From Paramoeba atlantica (Eukaryota > Protista > Discosea), in NCBI GenBank assembly GCA_977017575.1, contig CDRNVI010000032.1, forward strand, positions 248,001 to 312,000: a DNA stretch of 64,000 nucleotides. The letters are read 5' to 3'. A program made the position numbers and the translations under genes. Under the pieces are notes generated by a model, which did not search any database, was not told the origin of the DNA, and was given only the letters and a program-made list of their open reading frames with translations. Below are positions 1 to 64,000 of this stretch, one piece after another (the first letter of the stretch is position 1; each line of letters opens with the position of its first letter).

Positions 1-139
1 CTATTTTTTAGCATACTTTAAAAGTATGATAAAAAACAAAAGTCTTTTGTTCCTCACCACGTTTCGCATTAACACGACTTTGTTGACACAACTTTTGTTG
101 CCTCGACTTTTGTTGACATAACTTTTTTTCCGCCCTGTA
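1..139. mobile_element. Right terminus of a TA-targeting DNA transposon (Tc1/mariner/pogo type), remainder upstream of window
   Basis: Ends ...TTTTTCCGCCCTG (137) followed by TA (138-139); reverse complement reads TA-CAGGGCGG. About 15-bp subterminal repeats ACTTT(T)GTTG at 77, 91, 106. The other end is not in the window. Confidence 0.5.
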
Positions 140-313
140 TGCTAGAAAGCGAGTAATTGTTTTCTACGATTGCTAACGTTGATATCAATCTGCGCTGTAG
201 TTGAGCGCGAAGAACATGATGGCTTCTTACTTTCTATGCTTGGTTTCGAAACATACGACCATATATTTATGGTCACTCTCACTCTAATCTGTTTTCTAAA
301 AAATAAAAAGCCT

Positions 314-868
314 CTAAAATCTTCTTCGACCTGCTTCTGCTCGGCGCTGTGCAATAGTGCGCGACGAACGAGGAGCATTGCGTGATGCGTTGGACGTTGA
401 CTCGGATGTTTCATGAGATCCAGTGCCCAGCCAGGCCCAAATAAACGTACCTAAAAGAGTGAGAACTCGATACACTACGTAGATCGCCATAAACCCATAA
501 ATAATATAAAATCGGGACGAGTATAAGCTTCCTGCTTGTATCACCCAACATAACCAAAGAAAGTCCTGCGCATAGCTGTACAGACCAAGTACTTGAGCGT
601 TTGTAATGTCCTGACTGTCTAGAAGATTGTTATACTCGTCAAAGCTCGGAGATACAGCTTTGTATAAAAACCATATCATCGTCAATTGCTGCAGCAACCA
701 CAAAAACAATGGAAACCATACCGAAATATTGCGAAGTCCGGAAAGGTTTACGCGCAGCGTTCCTGATACCAAAAGCCAAAAAATATTTATTACCGCCGTA
801 ATAATCAAATAAAGACGGATCCGACGCCTCGAATTACGATAAGCTCTCTTAGCGTTTTCTCTTCCCAT
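314..868 (-). CDS. TMEM208/SND2 (DUF788) ER membrane protein
   Basis: PSFDEYNNLLDSQD...YSYAQDFLWL..VIQ...S.RF..Y pattern matches TMEM208; hydrophobic segments; first ATG at 868 (track start 874 is TTG). Confidence 0.7.
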   Translation of the reverse strand: MGRENAKRAYRNSRRRIRLYLIITAVINIFWLLVSGTLRVNLSGLRNISVWFPLFLWLLQQLTMIWFLYKAVSPSFDEYNNLLDSQDITNAQVLGLYSYAQDFLWLCWVIQAGSLYSSRFYIIYGFMAIYVVYRVLTLLGTFIWAWLGTGSHETSESTSNASRNAPRSSRTIAQRRAEAGRRRF

Positions 869-1245
869 TTTCAAGTATTACTAAAATAATCAATTTGATA
901 AAAAACAAAATAAGACTTTAGATGTGTTGATTGTGTAATTTATATGTCGAATAATGGAGTACAGGTTTTGCTTTAAAAGTTTAAATTATACTATATTAAA
1001 AATGAATGGTTTTAAATTAAAACCATTCATTTTTCACTCCTTTTTAATCTGGGTGTTGTTCTGAAAAAAATGTAACACATGTAAACAAAGTGCCCTTGTG
1101 CTAGCATGATGCATCCTTGAAATTTAAACAATGGCTAAAAGTAAAGCCTTTTGTGCCTAAATAATAGTTGTTTCTTAGATTATTTACATTGTATTCATCA
1201 TTTCTCGTTGATGATTCATTTGTTTCATGTTCATCTACGAAAATG

Positions 1246-3258
1246 TTACAGAGTAGAAACAGAGCGTTGCGCGTGTTGAGCGTCCTCTCTAGTATGAATA
1301 AATTTAATATGCTCCGTGATCTGGCGCACCGCTATAGAGCACTCTAGAGTACGGTCTTGGAAGTTTGCATCAGAAAAGTGAAGAGGCTCAGAATCAGTAT
1401 TTGTGCTAATGCTTAACTTCGCTAGAAAGTCAGCTACCGCACTGCTTTCGCTGGAAGATACATGTTTGCTCGTTATACACCGAGTTGAGAGAGAAGCTTT
1501 TTTCATCCCTGACTCTTCTTGGATTAATGTGTCATCATTTTCTACATCAAACCCCAACGCTCTACTTATTTGGGACAATTTAATTTTTGATTTCGGAGCT
1601 CTTGATTGTAAAAACTGCAATAACCAATTGGTGCGCTTTTCCTGAAACAAGCGTCGCAGTAAAAGTTGAGTGTACCTACTCGGGGCACTGTAATACAACT
1701 GAATAAGCTTAAACACGTTTTCTGTCGCCGCGGCGCGTACAACGCACTCTGCATGTTGTATCTCCGTACGACCCATATCTTTCAAGGTTAAGGCAGTGAA
1801 TTCTGCGGCAATACCGCCGGCATTACCCATTAAAGCACAATATATGAGATGAAGTGCGCCAAACTCGTATCGTGTTTCACGCGCAGAGCAACATGGTAAA
1901 CGGTGTAGAGCTTGTATGCGACCTTGCAATTGGTTGAATTCTAGAAGATCTCCAAGCTCAAGAGTCAGCCGGGCATGCGCTTCCAGAACCTCAATCGTAA
2001 ATATATTTTCAACATGTTGTATCACAAGATCTTGTCGAATAGATTTGTACTGTTCACCTAGATATTTTAAAGATTCTTCCAGTGTAGGTTTTAGCTTCGC
2101 GCGTTCCTGTACGTATTCGAAGGATTTACGCAGAACAGTTTCTGAACGAACATAATTAGGATCGCTGCGTCCTTGTAAACGAGTGTAAGTCTTTTCCAGG
2201 GCGGTACTTTTTCCTATTACAGGACATGATTCTGTCGCAATTTTGTATACCATTTGATCTGGTCTCTTTTGTTCATCAACATGCTTGTTTACATTTTCCT
2301 CCAGATTTGACGCTCCAAAGCGCTTAGCTCTTTGAAGCATACGTTCTTTTACGAGAAGGCTGTCTCGTTCCGCGCCCAAGACATCTAGAACACCGAGATT
2401 AGCTTTTCTTAATGCTTTTCGATACACTTTCTTCTCATAATATTCATAGCTGTCTTCTGATGAAACGGACAAACTTCTATAACCGTCTAGGTCATCAGAT
2501 TTCGCATTCGTAGTATGTTTATGATGACGATTCTCTGGCGAAGGAGATATTGACTTGCCTCGATGCCTAATAGGAGAAAAGGATTTTCCCTTTTTAGCGA
2601 TTTCAGGCTTTTTACTGGAATTGGAAGGAAAAGAAGCGCCTTTCTTCTGTCTATCGCCAAAACTAGATTCAACGTGGCCTGGTTTCGATCTATATTCTTT
2701 TAGCTCTATATTTTTTTCAGTTCCATCGTCATTATCTAATGTAACTTTATTTTGAATTCGGCTGTCGCAGGACGTATGACTAGATTTATCATGCAAGTGT
2801 GTACTCGCTTGTATTTTAGCCAATGTAGCTGTTGGACGTTGCGTAGCGCGCACACTGTCTCTAGTCAAGGGTGTTTTCTCCTTCTTTGATATTATATCCT
2901 CCACACCAAACTGATTCCACTTTGTAATGTCCTCTTTGACCTTCGAATCCAATGCTCTTACTCGATTTTGAAGACTCTGCCTTTCAGATTCATCTCTGAC
3001 TTGAATAAGAGCATAGGAAATTATATGTGAACGGTGTACAAGAGATTGTATTTTAGACTCTGCTTGACGGACAGCAATATTATTCTGTTCTACTCCGTGC
3101 GGATTACATGTAGATGCTTGTGCATTTCTTAGAGACGGATTTTTTGTGTTGACAAAAGAATCTTTTATCACACTTCGTGGAAGTAGCGAATGTAAGACAT
3201 GCTCTTTCGGACAAATGGGAACCTTCACTGCATCATTGTTGCACAGTCGGCAAATCAT
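1246..3258 (-). CDS. SAC3/GANP-family protein, THP3/LENG8-like
   Basis: LEKTYTRL...DPNYVRSETVLRK, YKSIRQDLVIQ, EVLEAHARLTLELGDLLEFNQ. Confidence 0.85.
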   Translation of the reverse strand: MICRLCNNDAVKVPICPKEHVLHSLLPRSVIKDSFVNTKNPSLRNAQASTCNPHGVEQNNIAVRQAESKIQSLVHRSHIISYALIQVRDESERQSLQNRVRALDSKVKEDITKWNQFGVEDIISKKEKTPLTRDSVRATQRPTATLAKIQASTHLHDKSSHTSCDSRIQNKVTLDNDDGTEKNIELKEYRSKPGHVESSFGDRQKKGASFPSNSSKKPEIAKKGKSFSPIRHRGKSISPSPENRHHKHTTNAKSDDLDGYRSLSVSSEDSYEYYEKKVYRKALRKANLGVLDVLGAERDSLLVKERMLQRAKRFGASNLEENVNKHVDEQKRPDQMVYKIATESCPVIGKSTALEKTYTRLQGRSDPNYVRSETVLRKSFEYVQERAKLKPTLEESLKYLGEQYKSIRQDLVIQHVENIFTIEVLEAHARLTLELGDLLEFNQLQGRIQALHRLPCCSARETRYEFGALHLIYCALMGNAGGIAAEFTALTLKDMGRTEIQHAECVVRAAATENVFKLIQLYYSAPSRYTQLLLRRLFQEKRTNWLLQFLQSRAPKSKIKLSQISRALGFDVENDDTLIQEESGMKKASLSTRCITSKHVSSSESSAVADFLAKLSISTNTDSEPLHFSDANFQDRTLECSIAVRQITEHIKFIHTREDAQHAQRSVSTL

Positions 3259-3399
3259 TGGGTTGACATCTCTTATTATCTAGATAAAAAATATGATAAT
3301 CAGTGTAAATGTATGCATCGCAGATAAAAAATAATATGAAAGAGAAAGTAAAACAAAGAAAAATTCAAGCACCGAAAAAGGAGAAAATCGTAAAGAAAA
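3259..3399 (-). promoter_or_regulatory. Polypyrimidine-rich intergenic region, probable trans-splicing signal for THP3-like gene
   Basis: A/G-rich + strand (T/C-rich on the sense strand) upstream of the ATG; similar tracts precede NOG1 (44503-44540) and H2B (63298-63350). Function inferred from kinetoplastid biology. Confidence 0.5.
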
Positions 3400-4374
3400 T
3401 TATGCTCTGCGCTCTGCGTTACGTCGTAAAATAATGAACGCTAGAATAAAAATTCCCAGCACAACCAGAGTTACCCATTCATGTAGACCTACGAGAGGCT
3501 TTGTCCCATAGACTCCATTTTCGGCTTGACCAATTGCAAAGTCGGCCAATAAAGACCCGACTCGGACAACAAGAAGACTTTGTGGTATGATTCCCAAGAA
3601 AGTGGACAAAATATAAGGACGAAGTGGAACACCTACAATGGGAGAAGCCAAGTTGATAAACCAATTTGGAAGCAAAGGTGATATTCTTAAAAACATTAAG
3701 TAAATGAATTGGTGGCGACGGTGTTCATTTAATTTCTGTCTAAACAACGGAAGATACGAACCATTCGTGAAGAACTGATCCAGAGAGTGAATTAAAGGGT
3801 ATCCCACGATCCGAGATAGCCCATAACCGCTGCATGCACCCAAAGTACCAGCTAATACACATATGGGAAATGCAATCCAAGGACCGTAGAGAGCACCGCA
3901 CACAACATTGATAACAAGAGTGCCTGGAATACACAGAGTTTGCAAAAAAGCATAAATGAGAACTAAGACACTCAATACGCTAGTTGGATATGCTGCGGAT
4001 AGTGCGCGCAGGTGGGTAGTGATTTCTCCTGCTCCTTGAAATGTAGTAGGGTGCTGAACATTTCGGAATATGTTAATTACATGAGAAATTTGAACGTGAG
4101 AAAAGGTTTTTACGCACATTAACCCAATAAAGAGAGGAAGGAGAAAAGCCACAAGCGCAGGTAGTATAGGCAGACGGATAGAAATATTGTCGTCTATAAT
4201 GGCAACTTGGCTTTTCGGAGTGGGAGTACTCATGGAGGAAGACGGAGGATATTTTTTGCACAGCATATCACGTTCGCTCTTATATTTTTGAATTTTTGTA
4301 TATAAGTATTTGAAGTAGGTGAGGATGACGCCCACAGAAAGAGCTAGAATCTTTCCTTTAGCTGGTATGACCAT
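3400..4374 (-). CDS. TMEM41/DedA (SNARE-associated Golgi, VTT domain) membrane protein
   Basis: FLQTLCIPGT.VINVVCGALYG and FLRISPLLPNWFINLASPIVGVP motifs. Confidence 0.9.
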   Translation of the reverse strand: MVIPAKGKILALSVGVILTYFKYLYTKIQKYKSERDMLCKKYPPSSSMSTPTPKSQVAIIDDNISIRLPILPALVAFLLPLFIGLMCVKTFSHVQISHVINIFRNVQHPTTFQGAGEITTHLRALSAAYPTSVLSVLVLIYAFLQTLCIPGTLVINVVCGALYGPWIAFPICVLAGTLGACSGYGLSRIVGYPLIHSLDQFFTNGSYLPLFRQKLNEHRRHQFIYLMFLRISPLLPNWFINLASPIVGVPLRPYILSTFLGIIPQSLLVVRVGSLLADFAIGQAENGVYGTKPLVGLHEWVTLVVLGIFILAFIILRRNAERRA

Positions 4375-4539
4375 TATTCGTTATTTCAAAGGAAAAAAAT
4401 GACGGAATATGATATTTTTATGTATTTTGGTGCGCTCAAAGTTACATAAAGATTTAACTTCAAGGTAAATACACTGTAAGTGTATTATGCATCATTCTAA
4501 AAGGCGCTAAATGATGATTGGTGCTACAATACATGTAAA

Positions 4540-5134
4540 ATATGATCATATTTATTCCAAAGTGGTCGTCACTATTCTCAGAATCCGTAATTGAACATTG
4601 ACATACGAAAAAGAATTCCGCTTCCCCCTTCGCATTATGTAACTTAGGATCCAAAGCGCGTGTCACGATACTCGTCGGCACATCTATGGCCGGAGAAAAG
4701 CTTCCTCTCCAGTTTGTGCTTAAAGGGACACCAAATCCTAAATCGAGAAACCCTTACAGGAGAATGCTTGGGCGGATGCTCGCGTTTGCTGTCAGGCTCT
4801 TCGCCACATGGCCAGCATAATGCCGGGAAACGTATTCTGGATTTTAAACCGATTTTTGGGACATCTCAACCTTCCATCTATTTTGGAAAATATGTGCGGC
4901 GACGTCTATACTGGAGGCGAGGTTCGTTTTGGCCCTCCCGGTATGACCCACATTTGACAACCCACAGATCTCAGCATTATTAAAATGTTTAAAATTAACT
5001 ACGCGGATCTGATACAACTGGAAGCTGAAAAAAGCGATTCGCCTCTGCAATACATTCCTTCCTGGAATACTGCACTGTATGGTGCAAGTAGCCAATGCGG
5101 CTTGGAATATGGTTTCCGGAAGCGCAATAAAATC
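4540..5134 (+). pseudogene. pogo/Tigger-type (DDE_1) transposase remnant, 5' part
   Basis: Read across frames: GSKARVTILVGTSMAGEKLPLQFVLKG (4647+), frameshift, ENAWAD (4760+), WILNRFLGH (catalytic D to N), GPPGMTHI*QPTDLSIIKMFKINY (TGA at 4955), frameshift, VANAAWNMVSGSAIKS. No 5' HTH or TIR found. Confidence 0.8.
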
Positions 5135-5444
5135 CATACCTTTTATGGGTCCGTGGGTCCGAACCCGGGTCCCCGGACCCAGGGACCCACGGACCTGGGT
5201 CCGGACCCACGTAACAGCCGTAATATACACTCAAATCTTCATTCAATACATCAATATACACTCAAATCAATGTATACTCAAATCTTCATGCTGATTATTT
5301 AAAAAATCTTATCAAAAACTTTTGGGATATATGCTAATTCATCAGTGATGTTGGTTTTGCAATCATACATGTACTGTATGTACAGTTTTCTTTAATTTTT
5401 TTATTACTTGAAGCTTCGAAACCTATTTCTTAGCCAAATCTTAT

Positions 5445-6829
5445 TTGATGGAACACTCTTCGCCTCCTCCGACGAACATGGACTCAAGTCAAGACCGATC
5501 TCCGGATCCAGGTCGGAGACGATTGTCCGGGCGAAAATTCATGACGGAAGGTGCCTTCCCACAAGACTTCTCTCTCATGCGATGTGCATCAGATTGTATG
5601 TACTCTCACGAAGGCATACCGTTAAATGCCAACGGCTTTGAGCAGCACTACGAGTGCAAGCACTGTAAATGGTCCTCGCACGGCAAGTACAAAAATCATT
5701 ATCTGGAGCATCGTCGTGTTTGTCAGGATAAAATTTCTTCTGAGCGAACTTCAGATCTCTGCGACCATGCACAGTACATGGATAAAGTTACGCATTTTAA
5801 TACAAACGTTTTACCATGCTTATACGCGATGACAAACCTTCCTGGAAGTAGATACATATGGTTTTTAAATATGTATGAAAGTCTGATGAGAAAGTCTCAT
5901 CAGAAATGCTTTTGCAGGCGCGGCCCAAAGCTCTCCATGAAATGCATGCACTTACCGCTAGATTGGCGGACGAATTATGGAAAATTTTGTGCTCCGACAT
6001 TGACACGTACTCCTATTTTGGATTGGCTGTAGACACGGGTATTGACCGTTTAAAAGCTGAGCACATAATGATACGTAGTGCTTTACGTGGAACGTCACGA
6101 GTATGTTCTCCCTCCTATTTATTCCACAAAACACAAGGCGTATGATGGCTATGCCATGGCCAGAGAGCTTATGGACTGTTTATCTAGCAACTTGGGGGAA
6201 GAACGACTTCTCAAGCTCAAATTTTTAATGGTGGACGGTTCTACGGTAAATTACGTTGCCTGTGTTCATTGTGAGGGATTCCTAAAGACGATCTAAGATC
6301 GTATGTCTCTTGTCGGTGACAATGATCTGGAAAATATAGAGCTTGGTGTCAATCGGTTGTGTCGGGTCTCAGTTTGGGCGTCCATGCGAGCAAGAACCCA
6401 TTTCAGTTGCACAAGCCAATAATTTGTTTGATGACAGACTTAGTGAAGAGCCATTGTTTTCGATATCGGAGCAGGAATGGAAGGAATATATGGAATGTGA
6501 GGATTATGAGTGGGATCAAAAATGAATACGAATGGTGGTGTACCATCGGAAGAGTGTATTTCCCGAAGGTGTTTGTCGCAGCACGACATTACCTATGGAT
6601 CCCAGTTGTTGTGACGAAGTGCGATTCTATCTTATCCATTCTTGCCTATATGTTCAACTCTCGCCAGGCTTCGATTTCTCCCGCAGTAATCTCAAATCAA
6701 ATATTCATAAGAGCCAATTGTGAGAAATTGGGATATCTATCTTTTGAAGAATGTAGCTCTAGTGATTCAGAGAGTAGTGCACAGGAAAGCGATTGTATCA
6801 TGACGGAGGATTCCTTAGATGACATTTGA
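5445..6829 (+). pseudogene. hAT transposase pseudogene (BED-like finger, catalytic motifs, dimerization domain)
   Basis: CKHC...HRRVC finger; FGLAVDTGID; FLMVDGSTVN; C-terminal EWW...YFPKV..AARHYLWIP....CDSILS....RQASISPAVISNQIFIRAN. At least four frameshifts, a stop and a large internal deletion. Confidence 0.85.
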
Positions 6830-6842
6830 TACTTCAATACTC

Positions 6843-7188
6843 CATAGTAAGAGGGTAGAACATATTCAGCGTCCACAGCTCTGTTTTTTTTTGAAAATTT
6901 CGGTGCTTTCTCTCGGTGTCGAGCCATACTCAAGCTTCATAGTAAGAGGGTTTGTTATAAAGTTTCTTTTATTGTTATGCAGCGTCCACAGCTCCGTTTC
7001 TTTTTGTGTCCTATCCGAGATTTTCTGTGGTTTTTCTCGGTGTCGAGCCATACCCAAACTTCATAGTAAGAGGATTTGTAATAAGGTTTCTTTTGTTGAA
7101 ATACATTCAGCGTCCACAGCTCCGTTTCATTTTGTGTCCTATCTGAGAATTTCTGTGGTTTTTCTCGGTGTCGAGCCATACCCAATTT
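6843..7188. repeat. Three tandem imperfect copies of a 95-127 bp unit
   Basis: Units start CATAGTAAGAGG at 6843, 6938, 7062; all contain CAGCGTCCACAGCTC and TCTCGGTGTCGAGCCATAC. Confidence 0.9.
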
Positions 7189-7508
7189 TATCATGCACGT
7201 ATTATATACTAAGAAAATATAGTACGATGTACAAGGAGTATAGCCAAAAGATAGCCCAAATATCGCATCATTCTACAAAGACAATTTTTTAAAAATTGTA
7301 CTTTAATCGAACTTCATGTCCATCAACGCAATAAGAAGGCAACGAGAATGATACACATCTCTTCATGTGCAGGAACAAATTATCTCTAGCATCTCTAACT
7401 AGTAGCCCGGGGCACCAAGGTGTCCGTTTCCCCTTAAACCACGGGCCAGTCCAAGAGTGCACGTGTGACGCCTTTTTTCGCACTATGAGCCCTAATGAGT
7501 GTAACATA

Positions 7509-9070
7509 CAGGGGGGTGCACGAAAATATGGGGGGGTCAAAATTCTTATAACTCGGCCAATTTTGGAAAATAATAGCGCATTCGAGAGCTCTCGCAGAGT
7601 TACGTGTCATGTGATAATGTGTTTCCCGCATTTTTTAATTTTTTAAAAAAATTAAAAAAATTATGATTTTTCAAAGTGCAGAATTCTGCAGTTTTTTGAA
7701 TAAAATACCTTTTTTTTGTGAATTTATCGACTTTTTTGATCCTATTACACTGCCATGCCCCAGAAAAGGTCATATTCGAATAATAAAAAGGTGCAGAAAC
7801 GGAGTAGATTTTGCTATTCGCCTCGTGGGCAACTTAAAGCATCTCATAGGATACTTTTGGTTAAAAAATTTGAGGAAACAAATTCTTTTTCAGCTGTCGC
7901 CAAGACGTTTAGGTGTCACGAGGACACTGTCAAGCGTTGGGTGCAGCGTTACGAAGAGACTGGTGAGGTCGATAGGTCTCCCTATAAAACTCGCCAATCT
8001 CCTGTAATATCTGACCCTCTGTTGAAGCGAGCACTCAATCTTATTGATCAAGCAACAAGGAATGAAACCTACGGTATCGCTTCTTGGGGTCACCTTCTGA
8101 ACCTTCTTGTAGGAGAGGGTTTCATATGCTCCCGTCGCGCTCTGATACGTTCCCTCAAGAAGGAGGGTATCATATCCCGCACAGTCCCCCGGAACCTACA
8201 CTCACAAAGGAGCAGAAAAGGAAACGAGTAGAGCTATGCCAGGAGTTGGCAACATGGACCCCTGCTCAGCTTGAGGCTATCGTCTGGACAGACGAGAAAA
8301 AATTTACTTGCGGGGGCAGCCGCAAAATTACCTACCTTTGCCGTCGTTCAGACCCCCCAAAGGAGCACGCCGGTGAGCGGGAAAAGTGGTTGGGGGGTGA
8401 TGGTATTATGGTGTGGATGGGGGTCAGCATTAAGCTAGGTTTCTTTTTTCATGAATTCCCCAACAAAGATCAACAGGGTAATAAAATTTCAGTGAATGGG
8501 CACCTTTTCAAAAAAACTATGCTACAACGTAACGGTTTCTTATCTTTTTTACGAAGACATCGGGGGGCAGTCGTTGCTATGGATAATTGTCCAATTCACA
8601 ATAGCACTCGTCGTGCCTTTAATGATGAAGGAGTGAAGATGTTGTGTTGGCCACCCAAATCCACAGATTTAAACCCAATAGAAAACATTTGAGGAATAAT
8701 GGACGAGCATAAAAACGCGCTTTGTCCAACGAATCGTGAAGATTTGAGGCGAGCGATCGCTTGTGGGGTCGAAAAATTAAAGGGGGAGCAATACGATGTA
8801 TTTTTGAGAACTTTAAAGAGTGTTCCAACGCGTGTGAAAATTGTGTTGGAGAAAAAGGTGGAAATTGTGGATACTAACTTTTTTACCAAAAAAAAAACTT
8901 GCAGTTGCCCTATTTACGGTATTCAGGAGAATGCATATACCTGGAAACTACATAAAACGTAATATCACATGACACGTAACTCTGGGAGAGCTCTCGAATG
9001 CGCTATTATTTTCCAAAATTGGCCGAGTTATAAGAATTTTGACCCCCCCATATTTTCGTGCATCCCCCTG
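7509..9070 (+). mobile_element. Tc1/mariner (ITm) element, 1562 bp, 108-bp TIRs, TA TSD
   Basis: TIRs 7509-7616 and 8963-9070 (CAGGGGG[G/A]TGCACGAAAATATGGGGGGGTCAAAATT...) differ at 2 positions; TA at 7507-8 and 9071-2. Confidence 0.97.
7755..8962 (+). pseudogene. Tc1-like transposase with one frameshift and one nonsense codon
   Basis: HTH (AVAKTFRCHEDTVKRWVQRYEETG); one A missing near 8192 (restoring it gives VPRKPTLTKEQKRKR); WTDEK, MDNCPIH, WPPKSTDLNPIENI then TGA at 8690 where W is expected. Confidence 0.92.
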
Positions 9071-9263
9071 TATGTGAATCGTTGCACAATGCGCATGCAG
9101 TAGCACATGTGCTATCCCCATACTGCAGCGATCCTTCAATTACTTCACCGACGCTCCATACTGGATATGAGAAATGGTATGTCTCTATGGTGGGTCCGTG
9201 GGTCCGAGGACCCGGGTTCATGGACCCGGGTGGGTCCGGACCCAGGGGACCCGCAAAGGTATG

Positions 9264-9499
9264 TAAAGTCATGCTGGGAGAGCGATGAGTATTATGAAAA
9301 TTCGGGAAACTGGATAGGAAAGAAGAAGTATAGCTCCGCACGCAGCCCCGACGAAGGAATTCAATTTCCTACAGCGCCTAATTTCTTGCTGGAGTCAAAG
9401 GACGACGTTGAAGACTTCATCTGGGTGAGTGACTCAGAATCTGAAGTTGAAGAGGGGGAAGACGAAGTAGAAAGGATTTCAAAATTACAAATTAACTAA
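9264..9499 (+). pseudogene. 3' part of the pogo-type transposase interrupted at 5134
   Basis: Joining 5134 to 9271 gives AWNMVSGSAIKSCWESDEYY in frame, followed by an acidic tail ending TAA at 9499. Confidence 0.7.
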
Positions 9500-9542
9500 A
9501 GTTCTGCTGCTAAGTTTCGGAAAGAAAGTAGGACTAGTTTAT

Positions 9543-9594
9543 TACTTTATCATACGTTTAGGTACTTTATTATACGTTTAGGTACTTTATCATA
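9543..9594. repeat. 20-bp tandem repeat, about 2.6 copies
   Basis: TACTTTAT(C/T)ATACGTTTAGG at 9543, 9563 and partial at 9583. Confidence 0.9.
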
Positions 9595-9993
9595 AGGAAC
9601 TTTATTTGTTCTTTTAGTACCTATACATGTATTTTTAGATACTGATTTTACCTGCGACTTTACTAATTCCTTTAAAAACCATAATTCCCGGACGTTGAGA
9701 TTTCGATCCAGAGACCCGCCAAAAAGATCGTCACCCCTCCGGCAGGGTCATCACCTCCACCACTAGTAGCTGAATTTTCGTGCGGATGTTTACTTTTCGA
9801 AGCCCAGATTGCACAACATCACTTTTGATCCATTCTCATTTTCAGGGCCTTGTTTTAGTTGAACGTTGACATGATAATTTTCCATTATTGTGTGAGTCAT
9901 TCTCATTTTCATACTCTCAGATTGGTGACGACCACTGTATTGGCGGAGTAAGCCTCCTACGCATAGTTTGCGGAGAGTATTGCTGCCCATGGT

Positions 9994-11493
9994 TTAACTT
10001 GCTGAACTTGTTGTTTTCGATCCACTGTTGAGCACATGACTTCGATGATTCTTAAAAGTTGGTCGAATCCATCCAGAAAGAATACAGAGCAGTATTGGAA
10101 TGAGCAATGGGGACAGTGCAACTATGGCTTGCGGAATATCTTCCTTCATACTCGTATATAGGAATTCGTGCTTCAGTAGAGCTTCACTTTTTAGATAGCA
10201 ATGTCTAACATCTGATGCAGTTGATGAATTCTTGCTTAAGCAGTCCCGAAGTGCAATGCAAGACGATATAAAATCATTAGGAGGGGTGATTGATCCCTGA
10301 AACAATACCATGTCCCGTATCTTTTCTTGGTTAGTAGCAGTTGCTTGATGCATAGATTCTACAAGGTGTGTTAATATATTTTCGTCGCTTTGTGACGACA
10401 ATTCCCGTTTCTTCTTTGAACAGGATAAACCCAACATAGCACAAAGATACGCTTGTAAAATCGTTGAATAAATATTACACGAAGGAAGAGAAGAATTCGC
10501 AGGCATTTGAAGGGAAGTACGATTTAAGTCGCGCAAAATTGAAGTTTCCGGAAGGTAACACATAAGACCCTCGACTCCGAATGCAGCACAAGGAGTAAAT
10601 CTTTCATTTGATGTATTCATGGAAGGATGCCAAGCTAATGGCATGTACCTCAATGGCAACACTACAAAGTTTAAGTATATTTTTCTCATACTAGGCGAAT
10701 ATGAGGAAGCGTTGTCCTGGCATAGTGGATGCGATTTCAGATTGGCGCAAGAACTTTGTTGATTTAGTGCACGTATGCAATTCGTTATGTTCTTAGAAAA
10801 CAATTCCTTCCACGTATATGCATACGAGGACAGAGGAGGGTGGAACAATGCTTTTGTATTTACCAAAGCTGAGAAACACTGTGCGGAAATAAATTGAGTT
10901 TCGTAGTCCCACGTGACTGGCAATATTAAAGATAGAAAGTTCTTTGTCTGCGCCAACACACTTTCTACATATGGTGTAATAAAGGCAACATTTTTGGCAA
11001 TGTGTCCACGTGCCACGTACGCCTCCAGTGCTCCTACAGCAATTTTCTCTCCTTGATTTTCTGGAGATGTTGCGAAAAAATTGACGCATAGATGAATCGA
11101 AGAGATCGGATTACTTCTAGTATTTATGGCGAATGATCTATATACCTCAGGAAAAATAAGCCGAGCATCTTTCGTTAAGTTGTGTATCACATTTTCTGAC
11201 GAAGTTTCAAGATAAGTAGTATTTGTACGTATTGGATTCAGATAGTGTAGAACGCTCTTTTCATTTCGTTTACGTGGGTAGAGCAGATTGTTCCAAAGTT
11301 GCGTGACGCGTGAAGAAAACCGGATTCCATGTTCAGAAAGCACATGTTCAGATGATTCAATAACAGCAGTTTCGACTGAAATTTCTTTTGGGCTAGTAAG
11401 GCAAGAAAAGTATTCTGAAAGTCCCAAAGTATGCGCTACAACTAGCATTTGAAGAAGATAAGAAGCAATCAGCCACCATACTGCAAGTCTCAT
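9994..11493 (-). CDS. Membrane protein with N- and C-terminal hydrophobic helices, possible GPI-transamidase PIG-S/TTA1-like subunit
   Basis: Two-TM topology; LQAYLCAMLGL and SEALL...QAIVALSPLLIPILLCIL weakly resemble the PIG-S C-terminus. ORF is clearly real; product tentative. Confidence 0.35.
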   Translation of the reverse strand: MRLAVWWLIASYLLQMLVVAHTLGLSEYFSCLTSPKEISVETAVIESSEHVLSEHGIRFSSRVTQLWNNLLYPRKRNEKSVLHYLNPIRTNTTYLETSSENVIHNLTKDARLIFPEVYRSFAINTRSNPISSIHLCVNFFATSPENQGEKIAVGALEAYVARGHIAKNVAFITPYVESVLAQTKNFLSLILPVTWDYETQFISAQCFSALVNTKALFHPPLSSYAYTWKELFSKNITNCIRALNQQSSCANLKSHPLCQDNASSYSPSMRKIYLNFVVLPLRYMPLAWHPSMNTSNERFTPCAAFGVEGLMCYLPETSILRDLNRTSLQMPANSSLPSCNIYSTILQAYLCAMLGLSCSKKKRELSSQSDENILTHLVESMHQATATNQEKIRDMVLFQGSITPPNDFISSCIALRDCLSKNSSTASDVRHCYLKSEALLKHEFLYTSMKEDIPQAIVALSPLLIPILLCILSGWIRPTFKNHRSHVLNSGSKTTSSAS

Positions 11494-11878
11494 TGATCAT
11501 GCGATGGAAAAACCACTACAATCCATATAAGTCTTGTACCTTTTATTAAAAAGGATTCAAGGAAGCATTTCCTCTACTCAACTTCTCCTCTATAAACAAA
11601 AAAACCGTATTTCACCGAATAATATTTTTGTTCCTGTATTGCTGTCACCCATAGACGAGCCAGTACAAATTGAGACTTATCAATTTCCTTGGTTCCAAAG
11701 CTGAAATGACGAAGTGATGAATCTCGTCCTACGTAGTAACTACTCAGAATTCTATTCTTCGAGTAGTGCTATGATACATGAAACAAGTAATCGGGCAAAA
11801 TAACTTAAAAAAGAACCTGCAGACAGGGATTGAAAATCAAGAAAGTAACAGACGCAGAAAAAAAGCGCATAGTTCATT

Positions 11879-12907
11879 TTACGATCTAATTTCAATACGA
11901 ATGCAGACACTTCCAATAGAAAATTGCATGTCATTAGTTAACTGAAGAGTTTCCATAGTGTACCTCCTATTGTCAACAAAAACGCCCGATTTTCCGTAAT
12001 TTATGACCCAGAACTCTTTTTTGATTTCGTCATAGTACACACAAGCATGAAAGCGCGATATTAGTTTCAAGTTCAGCGTGCGCTCTTCAAGATTTGCCTG
12101 CGATACGCTTTTCGACGTAAGGTCAAAGAAAGATAGCGATACTACGTCGTTGGAATCACGATGTTGAACACTTGTCTCTTTCCTTTGTGTCCCCCTTCCC
12201 AAAATGAGAATGCTTGTGCATTGCTCAAAAGCAAGTTTATTATTGACGTAATATCGAGCCACAGGGCGCAAAAGACTTCTCGGATCTACTCGAGGGCGTT
12301 TCGCTGTCCCCGGCATTGAAAACGCATCGGAGGTTAAAAAGAAAGGGCACACGGCTCGTATCGGTTTTTCTTGCAAGTCGCACGGGAGTACTTCCTTTCG
12401 TGTGATATTTCGTGGCTCGCGTTCCAGGCACTGCTTAGGAATTTCGGCGGAAATCCCGATTGAGCGCATCTTTTTTGATGAGTAAAAACAGGAGGATAAA
12501 AAACTGTGTTTCGATAATAACTCTCGTAAATCTAAAAATCTGGATTCCGCTTTCGGGAAAAATGTGGACCCCGAGTAAAACTGCGTTTTGATTTGTATTA
12601 GTCGTTGCAAAGCCAAAAACACAAGAAAAGCAGGGCTGTCGAGCTCCGGAGAGTTCAATAATTGGTTTACGTCAATCAAAAGAGAGGCGATCCTTTTGGC
12701 AGAAAAATCTTTGAAAAATTTAGGATCAATGAATGGGTATTCTCTATTCTGAACATGTGTTACGATGCGCTCTATGTCTGTTTTCTGGGGCAGTGAGTAC
12801 TCAGTACTTGTGGTATGTCTCCGATCAAGAATAGATTTAAAATCCTGGGTATGCTCTACACTAAATTCTACACTTCGAAGAAAGCGTAGCGAAATATCTA
12901 GTGGCAT
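11879..12907 (-). CDS. C-terminal FHA-domain protein (MCRS1-like)
   Basis: ILILGR...ISRFHACVYY...FWVINYGKSGVFVDN...L....IGSV is an FHA pattern. Confidence 0.65.
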   Translation of the reverse strand: MPLDISLRFLRSVEFSVEHTQDFKSILDRRHTTSTEYSLPQKTDIERIVTHVQNREYPFIDPKFFKDFSAKRIASLLIDVNQLLNSPELDSPAFLVFLALQRLIQIKTQFYSGSTFFPKAESRFLDLRELLSKHSFLSSCFYSSKKMRSIGISAEIPKQCLEREPRNITRKEVLPCDLQEKPIRAVCPFFLTSDAFSMPGTAKRPRVDPRSLLRPVARYYVNNKLAFEQCTSILILGRGTQRKETSVQHRDSNDVVSLSFFDLTSKSVSQANLEERTLNLKLISRFHACVYYDEIKKEFWVINYGKSGVFVDNRRYTMETLQLTNDMQFSIGSVCIRIEIRS

Positions 12908-13164
12908 TATGAGTGCAAAAAATACTCAAAACAAAATGTAAGAATAGTAGAAATACGAAGCCCCCAATTAAAATTTAAGCTTCTACTTAGATTTATCTAC
13001 AAATAATCTACAATTTATCTACTGTATATTAGAAATCTACGTCCCCTATAAGATCTTTCAAAGGAAGTAGCATCGATAAAGGGAATCTATGAGAAAACTT
13101 GAGGTAACGCTGCCCGTAACTCGATATCTTTTGGTCGGAAGACGTGCCATCAATCACTGTATAT

Positions 13165-14013
13165 TCACCCACCATTTTGGTTCATATCTGTATTTTGATT
13201 TTGCATGAGGTCCTTTAATTGAGAAGGCATTGCACCACTACGCCCCATAAGCTGCATTTGTTCGATAGCTTCAACTTTTTCTTTCATCTCTTGGACCTTC
13301 TCGACTCGCTCATCATCCCCAATTATGCTGTCGGAGAACACACTAGTGTGTGCGGCGTGAGTTCTTGGATCATATTGGACCAAATTGTCTGTCATATAAA
13401 TAGGAAGATCGGAACAATCTCGCAAGGAAAGGGACGCTGAGGCGGGTTGCTTCAAAGAATCGGAGTCCTCTCTACCTGAAAAGTTGATTTTATCTTCTAT
13501 TTTTCTCTTGTTTAAAATGTTTGTGTGATATTTTGAATTTTCAGAAAGCAAGGGCTTAACGACTTCGTCAACCGAAGCTCCAGTCCAACGATCATGTTTA
13601 GTTTCAAAAGTGAGATGCTCATTTTTTTGCACACGTTGGCCACGTTGCAAGTTTGCATCCGTATATTTTGCTCCAATTTTTCGTGGGGGTTCCACGCACT
13701 CTCGTGAGTTGTGACCGGGTGCTCCACAATTCGAGCAACACCCAGGACGCCAACGCTTTGGTTTATTTGATTTCAGAAAATAATTCCTCTGACCTTCCTG
13801 CACGTTTTTTTGCTTTTCAGGCATTTTATGATGTCGTAGAGAAGAGTCGGTGCCTTTACCCACATACCAAGGTACGGACGCATAAGTGGTATGTACAGTG
13901 TTGGGAACATAAATTGCATGCAACTTTGACTTGTTGATACTGCTGGGAGTTACAGAACTCTCGACACAACTTTCTTGAGATCGAGATGACTTTGCATCTG
14001 TCATGGTGTGCAT
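13165..14013 (-). CDS. SLU7: Pre-mRNA splicing factor Slu7 (short form)
   Basis: YASVPWY..SSLRHH, WRPGCCSNCGAPGHNSRECVEPPRKIGAKYT zinc knuckle, FETKHDRW. Confidence 0.85.
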   Translation of the reverse strand: MHTMTDAKSSRSQESCVESSVTPSSINKSKLHAIYVPNTVHTTYASVPWYVGKGTDSSLRHHKMPEKQKNVQEGQRNYFLKSNKPKRWRPGCCSNCGAPGHNSRECVEPPRKIGAKYTDANLQRGQRVQKNEHLTFETKHDRWTGASVDEVVKPLLSENSKYHTNILNKRKIEDKINFSGREDSDSLKQPASASLSLRDCSDLPIYMTDNLVQYDPRTHAAHTSVFSDSIIGDDERVEKVQEMKEKVEAIEQMQLMGRSGAMPSQLKDLMQNQNTDMNQNGG

Positions 14014-14204
14014 ATGATGAATTTTTAGGAAAATTGTTCATAAGTTTTAGTACGTGGACACACATAATGCGTAGTAAATATAGTTTATAATATTGCACAT
14101 CCAATTTTGTTTCCAAAACTACATTTAACGTGCGATGTATCTTAATATTTACACAACCAAGAAAGCCGGAGAGAAATTGGTAAAAGTGAGAAAACGTACA
14201 CATA

Positions 14205-14998
14205 CAGGGGGTGGCACGAAAATATGGGGGGGTCAAAATTTTTATAACTTGTACAATTTTGGAAAATAGCACCGCATTCGAGAGCTTTCGCAGAGATACG
14301 TGTCACCTGCTATTGCGTTTCCCGTATCCAGGGGGGCAGGTCCCTATGCCAAAGGGGCTGAAAACAGCAATTGCAAGTTTGAAATTATGAAAAATATGTC
14401 ATTTAATATACACAACCTTCATTATATACACGACCTTCATAATATACACGACCTTCATTTTTTTGTAATGTAATCTTAATACGAGTTGGAACAGTCCTCA
14501 AAGTGTTTAAAAATATTTTGTTCTGTTCACCTTTCAACAATTCAATCCAGATGCGATCGCCGATCGCAATTCTGACCAATTTGTGGGGCATAATGAGCTT
14601 GTGGGACATAAAGGCAGAAAAGGACCCCGTTTCTTCATACTTCTTTACTAAAAGTGTGCGGTGGGTGACCTTAAGCTGTCCACGAGGACTAACAATGCCG
14701 ATCACGGTGCTGTGCACCCTTGCTATTGGAACAAGCCCATTTCTGTGGCATAACGCGGCGGAAAGATAAGAAAAAGAGGGAAAATACCTAAAATACCGAA
14801 AAAATCAATGAAATTGAAGAAAATTGCAAGTTCCGAAAACGTATTTTTTTGTCCAAAATTAAAAAAATTAAAAACAAGGGAAACGCAATAGCAGGTGACA
14901 CGTATCACTGCGAGAGCTCTCGAATGCGGTGCTACTTTCCAAAATTGGACAATTTATACGATTTTTGACCCCCCCCCATATTTTCGTGCCACCCCCTG
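14205..14998 (-). mobile_element. Non-autonomous internal-deletion derivative of the same Tc1-like family, 794 bp
   Basis: About 120-bp TIRs (14205-14323, 14878-14998) starting CAGGGGGTGGCACGAAAATATGGGGGGG; TA at 14203-4 and 14999-15000. Minus strand retains MPQK (ATG 14751), SPRGQLKVTHRTLLVKKYEETGSFSA and KGEQ..FLNTLRTVPTRIKI but no DDE core. Confidence 0.93.
14405..14458. repeat. 18-bp tandem repeat x3 inside the Tc1 derivative
   Basis: (A/T)ATATACAC(A/G)ACCTTCAT at 14405, 14423, 14441. Confidence 0.9.
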
Positions 14999-15232
14999 TA
15001 ATACAGGATACTATACGCATTACAAGTGTTCCCGTACGTTTAGCCCCACTGGAGACGTTTTCCACTTTCACACACATACAGTTTGACCGTTCCCTATGAA
15101 CATCTTTGTATAATCCAATACAGATTAATTGCCACAAACCAGACACGTGCATACGACTCTTATGCGCTTTGAACACTATAAAAGCACTTACATGGATGGG
15201 CAAACTGCCGCAGAGGGACCTCTTGCGAGAAT

Positions 15233-15814
15233 TTATGCGCTCTTCATGTGTGATTCTGATTGAGGAAATAAAGTGCCTAGTTCCGTCATTGATGATTTTA
15301 CTAATCGGTTATTTTGTATCACGTGAACGGTCAAAATGCCTAATATGGGAAGCCAGAAAGCCACAAGCGTTTGCGGGAGTCTCAAAGTTGCGATTCCGTG
15401 AAGGTAAAAAGTGTAAAACAACCAAAGCGTGGTGTGTGCGGCGCAGCCGACGGCAAGTAACACAATACATTCGCTTTCTTCTTGTAATTTCGGGAAGACA
15501 ACGTATAAGGCCAAAGCAATGCACGTAAGAACAGTAACTCCATGTGCAATGCAAAGAAACATCGGCGACACTCGATGATGCCCAAAGCTTTCTTGAGTAT
15601 GAAAAAAATACAAGTGTATTCCAGTGAGTAAAATCCCAATGCTAATCCCGTAAAATTGTGCGAAACGAGCTGTCCATAGGTCGTCCGAGTGCTGCATATC
15701 TTTCCATTGCGTTTCCCACTTTGCTGCGTGATCAACTAACTCTGGATCTGTCATTGTCGTTATTGTGAGTATTAAGTCTAATAAACTCAAACACTCAAGT
15801 ACGCGTAGATTCAT
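15233..15814 (-). CDS. Hypothetical multi-pass membrane protein
   Basis: 193-aa ORF on the polycistron strand with about four hydrophobic segments. Confidence 0.55.
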   Translation of the reverse strand: MNLRVLECLSLLDLILTITTMTDPELVDHAAKWETQWKDMQHSDDLWTARFAQFYGISIGILLTGIHLYFFHTQESFGHHRVSPMFLCIAHGVTVLTCIALALYVVFPKLQEESECIVLLAVGCAAHTTLWLFYTFYLHGIATLRLPQTLVAFWLPILGILTVHVIQNNRLVKSSMTELGTLFPQSESHMKSA

Positions 15815-15975
15815 AGATGCATTCTAAAAATGCAATCAAGACAGTATTTTCCCACCATGTTGCTTTTTCACAACTCTACTTGAACAACCCCAAATTTCTA
15901 GAACGCTACCGACGTGAAAGAACCATCATACCTTGTACATCAAACCCCTGACCCCCCCCCCCTTCCCCCTTTTCT

Positions 15976-17349
15976 TCATTGCCCCACCAACGCTCCCCCC
16001 ATCGTCTCCTCCACCCCCTTATACCCCCTCACCACCCCCTCCACCACCTCTCTCGAACTCACAAACTCCTCCATCCCCTCCCGAAACATGGCATGTTTTT
16101 TATAATTCTCCAAAAACACCCCCCGGTGCCACAACTGGTCAAAGTGCCGCAGCATACGCTGCAGCACCCCGCCCATCCCGGTGTGGTTCCCCAGCATGAG
16201 CCCCCGTACCCTGTAGGGGGAGTCCACGAAAGGGCTCGGTGGACTCACCCCGACGTGGAGGGATCCGGGAACCCAGGGGACAAAGCCGGGGGGGTTGGTG
16301 GCTTTGATCCGGGAGATCGCATTGGAAATCTCCAACGCCTCCACCTCACCTTGGAGGAGATGAACCATCCCGGTGTAGGCTCCGGAGGGGTTGGTGTGAC
16401 GGGAGGGGTTGCCTGCCATGTGGTTGGCTGGGGAGAGCACACGTCGGATAATATCCTGTACGGAAGTTTTTTGAATCCCCGGGGGGTGGTTGGGTTTACC
16501 CAGGTGGAGGGGGGCGTAGCTGGGGATAAGGAAATGACAGGGGGGGAGGGGGACGAGGGTGGCGAGGAGACTCCAGAGGTCAGTGGGGACTACCCCCGGG
16601 AAACGGAGGGGAGCGGTGGTGGCGGCCATTACGGTGGAGACGATGCGGTTCATTTCGTCGACTTTGGGGGCGGTAAGGTGGAGGACTTCGGTGGCGATGC
16701 GGTTGAGGGCGGTGTTGTCGAGGACGATTACCCCGTCGGCGTGTTGGGTGAGACGTTTGAGGGTGAGGATACTGTTGTAGGGCTGTACGATGACGTCCGA
16801 CTCCCCGGTTTTGCTGTGGTTGGGAAACACGCTGTAGGTTTGTACAAGTCTTTTCGGGTAGCGCTCTGAGATTTGTTCTAGGAGATAGGATCCGAGACCA
16901 CTGCCGGTACCCCCGGCAATACTGTGTGTGAGGAGAAAACCCTCGAAGTTGTCTGTGTTTTCAGCCTCGCGATCGATCATGTCAAATAGGTGTTCGGAGA
17001 CGGTATCGGCCAATTCGTAACCGGTTGCCCAGTTGTTTCCGGCACCACCCCCTTCTGGGTGAATATAAATATTCTCTGGATTAAACAGAGCTCCAAGAGA
17101 ACTGCGTTGCACGCCGTGAATTACCCTGGGCTCTAAATCTAGAAGAATAGCACGAGGAATATAATGGTTGTCGTCCGCGGGATAAAAGAAAATCTCTTTG
17201 TGATCAATCACCATATCTGTATTAGATGGGCTTGGCATCGGCATACCATCTGGACCGATGCCGTGCTCCAGGCACAGTTGACGCCAAAACTCGGAACCAA
17301 TTTGATTTCCACATTGGCCACATTGAAGTGTGAGAAGCTCGCGCGGCAT
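15976..17349 (-). CDS. TUBG: Gamma-tubulin
   Basis: [63 protein letters not shown]. Confidence 0.97.
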
Positions 17350-17545
17350 TCGCGACAGCTATGGGTATTCTATAACTTTTTTATTCACTATTCTATAGTT
17401 TATTCTAATTTTATAGTTTATGGTAAGGCTAAGAAATAAAATCTGAGTTTTTTTGGCGCCTTTGATGTACCCTTCAAAATGTTTTTTATGTTTCTGAATA
17501 AAAAATACCAAAAACATAAGAAATCAATGAACATAAAGGAAACAC

Positions 17546-20500
17546 TTACCCGACTTCTTCATCCGAATCCGCTTTTGCATTCTCTTTCGCGGGTATAGAA
17601 TGATGATTTGAATTTGACGTCGTGGTTGGGCGAGCGCACTGCTTTGAAGAGGAAGGACGCTTTGGCCATAACACGCAAGCTCCATCCGGGAGGCACTGCA
17701 AGTGGTATGTAATCCAGTCCACCAATAAGAACCTTGTCGGCAGTGTGGAGTGACCTCCTTCCTCGGAATCTTTTATGTCGCCACTTCTTTTGATCGGTGG
17801 AGTAAGTTTGCTGTCCGCTGGACTTTGCACAATTCCTTGATTAACTGCGTTCCAAGATGTCTTGTCAAAGAGCACATGTGTGTACTGAAGACACTGGGAC
17901 TTGCTGGATATCTCCTGTACGTGATGAACTTGCTGCGCACCGCCGGAATGCAAAATTCGAAGATAGGACTCTGTGCAGGGCCCCGTTGCGCACACTAACA
18001 AACGACACCCGTGAAACGCAAGTTGCCCCGTTTTTTCTCTACGCTCTCGCCATGTTTTGCAGGCATCAGCCAGATGTAAAGTGGCACAGCGCGCCTTAAG
18101 TCCTACTTTGCTTCTGGTCCACTCGTAGTTTGCTTCCTGTAGCCATGTCATGTGACGCGCACAATCATCAAGAAAAACGGGACGGAGAACCCATATGCCA
18201 CGTGCGAGAGCAGTTAGAACAGATTCTCGTTGACTAGGATCTGTGCAGATAAGGTGAGTCGCCGTAGAGATGTCATCAGAATCAACAGAAGCTCCCAGTT
18301 TTTGCATTGCATCGCGAAGTATGACCACATGAGAGTGATCATAGGAAAGTAAACTGAAGACCAACCTTCGATTTTGAGCTGATTTCACAGAATCGAAAGA
18401 CTTGATTTCACTTTGAACAGGATCCAAACTTTGTTTCCGTTCAATCGAGTTGCATCTATTTTCCGATTTTGTTGGAGAATTGACATTTGTTGTCGATATT
18501 TCTCGTGAAGGAGAAAAACGCAGCATTCTTGCCGCTTCGGGTGAGGGGGTGACTTTCAATTCTTCATTTCCAGAGGGATCATTAAATGGTGGTGAATGGG
18601 TTTGATCCTGTGATTGATAGTCAGCAGGAGCTAAAGTGGCATCGTCTTCCTTGGAGTCAGTACCTTTTCTTTCCAAGCTGTGCACTATTGGGTCGCTCCT
18701 GGGCTCAGCGCAAGGTACATGATCATTTGAAGTGAAGTTTTGCTGTTTTTTCGCACCTATTCCAGTTGTCTGTCCTTCGTACTGCGGAAAATTTTCTCCA
18801 ACGGTGGTTTGGTGTACGGCTTCGTCCCAGCGATCTTCAATGGGGGAGTCGTCGGGTGGAGCAGGTGGGGGAATTCCATCGGCGTACTCTCTCACAAAGT
18901 AACCCGCACGCGCACTGCGCTCGATCCAGGATGGATCCACCACTAGAGGACGTCTCACTGAGCTGTCTGCCGTCGCGCGAACCACATGGGAAGCCCCGGC
19001 GGGACTATCCCAGATCATTCCCCCGAGGGCTGTAATAGCCATGCGTATGGGAGTAAGTTCTGTACTCAGTTCCCGATCAATGTGTATGATAATTGTGCCG
19101 GAGTACATGGACGGGGGTGGTGACGCTCGTCGCGGTCTTGGCATAATAGGCTCAAAGTACCATATCCATGAAATGGAACACGACGCGGTATTAATGTCAT
19201 GCTCATTAAGACCATTCGCGGATGCAACCTTATCGTTTTGAACCGATAATCCCCCAGGGGCACAGCTTTTCCGCTCGACACACATTTCAACCCACGTGGA
19301 AGTTACTTTAAGCGGAGCACCAGTGGAAGAACGCTGTGTGACATCTGAAGGAGTACCCAAAGGAGAGTTTGCTTCTAAAAAAGATACCCAAGGAGGAGTT
19401 GGCTGAATCGCTATGCTTGGCGAAAAATTTGAATGAGGCATCAAGCGTTCATGTGAATGTGGAACGACATGACAGGATGGTACTGCCTTTTCCGAGGACA
19501 AGCTAAGCACTCGCCCTCCATGTTTCATAACAAGGTTTTCGAGTTCTTGCAGTCTTTCATGAACAAATTCGTAAGAAAAAGTAAAAGAAACTCCGAGAAA
19601 CGTTTCTGATTCCATCAGAATCTCGTCTTGTGATTCTTTAGAGGGTTTCCCGCCTTCCGACCACGTGCTTTCGTTCAGAGCTTCATTTTTTCGAGTTTTC
19701 ACACCATCGTGTGAAGCAGAGATAATAGGCATCTCGACGAGAGGACTGACAGACACCTCCTTTTCGCTTGTTGTTGAAGGAAGTGACCTGTGGCGCGCAT
19801 CAGCTTCCGAAGTATCAGCCTTGGAAGAAATATCTACTTGGTTAAAAGGGTAGACGTACATATCAGAAAAACCTTCTTTTCGGTTTAAGAGACTGTCTAC
19901 TATCCAGCGACTCGTGACAACACGACTTAAGGGTATACAATACCGAGAAAGCAGTGTGCGCAAGGAATCTTCCACGTGAGAGGAAAGCCGAGTTTGTGTT
20001 TCTGAATGAACAATAACGATATGTGTACAGAGTGGTAAAAGACATGGTGTAATGACTGAGCCAGCAAGTATACCACCTCGACGTAGTAAAAAGAAATTTC
20101 GTTCTAATGAGTGCAGTATACTTGAAATCTGTTCCCTAGCGTCTCCATGGAGATGTGATGGACTGTAGGACTGTAATATGGTCATGATATCCGTTGCAGA
20201 CCATGTATTTAAACCCACATCGGGCTGCGTGCTTTGAGTTTTAACATCGGAAGAAAAAGGTACGGCATCCACTCGAGGTGTTGAACTCTGAATTTCAGTT
20301 GCCACAGTACTTAAGAAGTACGTGACGCATCCTGAGAGAAAAGGCGTACTCGAAAATGTTGTCAAAGCATCGAATAATTTTTCCAAAAGATTAGTAGTCA
20401 AACGTTTAAAGTGTGAGGCGTGTTGCTCAAAGTGTGGCACCATGTTACTCTTCGCATGGGTGGTACGAAACTCTTCATACAACGCTCGACGTGCATCAGC

Positions 20501-21352
20501 TTCCTGGAAATTTTTCCTCGCGTTTTCTTTGAGAAGCACACCGCAGTATTCTTGCGCCTCGTCGTAGCTGAAAGGCTCAATAATTTCCAAAGAGGTAGTC
20601 CCAGTTTCCTTTGAAATTCCAGATAATTTTACCGGCGTCTTGCTTGAGGAGCGCTTCGAAGACTCAATTCTAGGTTTTTTAATATCAGTTTCTAAATCTC
20701 CAGCCAAATCATAAAATGGGGTGGCTCTACATATATCCGTAATTTCACATTCGACGACAAGTCCACTTTGCAGAGCAACGAGCCAACAATCATGTACAAC
20801 CGAAATGTTGTGACGCTCAGCAAATACAACCTTGGCATTTTTCTCTTTCATTCGCCAGTTGAAGTCTCGATCAACAAGCAAATGAGACACATTGACCGTC
20901 AAATGACCTTGATAAATTCCCCCTAGATCGCGAACCTTGTCAGCAAGTAAAGCTCTGGAAGAGGGGCTGTGTCCCGTAACACAAATGCAATATCCAGTAA
21001 GAGGCTTAACACTAAAATTGGACGATAAATCAGGTTTTGGCGGAGAAATATGGGTGTGTTCGGGGTGTTCCTGACCACCTAGGGACATTGGTCTTTGTGC
21101 CACACTAAGTCCAAGGATCCTATTGCAACGAATAGACTCGCGCACCCATGTCTCCGCAACAAGAGCAACATTACCCAACTGCCGCGCCGCAACACATTTT
21201 TTTGTCGACCCCCGATTCGCCACGATATGCGTTAGGTCGGTAGCGGCGTCGGCAGAAAAGTTTCCACCCCGTGATTCTACTAACTCCCGTAATTCAGATC
21301 TTTTATTTATCGAGAAGCCTGATGAAGTAAACCGAAGCCCAGAGAACAACAT
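17546..21352 (-). CDS. Multi-BRCT protein, TopBP1/Dpb11-like
   Basis: N-terminal tandem BRCTs (VESRGGNF...THIV...K...W; LGGIYQGHLT.NVSHLL...W), a central BRCT and a C-terminal pair (KLGASV...ATHLIC...LARGIWVLRP.FL). Confidence 0.75.
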   Translation of the reverse strand: MLFSGLRFTSSGFSINKRSELRELVESRGGNFSADAATDLTHIVANRGSTKKCVAARQLGNVALVAETWVRESIRCNRILGLSVAQRPMSLGGQEHPEHTHISPPKPDLSSNFSVKPLTGYCICVTGHSPSSRALLADKVRDLGGIYQGHLTVNVSHLLVDRDFNWRMKEKNAKVVFAERHNISVVHDCWLVALQSGLVVECEITDICRATPFYDLAGDLETDIKKPRIESSKRSSSKTPVKLSGISKETGTTSLEIIEPFSYDEAQEYCGVLLKENARKNFQEADARRALYEEFRTTHAKSNMVPHFEQHASHFKRLTTNLLEKLFDALTTFSSTPFLSGCVTYFLSTVATEIQSSTPRVDAVPFSSDVKTQSTQPDVGLNTWSATDIMTILQSYSPSHLHGDAREQISSILHSLERNFFLLRRGGILAGSVITPCLLPLCTHIVIVHSETQTRLSSHVEDSLRTLLSRYCIPLSRVVTSRWIVDSLLNRKEGFSDMYVYPFNQVDISSKADTSEADARHRSLPSTTSEKEVSVSPLVEMPIISASHDGVKTRKNEALNESTWSEGGKPSKESQDEILMESETFLGVSFTFSYEFVHERLQELENLVMKHGGRVLSLSSEKAVPSCHVVPHSHERLMPHSNFSPSIAIQPTPPWVSFLEANSPLGTPSDVTQRSSTGAPLKVTSTWVEMCVERKSCAPGGLSVQNDKVASANGLNEHDINTASCSISWIWYFEPIMPRPRRASPPPSMYSGTIIIHIDRELSTELTPIRMAITALGGMIWDSPAGASHVVRATADSSVRRPLVVDPSWIERSARAGYFVREYADGIPPPAPPDDSPIEDRWDEAVHQTTVGENFPQYEGQTTGIGAKKQQNFTSNDHVPCAEPRSDPIVHSLERKGTDSKEDDATLAPADYQSQDQTHSPPFNDPSGNEELKVTPSPEAARMLRFSPSREISTTNVNSPTKSENRCNSIERKQSLDPVQSEIKSFDSVKSAQNRRLVFSLLSYDHSHVVILRDAMQKLGASVDSDDISTATHLICTDPSQRESVLTALARGIWVLRPVFLDDCARHMTWLQEANYEWTRSKVGLKARCATLHLADACKTWRERREKTGQLAFHGCRLLVCATGPCTESYLRILHSGGAQQVHHVQEISSKSQCLQYTHVLFDKTSWNAVNQGIVQSPADSKLTPPIKRSGDIKDSEEGGHSTLPTRFLLVDWITYHLQCLPDGACVLWPKRPSSSKQCARPTTTSNSNHHSIPAKENAKADSDEEVG

Positions 21353-21565
21353 ATGTATTTTAAGATATTTTCATAACAGATAGATAAAATATTACCAGTG
21401 TTAGATTTTTGTGGCTAAACAAAGAAGGAAAAGCAATTACAAACAAAAAAGGTACAGTGCGCCATACAACAAGATACACCATCAATAATTTCGTGCGACA
21501 GAATGTGGATACATGCACGGCATGTGTAGTGACATTTCCAAAGACAAGACTCGGCTTTCAAGCAG

Positions 21566-22024
21566 CTAAGCAGTGTGCCTGATTGTTGGTTCAGTTAAAG
21601 AAGCGCCCAATTCTAAAATAGGCTGTAAAATATTTTCCCGGTTAGTTTCCACAATCTTTCCGTCCACAACCATTTCATTAAGAATAAGATACGCCTTCTC
21701 TAGGTGAAGCATCAGATCAAGCTCACAAACATTATCAAAATACTGATCAAACGTCTCCACCATGCAGTGAATAAATTCTAGAACAGCAAGTTCGTTTTCT
21801 TCTTCGTCAACACCAACGATAAAAAACAATGAAGCATACCTCCGGTATATGAGCTTGTGACCCAAGTGCTCTAAAAAGTTACAGTGTGATTCTTTTCGCT
21901 GTAGGCATTTACGTACTACTTCGCCCTCTAGTGCTGAACGCTCTGAAATAGGAACCCATTTCGTGTAATGTGCCAGGCGAGTTTGTCCGTGCTTGTTGAC
22001 CAACAGAACGAAAAGAATAGTCAT
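21566..22024 (-). CDS. AP4S1: AP-4 complex sigma subunit
   Basis: LLVNKHGQTRLAHY, LEGEVVRKCL.R, IYRRYASLFFIVGVD.EENELA.LEFIH..VET.D.YF.NVCELD. Confidence 0.9.
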   Translation of the reverse strand: MTILFVLLVNKHGQTRLAHYTKWVPISERSALEGEVVRKCLQRKESHCNFLEHLGHKLIYRRYASLFFIVGVDEEENELAVLEFIHCMVETFDQYFDNVCELDLMLHLEKAYLILNEMVVDGKIVETNRENILQPILELGASLTEPTIRHTA

Positions 22025-22552
22025 GTAAAGTTATGTGAGGACTATACAAATACGGCATAGATGATAAACTTTTCGGACAATCAACGGCATAGACGTTTCA
22101 ACTTAGATGAAGTACATGTATATCTCTCAACAACTAAGAGGGCGCACTGCATATTTAATACAGGGGATACAGTATGTTCTTGTGAGAACCTTTCCTACTT
22201 GGTCAAAAGGATATTCGTCCGAAAACTGGCACTTACCTAAAAGTAAAAGTTCGAGCTATTCAATAATGCTTATTCCGACCTCAAATCCAGAAAAAATCCC
22301 ATGACTGGAGCCTATGTGTTACTGTAGCACATAGACAGCGTTTGTGGAAATATACGTGTACATGGCTGACAACTCGATGCTCTGTCCAAGAATTTGCTAA
22401 GAAAGTCTGGTTGTCATGGAGAGATACTGTATTCCATATATGCCGGATATGGAATCCAGAATGTATCACACATGTAATGTAAGTCCAGAGGAGAGTGTTG
22501 CCTTCTGAACCCATTGCGAGGAGTTGGGTCGCACTGTTCATGGTGTCTGTAC

Positions 22553-24865
22553 TTAGAGGATATTCAAAAGCGCGTGATCCTCATTAATTGCATAGGTTTC
22601 GGACAGCAACGAATCATGTGGTGAATCAGATTCGTTAATGCGAAAGGGATATGCTCCCGGATATTTTTCAAAATGTTTCCGAATGTCTTCATACGAATTT
22701 GATTCCACAATGCAAATGCCTTGTGCTCCAGAAGTTTTCGGCAAAGAAGATAATATGTCTCTACAGTGTTGCGCTATATGACCTTTTCGAGAAAGTATAT
22801 AAACCTCGCATTCGGGATTTAAGTCGTGAATCATATTAGCAATAGCAAGAAGCCTCATTGCAGTCCCGTGTCCACGAGATTTGGTAAAACCAGGCTCCTT
22901 CATACTCAAAGCTTGCTCCACCGGTTTCGTATTCTCTTTTTCGTATTTGCCTTTGTGACTTTGACACAATGTCCTTGTGTCACTGAGTGACGCACTAGAG
23001 GTAGAAAAACTTGAAGGCCGAATTCCAAAATCACTTTTTGAAGCAGTGTCCCTTAATCCAAGCAGAACACGTTCATTTTTTTCTTTCGGTGCACAGACGC
23101 GCTGTGACGATCGAAATCCTTCGAAAAGATTCTCAGTAAACGATGATAATTTCTGGGAATGTCCGTAAAAATGCCTATGAGCACGAAGCTGATCAATGAA
23201 CGACATTATATAAAGCTTTTTGTTTAGTTTACCGTGATTTTTTTGAGATAGAACTTTCATCTGACGAGAGTACGTCTCGCTCTCTTTATTCAAATGCAGT
23301 TTTTTTGCCTTTTCATGCAAGCAGAAAAGATTTCGCACGTGTGTATACGGTACGAGCAAAGTATCAAAAATGGAGCCCAGTTCTCTTGCATTTAACTCAG
23401 GACTTACATAGAGGTGTGAGTCGAGAACAGCGACTCGTCCTTCGACTATAATACGCTTGTGTTCAGAACCAAAAACACAGATGCCAGATGTAATCATTGG
23501 AATTGCTGGGGCGAGATACTCCTGCAATTGTATAGCGACGTACAGTGCCGCGTCCGCATCTTTCATCTTAAGAAGAACATCAAGAATTGCTTCATAAAGA
23601 GTACTAAGTGAAAGTTCATTGCTCTGCACGCATTCTAAAAGACTACGTTGTCGTATTCGCATGAAAAATTCCATTGCCTCATTAATTCTTGGAGGGATGA
23701 TCTCATTCTTCGTAACCAAGTTAGTATCTGCAGAAGAACGACAGAGCATTGCATAGAGCATAGCGTAAAGCAATGATCGCGGGGCTGTAATTTTATGATC
23801 ACATGCCAGGCGAAGAATACTCGACAGTTTAGATATGTCTGTACGACAACAAGAAACAAGAATGTCAAGCGTCTCTGGTGTAAGCACGCGGTGCTTCAAT
23901 GATTGTTCTACTCCATGAGATACCAGAGAAAACGCCTTTCGCCAGTGACCCCCCGATGCTACAATCTCTAGACATGCATTACGCATCGATGTTGAACGAT
24001 CCACTGATGGAACGGCATTGTAGAGCTTGAGGGCTCTGATCAAGAGTTCATGCCTTATCCAATTTTGGTCAGCTGTACTAGAAGGAGTGCAAAATTCTTG
24101 ACGTCGGTCTTGCTGAGATACTCGCAAACCGATTTCATGAAGGCTACGATTGATTACATGAAAAATTTCAGCTACTAGATGGGCGTCACCACTTTTGGCA
24201 TCCTGAAGTTCTGTGCCTTCCTCTTCGTATGAGTAAGTTGGGTTTGATGTAGTCAACGATCTGCACTTTGAATGCTCCTGATAGGCAAGCACCTGTAAAC
24301 TTAAATTCAGAGCATACGATAACGCAGTTTTCCATGGTGCGTGATTTCGAAGCGCTACTAGGGAAGAGTGCTGCGCTTGCACATTGGCTCTGCCGAGCTC
24401 GGATTCCATTTCCGAGAGAACACTGAGCACTTCTTGCCAAAGTCCAGCGCAGCGATACGCACCAATGAGTGCAGTATAATGATGTGAGCTAATCACGTTT
24501 TTCGGATTATTCGTTAAAATATTCCAATATTCAAGTGCCCATTTCCATTCGCCTCTCGAAACAACTGAGGTCATGAGTGTTCCTAAGTGCAGACTGTTTA
24601 GCACTCTCCCGTATTCATCTGACCACAGGTCAGCAATTTGTTTGCATTTGCTAATTTGATTTTTTTTTCGAAGGTAAATAAAAATGCCATGAAGGACTTT
24701 CTGAGTAAGCTCACCACTTGAAACAGCGCGCTGCATAATAGAGCTCACATCGGAAACGGAGCAAGCACTAAGTGCGTGGGAAAGAGGCAGTCTACGAACA
24801 CCTAACTTATGGTGCGCGAATATTTTGGTAGGTACCGCTCCTTTAAGAATTCCTTGGCGAACCAT
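22553..24865 (-). CDS. Pentatricopeptide-repeat protein with degenerate PIN-like C-terminal domain, probably mitochondrial
   Basis: PPR motifs (HYTALIGAYRCAGLWQEVLSVLSEM; NACLEIVASGGHWRKAFSLV); AVLDSH...LLVPYTHVRNL...RLLAIANM...EVYILSR resembles a PIN fold. Confidence 0.7.
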   Translation of the reverse strand: MVRQGILKGAVPTKIFAHHKLGVRRLPLSHALSACSVSDVSSIMQRAVSSGELTQKVLHGIFIYLRKKNQISKCKQIADLWSDEYGRVLNSLHLGTLMTSVVSRGEWKWALEYWNILTNNPKNVISSHHYTALIGAYRCAGLWQEVLSVLSEMESELGRANVQAQHSSLVALRNHAPWKTALSYALNLSLQVLAYQEHSKCRSLTTSNPTYSYEEEGTELQDAKSGDAHLVAEIFHVINRSLHEIGLRVSQQDRRQEFCTPSSTADQNWIRHELLIRALKLYNAVPSVDRSTSMRNACLEIVASGGHWRKAFSLVSHGVEQSLKHRVLTPETLDILVSCCRTDISKLSSILRLACDHKITAPRSLLYAMLYAMLCRSSADTNLVTKNEIIPPRINEAMEFFMRIRQRSLLECVQSNELSLSTLYEAILDVLLKMKDADAALYVAIQLQEYLAPAIPMITSGICVFGSEHKRIIVEGRVAVLDSHLYVSPELNARELGSIFDTLLVPYTHVRNLFCLHEKAKKLHLNKESETYSRQMKVLSQKNHGKLNKKLYIMSFIDQLRAHRHFYGHSQKLSSFTENLFEGFRSSQRVCAPKEKNERVLLGLRDTASKSDFGIRPSSFSTSSASLSDTRTLCQSHKGKYEKENTKPVEQALSMKEPGFTKSRGHGTAMRLLAIANMIHDLNPECEVYILSRKGHIAQHCRDILSSLPKTSGAQGICIVESNSYEDIRKHFEKYPGAYPFRINESDSPHDSLLSETYAINEDHALLNIL

Positions 24866-25434
24866 TTTTGCGTTCTATTACATGTACATTTGCATATGGT
24901 ATAGCACTGGTAAAATGTTTCATAGTTGTCGTTCAAATTGCCAGATTGTTACGCTCAAAAGATCTTATAAAAGTAGTTTGGTATAAAAATTGCAAAATTG
25001 TAAAAGATCAAAACAGAAAATCAGGTGTTCGCCTTTGTGCAGTGCTCCAAAATACAGTTGTGTTACCTGGTGAGAAGTATGATCGGATGAAGTTTTGAGG
25101 AGCAAATACATTTAACATTTCACTTGGTTCGTTACCAATTCGCAATCCGATTGACTCTTTCTAATTTTTAGGGACACACCATTGAATCTAATATAATTTG
25201 TACAAATCTAACTCTAGGGGACGAGGAGTAAAAAGTAGAGCACAACAAACAAAATACATTAACTCTTGCAAAAATCAATAGACGCTATACGCACGTACAA
25301 ACTGGATGGCATTAATATAAATGTGTGTGTGATTAAGTTCAACAAGTTTATTGATGTTAAAAGACCTGAAATAACTTTTATTAAGATATGCAAAACGTAA
25401 AACCGAAATCAGCGCTTTGAGTCCAAGAAGCCAT

Positions 25435-26700
25435 TCAAATTCGTCTTTTCTCTTCGAAATACACGTCTGAAGGTCCAGAAAGAAACATTGATAAACCATG
25501 AGTTCTAAGTGTGTGTCCTCTGGATTTACCGTAATAAAGTATAAGTCGATTTAGTATCTCACGTTCCAAAGAGCTGCTTCGCACTGCTTTAGAAGGAAAC
25601 AACTCCCTTTGCCGTCGTAGCGCAGTAATGATGTCGTACATCCTTTCCCTGGCCTCTTCATGATGAGGGTATTCCGGATATGCAAGAGGCTCATTAAACA
25701 AACACAATTCCTTTTGCATGTCTTTGACTTCATGATAAATTTCTTCAACACCTATCGTAGAAAGCACAGATATATCAGAAGGACATTCGTCGGAGTGTTG
25801 CGCTCGACTGTCATACCTTTCCAGATGATTTCTGGCAATATCCAACGGACATGGATTGATCATTGAGGAAGATGAAATCAATCCCTCCCAAGGACAGTAG
25901 GTTTGAAACGCCACAACATTACGGGTGACGTTACGCACCGCATACAGAACATCAATGTTAGCACAACAACACGCATCGAAGTAGAGGCAATCAAGGTGAA
26001 CGCCGAGCTCTTCAAGGGTTCGACCAATTTCACGAATCCCCAAAGAATGATCCCCATCGGAGAGGTCATCACAGTGTAAATGGTATCCTGTGCTGTGACT
26101 ACAAAAGAAAAGATGACGCAGACGGGAGAGATCCCCGAGGTGGGTGGAGAGAAACCAACGTAGTGTCGCGGCGGAGCTCATCACGGAGGGAAGCTTGACG
26201 CTCTCGTGAAGCACACGATCGTTGCGGGCCTTGTACAGCGTCGATTGACCCAGTCGAGAGAGAAGCACGACATATCGACCATTGGAGGGTAAGAGTTGAG
26301 AGCACAGTTTGTGTCGAATGTCGTGATGGACGTGCTGCTCTGGCCAATTGTCTGCGCCATAGTAAAATGCGGTTGTGGAGAGTGTCTCGGAGGGGGAAGA
26401 ATTTGTGGAAAGTTGAGGGAAACGCTCGCAACATTTCAAATGAGAAGAGGGCCCCGCCTTAGTGAGATTAAGGGGTCGTAGACTATCTTCTACGAATGAC
26501 GCGCAGGGAAGACTTAGCGGCGAGGAAAATCGCGAAGAAAACGTGCACAACGAACGCGACTCTGCTTCTTTGTGTATAGCGACTTGCGAAATTGGCGGGT
26601 CGCAGTATCCGCGGACCCCAAACGACATAAGGCGTTTTCTGGATACTATATTCGAAGGATGGCACCTTTCGCGTATCCCAAAATTAGGTATAAACTTCAT
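25435..26700 (-). CDS. Clostripain-family (C11) cysteine peptidase, PNT1-like
   Basis: FFCSHSTGY (His) and LDCLYFDACCCANIDVLY (Cys) dyad, LGIREIGRTLE; first ATG at 26700. Confidence 0.75.
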   Translation of the reverse strand: MKFIPNFGIRERCHPSNIVSRKRLMSFGVRGYCDPPISQVAIHKEAESRSLCTFSSRFSSPLSLPCASFVEDSLRPLNLTKAGPSSHLKCCERFPQLSTNSSPSETLSTTAFYYGADNWPEQHVHHDIRHKLCSQLLPSNGRYVVLLSRLGQSTLYKARNDRVLHESVKLPSVMSSAATLRWFLSTHLGDLSRLRHLFFCSHSTGYHLHCDDLSDGDHSLGIREIGRTLEELGVHLDCLYFDACCCANIDVLYAVRNVTRNVVAFQTYCPWEGLISSSSMINPCPLDIARNHLERYDSRAQHSDECPSDISVLSTIGVEEIYHEVKDMQKELCLFNEPLAYPEYPHHEEARERMYDIITALRRQRELFPSKAVRSSSLEREILNRLILYYGKSRGHTLRTHGLSMFLSGPSDVYFEEKRRI

Positions 26701-26884
26701 GGAGAAAATGCTGTATGTAAACAAAAATGGTAGGTTTGTGTAAATATTATATTTATTGCAGAAATAGTATTAAACTACACCAATGTAATAAAAAAAGGAA
26801 GCGCTCACTATCATACTAACACTCTCAGAAATGGTTCAGTAATTTTTTTTAATGATTTGAATAATGTTTTTACAACCATTTCAT

Positions 26885-27498
26885 TCAACCTTGATTAATC
26901 CTATTTAAATTTCCCGAGGCAACAGATTTTGCATAGCCCCTCATTTCATCGTTTTCAGAAGACTCAAGTTCTTTCAGTTCATCGTCGTCGAGGAACTCCT
27001 TCCACGTATTTTTCAAATCCTGAGGTGCAATCTTCGAGACGGGATTACCATATTCCCCAAATTTGCGTAACTCGCTAATCATGGTATCAACGTATGAGGT
27101 AGATGTATCTTGTACTTGATATGGATCAGCTTGGTGAGGCGGAGGTGAGATCCCACTGCTCACCAATTCTAGCAGAGACCGAAATGCCATGGGCTCATAT
27201 CGGGCCAAAGTTATCAAGGATATGGGAAGAAAACCTATTTTCTGCCTAGCGATGTCGTTTATGGCTCTAACGTAGTCGGTTCCATGCTCATAAAAAGCGC
27301 CCTGAAGCAAGGACCGTCGCAGCCCCCTCTCATAACGGCTTTTTAAATATAGCGATAGTTAGTGGTGATGCGGAGATGAGCACGTACGTAGGTGATTCCT
27401 ATTCTCGATTCATGCTTGCCTCGACCAGTTAGAAGACGAGACATTTCGAAAAGCTCCCTTTTTCCATAGTACAATGCGGTACGCGTAAGGGAGAACAT
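26885..27498 (-). CDS. Mitochondrial ribosomal protein bL20m with a one-base frameshift near 27345
   Basis: ATG 27498: MFSLTRTALYYGKRELFEMSRLLTGRGKHESRIGITYVRAHLRITTNYRYI then TAA; the -1 frame continues LKSRYERGLRRSLLQGAFYEHG.DY...IN.IARQKI.....L..LA.YEP.AFRSL, the bL20 C-terminal motif. Confidence 0.7.
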
Positions 27499-27883
27499 TG
27501 GAAGGATGCTTTCAAATTATTTATTATTAAAGCCAAGACTCGAATATAGCCTTTAGAAATTAACAATATAAGATTAAAACAACAGTTGCAATGAATTGAT
27601 TTACTCTGAAACATGCAGCACTTATCAAATTAATACACCTTATATCAAATTAATATAAGGCATATCAAGTTTCGGACGCTTTACGTAGCACTGACCCGAA
27701 AAACCTATTAGAGCTACATCCACACTGTACATCCACACTGTAAGTGTGTGATTCAACTCATTTTTTCAACTAACACACAAGCCCATTTAGTAAGTACACC
27801 CCATGATTTCCCGAGAACATGAGCACGCGTTGACTAGATTCTTATACCAATTTTGGACAAAGTTTATGTTTCAGTTTTACTTA

Positions 27884-29959
27884 TTAGAATAGCCACCAAG
27901 GATTAGTCTCTCCCAGCGTATCAGTCGAAGCCGTATCATGTAGTTGACTATCTACGGAGGGTTCGTGTAATTGACTCTCCGCTCTAGGTACGTGAGTATT
28001 CGCCAAAGAGACATTTGCCTCCTCTGCACGTTCACTGAGAATTGACGCTGCTTGGCCCGGTAATTCGTGTTCGGTCGAGAGCTTATCTTCATCCGTGCGA
28101 TTAGAGGCCACTAAATCAAATTTCAATTCGCTTTCGGATTTATCTTCCACAATACATGGAGGAGAAACATCGCGCGACGGCTCCGCGCTTCCCATAAGTT
28201 GTACGTGAGCCGCAGTGCCAAATCTAGTTCTAGATTCTGTGTATTTCTGAGTCACGACATCATTTTGGTTTTGTGGAGGCGTATAATTTGAGTCGACTTG
28301 AGTGCGTGATTCGACTTCGTTCTCATTAGATGTCAAAAAAATGTTAGAAGAGAGCGTCCGTAGAATGTTTGTAGAAATAGACTTTTGTTCTTCGATAGTT
28401 TCGTATAGTTCCTTTGCTTGTGATGAGTGAGTCGTGCCTATCGAGCCGAACGCGTCAGAAAGAGTCTCAATATTTGATGCCAACAATTCCAAAGCAAAGC
28501 ACGCTTGATCCAATTTTCGTTTTATATTTTCAGTAAAAGAAGAGAGAGCTTCTTCTTGCTGAAAGTTTTGGCGATGCACTTCCAAGTTTGATTTCAGCGT
28601 GTCATAAAATTTCTGATTAGAAGTGTTGTATTGTAGTGCCCGATTTAAGTTAGAGATTTCACCTTGTAGTGCGTAACGCTCCGCGTTCCATGCTTCTTTT
28701 GCGACGTTCAGCATCGTTTCTGTTACTTTAGTGTTAACTGTTTCATTTGAGCTACGATTACCACCTCCCAAAGAACTCGAGTCAGTAGGGCAATGTTCAT
28801 ATCGGTTTGTCACAAGCACCGTTCTTTCCCTTCTTTCTGGGACAATATTATTGGCTTGATACTCTTCAGTATCCGAGATTAAGCTACTTGCACTTTCGTT
28901 CGCCAAATTAGAATCGTTCAATGAATTCTCATTTACCGCAATTGTATCCCGGGATGAATACAGAAACGCATCAGCCGCGCTTGAAATATCTTTGCCTTCT
29001 TCTGTATCACTGGGTTCTTCTGATCTGTGTTGCACCAGATTAGACGAACCAGTTCCCTCACAATTTTGAACAGTATTTCTGCTCGCGCGTAGTATACGAA
29101 CTTCGGACTCCAAATCCAAAATATTGCGACTTAATCCTGCCACTCGAGCAGGGTCGCAAGTTTTTAGTATAGCTGCCCGAGTTTCGGTATACTCACTGCA
29201 CTTCTTCTTTTCTACCGCAAGCTGCGACTCAAGCATCGTGCAAGATTCCCGGAATTGATCACGTTCCTTGGTCAGGTTCGAAATTTCGTCGTGCCCATTG
29301 AACCAGAATCTGAGCAATTCGGTTGGATTTAAGCCGCGACGTGTGAAAAATTCTATAGGATGGGCTGAAAGTTTTTGACGAGTTCTTTTTCTTGAAGAAT
29401 GCGACGCTTCAGCAGCTGCAACATCGGTCTCGGCGAAATTTAATTCATCTATTTCTTGTAGTTCTTTGCACGCTATTTTGACAGCGGCAAGTTCCTCTTT
29501 CAGAGAAGTTATTTCGGCCTGTTTGGAAGAAAGTACCCGCTCCACATCCGTGTAGCGCATACGCAATTCTTCTAGTTCATTTTTGAGAGTCTCTCGGTCC
29601 ATAAGAATACCTCGAATGTTCTGGGTTGCAAGAAGAATCTCTTCGTTCGCGCATGACTCAGAATGCCGGAGTTTATTAAATATTTCCCTAATACGAATGC
29701 AATTTTCTTCGAAGAAAGAACATTGCGACGAATCATTTGTGCTACCGTCAGATAAGTTGCTTTTGGAATTCTCTACAATTTCATTCGAATCTCTCTGAAG
29801 CAATCTTTGAGTGTGCGTTGCAATTGCACCAATGTTATGGGCTTCCTCTAGACCGGCAGTGGGTAGAATTTTCTCTGGAAAGTGGTGCTCTGATATACTT
29901 GACCCTGTGACTACTTCCACTTCTCTCGATTCTATATTTTCTTGACTTTCGTAATTCAT
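27884..29959 (-). CDS. Hypothetical coiled-coil protein
   Basis: 691-aa ORF with E/K/L heptad-rich segments; no recognised domain. Confidence 0.7.
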   Translation of the reverse strand: MNYESQENIESREVEVVTGSSISEHHFPEKILPTAGLEEAHNIGAIATHTQRLLQRDSNEIVENSKSNLSDGSTNDSSQCSFFEENCIRIREIFNKLRHSESCANEEILLATQNIRGILMDRETLKNELEELRMRYTDVERVLSSKQAEITSLKEELAAVKIACKELQEIDELNFAETDVAAAEASHSSRKRTRQKLSAHPIEFFTRRGLNPTELLRFWFNGHDEISNLTKERDQFRESCTMLESQLAVEKKKCSEYTETRAAILKTCDPARVAGLSRNILDLESEVRILRASRNTVQNCEGTGSSNLVQHRSEEPSDTEEGKDISSAADAFLYSSRDTIAVNENSLNDSNLANESASSLISDTEEYQANNIVPERRERTVLVTNRYEHCPTDSSSLGGGNRSSNETVNTKVTETMLNVAKEAWNAERYALQGEISNLNRALQYNTSNQKFYDTLKSNLEVHRQNFQQEEALSSFTENIKRKLDQACFALELLASNIETLSDAFGSIGTTHSSQAKELYETIEEQKSISTNILRTLSSNIFLTSNENEVESRTQVDSNYTPPQNQNDVVTQKYTESRTRFGTAAHVQLMGSAEPSRDVSPPCIVEDKSESELKFDLVASNRTDEDKLSTEHELPGQAASILSERAEEANVSLANTHVPRAESQLHEPSVDSQLHDTASTDTLGETNPWWLF

Positions 29960-30515
29960 GGAATAATGCTCAAGGTAGATTTATTATAGACCGAAAAAGG
30001 AAGGCTACAATCATTAGAAAAAAGAAATGCCATCAGAGAGCATCTGTACAGTAGGATAAAAGAACGAAATCGTGATATATTAGAGGGTCGAAACCTATGA
30101 CAGGCAATGTTCTTTGAGACGTTTAGTATATAATAAAGTTTGTAAATAATAAAAACCGTATTAGGACCATTTTTGAAAAATCATTTTTTCGTCAAATATT
30201 TGTACCTACCGCCCGAGAGCGAGTAAGAGGAAAAGAGTAAGAGAAAGGTAGACTAACCTTTCCTTTGCGTACTGTTTTCTTTATGATATTTCCTCTATGA
30301 TATTTTTAATATTTAGAGCAAGTTGATAAATGCTATCCAGTAAATTACGCACATTTGCAAAGTACAACGAATTCAAACAAAAAGATACGGGAAGCAATGG
30401 TGCAACTCAGAAAAATATAATGTTTGGAATTTCAAAATTTGAAAGGCAAGATACTAACAAAAAATAGAATGCAAGATGGTAAAAAATTAAAAGACAAGAT
30501 TCTAAAAATCATCTT

Positions 30516-31844
30516 TTATAAAAATTCCTTAAAGGATACTGAAACCCTAAGAGGAAGAACGCCACGTACATCCGGGATCAACACCAACTCTTCGAGCATA
30601 TCACACACCAGGGGCAATGCATTATCACGCATCTCATAAAAAAGTTCTTTCGACGTGAAGTTTCCTTTATCCATCACACCCACTGATCTTTCTACTGCAT
30701 CCGGGCTCTCCACCTCCTCTTCTCCAGACTCCACCCTCTCACTCCTGTCTGGCAAGCCTGGAAATCGAAATTGGGGAACAATCAACGAATTCCCACCACT
30801 TTCTTCGGCACTGCAATCCAGCTGATCCACCAACACCGTACGTTGTGGGACAACCCTCACCCCCTCCCCCCTCCTCCTCCGTACCCATGGAATTCCCAAA
30901 GGACGAAACCCCTCGCCTCCCGGTGTGGAATCCCACAACACAGAGAGCCGCTTTCCCCCAGAAGGGTGAGCCGCATCCAACCTCTCCGAGACCTTTTCGA
31001 GGTTTCTCCCATCTTCCCCTGTTGGTTCTTCTACAAGACCCGAACACCTTTCTCCCTGGGCCAAACTATACCGCGTGGGATCCTGGAGTCTTTCCACCCA
31101 TTGTGCACTATTCGGACTACTTACCTCTTCCATGGATTCCCACAAAGCACCAGGAGACGAGTTTGCCGTGTTTACAAAACACTCCTTACCGATAATGATG
31201 TCGAAATAGGGTCGCAAGTCAATGAACAGAGATTTGAGAATCTGTATGAGTTCATCGGTACAGTAGGAAAGGCTACAGAGTCCAATTTGATAGGTTCGGC
31301 TTATTGTTCCTTCGGTTCTGTTCATTTCTTCGTCTTTGTTTAATCCTTTATTTTTGCTCCTTCCTTTGTTTTTTCTTATTTCTTCCTTCTTGCTCATGCC
31401 CTCGTTTTCGCTCCTTCTTATGAATTTATTTCTATATGTACGTGCGTTGTGTAGTCTACGTAGACAGGAAATAGTATGGGGACGTAACCAGAGGTAATGA
31501 GTTTCTCGTATCAAAGGGGTGGGGTGGATGCCATGGGAGGTGAGGTGGTAGGCCCCATGGGGTTGGGTCCAGGAGAGGAAAGGTTTTAAAATATCACTGG
31601 GACGTACGGATTGGCGAAAAGTAGTACAGGGTGTAATTTTGTAGAGGGGCGTACGGCGGGTGTGAGGACAGATCTTGGGAGACGTATGAGCTTGTGGCAG
31701 GTGTTGAGAAAAGGAGCCGGAGCTCAAAGTTTCGATTAAAGTCCCTCGGAGGCCAAAAAGAACAAGGAGGGGCGTGCTGTGTGGGGTAAAGGGGAGAGTT
31801 CTAGAGCCGGGGGTAGAGGTGGGTGAAGAGGAGGGGTTCGGCAT
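30516..31844 (-). CDS. NIF/FCP1-family HAD phosphatase-like protein, catalytic motif degenerate
   Basis: LLVLFGLRGTLIE (DLDxT replaced), LWLRPH, FDIII..EC, RTVLVDQ...NSLIVPQF, DNAL...LEEL...PDVR; first ATG 31844. Confidence 0.65.
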   Translation of the reverse strand: MPNPSSSPTSTPGSRTLPFTPHSTPLLVLFGLRGTLIETLSSGSFSQHLPQAHTSPKICPHTRRTPLYKITPCTTFRQSVRPSDILKPFLSWTQPHGAYHLTSHGIHPTPLIRETHYLWLRPHTISCLRRLHNARTYRNKFIRRSENEGMSKKEEIRKNKGRSKNKGLNKDEEMNRTEGTISRTYQIGLCSLSYCTDELIQILKSLFIDLRPYFDIIIGKECFVNTANSSPGALWESMEEVSSPNSAQWVERLQDPTRYSLAQGERCSGLVEEPTGEDGRNLEKVSERLDAAHPSGGKRLSVLWDSTPGGEGFRPLGIPWVRRRRGEGVRVVPQRTVLVDQLDCSAEESGGNSLIVPQFRFPGLPDRSERVESGEEEVESPDAVERSVGVMDKGNFTSKELFYEMRDNALPLVCDMLEELVLIPDVRGVLPLRVSVSFKEFL

Positions 31845-32193
31845 CAAAATTTCAGGTGTAGGGAATGCGTTTGATCTGGTCAATGGCTCAAGGTGATGTT
31901 CCTATCACTCTATTGTTCTTGGCTATAGTCATACCGTAAAATTCCATACTATTCGCTGTACATGTGCTCTATTTTTTCTCTCTCAAGATAAAGAACAAGA
32001 TTTAAAACTACATTGAATATGTGGAATAATTCATGCTGTGCAAAGCACATCTGGACATCAAAATAAATTCACATCATCACTATGTTGTCAGTTGATGGCC
32101 AGTGGCGCATAAGTTCTCAACACGCATAAGAATGTTCAGACTTGAAACAAAAGTAGTATAAAATAACCAAAGGTTTGTCAAGCTGTGGCTGTA

Positions 32194-32634
32194 TTACTGA
32201 GGGCGGTGTTTGTGTCGGTGATAATATCTACGTCTCAACTCCGCATCGCTCAACCCTCCCCGAGTTGTACGTCTTTTTTCTCCTTCTACCCGCTCCTTCT
32301 CTAGCTCCTCTCGAAGCTTGGTGTCGGGGAATGGGCTTTGTCTAAAATTTAGCTGCGGATAGCGGAACAGTACGTTGCCAAGTGCTGCCTTACGAGTAAT
32401 GAAACACCGATTGCAGAGTGTATCTGCCATTATGAATGCCGACTTAGAAATGATGTACTGTTGGCAGGAGGAGCACTGCTTGCGACAGCCTACGCAACAC
32501 ACAATGTCGGGATTCTCACGAATGGCCTTCGGGTTGGCTATATTGGCCAGTGGAAGTAAGCGATTGCAGTAGTTGCATTTTACACTAAAGCGTCCCCCAA
32601 TCAGTTTTAAGAAAGTACGTCTAAACAGTGACAT
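32194..32634 (-). CDS. Small Cys-rich (zinc-binding) protein with mitochondrial-presequence-like N-terminus
   Basis: MSLFRRTFLKL; CNYC, CCVGC, CSSC, CNRC. Confidence 0.55.
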   Translation of the reverse strand: MSLFRRTFLKLIGGRFSVKCNYCNRLLPLANIANPKAIRENPDIVCCVGCRKQCSSCQQYIISKSAFIMADTLCNRCFITRKAALGNVLFRYPQLNFRQSPFPDTKLREELEKERVEGEKRRTTRGGLSDAELRRRYYHRHKHRPQ

Positions 32635-32942
32635 TCAGGATCGTAAATTCCGTGTGATTGTTAACATCCATTATTTGCATGCTAAATGGTGTATCAGTGA
32701 GATACTTTTGTAAATATTAGGAATGCCGTGACACACCAAAAAAGATGAAGCAAATAGTAAAGTGTAAAGAAAATTTCGTAACTGTGCGTACATGCACCTA
32801 TAAAAATGTAATGTACAACAATGTATGTAGCAACTAATGTATGTACTTACTGACCGAGTCTTGTGTCAACTGGTTCCTTCACCTAGCCCTAAGAAAAACT
32901 GTGACCTGCATTCGGGTGAAATTTGGCAGAACGAGTTCAGGA

Positions 32943-34061
32943 TTACCCCCTTTTCCAAAGCGAAACAAAGGGATTGGTTTCTGGTATAGGAATTAAGTTC
33001 CACAAGTCAGGTGAGGCTGAATCCGTGTGTGAGTTTAATTTTTCTAAAGAGGCGTCTAGGGAACTTTGTTCCACTTTCACTCCGAACCTTCGCGGATTGG
33101 ATTCCTGTTTGTCCAGTGTTGTGCTCCCCCGCGAGGCCTCTCGTAGCCACACCGTTTGCGCACGACTCATCAGTTCAATAGACTGAATATAAATGAGTTC
33201 ATCGACCAGGGAGCTCACCACGTACTGACTGATCGCTTGGTCCGGACCCGATAGCATTGCACTTTCTCCCGGACTGGGCATCATAAAGTCACAAAACCCT
33301 AACTTCCCCACCAGGGTGCGTATTCGATAGGCTCGCTCCATCCACTGGCGTCCTTTAGACACCCTACTCCCCTCCTTCACCAAGGTTTCAAGCGAGAGCT
33401 GCGACCAGACAAGTTCCATATTATACGGGGACTCGGACAGCTGCGCTAGAGCGCTGTAGTCATCCGCGGTGCCATAGGGGAACAACCCCATCAGTCGTGG
33501 CACCATAAGTTGTTGAATCACATATGTGCCATTATTCGCCTTGTCATTTTCCACCCGCCAGTCCGCCGTTAGCACCCCTCTTTTCATTAAAAACGCAATC
33601 CCGGATAGCAATCTCTCCCGTCGAATCCGATCCCGCACATCATGACACTTCAACGCATCCCCCGCAGCTTTCCGAAACATCCCCGAGCGGAGCACCCCCA
33701 CCCGATCCCACCGCTCCGGGGGGCACAGCGAGGTGTAGACCAGTTCCAGCGCCCGGTGGTCGCGTTTCCCCACGTGGTAGCCCCAGTAGTTGTACGGTAC
33801 CCCACACAGCACACACCGCCCGTCACGCTCCCATGCGGGGGTGACCCGACGACGGCCACTGGGGAAGGCGGGGGAGGGGAACGTCGCGGGCTCCACCTCG
33901 GGGAAGTGAGCCCGGGACACGGTGAGGTATTTCGCCGAGGGTTGGGGGAGCAAGGAGGGGATGTGGGAGGCGGGGGGCGGGGGAGGGGAGGGTGGGGCGC
34001 TGTTGAGGTGAGAGCGTAGGACGGGGAGGTCGCAGTAGCGGTAGGGGTGGCGCAGTACCAT
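32943..34061 (-). CDS. U1-like zinc finger plus degenerate RNase III-like protein, KREPB (RNA editing complex) family candidate
   Basis: CVLC-x9-H-x5-H finger followed by a helical region (LFPYGTADDYSALAQL...YRIRTLVGKL) with no obvious catalytic acids. Confidence 0.5.
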   Translation of the reverse strand: MVLRHPYRYCDLPVLRSHLNSAPPSPPPPPASHIPSLLPQPSAKYLTVSRAHFPEVEPATFPSPAFPSGRRRVTPAWERDGRCVLCGVPYNYWGYHVGKRDHRALELVYTSLCPPERWDRVGVLRSGMFRKAAGDALKCHDVRDRIRRERLLSGIAFLMKRGVLTADWRVENDKANNGTYVIQQLMVPRLMGLFPYGTADDYSALAQLSESPYNMELVWSQLSLETLVKEGSRVSKGRQWMERAYRIRTLVGKLGFCDFMMPSPGESAMLSGPDQAISQYVVSSLVDELIYIQSIELMSRAQTVWLREASRGSTTLDKQESNPRRFGVKVEQSSLDASLEKLNSHTDSASPDLWNLIPIPETNPFVSLWKRG

Positions 34062-34435
34062 GGGGGAGAGAGGCTGGGGGGAAGGTGGAAAGGGGGAGAG
34101 GGGGTTGTTTTTGGGGGCAGTGGGGGTAGTGGGTTCGTAGCGTGGTAGTCGTTGCGAAGGGGCGCGTGGTGACTAATGATGGACTCGGGGTAGGGGGGGG
34201 AGAGGACTACCTTCTTGGGACGAAATTCATGGTAGAATTAGTATCTCTTTAAGATCATTTGTAATGATGAACTAAAAGCTCGCAAGAGTAAAGCAAAGCT
34301 AAAAATTCCCCCTTCTCTATTTTCAGTCCCTCATTAACTTTAATGTAGTTATTATACGTAAACATAGAACATTTTTATGAATCTATAGACTTTAAATTGA
34401 AAGTACGATTCTCCGCACTGTACTATCATACTGGA

Positions 34436-35116
34436 TCAATCGTGTCTGTAATTAGTATGAACACCCACCACGTGAAACTTATTTTGACCATGTAGACTGA
34501 TAACGTTCATTCCAAAAGGAAGCAGACTTACATCAACTGTACCTTCTAGCTCATTGTCCCCCAAATAAAGTTCTTTCAAAGTTTCAGGAAGACCGTTCAA
34601 CGAAACTGTGCCGGAAAAGTGATTCGTGTTCAACCAGAGCCAAGTCAATCCCAACGGCAAATGTTGAAGATTTAAACTGCCAGAAAGGTTATTTTGATTT
34701 ACGCACAACTGCGTAAGTCCAGCGGGAAGTGATGTAAGATCAAGCTCTCCTGAAAATTTATTGCGGTTTAACCACAAAATCGAAAGCGTTGGCGGGAGGA
34801 CAGAGGGGTCAATACTACCTTCTAGCCTATTATTTTGCAATTTTAGGTCAACGACACTGTTGGGAACAAATGCCCAAGAAAGGTTGCCGGATAAGCCAAG
34901 AGACATCCATTCCAGGCGAAGTATGCTTGGGTCGTTTGTCCGCACGTTGTACCACTTTTGAATGGGATTATCAGACGTCCAAGTTACATGCGCGTTATGC
35001 ACGTTCTGTAAAAAAAAGTTTAGACTAATTTCTGGACTCATAAACGCACGTACTCTTCCCAGTCTTGTTGCAGAACGCGGCGCATCATCCGCAGCAGAAA
35101 TTCTAACTGTCATCAT
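34436..35116 (-). CDS. Leucine-rich repeat protein (dispersed family, copy 1)
   Basis: LxLxxNxLxGxLxLxxLPxxL repeats; ATG at 35116 (track start 35167 is TTG). Confidence 0.9.
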   Translation of the reverse strand: MMTVRISAADDAPRSATRLGRVRAFMSPEISLNFFLQNVHNAHVTWTSDNPIQKWYNVRTNDPSILRLEWMSLGLSGNLSWAFVPNSVVDLKLQNNRLEGSIDPSVLPPTLSILWLNRNKFSGELDLTSLPAGLTQLCVNQNNLSGSLNLQHLPLGLTWLWLNTNHFSGTVSLNGLPETLKELYLGDNELEGTVDVSLLPFGMNVISLHGQNKFHVVGVHTNYRHD

Positions 35117-35315
35117 GTGCCAAGTTGTGAATATTATACCGTAAGAAAAACTACCACAAAAAAACAAATTGTTTTACAAGCCCTGCCAATTTTCTTAAGA
35201 CGAATCAGAGCAACAGATCAAAAGTTCCGATGCCAGGATTTGGTTGTCTTCTAGAAGACGGTTCTTCAAACCCTGCTAGTCGTCTAATACGTACTTTGTT
35301 CTATTTTAATTCGAG

Positions 35316-37031
35316 TTAAACCGTCAACTGTGCAACCGTTGCATTCACCCCGCTTCCTGAAAGCAAGGGCGGTGTGGTTCCACCCTTTCCCAAGAAACCT
35401 GTGCCGCAGCTGTACCCCTCCCCAATCATTGTGTTCCCCAAGTCCACATAGCTCTGCAGCTCCCCTAACACCCGCGCATCCCTCTCCGCACCGTACCACA
35501 ACTTCACCGGGTGAGGATAATCCACCCCCAACCGCGTCTTATGTATCTCCTGCATCTCCCTCGTCATGGCCTGCGGTCGGTGAAGAAACGGCGTGGGGAC
35601 GTTATGTAACTCCGGCACCCACAGCCGGGTGTACCGCCCCGCCCCATCAAACCGCAGCTGGAGCTTCTCCGCGGTCTCATGGGGCCACGGCGCCCCGAGG
35701 TCGAACACCAGCCCCGCGCACAGCGCTGCATTCCCCCAGCACACCCCGGGGTCGTAGTCCAGCAGGTTACGCTGGAGCCACTCCGCGGCAATACGCCAAT
35801 CCTGCTGGAGTCCGCGGACTAGGTACGTAAAAACAGCACGACGCCCGGGGGTAGCGGTGTATCCCGTGCGTGTGAGTTCCCGCATTGCGGCATCCACAAA
35901 CGGAAGCCCGGTAGTGGCGTTACACCAGCGATGCACCAGGTGGGGGTTGCGACCCCAGGAGGAGGGGGGACGGAGGGCGTAGGAGGCAGGGGTGGGTCCA
36001 TGTACAGCGTAGAGCGAGGCACCGTAGCGTCGCAGAAAAAAGGTCCAGTAGTCACGACGGAGCAGGTGGGTAAGGAAGACGCGACAGGACCAGTCGTGTT
36101 CGGAGTTGTGGTCGAGACTGTATTGTGCGACGAGCTCGTAAAGACGACGGGGAGAAATACAGCCGTGGGCGAGCCATGGGCTCAAACGACTGGCAGTTTT
36201 GTGGCCAAAGAGGGAATACCTCTCGCGGTCCGTGCGTCCTGGTCCGTAGTTGCTAATACAGTCGGACTCCATAAATGTTCGAACACGCTCACATGCTTCC
36301 GTTTCTCCCCCTTTAAACATGAGAACCTGACGAGAATCAGTGTCTGTTGGATCATCTCTAATAACAGGCTCTTTATAGCCTAAATCAACCAATGTTGGCA
36401 AGCCTCCTATTTCTAAGACATTCTCGCGTGGGGGACCTGGAAAAACGCCCGTTTTTCTACCATCGAAAGCAAAGGTACGACGTATTTTAGATCGGTAAAA
36501 AAGATCCGCATATCTACGAAACTCTGTAGGAAATTCCTCCACAGGAAGAGAAAGGTCGTCAATATGAAGTAAAGTGCTTCCCCAAATAGTACGCAATGAA
36601 ACGTCCATCCCTGCTTCTTTAATGTTGCTCTGTAGTTTCTGTTGCACTTCTCTTTCCTCTGGGCTTGATGGATCGTGGGCAAAAATTTCGCAACATTGCA
36701 GCTCGCAAGCTAATTTCCCAAGCAAGTCTTCGGGGGATCCAAGTCGTATCAATAATCGATGTTGATGGAGATCCCACAAGGATTTGCGCAAGTCGGCGAC
36801 ACATTCGATTGCAAAACGAGCCCTGCGAGGATGAGACCGCAAAAAGCCGCCTATTTCACTGGCTGCAGAAAATGTTCTTGGGTCAAAGCAAAAACATGGA
36901 TAAATTTGACCCACAAGTTCCTTTGCCCGTCGACAGGCAAAGATGACGGCGTAGTTGTCATGTAGGCGCAAATCTCCTACATTAAACCATAGCAGAATGT
37001 TTCGATACGAACTACCTGCCCTAATCGCCAT
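35316..37031 (-). CDS. Cryptochrome DASH / photolyase-family protein
   Basis: WF..DLRLHDN, FDPR...RARF..ECVADLRKSL, FKGGETEA, SRLSPWLAHGCISPR, LLRRDYW, GLPFVDAAMREL..TGY. Confidence 0.9.
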   Translation of the reverse strand: MAIRAGSSYRNILLWFNVGDLRLHDNYAVIFACRRAKELVGQIYPCFCFDPRTFSAASEIGGFLRSHPRRARFAIECVADLRKSLWDLHQHRLLIRLGSPEDLLGKLACELQCCEIFAHDPSSPEEREVQQKLQSNIKEAGMDVSLRTIWGSTLLHIDDLSLPVEEFPTEFRRYADLFYRSKIRRTFAFDGRKTGVFPGPPRENVLEIGGLPTLVDLGYKEPVIRDDPTDTDSRQVLMFKGGETEACERVRTFMESDCISNYGPGRTDRERYSLFGHKTASRLSPWLAHGCISPRRLYELVAQYSLDHNSEHDWSCRVFLTHLLRRDYWTFFLRRYGASLYAVHGPTPASYALRPPSSWGRNPHLVHRWCNATTGLPFVDAAMRELTRTGYTATPGRRAVFTYLVRGLQQDWRIAAEWLQRNLLDYDPGVCWGNAALCAGLVFDLGAPWPHETAEKLQLRFDGAGRYTRLWVPELHNVPTPFLHRPQAMTREMQEIHKTRLGVDYPHPVKLWYGAERDARVLGELQSYVDLGNTMIGEGYSCGTGFLGKGGTTPPLLSGSGVNATVAQLTV

Positions 37032-37202
37032 GAGGTCAAAAGGGCACACATGACATTGCTTACGTGACCTGTTGAATATAGCAATAAGATTTTGAAGACA
37101 AAAATATATGCATTTAGGTCTACACCTCAGTAATAAAATTTAGTGAAAATGGACTTTACTGGGACAGGTTCTCCCGATTTGGTTCTGAGATTCGATAAAC
37201 GT

Positions 37203-37403
37203 TTAATAAATGTTCTTGCATCTTAGAGGGTGTTCCAAAACACCTGTGCATGGAGTCGAGCGACCGTCAATCTCTGTTTTGAGGTGATACCAGAGATTCC
37301 CAGTGGGATTGTGATGCGGAGGCCACCCCAGAAGCGTAAACGACTCATTAGCAAAGAAGATTTTGTCATTTGGGGTTAAGAGATTGCTCGACTGACGACA
37401 GAA
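37203..37403 (-). pseudogene. Highly deleted Tc1-like transposase relic
   Basis: Stop-to-stop frame reads FCRQSSNLLTPNDKIFFANESFTLLGWPPHHNPTGNLWYHLKTEI, i.e. the IFSDESxF motif fused to WPP..NPIENLW..LK. Confidence 0.55.
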
Positions 37404-37458
37404 TTAGGTTAGAAACTCTCAAGGTACGAAAGTAGTTAAGAAATAAAGCTTCTGCACC

Positions 37459-38463
37459 CTACGTTGAGAGCACAATTCTTTGAGTTCTGTTCATGGATCG
37501 CTCTCCCAATATCCTTATTACACACGGATTAGTCGTAATTTCATTATCCTTTATAATGTCTATATCTGTATAAACAAAATCTTTAGGGTTACATGACGTC
37601 ACGCAATTGAGGGCCCGTACAACGGGACGAATATTTTCAGAAATAGAACAAGGAAGGGAGGATACGCTCTCCCTTCTCCAATCATAGGTTTCATGCTCAG
37701 CGGATGCTTGAAAATTTCGTTTTCCTTTTATATTTTCATCAGCTAGAAGCTTTTGAGCCTCATTCCAAGATATTGTGTGTCGACATTTATCAAAACGTTG
37801 ATTACGAGTGAAAGAAGTAACGTTCAATAGAATTGCACGCAATGGAAGTTGCGATGTGTCATTCATATGCCTTTGAAGGCTTCCAAGTATAGTTTCATTA
37901 CTTTCAGATGTTTGTGCCGGATACGATGCTTGGGAGATAAAGAGCGGTTCTGGGGGAGAAGATTTTGTTACACGAGTGGCTAGAGAATCGTCGTATTGTA
38001 GAGATATTTTTTGTGAATTGTTCTTCATAAAAAAGTTGACACGTGAACCTTCAGCAGCTTGTAGGTAAAGATTATGAAGCACATAACAGTTGAATATAGC
38101 AAGTGCAACCATTATCAATATTAAAAAAAGAACAATCATACCCTTTTCTTGCAGCAAATCTCGAAAACCATAAGGTTTTCGAGGGGCGTATACCCGGGGA
38201 ATTCGGGGATCGTATTGCAGATTAATATTGGTATCTGAAGCAGCGGGGTGAAATCCCCACAAATTTGGGGCTGATACTGTCGGCTCCAAGGAACGTTTTT
38301 TTAAAACTTCGTATGCCTCAGAAATCTCCTGAAATTTATTTTTACACCCCTTTGGAGTATCAGGATGATACTTTCCGGCCAACTCGCGATATTTTTCTTT
38401 TATTCGCTGAAGAGATGCGTCCGTATTCACACCAAGAATCAGAGCAGCTCGTACAGTGTTCAT
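37459..38463 (-). CDS. DnaJ (J-domain) protein with one transmembrane helix
   Basis: ILGV...[14 protein letters not shown]...[12 protein letters not shown]; [18 protein letters not shown]. Confidence 0.88.
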
Positions 38464-38727
38464 TGATAAAGGCCCAAAGAATATACTTCATCGGGAATTC
38501 ATATAAGCCAAGGACGTAACCATGATATTATATCAACAAAATAGAATTCTTATTTTTAATTGACTTCAATGAATTGAATTCGAGCAAAATATCGTGACGA
38601 AATGAAACTTGCACCAAAAAGGGACCAAAATCAAGCAAAAATGAACGATAATTTCATTAAACGGCTACAGGCATGTCCTTTTTCAAATTGATTTGATCGT
38701 TTTAGAAGTTAGACTGTATTAGCGAAA

Positions 38728-39519
38728 TCACGAAGTTGAACGATAGGCTCCGTAGCTGTACTTAAAATTTTGATTAGGCGCTATAACTTTCCATGCATTG
38801 TGTTGGACATTGATCAATTTCATGCTCTTTGGGAGAGATCTTAAGTCTGCAACACCTTCAAATGTGTTACTCTGAAGCCATAAATGATGAATACCCTCAG
38901 TAAGTCGAGTAAGATCGAGTGACCCTGATAATTTATTACGACAAAGTCCAAGTTCACGAAGACTTGGGGGAAGAGTCGTTAAATCTATTTCTCCGTTGAA
39001 GCTATTGGTTTCCAAGTATAGAACACGCAATTGCGATGGCAGGGCCGTCAGATCTAACCCACCTGTAAATTTATTTCCGCCGAGCTCAAACCGTTCAATT
39101 TTTTGAGGAAGGCTTCTTAAATCTACTGTGATCACCCCGCTGCTGTGGCACTGGTTTGTACAACAGGGGACACTGCTCAATTGGTTACTCCCAACTCGCA
39201 GGGATTGAGTGCTTCGAGGAAGGAAATCCCAGTTTAAAAAACCTTTTAAAGGCGGCCCATGCGCTTTTCTTTTCCACGAATCCCAATCAATGTGTTTCAT
39301 ATGCCCAGAATCGTCACACTGCACGCCTTTCCATGTACATCCTGGTGTGGAATCATTCCACGTCGGGTGTCTACATTCTACAGTATGCAGGAAACGATCT
39401 AACTGATATTCGAGAGGAAGAAGTGATGCCTCAATTTTATGCGCCCTGGCGCGTCGTGGTGCCTGAGAGCAAGAAGTATCCGCGAGTCTAAACACTACAA
39501 TCTCAAGCGGAATAAGCAT
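38728..39519 (-). CDS. Leucine-rich repeat protein (dispersed family, copy 2)
   Basis: WNDSTPGCTWKGVQC cap plus LRR repeats (LYLETNSFNGEIDLTTLPPSL). Confidence 0.9.
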   Translation of the reverse strand: MLIPLEIVVFRLADTSCSQAPRRARAHKIEASLLPLEYQLDRFLHTVECRHPTWNDSTPGCTWKGVQCDDSGHMKHIDWDSWKRKAHGPPLKGFLNWDFLPRSTQSLRVGSNQLSSVPCCTNQCHSSGVITVDLRSLPQKIERFELGGNKFTGGLDLTALPSQLRVLYLETNSFNGEIDLTTLPPSLRELGLCRNKLSGSLDLTRLTEGIHHLWLQSNTFEGVADLRSLPKSMKLINVQHNAWKVIAPNQNFKYSYGAYRSTS

Positions 39520-39936
39520 TTTATATTGACGAACAATATTCTATCCTTTTAATATCCATGTGGCTAGATAACATTCTTACCCTTATTACTTGTAAGTAAT
39601 ACTTATTACTTGTAAGTGCATGCAAGGGGCTGCGGGGGAGGTCCAAACGATACCACGCGAGATTGCGTGAGATCACCCGCAGCCTCTCATGTGTATCGTA
39701 AATCTTTATAACTTGAACATGTATATTCGTGCGCAGAGTTTATATAATTTGCGTTGATGAACTAAGTTGAAGGAATCTCTGCTAACGGAATATTAACGTT
39801 ACCAAAGATAAATATGACTTAGTTTTTGTGTCTGAAATAGATAGATACCTTAAGGAATGTCTCTCCCCAGACACTAATCAAAAGACAGTAAACTAGAATA
39901 GAGTACGATGAGTGTTTCCCATCGAGTACAGTAAAC

Positions 39937-40962
39937 TCATGCGGAAATCGTTTCCCATGCGGAACCCATATTTACTTTCAGAAGTTCCGCTCCCGGACTT
40001 TCCAAATAACTTTTGTCAAATACATGAACGCGCACCATACCGTCCTCTCCCCCCGTTGTGAAGCCTCTCCCTAAAGGATGGAAAGCAACCGCGTTAATTG
40101 GAGAGAAATGCTCACAAATTCCACCTAAATATTTTCCAGTGACTTTATGACAAAACCGGGACTCAAAATGACTCCCCCGAATATTTGTCACACTCTGGGC
40201 ATCCTCCCCGCCACCCAACAACACATGATGTGCCTGAGGCGCCAGATCCGCATCCAGCACGTGTTTCCCCTTTTCGTGCTCATACGTTTGTATCACCTCC
40301 AACGTACGAGAATCAAGCAATTTCGCCGTGGAATCCGCCCCACATGACAACAACGTTGAATACTCTGCATCCCACTTCAATCGGTACGCTATGCCATTAT
40401 GAATTTGAGCTTTACGAACAACCTGCCCCGTGGAGGTATCCGCAACCCCGACCATCCCATCCTCACAGGCGAAATACACCGACTCGTTTGTCGGGCCAAA
40501 CCGTGCGCTACGAATCACACTCTCACTCTCGATCCGTAACGCCGGGACGTACTCCCCTTTCCAAGTTACGGGATCGGGAGGGAGATGAAACAGATTCACT
40601 GCGGGGGTTTGACGAAATTGGGCATTCGTAACCGCCAGCAGGTGGGTGTCCCCGTGACTGAGTTCAACCGCCTTCACGGCGGTGGGCATCTCAACAGCTG
40701 CGACGGACTCCCCGGTAGAGACGCTCCAGAGCCGCCAGTGTTGGTCTCCCCCTCCGGTGGCGAGGAGCGTGGAGGTGTAGTTGACGGCACAGCACCACAC
40801 CGCACCCTTGTGGCCGCGGTAGGACCCGAGCAGGGCTCCGGTGGTGGGGGACCAGACCAGGGGGACGTTGTCCAGGGCGGTGGTGAACAGGAGGTCGCCC
40901 TCGGGGTTGTAGGTGAGGGATTGGATGGATTTGGAGTGTCCGTGGAGGACAAACGTTTTCAT
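39937..40962 (-). CDS. EIF3I: Translation initiation factor eIF3 subunit I (WD40)
   Basis: MK..VLHGH.K....L.YN.EGDLLF, HFSPINAVAFHP.G..F.TGGEDG.VR.H.FD..Y. Confidence 0.92.
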   Translation of the reverse strand: MKTFVLHGHSKSIQSLTYNPEGDLLFTTALDNVPLVWSPTTGALLGSYRGHKGAVWCCAVNYTSTLLATGGGDQHWRLWSVSTGESVAAVEMPTAVKAVELSHGDTHLLAVTNAQFRQTPAVNLFHLPPDPVTWKGEYVPALRIESESVIRSARFGPTNESVYFACEDGMVGVADTSTGQVVRKAQIHNGIAYRLKWDAEYSTLLSCGADSTAKLLDSRTLEVIQTYEHEKGKHVLDADLAPQAHHVLLGGGEDAQSVTNIRGSHFESRFCHKVTGKYLGGICEHFSPINAVAFHPLGRGFTTGGEDGMVRVHVFDKSYLESPGAELLKVNMGSAWETISA

Positions 40963-41262
40963 TGGGGGGCGGGATAAGGAGGAGGAGGAAGGATAATACA
41001 GAAAAAATGAAAGGAAATGTATTTTTGAAAGGGTTTTGGAGGATCATAAGTACGAAAATATTGATAAGGAATCGACAAAAGGGAATAGATAAACAGTGTC
41101 TCGGCTTCTCTGGTACAATACAGGCGTACTGTACTGTAGGGATAGTGAAAACAAAACATAATTCGTGTTCGTAATTCTCAATTGTAAATTCGATACTAAA
41201 TATAATGAAAGCGATATTGCTACACCGAGATCTCCCAGCAATGTCGGCAATTCGAGTTCGAA

Positions 41263-42027
41263 TTAGGAAAGCCCGAACTCATCCGCCATATCGTCAGAAA
41301 TGTCGCTGTCATCATCCACTTCGTAATTACTCCCCGAATCATCGGTGCTCATATCGCTTTCCTCCTCCTCTTCAGAATCACTTGTCGTTTCTGATGACAA
41401 TTCCTCCACACGATCTCCCGAGGGGCTTTTCTCCCATCTGGCCTTCGAACGGCCCTCCTCCTGCATGTTCTGAAGAACCTCATCGATCGGCATTTCGGCT
41501 TCTGCCATCATACGTCTTTTCAAATCCTCCCAGTCCTCACCTACCGCAAACTGCTCTTCATCCTCGGAAGTCTCATCCGAGACGTCATGCCCTGTCGGAG
41601 GCTCGCAAGTGTCGCCGTCACCCCACTTCAGTCCGGACTCCACCAACAGCTCCTCCCAGAAGTGTCGTAATTCCAGAGCCTTCTTGAACTCTTCCCCGGA
41701 TTCGGGGTAATACGCGACGGCGTTGATAAAAACACGATCAACGTCCGTAATAAACTCAGAATGAGAGGCATAGCCTTCCTCGCTAACAATCCGGTCCGCA
41801 ATCACAGAGAAATCGATAGGGTGTTCCACATAAGAGCGGTATTCAGGATGCAAATTGTCATCCACGGGCTTTGAAAACCGTTTATCCGGATCTTGTTGCT
41901 CCAGGCGCTGAAGCAAGTCGCAGTGCAACCGGCGGTCTCCTTGGAGTGCAGAGTTCGAAACTAACGAGGAACCAGTATCCTTTTCGGAAGCCTCTCTCAC
42001 TCGTTTCGTAGGATGTGTTTGGGTCAT
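41263..42027 (-). CDS. Bromodomain protein with acidic C-terminus
   Basis: FSKPVD....PEY...VEHPIDF..I..R....Y.....F..DV..VF.NA..Y. Confidence 0.85.
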   Translation of the reverse strand: MTQTHPTKRVREASEKDTGSSLVSNSALQGDRRLHCDLLQRLEQQDPDKRFSKPVDDNLHPEYRSYVEHPIDFSVIADRIVSEEGYASHSEFITDVDRVFINAVAYYPESGEEFKKALELRHFWEELLVESGLKWGDGDTCEPPTGHDVSDETSEDEEQFAVGEDWEDLKRRMMAEAEMPIDEVLQNMQEEGRSKARWEKSPSGDRVEELSSETTSDSEEEEESDMSTDDSGSNYEVDDDSDISDDMADEFGLS

Positions 42028-42573
42028 TCAAGTATCGAACACAGAAATGTAGGAGACTGTAACGAAAGAAAATCTAAATATTAAACTGATAAAAAAATGA
42101 ATACCCTAGCTTTGGCCTCGGTTACCAAAGCCTGATGGGCAATTACCCCGTGTAACCGTACTTTAACCGTTATCCATGGAGCCGAGGAGATTAAAATGCC
42201 GCATTCTCATGGTCTTGTATGATACCAGTTTGATCCTTACTCGTAACCTCCCTCTCTTACGCTTATAGAAACTTGTACAACGCAGCATAAAAATGCACTA
42301 CAATTCATAGTTCCTTTGATAATAAGTGAGTGGTTGGTATTTATTGTAAAGACACTTTTGTTATGAGTTGTACTATAAATAATAATCGTATGACACGTTC
42401 TCTTTCGTACGTATGCATTAAATTGATATAAAACAAAATATGTGTAGCAATTTTCTGACTTCGAAACATTATGAATTCATGGACGATTAGCTTAAATACC
42501 TATTTAAAAAAGTATTTTCCTGACAAGCACATAGATAATAAGAAATAAGCGTTTTTATCAAGACTTTCCCTTT

Positions 42574-44502
42574 TTACCTCGATCGACGAGTTCCCAAGGA
42601 CATTTTCCCAGTATACAAATGTTTAGGTTTCAGTGTAGGGACGCTACGGTCGGCCTCACCCTTACGTCCTTGATTGGACCACTTACGCGAGTCTCGACGT
42701 GACAATGACACGGCACGCATTTTTTGTGACACGTCTTTGTACCCTTCCCCTCGTCTGACGCTCATAGATCGGTCTGCAGAACGATTCCGAGAAGATAATG
42801 AGCGAGTACGACCTGTGCTGAGATGCGCGCTAGATGCCCTTTCCTTCTCTAGCGCTTGCTCAGCTCGAGTGCTACGCCCTCTCTTTTGAACCTCCTTGCC
42901 ACTCGGGTTCTGCCCACCAATGTTTTCCCGCTGTTTTTCTATTGCTGCTTTCATTTGTTTGGATTTAGGAGCAGATGATGAGCGTGTCTTTTCAACCGCT
43001 CGTTCCATTTTTCGGATAGCAATTTTCGAGCGAATAATTTGTACTGCCAGTTTCGCCTTGGAATCTACTTTGGTCAATTTCTTAGTAGATTCTTCCTCTT
43101 TCTCCTTTTGCAGCTGATTTTCTTCTTCGATCTCAAGTTGGATAAGCTGTTCTTCGATGTCAGGGTCAATAAAATCTTGAATATTCATTCCATCCATAAT
43201 TTCAGGAACGACATCATCTTTCCAGACCTCCTCTTTCAAAATATAATGCTTACTTAACTTCGGAAAATACACCCCAGGTCCACCATTTTCTGCTTCATAA
43301 TCTTTCTCGGTCTTCATGGGTGGAGGTGCTCCGCTTTTTCTCTCTTCCACCACGGATTCGGGAATATATGCGGGACGGTCAATGTTGTCTCTACGCTTTG
43401 GCAGTGCGCAATATAAACGATTTTGAAGGGTACCCTCCTTGGCTCGAAGTTGCTTTTCACCCATTCTTGCACGAAGCAACTGTTCGCATGCCATGACCTT
43501 AAGGTCTCCAACCGCATCGTCTCTCAGCGTGCTTGTTTCAATTGTTTGCACATTAGGGCCGGTATTCTGAAGCATCTGTTCAAGCATCGCCTTCTCCTGC
43601 GGTGCAAGTTGGTCGCGCCGACAAAGATCAGATTTGTTAAATACAATGACAAGTGGTTTCCCAGCAAACAAAGGCTGGATGTTGTGAAAAAGTGAACACT
43701 GAGCCTCTACAGAATAACCACATTGCGCAGAGAGATCCATAAAGTACAACACAGTGGCTTGTAAATGAGCCAGCGCAGTGATAGATTGCATTTCAATCAC
43801 ATTGCGTTCATCCAAGGAGTGATCTAGAATCCCAGGAGTGTCGATTACTTGCCAAGGCATGTAGTTATACTCCGTATGCCCGACGTAGAGCGATTTTGTG
43901 GTAAAAGCATACGGTTGAACCTCTACATCAGCGCGACTAACCTTATTCAGAAAACTAGACTTTCCCACATTAGGAAACCCACAGATCAAAAGTGTGCGAG
44001 TGTTTGGATCAATTGCAGGGAGACGGGATAAATGCTGGCGCACTTGCTCCAAGTAGGACAGTGTAGGCCCCAACTTTTTCAACACTGTAGCCATACGTCC
44101 CAGTGCAGCTCTCTTTACCTGTTTACAACGGTACATGGAGTCCCCATACTTCAGCAAACGGACGTAATCCCGACAGATAACCCCTACAATGTGTCGTACA
44201 GATGAGATTTGCCCCAGCGCGACTTTGTAGTGATCCTTATCGTAAAGCACATTCATCAAGTCGGAATAAAAAGGGTGTACGTCATCCATTTTAGGAAACT
44301 CTTCCAAGATTTTTGTGAGCCGCTCATGTATCGTTTGTTGCGTAAATTTGACTTTTCGGAGATAAAATTTACGAATCCGGGCAATTTCATAGTTCCTATG
44401 TATCACAGTAGGAGTTTTGCGCTGAGTTTTGCTAAGCACGATATCTACTAAATCCTGGGAAGAACTTGGTATAGGCGTAATACCTTTGAAGTTGTAGGCC
44501 AT
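42574..44502 (-). CDS. NOG1: Nucleolar GTP-binding protein 1
   Basis: LSKTQRKTPTVIH, GFPNVGKSS, VQPYAFTTKSLYVGH, DTPGILDH, KPKHLYTGK..LG...R. Confidence 0.97.
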   Translation of the reverse strand: MAYNFKGITPIPSSSQDLVDIVLSKTQRKTPTVIHRNYEIARIRKFYLRKVKFTQQTIHERLTKILEEFPKMDDVHPFYSDLMNVLYDKDHYKVALGQISSVRHIVGVICRDYVRLLKYGDSMYRCKQVKRAALGRMATVLKKLGPTLSYLEQVRQHLSRLPAIDPNTRTLLICGFPNVGKSSFLNKVSRADVEVQPYAFTTKSLYVGHTEYNYMPWQVIDTPGILDHSLDERNVIEMQSITALAHLQATVLYFMDLSAQCGYSVEAQCSLFHNIQPLFAGKPLVIVFNKSDLCRRDQLAPQEKAMLEQMLQNTGPNVQTIETSTLRDDAVGDLKVMACEQLLRARMGEKQLRAKEGTLQNRLYCALPKRRDNIDRPAYIPESVVEERKSGAPPPMKTEKDYEAENGGPGVYFPKLSKHYILKEEVWKDDVVPEIMDGMNIQDFIDPDIEEQLIQLEIEEENQLQKEKEEESTKKLTKVDSKAKLAVQIIRSKIAIRKMERAVEKTRSSSAPKSKQMKAAIEKQRENIGGQNPSGKEVQKRGRSTRAEQALEKERASSAHLSTGRTRSLSSRNRSADRSMSVRRGEGYKDVSQKMRAVSLSRRDSRKWSNQGRKGEADRSVPTLKPKHLYTGKMSLGTRRSR

Positions 44503-44794
44503 GAATTGAGATAAAGAGAAAAAAATTCAGAAAAGTAGTTATTCAGAGTGACGTGATGTTTTCTATAAGAAATTCATTGATACGATATTCGTCACTGATA
44601 TGCTAGATACAGTAAAATTTTATTCGTGGTCAGTCGGCAAGGATTTCACCATTATAAATTGCAATGCCACAGAAAGACCCCGAAAATCAAAATATCAGGA
44701 TGATATGAATTATCGTTTGTGAAAGAATATAAACAAAATTACGTTGCACATTTTAATCATGTACAAATCATGTGTGCAATTGAAAACACAGAAG

Positions 44795-46069
44795 CTATAA
44801 AGGTGCTTCACTCTTGCTTGAGCCACTCGAAGGGCTTACGACGATGCTTGGAGAAGTGGAGCTTTCCGAATTGGAAGGTGTGCCACTATTGTTCTCCGAA
44901 GCGATTCGAGTGTCTTCCGTCTCCTCCTCAGATAAACAAGTATTGCTGCTTCGCCCAGCATAGCTATTCATTACCTCCACAGAGCATCCCATGCCTTTGG
45001 GAGGCTTTGTTAAAGGAAAGCGTCGATGAAACTTTATGGATTCCTCTACGATTGCACGCTTTACGTCTCGTATTGTTGCATAGTCAGACTCTCGAAAAGC
45101 GAAGGGTACCACTTGAACTTGTGTGTCTGACTCGTCGTAAAGCTCCGTAAAATATGGATGTTTAAGGGCTTGATCAACTGTAATACGATTCTTTGGGTGA
45201 AATTTAAGAAGTTTCTCTAACAGATCCACGGCAAGCGGATTCGCCTGAGGATAGCGTTCCGTGAAATCCACCGGATTGCGACTTGATTTTCGCATCACGT
45301 AGCGTTGTGCCGCGGTACTTCCCAGACTCAAAACCTCCTCCTCGGGAGGGGTTCCAGTGATGTCCAATATCTTATCCAGTTGGTTGACTCGATCCTTTCC
45401 CGGGAAGAGCGGTTTGGAGCCCAACAGCTCGCCTAAGATACAGCCTACTCCCCAGACGTCGACTTGAGCGTCATAGTGCCGGTGTTCCATTACCAGATCA
45501 GGGGCTCTGTACCATCGCATGGTGACGTAGTCCGTGCGTTCCGCCCCTTCCGTCTCCTCCTTGGCAAGCCCAAAGTCACAAATCTTCAAGTCGCAGTTCG
45601 TGTTGACAAGAATGTTAGATGGAGTGACGTCTCGGTGAATCACGCCAGCGCTGTGAATGACCTTTAGCGCCCGCAGGGCTTGGTAGAGAAAAAACTGAAT
45701 GTGGGCATCTGTGAGTTTTTGATTCGACCGCAGTACCTGCTTTAGATCGGTTTCCATCATATCCATCACAAGATAAAACTCCGTGAACTCTTCTGTCGGT
45801 GGGGAGAGAATGTTGCGGATCCCGACAATATTTTCGTCGTGAAAATGGGATAAGAGTTTAATCTCCCGGAGGATGCGTAGAGCAAGAATGGTCTCGGCAA
45901 AAATTTCACTGTTTATTCGTTTGATCGCTACTTGGCAGTTATCTGTGGTGTCACGGGCCCGAATCACCATTCCATAGCTTCCATGTCCTATAATCTTTTC
46001 CAGACGGTAGCGAGGGTCTAGAGCATCAACCTCCTCCTGTAATTCACCCAAGTTTCGTGGGACCGGCAT
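44795..46069 (-). CDS. Mitogen-activated protein kinase (TDY activation motif)
   Basis: IGHGSYGMV, VAIK, HRDVTPSN, DFGLA, TDYVTMRWYRAPDLV; probable start MPVPR at 46069. Confidence 0.93.
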   Translation of the reverse strand: MPVPRNLGELQEEVDALDPRYRLEKIIGHGSYGMVIRARDTTDNCQVAIKRINSEIFAETILALRILREIKLLSHFHDENIVGIRNILSPPTEEFTEFYLVMDMMETDLKQVLRSNQKLTDAHIQFFLYQALRALKVIHSAGVIHRDVTPSNILVNTNCDLKICDFGLAKEETEGAERTDYVTMRWYRAPDLVMEHRHYDAQVDVWGVGCILGELLGSKPLFPGKDRVNQLDKILDITGTPPEEEVLSLGSTAAQRYVMRKSSRNPVDFTERYPQANPLAVDLLEKLLKFHPKNRITVDQALKHPYFTELYDESDTQVQVVPFAFRESDYATIRDVKRAIVEESIKFHRRFPLTKPPKGMGCSVEVMNSYAGRSSNTCLSEEETEDTRIASENNSGTPSNSESSTSPSIVVSPSSGSSKSEAPL

Positions 46070-46282
46070 GTAGTATGGAAATAAAAAAGAAAAAAAAATA
46101 CGGATTGTAAGTTTCCCAAAGCATACCCCACGAAAACACACACACCCCTATCCACTCATGGAATACCCCTATCATCCAAAAAGTTCAAAAGCCAACCTTT
46201 ATCTTCCCCATCTCGAACACACATCTGCCCACCCCCCCTTCTTTCAAAAGCACAAAGCCTTCTCCCAACCCCCCTCTTTCCC

Positions 46283-47044
46283 TCACAACCCCCTCACCAC
46301 CTCCTCCACCTCCCCCTCCCCCAGCACCCTCACCCTCCCCGTCCCCTTCTCCACCACCACCACCTCCACATTCCCCCCCCGCACCCCCTCCTCCATCACC
46401 CCCTGCAGCACCCCCACCGCCAGCGCCACCCCCTCCCCCAGCCCCATCCCCGGGCGGTACCTCTCCGCCAGCACCCCCCGCGCCCCCTCCGCCCCCGCCC
46501 CCACCGCCGCCGCCTCCTCCCGCCAGTACGTCCCGCTGGGGTCCGTGGACCACAGCGAGACCCCCGCCGCGGGGTCCACCCCCCCGACCAGCAGCGCGAC
46601 CCCGTAGGGGCGGGACATCGCGGGGGGGGGGCGGGTCGAGCCCTTGTTGTTGTCCTTCCGGGGTTGGCTCTCCCCGAAGCGGAGCGCGAGGTCGCAGGTG
46701 GCGCGGGTGAGGGACTCGGCGGGGAGGGGCTCGTTGTAGGTGAGGGTGTGGGCGGTGGCGAGGGCGCGGGCGTGGTGGACGAGGGTGTGGGCGTCGGCGG
46801 TCATGCCGGAGACGACGGCGGCGAGGTGGTGGTCGAGGGCCACGATCTTGTGCACGGAGGGGGGGAGGAGGAGGGGGGAGGGGAGGCGACGCTCGGCGGC
46901 GAGGACCACGCCGTCGGGGGTGGTGAGGCCGAGACCGGTGGCGCCGAGGGTGATGGCTTTGCGGGCGTACTCGATTTGGAAGAGCCGGCCCTCGGGGGAG
47001 AAGGTGTTGACCCCGTGGTCGTACTCGGAACGGGCACCGAACAT
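46283..47044 (-). CDS. PSMA5: 20S proteasome subunit alpha-5
   Basis: MF..RSEYD.GVNTFSPEGRLFQIEYA, CDLALRFGE, MSRPYGVALL, TDPSGTY; ATG 47044. Confidence 0.93.
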   Translation of the reverse strand: MFGARSEYDHGVNTFSPEGRLFQIEYARKAITLGATGLGLTTPDGVVLAAERRLPSPLLLPPSVHKIVALDHHLAAVVSGMTADAHTLVHHARALATAHTLTYNEPLPAESLTRATCDLALRFGESQPRKDNNKGSTRPPPAMSRPYGVALLVGGVDPAAGVSLWSTDPSGTYWREEAAAVGAGAEGARGVLAERYRPGMGLGEGVALAVGVLQGVMEEGVRGGNVEVVVVEKGTGRVRVLGEGEVEEVVRGL

Positions 47045-47351
47045 GGAGGGGAGGGAGGGGAGGGAAAAGGAAGAAAGGAGAAGAGGGAAAAGAAAGGGAA
47101 AGAAGGGAGAAATAATGCGCTGGGGAAGGGTTGAGGGAATGTTACTTGATGGTGTACTGTAAGACAAGGTATACCCGTTTTATCCTTTGTCGACAAAGTT
47201 AGAAACGAAGAATAGGAGGAAAAACTCAGAACAGACTCTGTTACTCGGCATCACCTACCTGATATAAAGGCTAATAAAACGAAGCACATGTGTGTTTCAA
47301 GGCGAACCATACTTACACGTAGCTCCCCACGTACCTGTGACGCGATATTCT

Positions 47352-47996
47352 TTAATCTATTAAGCGTTTGGAGCGGAGAAACCCCTTCATGTGGCGTATT
47401 TGCCACCAGGCAAACGCTATGACAAAAGCAACGGACAGGAAGGTGACCCAGGCAGACCGACTGTTTAAGTGCTCGCTGGTGTTCCGCATCTCTGCCTCAC
47501 GACGCTTGAAGTAAGCGTACTCCGTGTTAATCGCACGTATGGTGTCCTCCATGATACGCAGTTCCACCTCCAGAGGTTTTAAATGTTCTCTAGTGGCCAG
47601 GTCGTCGTAGTCGGTGGCATCGGGACCAAGTCGAAGGTCTAGACTCACGGTGCGGTACAAATCTTCGTTGTATTTTACTCCTTGAACCAGACGGTTATAA
47701 ATGCAGAAGTGGTAGTCACCAGCCAAGGCGGTGGTAAAGCGGAAATCGCTGTTGTCTTTTCCGCTATCAGAGTGGACATAGGCCCCTCGAGGATCGGTGA
47801 TTCGAAAATCAACAAACTGGCTGTATCCCGGAAGGGCTTTAAAATTTCCTGCAACGGCGTAGTCCTGGGGCAATTCCTCGGTAAAGCACTTGTAACTCCT
47901 GGCTGCGAGGTCGAACATAAAGCAAGACACACGTGTGGGTGAGGGCAGCCCTAGACCAACGGATAAGCAAAGGAAAAGCAACGAAATCACTGTCAT
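47352..47996 (-). CDS. p24/emp24 (TMED10-like) cargo receptor
   Basis: Signal peptide, GOLD domain, LKPLEVELR...YFKRREAEMRNTSE, TM, C-terminal KRLID. Confidence 0.92.
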   Translation of the reverse strand: MTVISLLFLCLSVGLGLPSPTRVSCFMFDLAARSYKCFTEELPQDYAVAGNFKALPGYSQFVDFRITDPRGAYVHSDSGKDNSDFRFTTALAGDYHFCIYNRLVQGVKYNEDLYRTVSLDLRLGPDATDYDDLATREHLKPLEVELRIMEDTIRAINTEYAYFKRREAEMRNTSEHLNSRSAWVTFLSVAFVIAFAWWQIRHMKGFLRSKRLID

Positions 47997-48389
47997 ACGG
48001 GATGTAAAGTGCTTGTGAGAAGGTAATATGGAGAGCTCCTATGGCTAACGAAAGCTGTATTCTATTTTAAATTTATGTACTATTCTAAATTTATGTACTA
48101 TCCTGGTAGGATTTTTAGACAGTCTATTTAGTCCAAGAGCTCTTTCGAAATGTTTTTTGAAAGTAAGGCATATTTATAAAGATTGCAAAACAAATTTTAC
48201 GCTTCATACATGTACGCTTCTCTTATGTGTGCGTAAAAGTACTCGACTAAATAATATATGAAGACACTATTATTGATACGCTGAAGTTCGCCACAAGACG
48301 ACTACGATGCAGCCAGTACTCGCCCATAAATCTCAAAATGCTGCTGATGATCAATGCACACAGAAACCACCGAAAATCGTCCAAGGACC

Positions 48390-49310
48390 TCAACTTATGA
48401 TACGAGTTTCGGGCTGCCCGTCAAACTTTTCCACTTGCAAATTTTCCGCTGCTTCTACCTGGTCGATAGTTTCTTTAATGTCGCTTCTAATTTGTTGCGC
48501 GTGCTCGCAGAGTTGTTGAGAATCATCCTGTGTCGTGGTCACAGCCATCGTATTACTGGTCTTCTTGTATAACTCATCTTGAAGTCTGCGGTTTTCTGCC
48601 TCTACAGCTTCCAGTTTCCGTTGCTTCGACTGAAGTTCACCCCTTGTTTTTGCTGCATTGCTCTGCAAGTCAACGCGATCTCGCCGAAGGCGAGAGACTT
48701 CCTCCTCAGAGCGTGTAAGGGACTCACGTAGCTGTGGAATATGTTTCTGTTGAACGTCTTCGGATCCATCAATATTTTCTCTGGATACAGCTTTTACGTT
48801 CTCTAGAACAGTGTTTTCAGAGGACTCCTCCTTCCACCTTACTTCGAAAGGTGGATATGATCGCATCAATTGGTAAGCACCAATTATAGCAAGAGAACTT
48901 GTAATGGAACGTACAGCCCAAGTAGCCCAAGTGCTATCACGTGTTCCAGAAGCTGTAGTCGATATTGAAGGTGAACGCGGTCCCGAACTGTATGCAATCT
49001 GCTGTGTAGATTTATTGCCGTAAGAATTTGGGGCTGCGGATGTATTCACAACATCGGATGAATTTATTTGAGTGCGAAAAAAGATGGGACGTAATTCTTC
49101 CATTGTCTTCGTCAGGCCAGCTTTTTCGAAGGCAAGATGAACTTCATCCAGAGAAAGTCCTTTGCTCTTTAAAAAACGTACTTGTCCCATTAAAGGACTA
49201 TTCTGTACCCTTTTGTCCTTTAAAAATTTTACTGCGCTAATAATCTTTCGTTCGTCCCCATTTGGAGCAAGAGGAGATGAAACACTCTCTGTGTCTTTGT
49301 CGCTAGGCAT
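48390..49310 (-). CDS. PEX14: Peroxin 14 (peroxisome/glycosome docking)
   Basis: ISAVKFLKDKRVQNSP...QVRFLKSKGL..DEV..AF, a TM-like segment, then coiled coil. Confidence 0.88.
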   Translation of the reverse strand: MPSDKDTESVSSPLAPNGDERKIISAVKFLKDKRVQNSPLMGQVRFLKSKGLSLDEVHLAFEKAGLTKTMEELRPIFFRTQINSSDVVNTSAAPNSYGNKSTQQIAYSSGPRSPSISTTASGTRDSTWATWAVRSITSSLAIIGAYQLMRSYPPFEVRWKEESSENTVLENVKAVSRENIDGSEDVQQKHIPQLRESLTRSEEEVSRLRRDRVDLQSNAAKTRGELQSKQRKLEAVEAENRRLQDELYKKTSNTMAVTTTQDDSQQLCEHAQQIRSDIKETIDQVEAAENLQVEKFDGQPETRIIS

Positions 49311-49496
49311 GAAGTATTTAATTTGATGTATTTCTAGAACTAAATAAGGACCAGAAATTACCGGGTAAGTACCGTATAATATGACTTACACGCGTGTAGT
49401 ATGACAGTAGTTTTTATTGTGAAGTCTATTACATAACCGTATTACACCGTAATATGTATGACATACAATTTAAAATTTTAACAAGTACTGTCCCCA

Positions 49497-49535
49497 CCCG
49501 TTTAAGCGCACCTCGTTTTAGTGCGCTTAAACGGG
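49497..49535. repeat. Perfect 15-bp inverted repeat with 9-nt loop
   Basis: CCCGTTTAAGCGCAC (49497-49511) / GTGCGCTTAAACGGG (49521-49535). Confidence 0.9.
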
Positions 49536-49596
49536 GGGGCTGGCCGGGTCCGCTTAGGGGGAGGGGGGCAGTATATTATGTACATATTATGTAGTA

Positions 49597-49849
49597 CTAT
49601 CCCCCCGATCCTAGCGTTGCCTGGTTTTGGTGAAAAGCAACGCTAGGAGGGGGGGTCAAAAACAGGGGCCCAAGAATTGCTCAGCCGGCAATGTTGTGGA
49701 ATTACTGAGGAAGATTACAAAACAAACGCTTTTTAGGGTATATTTTTACCATAATCCACCCCCCCCCCCCAAAAAAAAAATGCCGCTCAGTCTAAAAAGC
49801 AACGCTAGTCAGGGGGGTACCGAGGCAATGCTAGGATCGGGGGGGATAG
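49597..49849. mobile_element. MITE, 253 bp, TA TSD
   Basis: TIRs CTATCCCCCCGATCCTAGCGTTGCCT / AGGCAATGCTAGGATCGGGGGGGATAG; TA at 49595-6 and 49850-1; GCAA(C/T)GCTAG motif four times. Confidence 0.85.
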
Positions 49850-49903
49850 TATTACACGCTCTTTCGAAAAAGTACTATTAACATTTATGTGTGACACTCT
49901 ATC

Positions 49904-50533
49904 TCACGCACGGAGCTCAATCAGTGTTTGATCCCAAATAAGCGTCAAATTTCTATTTTGAGAAGCAACGTAAACTCCAGACATATATTGATTTTTGCTA
50001 ACACAGAGAACTGTCAATGTTTGAGGAAGAGACGGAAAATGAATTGTGCCATCGAACTCATTGTCATGCAGATACAATTCAACTAGATGATGAGGTAAGT
50101 CTTTTCCGTTAAAACTTCCGATCAATTTATTTCGTCCAACGTATAAATATTCAAGACTCTTCGGAAGAACCTCAAATGGTAGTTCCCCACAAAGCGAGTT
50201 GCAGATAACGTCATGCATGTAGAAATTCCCGAAAGTGGGAAAGTCAGAATCTTCACCCGCATCGAAAAAGAGAAGTGTGCTTGGTAGATGTTCCCACCGT
50301 AATGTACCCCGTATACCGCGGCCACTCCAATTCAGACGAACCACTTTATCATCTATACAATACGCACCATCCCACTCACACGCTACTGTCGATGCGCTCC
50401 ATGACACATGCGTGTTTGTCGTGTTCTGTATTAACTGGTACAGAGAGTACTCCTGAGGCAGCAAAGCACCGCGCACCTTGCTTGCTCGTGTGACTGACAA
50501 CTGGTTATCGTGTAACAGTATACAACTTAGCAT
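49904..50533 (-). CDS. Leucine-rich repeat protein (dispersed family, copy 3)
   Basis: WSASTVACEWDGAYC cap, LRWEHLPSTL, LYVGRNKLIGS, LYLHDNEFDG. Confidence 0.88.
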   Translation of the reverse strand: MLSCILLHDNQLSVTRASKVRGALLPQEYSLYQLIQNTTNTHVSWSASTVACEWDGAYCIDDKVVRLNWSGRGIRGTLRWEHLPSTLLFFDAGEDSDFPTFGNFYMHDVICNSLCGELPFEVLPKSLEYLYVGRNKLIGSFNGKDLPHHLVELYLHDNEFDGTIHFPSLPQTLTVLCVSKNQYMSGVYVASQNRNLTLIWDQTLIELRA

Positions 50534-51098
50534 AAATGTGAAAGCAATACTAAGATAAAAACGGGGAACAATATTATAAAGTAAACTAATCTAATCAAAA
50601 GTGTGCAAATTTGGTTCAAGTCCACCGGTTTATGCGACTGAACGGTATTAGCAAATCTGTGTCTGAGGTTGAAAAATGTACCTGAAAGCAACGATAAAAA
50701 TAAATTTATAGAGGCTGAGTAAAAAAATTGTCCCCTGCAAAACATGAAGAATACTCCGTATTCTTTCATCAATGCTCAATTTTTGGTCTCAGGTACGGTT
50801 AAACAAGAGTATCCGCCTACGTAAATTTTATTTCACGGGAAAAGAAAAAGTCTACAACTATACATAAATAAACGGCAAGTAAAACTAAGAAAAGAGATTA
50901 CAACAACCGCAAGAAAGAAATCGCATAAAGGTTTTTTCTTCTTTAAGAAGGATATAAGAATCTTAGATCGTTGTTGTATGGAGAAGCAAAACGAGACACA
51001 AACGAGAAGCAAAATGTTTGTGCATAGGAGAAACAAGAGAAGTTATACTATATGAGTATCGGCAGTTATGCTAAATAGACAGTTTCTAATAGGCACCC

Positions 51099-53594
51099 TT
51101 ATTTCGAACGCAATTGTCTGTGTAGAGTTGCCAGGGAAGTACATGTATGTGCTCCATCCAGAGACGTTTGCTTTTTTTCCACGAATTGGCAAAGGTATTT
51201 AAAATAATTCACATACCTTGGAAAATGTCTCTTTATTGCCATTAAGTATGCTGAAAGCAGTGCTATTTTCTTTTTTGGTGAATGCGCTGCGGCAAGAAAT
51301 ATTTTACATGATACATCATGACTGGGAATTGACCCTTTGCTATCCCTATCTTGATGAATATGACTTGAAAACATATCTTTCGAGACAGACTTATTATTAA
51401 AAGGATAAATAAAAATAGAGGATTCCCATTGGACCTCCTTGTCTGAATGGCTCTGACTAATGTTTATTGAGTACCCGTATTCTAAAAGAACTAGAGTGCT
51501 TAAGACTCTGTAAAAGGCGCTTAAGACATCTTCACCTCCAAATCCATCTTTTTCTTGTTGTCTTTGAAGCCCCAGTACCACTTGCCGACAATAAGAATCC
51601 TGATTTTCTACAATCTCAGTTGGTATTAACTGTTCATAGCAATCTAAGAGTGTTCTCAAAGCTGGTACGTCGGACTTCAGAGTACATATGGCCACGGTTT
51701 TCATTTTCAAAGAAACGAGACGTACGCATAATCCGTCATGTGAAAACGATTCACGCAGTGGGCCCACGCGGAGTTTTGCCTCAGCACGATAACGAGAGAG
51801 TCTCGAACTGTGTTGAGAAAATGGAAGGATGCTCCCAACATTTTCCCGGAATAACATAAGCATTTGATTATTCTGATTGGCCCCGTTCAATGACTGGAAA
51901 GCCTGATGTGGATGTATGGCAGTATCTTTACTTGTAACACTTTTCTTGTTGGATAAGAAATCTTCGTCTTCATTGTAGTGAGCGTCATTGTATATTGCTA
52001 TGGCGTCACACCATTCGGGAAAATATTGTGCAAGAACTTCGCTAACGGAAGTGGAAGTATGCTCCCATTCAGTACCCTTTGCAATCTGTACGATATGATC
52101 TACTGTGTTGATTTCTAGCATATTCTCACCATATGCAATACGAAATAGACCTCGAAGAATTTCATCATCACTATCATCTACTTTTATAATGGGGACCAAT
52201 CTGTGAGATATTGAGTGTAACACACTCGACAATATGTTGTCATTCTGGATGTGATCGAAAAAAGTATCGAGATACACTCGCAACGGCGGCGTTTCGTTTT
52301 TTTTGGTTTTCGCTTTATCCGCGCAGCGTTGTTTGTCCCCAGGAAAAGAATATTCTAAAATAGATAGTGAAGGTTCTAATGTTGGTCTCCCTTGAGGACT
52401 CTGATGCCGTAGAACGGAAGGATCGCTTACTATTGCCCCTTTTTGAATCATTAGACGAGTTCCCCCAACATCAAATATTGGCGTAGTGAAAGTCAAGTAT
52501 TTTAGTGAGCCTTCTTCCAAAGTGGTTTGTAGGGCGTCTTGCATAGAAGAGCTCAAAGCCGAGAACTTCCACAAGTCACGGGGGAACAAAATATCTAAGC
52601 AGTAAAGAGCACATACTTCTTGGAGTGCATTTAGTTTTCTAACCTTTTCACATGCGGCCCGCCTTGAAAGAAGATACTTCTCTTCTTTACCGTTTTCCGA
52701 GAACACTATGTAAAGAGAACATGATAAAGGAGATCTTTTCGTTTCATGTCCAGGCACACTAACAATATGGAACGAAGTGCCGTACGTAAGAATCATGAGA
52801 ATCTTCAACTTACAGAAAAATGTTAGATCATGATACATAGCCCAACCTTCATGAATGTGCCTTATCCATGAACTGTATAGTTTACGGTCAAACCCTTTTT
52901 TCAAAGCATCGAGATACATGCGATATGTTCCAAGGGAATATTCATTGCCATTGAGGTTGAATGAAACTGTCCGATGAGAAAAAAATATATGCGGAGAAGT
53001 TCCCAATTGTACTTGAGTTGATGAGATAGTGCGAACGAGAGTCACCTCATGAAGTAACCTGCGAAGAGTCACTACTAGTGGTACGACCTTCGCAATCTTT
53101 AGTGGAGTGTCAAGGTCTCTGTGTAGCAAATTCTTGATTTTCATAGAAGGCTGAAAGCGCTTTACGAGAGGTAGCCACAAATTTCGCTCTTTTGCGGGAT
53201 TTTTTAGAAGAAATCTTTCACATTCTTGGGGAAAGCGTATTCTTAAGGCCAGTAGGCACAAGTCGAAAGTACTGGTAGAAACTGCTCGTAGCATCACTTC
53301 TCTTGGAATAGAACTACTTTCGTCTACAAGAAATACAGTGGATAAGCTATTATCCCCGTTTTCAAGTTGCTTCGTGTGTTCCACATACAATTTCATATGA
53401 ACGCCATAATATTGCATTATAAGACTTTGCAGTAATCTCCATGGTGAACAAAATGGGATGGTGCTTGATGCAGAGCTTCCAAACAAACGATTCGTGATTA
53501 GAAGAAACAAGGGAGCTTGAAGCTCGCCTGCGTGAACGTGAGAAGTTAGTTGGTTCAAAGACAAAACTCCACTAAATCTACTCCAAATACTCAT
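51099..53594 (-). CDS. Hypothetical protein, 831 aa
   Basis: Long ORF on the polycistron strand; recurring helix-ending L...FP motif; no confident domain. Confidence 0.7.
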   Translation of the reverse strand: MSIWSRFSGVLSLNQLTSHVHAGELQAPLFLLITNRLFGSSASSTIPFCSPWRLLQSLIMQYYGVHMKLYVEHTKQLENGDNSLSTVFLVDESSSIPREVMLRAVSTSTFDLCLLALRIRFPQECERFLLKNPAKERNLWLPLVKRFQPSMKIKNLLHRDLDTPLKIAKVVPLVVTLRRLLHEVTLVRTISSTQVQLGTSPHIFFSHRTVSFNLNGNEYSLGTYRMYLDALKKGFDRKLYSSWIRHIHEGWAMYHDLTFFCKLKILMILTYGTSFHIVSVPGHETKRSPLSCSLYIVFSENGKEEKYLLSRRAACEKVRKLNALQEVCALYCLDILFPRDLWKFSALSSSMQDALQTTLEEGSLKYLTFTTPIFDVGGTRLMIQKGAIVSDPSVLRHQSPQGRPTLEPSLSILEYSFPGDKQRCADKAKTKKNETPPLRVYLDTFFDHIQNDNILSSVLHSISHRLVPIIKVDDSDDEILRGLFRIAYGENMLEINTVDHIVQIAKGTEWEHTSTSVSEVLAQYFPEWCDAIAIYNDAHYNEDEDFLSNKKSVTSKDTAIHPHQAFQSLNGANQNNQMLMLFRENVGSILPFSQHSSRLSRYRAEAKLRVGPLRESFSHDGLCVRLVSLKMKTVAICTLKSDVPALRTLLDCYEQLIPTEIVENQDSYCRQVVLGLQRQQEKDGFGGEDVLSAFYRVLSTLVLLEYGYSINISQSHSDKEVQWESSIFIYPFNNKSVSKDMFSSHIHQDRDSKGSIPSHDVSCKIFLAAAHSPKKKIALLSAYLMAIKRHFPRYVNYFKYLCQFVEKKQTSLDGAHTCTSLATLHRQLRSK

Positions 53595-54220
53595 TGCCGA
53601 CCGAAATGCTGTTTAGCTACTTTTCAGAAGCCGAAAAGGATATCCTACAAAACAACAACTGACCCAAAAACATTGTGGAGAGAATGATATACGCATGGAA
53701 AAAACACAATATAAACACTTACAGCTCTTCTTGTCGTGAAGTCATTCGATATTATAATAGGCACGCAACAATTACTTGCTTTCACATTAACCCCTTTTTA
53801 TCATTCTACGACCTTAAAACTCAAAAATCGTCATATTCTGTAGGGTTACCAGACCCACACCTCACATAAAAAATAGGGACACTCCTGGACCTCTTAGATC
53901 TCACAGGCGATCAATATAATTGTCCTTGTGCTTCAAGGCGTCCAATAAAAACATAAATCATTTATGGATATTATTTAATAAAATATCTTGTATCTGCCAG
54001 TAGTGCAGTGAAAGCACAAAATGATATCGTTCCAACGTTTAACAAAGAAACGTTACGACCAACCAGCTGAGAAAGAGATGTTTCTGCCAAAGCGCTAAAA
54101 ATATCCACGACAACAGATCGAATATAAAAAGATAATAGCGTAATAAGCATACCAAGTACAGAGAATAACGCCGTGCAAAGTTGCTATTGGGGTACCAAAA
54201 ATAAATTTTGCTTTTCCACA

Positions 54221-55885
54221 TTACTCCTTTCTCAGCATACTCACCTTGGCATCTTCTTTTAAAGAGATAACGCGGTTGAGAACGGGATGTTTCTCTGTGG
54301 CATCTACATCAACAGTAAAATATCCCACTCTTTCAAATTGAACTGTATTAAATGTGGGTAAAGACACGATGCTTTTTTCGACTCTTCCATGTATGATACT
54401 TTCACTTTTCGGATTGATGTACTTTAAAAAATCGGCTTCGACGGCAGCACGATCATCCACGAGGAGTGGATCGTACAAGCGAAACTCAGCAGGGTTGGAA
54501 TGCAACTCACTGAGCCAGTGAATGTGCGTTTTCGGTCGCACAGTCTTTTCTGTGTCAAGAGTCACACGTACGTTGTCTACTTCACCAGTTTCTGCGTTTA
54601 CCTCATGACTCTGATAGTAAACGTTGGGCCCGTACTTGAGACCTACAGCTTTTTCTTGATTAGGTGCTAAGCCAAAAAAGTTACGCTCATCGACATTTTT
54701 AAAATCTTGCGAATCGATAAAAAACCGCTTCGTTAGCATCAGAGTACGTGTTCCTAAGTCGCGACATTTTGGATGATTTAAAGCAGTGACTGGCAGAGAA
54801 AAATCGTCTGAGACATTATCAATAATAACACAAACTGGTTTCAATATGCCGAAGCGACGCAGCGCTGAGCTGTCCAAATTCCGTCGCAGTACGTGTTCTA
54901 ATAGTTTAATATCAATTACATTCTGTGCACGAGTAACGCCGACTAGCTCGCAGAATTCATTTATAACTTCTGGTGTATACCCCCTTCTGCGCATACCACT
55001 AAGTGTCAGCAAGCGTGGGTCATCAAAGCCACGTACAATACCTGTGTCCACTAATACGTTAATCTTTCTTTTCGAAAGTAAACTACCAGTGACGTTTAAT
55101 CTTGAAAATTCCCAAACGGAGGGCCGGTAAAGATCTAGAGCCTCAAGAAGCCAATAATAGGACTCACGACGTATTTCGAATTCAAGCGTACATAACGAGT
55201 ATGAGATGTTTTCTAGAGAATCGATGATGCAATGAGTGAAATCGTACGAAGGATAAATGCACCATTTATCCCCCACGTGTGGGTGAGCACAAAATTTTAT
55301 TCGATAGGCAATACAGTCTCGCATGTTCGGATTATCATGCGCCATATCCATTTTAAGTCTTAAAGTAGCTTCGCCTTCCTGCAATAAACCTCGGCGCATA
55401 TTTTCAAACAACGCAAGATTCTCTTCTACGCCCCGGTTGCGGTACGGTGACTCAACACGAATTTCCCTTTGTTTCTTTATTTCTTCTTTCGTGCTGTGAT
55501 CTACATAAGCCTTTCCCATTTCAATCAAGCGGAGCGCAAATTCATAAAGCTGAGCAAAGTAATCAGACGAAAAAGTAACCCAGTCCGGTTCCCATCCCAT
55601 CCATCTTACCATTTCTTCGATAGCAGAAATATATTCTGGACTCTCGGACTCAGGATTAGTATCGTCGTAACGCAAGTAACATTTTCCATTGTGGAGCTTA
55701 GCTTCGCCAAAGTTAAGACGCATACTTTTTGCGTGCCCAATGTGCAGGTAGCCGTTCGGCTCAGGCGGAAAACGAAAATAAAGCCTTCCTCCTGTTTCTC
55801 GGTCACGTTTTTGAATTAGATCGGGGGGATTCACTGCAGCAGCTATTGGCCTTCCCGTGTCAAAATGATGCAGCAGAGAATTCAT
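54221..55885 (-). CDS. QARS: Glutaminyl-tRNA synthetase
   Basis: RFPPEPNGYLHIGH, RYDDTNP, YPSYDFTHC..DSLE.I..SLCTLEF, LSKRK, QFER.GYF; ATG 55885. Confidence 0.96.
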   Translation of the reverse strand: MNSLLHHFDTGRPIAAAVNPPDLIQKRDRETGGRLYFRFPPEPNGYLHIGHAKSMRLNFGEAKLHNGKCYLRYDDTNPESESPEYISAIEEMVRWMGWEPDWVTFSSDYFAQLYEFALRLIEMGKAYVDHSTKEEIKKQREIRVESPYRNRGVEENLALFENMRRGLLQEGEATLRLKMDMAHDNPNMRDCIAYRIKFCAHPHVGDKWCIYPSYDFTHCIIDSLENISYSLCTLEFEIRRESYYWLLEALDLYRPSVWEFSRLNVTGSLLSKRKINVLVDTGIVRGFDDPRLLTLSGMRRRGYTPEVINEFCELVGVTRAQNVIDIKLLEHVLRRNLDSSALRRFGILKPVCVIIDNVSDDFSLPVTALNHPKCRDLGTRTLMLTKRFFIDSQDFKNVDERNFFGLAPNQEKAVGLKYGPNVYYQSHEVNAETGEVDNVRVTLDTEKTVRPKTHIHWLSELHSNPAEFRLYDPLLVDDRAAVEADFLKYINPKSESIIHGRVEKSIVSLPTFNTVQFERVGYFTVDVDATEKHPVLNRVISLKEDAKVSMLRKE

Positions 55886-56068
55886 TACTTGGACTCTCAC
55901 TAAGCTAGTAGCGGCAATCAGTGAATCAAGAAATGTAAAAATGAATGTTTCTGAATTTATTGTAAAAATGGATATATTTTGAAAAACATGTTTAAAGATG
56001 GAAGTTTCGAATTTATTGTAGCTCGCACACGTATCGTTATAGTGATACGATAAGAATGCATCGTTATA

Positions 56069-56102
56069 CAGGGGGTGACATGAAAATATGGGGGGTCAAA
56101 AT
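56069..56102. mobile_element. Solo truncated terminus of the Tc1-like family
   Basis: TA-CAGGGGGTGACATGAAAATATGGGGGGTCAAAAT matches the first ~35 bp of the TIRs at 7509 and 14205; no partner TIR found. Confidence 0.8.
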
Positions 56103-56253
56103 CCGTAAAACGATCAGGTGACACATTGCGGTGGTTGTATAACTACCGCTCTACCCTCGATTATTGAAGAAAAAGTGAACAAAAACAGTGAAAATAAAGA
56201 GGAACATAGTAATACAGTATACCGTAGAAGCGGAAATCAAAGAAAATTAAAAA

Positions 56254-56793
56254 TAAGAAAACTTTAATTGAGGAAGTTAAGGAGTCTTCTTCTTCTTCCA
56301 TTAAGGAAATAATTTCGTGCCACTGGCTTTTTCTTTCGAATTTTCTTTAAACGAGGGTCCTGTTTAGGATACCCCCCGGAATGGTACGAGGTCACAGGTA
56401 TAGTAAGTTATTTGGCTAAATTTGTAAAAACGTGATTACCGGCAAAAGTTACCGGTGGATGCTAATAATATCACCAGTAAAAGTCATAGAAGTGAAAAAA
56501 CGCGATAAATAGTAAGGAAAACAAACGAATACTGCTCTGTAGGGGTTATGATCTACGTGGGCCACCTCGAACAAGAAGTCGACATCACATGTTGTCTGCC
56601 TGAAAAACCAGGGGGCGGGTATACAATCAACCCTGGGTCACGATACCATACCCCCCCGGTATGGTACCAGGTCACAGGTATGCTAAACCGGTCCCCCGTT
56701 TAATTGATTTCCGTCGTTTCTTTAAACACTTAATTTACTAAAATTGAGGAAGACGAGAATTAAGAAAACTTTAATTAAGGAAATAATTTCGTG
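56254..56793. repeat. Duplicated intergenic modules
   Basis: ATACCCCCC(C)GG(A/T)ATGGTAC(G/C)AGGTCACAGGTAT at 56369 and 56648; TAAGAAAACTTTAATT...AGGAAATAATTTCGTG at 56254-56319 and 56761-56793. Confidence 0.75.
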
Positions 56794-57035
56794 TCACAAA
56801 GAAATTTTCCTTAATTCCCATTTCTACATAACAAATAGAAGAAAATATATAGAAGAAAATAATATAATAGAAGAAAATATATAATGTAATATAAGAAAAT
56901 ATATAAAGGGGGCTCCGGTGGTCCAAAATCGAAAAAAATGAATGACCAGAAGACTCTTTTAAGTTTTAAGTCCTTTAAGTTCTTTTTAGCTTTCAAGAGT
57001 TTGAGCGGGACTTGCAAAAGAATAGAAATATAAAT

Positions 57036-59663
57036 CTAATTTGAAAGAATATTTCGCAACTCGGAAGCATATTGAAATGATCTTGAAGCGTACTCGGCGG
57101 AATGCAGTACTTGCTGTGGAAGGCCAGCTAACTGCGCAACGCTAAGCCCGAAGGAGCTTTCGGCTCGTCCTGGTCTGATTTGATACTGCATTACTATATC
57201 TTTTTTCATTCCCACAGGAACATTTTTTAGCACTCGCTTTTCTTGACACACTTTAGCCTCCGCGTATCCCATACAGGAAAGGCTGCAAGGAGGACAAAGT
57301 TCTTGTAGATAGGTAAAATGAGTTACAAATATCGTCACGCACCCCTTTTTAAGAAAAAAGGAAAGACAGGCATATGCCACGGCGGTCCCATCAAACGTGC
57401 TTGTACCGCGACCAATTTCGTCCAAAAGCACAAGAGATTGACTTGTACTTGAGCGCATGATGGCGCTTGTTTCTGTCATTTCGTACATAAAAGTAGATCT
57501 TCCGCGTATTTTACTTACGTCATCCTTCGAACCCATTCGAGTATAGATACCATCGAACGGACTAAAAGTCATACACTCTGCCGGAACAAAGCTTCCTATT
57601 TGAGCAAGCAGAGAAAGTACGCCAACCATCTTTAAATATACCGATTTGCCACCTGTGTTCGGTCCCGTGAGCATCATGCAGCATCCGCCCTTTGATAAAG
57701 ATACAGAATTACTCACGTAAGCTTCGCCTCGAAGTTGTTCTACAACTGGATGACGACCATTCTTCACCTCTATTCCTGTAGTCTGTGAGATTTGAGGGCG
57801 TACATACTTCCCTCCTCTTGAGGAAACGCAAACTAAACTGAATATTGAGTCTAATATTCCCAGAGCTCTGATAGTTTTCTGTAGGGTGCTGTAATAGGAC
57901 TGGGAAATTAACTCCAATTTTTCTACCCACTTCGTGCGGTAGAATACTTCCGCCTTTTCTTTTGCCCACGCTATCTTGTTCATGTACGATTTTATCGTCT
58001 TTGTATGGTATCGAGTTAATGATTTCGTTCTAGATTCTAAAATCCAATCAACCGGTATTTGTGATTCCATTTCATGAGGAACTTCAATAAGCCACGTCAC
58101 GTCGGCCACCGTTCTATAAGAAAAACGCGATCGCGGTTGACCAAGAACTGCGCAAATGTCTGTCGCATGATCGTTAAGAAGATACCGTTCAAGATCCTGT
58201 ACTTTTTTTGCTTCTTCGTTCGGCACATCTTGAAAAAGAACCGAGGGTTTGCCTTCTTTCCAATCTTGAACTGAGTGCTCATTTAAGATGACTTCTGCAA
58301 CAACCAGTCCGGCAGATACATCTTCAAGCTCAAAGCAAAGACGGTTCGAAACAGATTCAAGTAGTTGAGGTAATTTCTGAAATTGCATCATGCTTCTCAA
58401 GAAAGAAAATAGGTGAGTAATAGAACATCTTGCGCTAGCAATACGTTGAAGCTGAGCCTCCAAATCTTGTACACGAAGAGGATCCAGAAAACATTGAGTA
58501 GCAGCCTCGCAAATTTCCTTATTTGTAAGAAAAAATTCTACCGTGCCATAACGTTGATTTAAAGTAGTAGGGTCCCGAGTTGGATTCAAAATCCACTTGC
58601 GTAATTGTCTTGTACCAAAAGCAGTCGCCGTATGATGCAGGTAGTTCCACAAACTAAGTTTGGTGTCACATTCAGTACTCTGAAAAATTTCAAGTTGTCG
58701 AACTGTGTCAATAGAAAGGTTGACGAAAGATCCAGTTGGAATTGCTTTCCTAATATTTTTGACCAACGCAGTCTGTTTAGTTAACGGTTCTAAATACTCA
58801 TTTAGCTTGTTCAAGTACACACCTATGCTTGGCGCATTCATTATATCTAGCGGGCATCCCATTGTACCATCTGAAGCTAATAATCGGTCGTCAATGGTTA
58901 TGTCTTGAAACCAGCCCAAATAAACGTGACCACTTGCATCATCGCAATTTATCCCACGATTAATGCTTAAAAATGTTTGATACCAATTCAGTCTCGCATT
59001 GGACGTATCATGAGACAATAGCAAATCTGATGCCTCCAATTTACATAAAAGACTCTCAAGTTCAATATCATCGCTAAAATGACACCATTCCATGAGAGGT
59101 TCACGATTTTCCCATAATGATGTCCAAACAATGATCCTACTAAACTCGGACACAATAACTATGCGATGGAGCGTTTCGGAATGAGCTTTGGTTTCTGTAA
59201 AAAACTCTGGACATAGTATCCAAGTCCCCATCGTGTATACTTCACATAATGAACGTTCAAAAAGTCCTTTCCCTCCCTCTTCAGCTCGTCCATGTGCCGT
59301 TTCTGTTTGACGCACAATACCCACCTTGAAGCCTAAATAAACGAGTTTGGCAACGTGATGGTAAGTTCGCAACACCGGTACACTAGCTGTGTGAAAAATA
59401 GCACCTTCTTTTAAAATGCACATAATGCGCAAATGCTTTGAGGCTATTTCAGCATCTCGTCCGTAGAGTATCATCTTGTATCCACACTCCACGAGGAGGA
59501 TAGTATCTTTATTTTGCTGTTTCAAAGTAATATATTGACGTTCGAGTGGTGTAGGCGTACATGTACGAGGTTCAATAGTATGTATACGTGCGCTGATTTC
59601 TCGCATTATGTCTTCGCTGACCAAAGTATTTGCGGTGCAATGTGGACGTTTGCGTACGGGCAT
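57036..59663 (-). CDS. MSH3: DNA mismatch repair protein MSH3
   Basis: TPLERQY..LK...LLVECGYK...G.DA, L...GFKVGIV.QTET, GRHPVVE, TGPNTGGKS, STFMYEM, DEIGRGTST.DG, SFG..VAQLAG.P; ATG 59663. Confidence 0.9.
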   Translation of the reverse strand: MPVRKRPHCTANTLVSEDIMREISARIHTIEPRTCTPTPLERQYITLKQQNKDTILLVECGYKMILYGRDAEIASKHLRIMCILKEGAIFHTASVPVLRTYHHVAKLVYLGFKVGIVRQTETAHGRAEEGGKGLFERSLCEVYTMGTWILCPEFFTETKAHSETLHRIVIVSEFSRIIVWTSLWENREPLMEWCHFSDDIELESLLCKLEASDLLLSHDTSNARLNWYQTFLSINRGINCDDASGHVYLGWFQDITIDDRLLASDGTMGCPLDIMNAPSIGVYLNKLNEYLEPLTKQTALVKNIRKAIPTGSFVNLSIDTVRQLEIFQSTECDTKLSLWNYLHHTATAFGTRQLRKWILNPTRDPTTLNQRYGTVEFFLTNKEICEAATQCFLDPLRVQDLEAQLQRIASARCSITHLFSFLRSMMQFQKLPQLLESVSNRLCFELEDVSAGLVVAEVILNEHSVQDWKEGKPSVLFQDVPNEEAKKVQDLERYLLNDHATDICAVLGQPRSRFSYRTVADVTWLIEVPHEMESQIPVDWILESRTKSLTRYHTKTIKSYMNKIAWAKEKAEVFYRTKWVEKLELISQSYYSTLQKTIRALGILDSIFSLVCVSSRGGKYVRPQISQTTGIEVKNGRHPVVEQLRGEAYVSNSVSLSKGGCCMMLTGPNTGGKSVYLKMVGVLSLLAQIGSFVPAECMTFSPFDGIYTRMGSKDDVSKIRGRSTFMYEMTETSAIMRSSTSQSLVLLDEIGRGTSTFDGTAVAYACLSFFLKKGCVTIFVTHFTYLQELCPPCSLSCMGYAEAKVCQEKRVLKNVPVGMKKDIVMQYQIRPGRAESSFGLSVAQLAGLPQQVLHSAEYASRSFQYASELRNILSN

Positions 59664-59837
59664 GTACACCGTTGGAATAGTTTGAGAAAACAAGGATTTT
59701 TTTTGAAAGCAGAATCATAGGCAATTTTGTGTACATACGTTTTGTACGTACATGTTGTAGCATGGTCAAATAGGCGACAGATAATTAGGGGGATCAATGG
59801 GTGACAGACGCTAGGATATAACGGCGCAAAAAATATA

Positions 59838-60860
59838 CTACCATCCCCCCTATTTAATAGGGCTACGCGTCCCCCCTTTAATAAGCCTATTTTGTCTAAA
59901 AAGTCAGTTTTTTTTAGGGTGGAGGAATTCTTTTTTGTGAAATCCGCCGCGAAGCGGCGGCTTTTTTTTCCGGTGCAAATACGTATTAAAAAGCAGCAAT
60001 ACCTTGTTTAGGAACTATAGAAAACTTCTGAAAATTATTGCCCCATGAATTCTCGGGAGGATTTGGTGCCACGTGAACCGTTAAGCAATTGGATTGTTTC
60101 GCGAACTCCAGTGGCTCGTGTATCACGTGTAATCGGACCTTTTGCTTCCGGACAAGAACCTGGCATCTCTCTCTCCGAAAATTCTCTTTCAGCACGTCCC
60201 TCTCCCCCTCCCTTTGTTCCCCCATCAACACACCGCAGAAAGCACTTGTCAGTGCAAGACAAGTTGTCCGTGTGTCGTTCTTCGTCTTCCGTATCAAAAG
60301 TTGCGAAGTCGTATAGTGTTGCCGAGAAGACCGTACGGAAAATAAAGCGAGTCGGAGAAAAAGAATATCAATCAAGAATGAATTGTGGAGGTAGCAACCG
60401 GAAGCGTGAGCGAGCTTTCAATAGCTCGCGACAAGATTCTATGACAAAGGTTCATGAAACCCTTCTCGGTCTGTTGAATTGTCATAGTCCTACCACTCGG
60501 GATAGGGTGCTCCAGTTAATGAGTGAACATGGAGTATTTTGGGAAGGACTGAGTGAAAAGGCAAAAGAAAGAGCGTATAAGCACTTTCGTTACGTGTTTG
60601 GATGAACTTGGCGAAAGTTTGGAAAAACTCAAGCGATCACACCGTCAGATATTGATCAACGTAGAAGATGATGGTCGCATCATCAGTACTCGCAGCACGA
60701 TGTTCGACAGTGCAGTTATGTTTTTTTCGGAGATGAAACAAGCGTTATCGTCGACGGCGAATTGAAGGGGAAAACTTTAGCTCCAGTGGGCGCGACTTCA
60801 GTCAAAGTCTTTCGTCAGAACGAAAAGCAAACAGTGACTATTTTTCTTGCTGCTGTAAAA
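59838..60860 (+). mobile_element. 3'-truncated pogo/Tc5-type element with transposase pseudogene
   Basis: Putative left end TA-CTACCATCCCCCCTATTTAATAGG. One frame from 60045: CENP-B-type HTH (RRKHLSVQDKL...KVAKSYSVAEKTVRKIKR), TGA at 60603 and 60669, then FFGDETSV...KTLAPVGATSVKV..QNEKQTVTIFLAA. Confidence 0.75.
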
Positions 60861-61233
60861 AAAAGTCTTTTTCAGTGGATGAAAGTTACTTTAAAGTACC
60901 TTTTATACTTTTTTTTACTATAAAACTTTTTTTTCCATTTATCCAAAAGATAGTAAAAATGCTACTGAACAGTGCAACTGATTCGCAAAATGCAGTAAAA
61001 ACTAAAAAAATACTTCACACTGCTCTCATGTGACTTCCGTAACTCCGCAAGCCAGTCCCAAGCCTGGCACCGGTTCTTGCAACCGGAGGAGGAGGGAGGA
61101 AGTCAACCAAGTCATAGAACCAGATTCTTGGTATCTGGGCAAGCTGGAACACTCAGACTGACGCTAGAGTTCTACGTTGAAAAGCGGACTTGACCTTGAT
61201 GCGCAATACATGTCAGGCTGTAGTCCAGCTGTA

Positions 61234-61490
61234 GTCCCTGTGTCAAGGAATGGGGTTTGTCCCTGTGTCAAGGAATAGGGTTCGTCCCTGTGTCAAGGAA
61301 TGGGGTTTGTCCCTGTGTCAAGGAATGGGGTTTGTCCCTGTGTTACGGAATAGGGTTTGTCCCTATGTCAAAGAATGGGGTTCGTCTCGGTGTCAATGAA
61401 TAAAGCCTGTCCCTGTGTTACGGAATGGGGTTGGTCCCTGTGCGAAGGAAAGGGGTTAGTCCTTGTGGCAGGTAGTTGGGTTTGTCCGTG
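61234..61490. repeat. 25-bp minisatellite, about 10 copies, degenerating rightwards
   Basis: Consensus GTCCCTGTGTCAAGGAATGGGGTTT starting at 61234, 61259, 61284, 61309, 61334 and onward. Confidence 0.95.
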
Positions 61491-62216
61491 TATCGAGTAT
61501 TGGTGTTCGAAGAAGATGCAAGAACGTTTACGAGATGGAAAAGTCTTTTTCTCCCTATGCCGAGAATTGAAATTCTTCATTTAGACTTCCTAAATTACGC
61601 ACAGAGTACAGTATGCGGTTGTCCTAGTAAGGAGCCGGAATTCGTCTTCGAAGTCCGTTTGGGCTTCTGAGGATATTAAGTGTGGTAAAAATTATGACTT
61701 TGGGTTTATTGACGGAAGATGTTCAAGTTTGTCTCGTACGACGAAAATGTGTCAATTTAGTCCAAGGGAGGGGCGTCTATTCAGAAGGATACTTTGGGGG
61801 GTGGTTCTGAAAGATGTTGTCAGAGATCCGGTAGATAGAGAGCAGGTCAGAGAGATGGGGAAGAGGAGCCGGTTGCGGGGTCTGTTCTCCAAAAGATTAA
61901 AAGACTAAAAAATCTAAAGTACGATAAAAAGAAACTACGTACGAGCGCCAAGATCCGTCATAATACACAACCATTTCGTTTGTGGAGCGTCGCACACAGT
62001 GTGCGTGTGTTTTGCCCCACGACGCCGCTGTGGTCTATGTTGAGGAAATGGGAGGTGAAGCATTCATTCTATACCCGATACTACAAATAACATTAATGTC
62101 ATAGAAAGCATATTAAGGCTTTGTGCAAAAATGAAGGAAATGCACAAAGAACCTCAGATCGTTGCTGTCGTAGTGGGTATGCGAGGCTTCCCGAACTCAA
62201 TAGTTTTCACAAACGC

Positions 62217-62645
62217 TTAGAAGCGTTCGCCGCGGAGACGGCGGGCGAGCTGGACGTCCTTCGGCATGATGGTTACCCGGCGACCGTGGATAGCGCACAG
62301 ACAGGTGTCCGCGAACAAGTTGACCATGTGGGCCTCCGTTGCCTCCTGCATGGCGAGGACGGCGCTGGCTTGGAAACGCAGACCATCTTTGCCGCTGAGA
62401 GCAATCTCACGGACCAGACGCTGGAAGGGAAGCTTGCGGAGGAGAAGTTCAGTGCCCTTCTGGTACTTTTTGATGTCACGGAGGGCAACGGTCCCCGGGC
62501 GAAAGCGGTGGGGCTTCTTGGTGCCACTGGAGCCGCTGGACGCTTTCTTCGCCTTGGAAGAGCTTGTCTTCTTGCCCTTGGAGGCGAGACCGGCGCGTGG
62601 TACCTTCCCCGTAGACTTACGAGACGATTCCTTGGTGCGAGCCAT
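62217..62645 (-). CDS. H3: Histone H3 with divergent, extended N-terminal tail
   Basis: MARTK...[34 protein letters not shown]...LRFQ...QEA.EA...RVTIMPKD; ATG 62645. Confidence 0.96.
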
Positions 62646-62970
62646 GAGTGAAAATGAGGATAGATAGTAAAAATGTCTGGTTTTCAATAGAACAGGTTTC
62701 TTCGGTTTGTCACAATAAATTTTGAAAAGAGGGGCGAGCAATATCAAGAATGTACCTCACATAAGATGGAGCCGGTGCATGCATACATTCTCATAAGGTC
62801 ATGAATACAGTGTAAATCGTACTTGTCCGTCACAGAATGAAACTCACTGCTAAGTATACCTTAATAGTGAACACGACGGCTTTGTACGTTTGAATAACAT
62901 TTTTTACAACAAAGTTCATGACGATCGGATGCTGCACCTCTGCATGCTACCTGGTCGAACCACACAGCAT

Positions 62971-63297
62971 TTAGTGGGAGGCCAACTTGGCGACAGCCTT
63001 CGTGCCCTCAGCCATTGCGTGCTTTGCGAGCTCCGCGGGAAGAGTCAGGCGCACTGCGGTTTGTACTTCGCGGGAAGTCAACGTTTTGGTCTTGTTGAAG
63101 CGCGTGAGGGAGGCTGCCTCGACGGCAAGGCGCTCAAAGATGTCTTGCACGAAAGAGTTCACAACTTTGATCCCTTTGCTACTGAATCCCACGTTTTTGT
63201 GGATCTGCTTCAGGGTGCGGTAGATGTAGGTGTTGAAGGTTTTCTTGGACTTGCGGTGACCAGAGCTCTTCTTTGCGACTTTAGCTGCTTTCGCCAT
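62971..63297 (-). CDS. H2B: Histone H2B
   Basis: YIYR.LKQ.H...G.S.K...V.NSFV.DIFER.A.EA...[28 protein letters not shown]. Confidence 0.96.
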
Positions 63298-63624
63298 GTG
63301 TTATAAAGTAGAGTAGGAGAAAAAGAAGGATAAGGGTGAAGAATTGAGGTTACGTAATGAACGGTTTAAGTTTTAGATGTATTAAGAACCGTGGTAAGTA
63401 TCACCCACGCGATACTCCACCAGTATCCTAGTATGATATGCGTAATGTCGTTGATTGCATCCGCCGAAACTTCACAAAATGTAGCTCTACTGAGCCAAGG
63501 TACATGTCAATACATGCCTAGGATGGTGCATAAGAAAGGGAAGCACCATGCTAGAAGGATCTCACAAGGGTACCGATTGTGTGACGTGACGCGGGACAAC
63601 GTATTATAACGCACTCATTGCACC

Positions 63625-64000
63625 TTACACCTGTTGGCTGCTCGCCTTGCGGGATGCCTTCTTCTTCTTGAGCATGTCGTGAAGGTTGGGAAGTACGCCG
63701 CCCTGAGTGAAGGTGACGTTGCTTAGCAGCTGAGAAAGCTCCTCGTCGTGACGGACGGCGAGTGTGACGGCACGAGGGGTAATACGCTTCTTGTGGTGCT
63801 GGCCCGCAACCTTACCGGAGAGCTCGAGAAGCTCGGCAGTGAGGTACTCCAACACAGCGGCGAGGTACACCGGGGCGGCGGAGGCCACACGCTTGGTGTA
63901 GCGTCCACGGCGGAGCATGGAGCCGATGCGGCCCACGGGAAAGATCAGACCCGTCTTCGCGCCACGGCTCTTCTGGCTGCTCTTGGTGCTCTTCGCCTTC
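63625..64000 (-). CDS. H2A: Histone H2A (5' end beyond window)
   Basis: Open to the window edge: [35 protein letters not shown]...[19 protein letters not shown]...RITPR...LAVRHDEEL. Confidence 0.95.

What the first reader, a model, noticed from the sequence alone, without database searches (positions are those of the whole stretch)
15900..47140. Recurrent 1-kb GC-rich islands with mirror-symmetric skew (C-rich left, G-rich right) that overwrite genes
Seen: six islands (about 15.9-16.9, 30.65-31.9, 33.5-34.2, 35.3-36.15, 40.05-41.05, 46.15-47.15 kb) in an AT-rich background. Each switches from C-rich to G-rich on the + strand near its centre. They start and stop inside genes, extend into intergenic DNA, and drive third positions to C on one side and G on the other, so the cause is positional rather than protein-driven. 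Known: a C-to-G skew switch is the polarity expected at bidirectional replication origins, and local GC enrichment is typical of GC-biased conversion at recombination hotspots. Inference: footprints of fixed origins or break hotspots inside a polycistron, or selected G-quadruplex/i-motif or fold-back elements. I know of no description of this pattern in kinetoplastids but cannot search. Boundaries were judged by eye.
Basis: partly seen in the sequence, partly recalled or inferred. Interest (0 to 1): 0.85.

Follow-up and report, generated by a model that had tools for sequence, protein, structure and literature searches.

The report
Bipolar C-to-G skew GC islands
Six 1-kb stretches in a kinetoplastid gene array are GC-rich, always C-rich on the left and G-rich on the right, and this local DNA-level force has rewritten the codons and many conserved amino acids of essential genes, which probably marks fixed sites of DNA breakage/recombination or replication start.

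Summary
Six islands of about 1.1-1.4 kb reach 55-75% GC against a 41-43% background. Each switches from C-rich to G-rich on the + strand, at about 16211, 31300-31440, 33832, 35802, 40562 and 46603. These are the only strong C-to-G flips in the 64 kb. Every strong G-to-C flip is just an island edge.

The bias peaks at silent sites. Proteasome alpha-5 has GC3 of 0.97-1.00, with C3 0.84 changing to G3 0.94. The bias also runs into untranslated DNA. Protein divergence doubles inside the gamma-tubulin island.

The islands are not repeats, not true palindromes and not assembly errors. They are absent from the orthologous genes examined in Perkinsela (syntenic) and Bodo.

The cause is positional and has two-fold symmetry. 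My best reading (about 0.4) is fixed recombination/break hotspots with GC-biased, strand-asymmetric repair. Replication-initiation mutagenesis (0.2) and divergent transcription with R-loops (0.12) share the polarity and are not excluded. Selected G4 or fold-back elements are disfavoured.

First-stage notes report the same pattern on many other pieces of this genome; none of those was followed up. I found no published description.

The parts
15880..17008 (.). Island 1. Flip at 16211-16213. It covers the 3' two-thirds of gamma-tubulin (CDS 15976-17349, minus strand) and about 100 bp of its 3' UTR.
   Evidence: C3 reaches 0.78, then G3 0.78. Identity to other kinetoplastid gamma-tubulins falls to 0.3-0.5 inside the island, against 0.65-0.73 among the others.
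30493..31897 (.). Island 2, bipartite. The C-rich arm is 30.6-31.2 kb and the G-rich arm 31.45-31.9 kb. The middle is AT-rich and encodes a lysine-rich stretch. Flip at about 31300-31442. It covers the ORF 30516-31883 (minus strand, no Pfam match).
33061..34292 (.). Island 3. Flip at 33832-33861. It covers the 5' part of ORF 32943-34061 (minus strand, no Pfam match) and 230 bp upstream of it.
   Evidence: The upstream non-coding part has G .42 and C .10.
35100..36213 (.). Island 4, the weakest. Flip at about 35802 (support 35745-35940). It covers the 3' half of a photolyase/cryptochrome gene (35316-37049, minus strand).
39859..41146 (.). Island 5. The cumulative-skew minimum is at 40562, with a second step near 40840. 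It covers eIF3 subunit I (39937-40962, minus strand) and upstream DNA.
45957..47218 (.). Island 6, the strongest. Flip at 46603-46607. It covers all of proteasome alpha-5 (46283-47044, minus strand) and both UTRs. A 10-residue insertion encoded by a G10 run lies at the flip.
   Evidence: Contigs of separate runs confirm it.
1246..62747 (-). Context: a single-orientation gene array (polycistron-like), with all recognisable cellular genes on the minus strand. Part of it is syntenic with Perkinsela (emp24, proteasome alpha-5, bromodomain, eIF3i, LRR).

Best explanation
Each island is the accumulated compositional footprint of a fixed, nearly point-like site where a two-fold symmetric DNA transaction recurs.

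Most likely the site is a recurrent double-strand break or recombination-initiation hotspot, meiotic or mitotic. Repair there is GC-biased and also strand-asymmetric.

On each side of the break, the 3'-tailed strand and the resynthesised or donor-copied strand are treated differently. A/T positions therefore turn mostly into C on one strand to the left of the site and mostly into G on that same strand to the right.

The bias behaves like a transmission drive. This lets it push third positions to about 100% GC and fix many amino-acid changes in conserved proteins.

What is shown: the geometry, the sign invariance, the silent-site and non-coding maximum, the protein rewriting, and the absence from the orthologous genes examined in two relatives.

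What is inferred: that the transaction is break repair or gene conversion, and the repair rule. My suggested rule is that an A or T lying opposite G in heteroduplex DNA is excised and replaced by C, while other mismatches are mostly restored. That rule would favour both C and G over A/T, and one of them more, with the observed polarity.
For: 1. The islands have rotational symmetry and are independent of transcription direction. All genes are on the minus strand, yet both strands read C-rich then G-rich.

2. The half-width is about 500-600 bp, with skew greatest at 200-300 bp from a sharp centre. From my own knowledge, that is the scale of resection and conversion tracts.

3. There are two components at fourfold sites. 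Relative to A+T, both S bases rise, by about 2.2x and 6.4x (from the counts). That fits a symmetric AT-to-GC bias plus a strand-specific one.

4. The effect ranks third position above first above second, and is as strong or stronger in UTRs. Even so, conserved residues are replaced directionally: to L/H/A/T/P in the C-rich half and to V/G/R in the G-rich half. Divergence is about doubled. A fixation bias explains this more easily than mutation pressure alone. This is the known behaviour of gBGC hotspots, for example the gerbil genes in PMC6573468 and PMC7403616.

5. Two centres lie only 2 kb apart (33832 and 35802). That is natural for hotspots and awkward for origins or promoters.

6. The orthologous proteasome alpha-5 and eIF3i in syntenic Perkinsela DNA, and gamma-tubulin in Bodo, have flat C3/G3 profiles and no flips. 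The state is therefore derived in this lineage.

7. Weak evidence: in run X1, paired contigs with different letters pile up in 46175-46433, about 6 variants in 260 bp. The adjoining 2.1 kb is a single contig.
Against: There is no direct recombination, break or polymorphism-frequency data.

Classical gBGC is strand-symmetric and has not been reported to give a G-versus-C skew. My literature searches found none. The asymmetric repair rule is my own construction.

If single-stranded DNA damage followed by C insertion opposite the lesion were the cause, the exposed strand would be the G-rich one. That fits origins or R-loops, not 3' tails at a break.

All six centres lie inside coding sequence rather than in the intergenic regions where open chromatin is expected. 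With 79% of the region coding, this is not significant (p about 0.24).

The sexual cycle of this organism is unknown.

The variant cluster in X1 lies in low-complexity DNA and could be noise or paralogy.
Confidence: 0.4

Rival explanations
1. The islands are fixed bidirectional replication initiation sites. Mutagenesis tied to origin firing, or to exposure of the lagging-strand template next to the start site, enriches G on the strand that is the leading-strand sequence on each side and raises GC locally.
For: The C-to-G polarity is that of skew jumps at origins. Human constitutive origins show a local GC rise and base-composition skews at about kb scale, attributed to initiation-coupled mutagenesis (PMC9645720). 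The centre is sharp and the pattern is symmetric. If lesions on exposed single strands are bypassed by inserting C, the exposed strand becomes G-rich, which matches this geometry (inference).
Against: The skew dies out within about 600 bp instead of persisting along the replicon. There is no reproducible A/T skew flip. The amplitude (G3 0.94-0.97, GC3 1.0) and the fixation of changes at conserved residues are far beyond the effects reported at origins. Two centres are 2 kb apart. [quoted passage not shown]
Confidence: 0.2
2. The islands are internal divergent transcription start sites, or sites prone to R-loops in both directions. They would resemble CpG-island promoters, where the non-template strand downstream of each start becomes G-rich. 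The process could be self-reinforcing, because G-rich RNA makes more stable R-loops.
For: The size (about 1 kb), the GC rise and the polarity match GC-skewed CpG-island promoters and the bidirectional asymmetries that start at CpG islands (PMC3787257, which cites Polak and Arndt 2009). Positive feedback could explain runaway values (inference).
Against: The centres lie inside coding sequences of a one-directional gene array and as close as 2 kb to each other. CpG observed/expected is not raised (0.7-1.15 against 1.03 in background). No RNA evidence could be obtained: the one RNA-like run left no contig on island 6. Sense transcription crosses the right arm with a C-rich non-template strand.
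Confidence: 0.12
3. The islands are selected structural elements. The C-rich and G-rich arms would form G-quadruplexes and i-motifs, or a giant hairpin in DNA or mRNA, serving a chromatin, processing or regulatory role.
For: Eleven of the 13 canonical G4 motifs in the window lie in islands 1, 3 and 6, oriented with the skew. The island-6 transcript is predicted to fold as one long hairpin: -513 kcal/mol, z = -3.3 against shuffles.
Against: Islands 2, 4 and 5 have no canonical G4 motif. The arms are no more complementary to each other than to shuffled arms or to arms of other islands. The hairpin is only about 5% more stable than shuffles of the same composition. Placing such elements inside conserved housekeeping genes damages the proteins, while intergenic DNA is available. 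The orthologous genes examined in two relatives lack them.
Confidence: 0.06
4. Artefact or trivial cause: assembly chimera, contaminant DNA, a repeat family, or bias produced by amino-acid content.
For: None found.
Against: Exact matches in contigs of separate runs. The genes are kinetoplastid orthologues in conserved synteny. The islands share no sequence. The bias is greatest at fourfold sites and in UTRs.
Confidence: 0.01

Closest known systems
GC peaks at stable recombination hotspots, and genes rewritten by GC-biased gene conversion. Examples: gerbil Pdx1 and the ParaHox region (PMC6573468, PMC7403616); mouse Fxy and the GC peaks of dogs and birds (from my own knowledge).
   Same: A GC rise at kb scale, strongest at silent and non-coding sites. 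It cuts through genes and forces GC-rich codons and amino-acid replacements into conserved proteins.
   Different: No mirror-image G-versus-C skew with an invariant sign has been reported for those cases. Here the skew is as prominent as the GC rise. The host is a kinetoplastid with a polycistron-like gene array. Recombination at these sites has not been measured.
Skew jumps and initiation-coupled mutagenesis at replication origins (human constitutive origins, PMC9645720; bacterial origins).
   Same: C-to-G polarity across a point, a local GC rise, and about kb scale in the human case.
   Different: The amplitude here is an order of magnitude larger. The skew is confined to about 600 bp either side. 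There is no consistent A/T skew. The sites lie inside genes and can be 2 kb apart.
[quoted passage not shown]
   Same: Same group of organisms. Strand-specific G-rich features flank a centre.
   Different: [quoted passage not shown] That is the opposite polarity. They are not GC islands.
GC-skewed CpG-island promoters and the bidirectional strand asymmetries that start at CpG islands (PMC3787257).
   Same: GC-rich islands of about 1 kb with G excess on the non-template strand in each outward direction.
   Different: There is no evidence of transcription starts here. The islands sit inside coding sequence of a unidirectional array. There is no CpG enrichment over background.
Strand-coordinated mutation clusters that switch strand at a double-strand break (yeast and cancer genomes; from my own knowledge, not checked here).
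   Same: Two-fold symmetric strand asymmetry centred on a break, at kb scale.
   Different: Those clusters remove C from the 3'-tailed strand. Here that strand would be the C-rich one, so a different chemistry or repair rule is needed.

Membership tests
gBGC recombination-hotspot GC peak | kb-scale GC rise that is strongest at silent and non-coding sites | tested here: met
   GC3 up to 1.00. Fourfold-site S content is about 71% against 37% in background. UTR parts are equally biased.
gBGC recombination-hotspot GC peak | Directional AT-to-GC change relative to relatives, including at constrained sites | tested here: met
   Replacements go towards residues with GC-rich codons, and identity is halved inside the islands. 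This was tested at protein level only. No DNA from a close relative exists for polarised nucleotide spectra.
gBGC recombination-hotspot GC peak | Strand-symmetric bias (G and C favoured equally) | tested here: not met
   Strong bipolar skew: C 52% and then G 53% at fourfold sites.
gBGC recombination-hotspot GC peak | Coincidence with measured recombination or break hotspots, and AT-to-GC alleles at raised frequency | not testable with these tools
   Needs population data, crosses or break mapping.
Replication origin (skew jump) | Skew switches from C-rich to G-rich across the site | tested here: met
   Six of six flips.
Replication origin (skew jump) | Skew persists along the replicon and is accompanied by T-over-A skew | tested here: not met
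   Skew returns to zero by about 600 bp either side. A/T skew is inconsistent between islands.
Replication origin (skew jump) | Nascent strands or ORC binding at the site | not testable with these tools
   No such data are available.
T. brucei SNS-seq origin topology | [quoted passage not shown] | tested here: not met
   The centres are in coding sequence and GC-rich. G4 motifs have the opposite arrangement.
CpG-island-like divergent promoter / R-loop site | GC-rich island of about 1 kb with outward G skew | tested here: met
CpG-island-like divergent promoter / R-loop site | CpG enrichment over the bulk genome | tested here: not met
   Observed/expected is 0.7-1.15 in the islands against 1.03 in background.
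CpG-island-like divergent promoter / R-loop site | Transcription starts or RNA:DNA hybrids at the site | tested here: inconclusive
   Contigs of the one RNA-like run do not cover island 6. Contigs cannot show starts.
G-quadruplex / i-motif / fold-back element | A structure-forming motif present in every member | tested here: not met
   Canonical G4 motifs occur in islands 1, 3 and 6 only.
G-quadruplex / i-motif / fold-back element | Arms complementary beyond what composition gives | tested here: not met
   Scores for own arms fall within the shuffled and cross-island range. The predicted fold is only about 5% more stable than shuffles.
Repeat or mobile element | Sequence shared between copies | tested here: not met
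   Only low-complexity matches were found.

The most novel reading that the evidence does not exclude
The islands are a sequence-readable map of evolutionarily stable, point-like break/recombination-initiation sites in a kinetoplastid. At these sites a previously unrecognised strand-asymmetric form of GC-biased repair has run away, to the point of rewriting essential proteins. The flip would mark the break site to within a few bases.
Probability: 0.35. Interest if true: 0.9.

Novelty: new variant of a known kind. Interest (0 to 1): 0.8.

Why it matters
In kinetoplastids the determinants of recombination and of replication initiation are largely unknown and disputed. These islands would give fixed coordinates, readable from sequence alone, that can be tested directly by break, nascent-strand, R-loop or population mapping.

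They are also an extreme natural case of a non-adaptive DNA-level force overriding selection on essential genes. Proteasome alpha-5 reaches G3 of 0.94-0.97. Gamma-tubulin loses half of its identity to relatives inside the island.

That matters for models of biased gene conversion, for phylogenetics and orthology calling in this lineage, and for gene prediction.

The strand asymmetry, if it comes from repair, would reveal a rule of heteroduplex processing that symmetric GC peaks cannot show.

Tried and rejected
1. Repeat or mobile-element origin. The repeat finder and all-against-all local alignment of the arms gave only low-complexity matches.

2. True palindrome. Own-arm complementarity is no better than shuffled or foreign arms.

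3. A shared motif at the flips. CCCCGTAGGGG-like strings occur at islands 1 and 6 only. There they encode conserved Pro-Tyr residues. No common motif emerged.

4. An A/T skew flip, or a CpG-rich centre as a distinct feature. A/T skew is inconsistent between islands. The CpG density peak at the centre is what composition predicts, with observed/expected about 1.

5. RNA genes. Rfam and tRNA scans were empty.

6. A DNA-level comparison with a close relative. The best protein relatives are only 50-60% identical, so no polarised nucleotide spectra were possible.

7. Read evidence for transcript ends or antisense RNA. Only contigs were served, and the RNA-like run left island 6 uncovered.

8. Organism identification through the protein atlas was uninformative.

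9. Literature. Ten searches found no description of such islands in kinetoplastids or elsewhere. A remembered mouse-hotspot paper on nucleotide skew was not held.
Full report
**Observation**

The window is 43.8% GC. A 500-bp profile shows six peaks of 0.55-0.75 GC. GC skew passes from strongly negative to strongly positive at each.

Using cumulative skew, I placed the flips at 16211, about 31300-31417, 33832, 35802, 40562 and 46603. The skewed arms span 15700-17008, 30493-31897, 33061-34292, 35100-36213, 39859-41146 and 45957-47218.

- Left arms hold C .31-.48 and G .13-.21.
- Right arms hold G .35-.48 and C .125-.22.
- The background is C .206 and G .214.

A flip statistic (right 500 bp minus left 500 bp of G minus C) scores 134-370 at the six centres.

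- They are the only C-to-G flips of 100 or more in 64 kb.
- Every G-to-C flip of that size is an island edge.
- Shuffles of 100-bp blocks give about one flip of each sign.

Pooled over the six islands the profile is symmetric. C peaks at .44 at 200-300 bp to the left, and G peaks at .45 at 200-300 bp to the right. A and T fall about equally. Everything is back to background by about 600 bp.

Change-point fits put the switch within 5 bp for island 6, about 30 bp for islands 2 and 3, and about 90 bp for island 1. Island 4 is weak, and island 5 switches in two steps.

**Context**

All recognisable cellular genes lie on the minus strand, from 1246 to at least 62747.

Genes covered by the islands:
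- gamma-tubulin (15976-17349)
- an unassigned ORF (30516-31883)
- an unassigned ORF (32943-34061)
- a photolyase/cryptochrome (35316-37049)
- eIF3 subunit I (39937-40962)
- proteasome alpha-5 (46283-47044)

Genes between the islands include a BRCT protein, an adaptor small chain, a PPR-like protein, a clostripain-like peptidase, LRR proteins, a DnaJ protein, a bromodomain protein, NOG1, a protein kinase, emp24, MutS and a histone.

The best protein relatives are kinetoplastids at only 50-60% identity: the prokinetoplastid PhM-4, Bodo saltans, Trypanoplasma, Perkinsela and Leishmania. The order emp24, proteasome alpha-5, bromodomain, eIF3i, LRR is shared with Perkinsela. The host is therefore a kinetoplastid without a sequenced close relative in the collections searched.

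**Not protein-driven, not an artefact**

Within each affected gene the third codon position changes most.
- In proteasome alpha-5, GC3 by quarter is 0.90, 0.98, 1.00 and 0.97. C3 is 0.78-0.84 in the first half and G3 is 0.94 in the last quarter.
- At fourfold-degenerate sites pooled over the six genes, the 5' island halves have C 52%, G 19%, A 13% and T 15%. The 3' halves have G 53%, C 18%, A 15% and T 14%. Background genes have C 18%, G 19%, A 28% and T 34.5% (proteasome alpha-5 was one base out of frame in that run, which dilutes its contribution).
- Relative to A+T, both S bases rise, one by about 2.2-fold and the other by about 6.4-fold. There is thus a symmetric and an asymmetric component.
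- Untranslated island DNA is at least as skewed: C .41 with G .08-.09 on the left, and G .42-.45 with C .04-.10 on the right. The upstream pieces must also carry polypyrimidine tracts on the coding strand.

Contigs of three runs match island 6 exactly, so it is not a chimera.

**Consequences for proteins**

In gamma-tubulin, identity to eight kinetoplastid orthologues is 0.6-0.8 outside the island, like the identity among those orthologues. Inside the island it is 0.3-0.5, where the others keep 0.65-0.73.

In proteasome alpha-5, positions where at least six of nine orthologues agree have changed as follows:
- to L, H, A, T and P in the C-rich half;
- to V, G and R in the G-rich half;
- a 10-residue insertion encoded by a G10 run sits exactly at the flip.

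All ORFs remain open.

**Lineage specificity**

Syntenic Perkinsela DNA (20.7 kb, including proteasome alpha-5 and eIF3i), the Bodo saltans gamma-tubulin locus (21 kb) and a metagenomic kinetoplastid locus contain no comparable C-to-G flip. Their C3/G3 profiles are flat. The PhM-4 proteins have normal composition at the affected positions.

The islands are therefore derived in this lineage.

**What the islands are not**

- They share no sequence with each other, and their arms are not specifically complementary.
- Canonical G4 motifs occur in islands 1, 3 and 6 only.
- The island-6 transcript folds into one giant hairpin, but it is only about 5% more stable than shuffles.
- CpG is not enriched beyond composition, and there is no reproducible A/T skew flip.
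- No shared motif marks the flips.
- No RNA family or tRNA is present.

**Mechanism**

The pattern reads the same on both strands and ignores transcription direction. The cause must therefore be a two-fold symmetric transaction at a fixed point. There are three candidates:
1. break repair;
2. bidirectional replication initiation;
3. divergent transcription with R-loops.

All three predict, or can accommodate, the C-to-G polarity.

I prefer recurrent break/recombination hotspots with GC-biased repair (confidence 0.4), for these reasons:
- The scale fits resection and conversion tracts.
- There is a symmetric AT-to-GC component.
- Centres can be 2 kb apart.
- Silent sites are driven to about 100% GC, and many replacements at conserved residues have been fixed. 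That is the known signature of a transmission bias (gerbil cases) rather than of mutation pressure.

The asymmetry needs an added rule. One that works on paper is this: in heteroduplex DNA, an A or T opposite G is excised and replaced by C, while other mismatches are mostly restored. That gives both S bases an advantage, unequal between them, with the observed polarity. This rule is inference only.

Against the recombination reading:
- Classical gBGC is strand-symmetric.
- If the skew came from lesions on exposed single strands being bypassed with C, the exposed strand would be the G-rich one. That points to origins or R-loops.

For comparison:
- Human constitutive origins do show a local GC rise and skews from initiation-coupled mutagenesis, but at far lower amplitude.
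- GC-skewed CpG-island promoters are a formal analogue. However, no transcription starts are known or expected inside coding sequences of such an array.

**Polymorphism hint**

In run X1, paired contigs of different depth cover 46175-46433 with about six differences. The next 2.1 kb is a single contig. This suggests raised heterozygosity in the C-rich arm. It is weak evidence, because the DNA there is low-complexity.

**Earlier notes and literature**

First-stage notes report the same always-C-to-G islands on many other pieces of this genome. None has been followed up, and I could not read those pieces.

Ten literature searches found no description of such islands (see Tried and rejected).

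**Verdict**

This is a real, striking and apparently undescribed compositional landmark. Its mechanism is open, and it can be tested directly.

Noticed in passing
window 46283-47996 and 38728-42027; L001 9241-15590: The gene order emp24, proteasome alpha-5, bromodomain protein, eIF3i, LRR protein is shared with Perkinsela. In the window, a protein kinase (44795-46141) and NOG1 (42574-44502) lie between proteasome alpha-5 and the bromodomain gene.
   Followed up: partly
window 46620-46650: A 10-residue insertion (NNKGSTRPPP) in proteasome alpha-5, absent from nine orthologues, sits exactly at the skew flip. Part of it is encoded by a G10 run.
   Followed up: partly
window 46175-46433: In run X1, pairs of short contigs with different letters and depths (20 against 32) pile up here: 4 substitutions in 113 bp, one indel and one further substitution. 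This may be local heterozygosity in the C-rich arm. The neighbouring 2.1 kb is one contig.
   Followed up: no
window 41250-42000: A C-rich stretch on the + strand (skew -0.3, GC 0.52) with no G-rich partner. It covers the acidic C-terminal tail of the bromodomain protein. It may be protein-driven or a half island.
   Followed up: no
window 25750-26750: A weak GC rise (0.50-0.52) with positive skew only, over the 5' part of a clostripain-like peptidase gene. The weak C-to-G flip score is 74, at 26073. Possibly a faint or decaying island.
   Followed up: no
window 4540-9499: The only stretch with plus-strand ORFs (5445-8692). A first-stage note calls it a nest of pogo, hAT and Tc1 DNA transposons. 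It contains no skew island.
   Followed up: no
window 61000-64000: GC of 0.45-0.58 with sustained positive skew up to the window end. A core histone gene lies at 62217-62747 (minus strand). This could be the right-hand arm of an island, or a compositional domain cut off by the window.
   Followed up: no
window 46200-47100 (minus strand): The proteasome alpha-5 mRNA is predicted to fold as one giant hairpin that pairs its C-rich 5' half with its G-rich 3' half and buries the start codon (-513 kcal/mol). This would be a possible cost to translation.
   Followed up: partly
window 43462, 43897, 45032, 45044: Contigs of an RNA-like run from 2015 differ from the window at four sites in about 2 kb. 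A second strain, about 0.2% diverged, therefore exists in public data.
   Followed up: no
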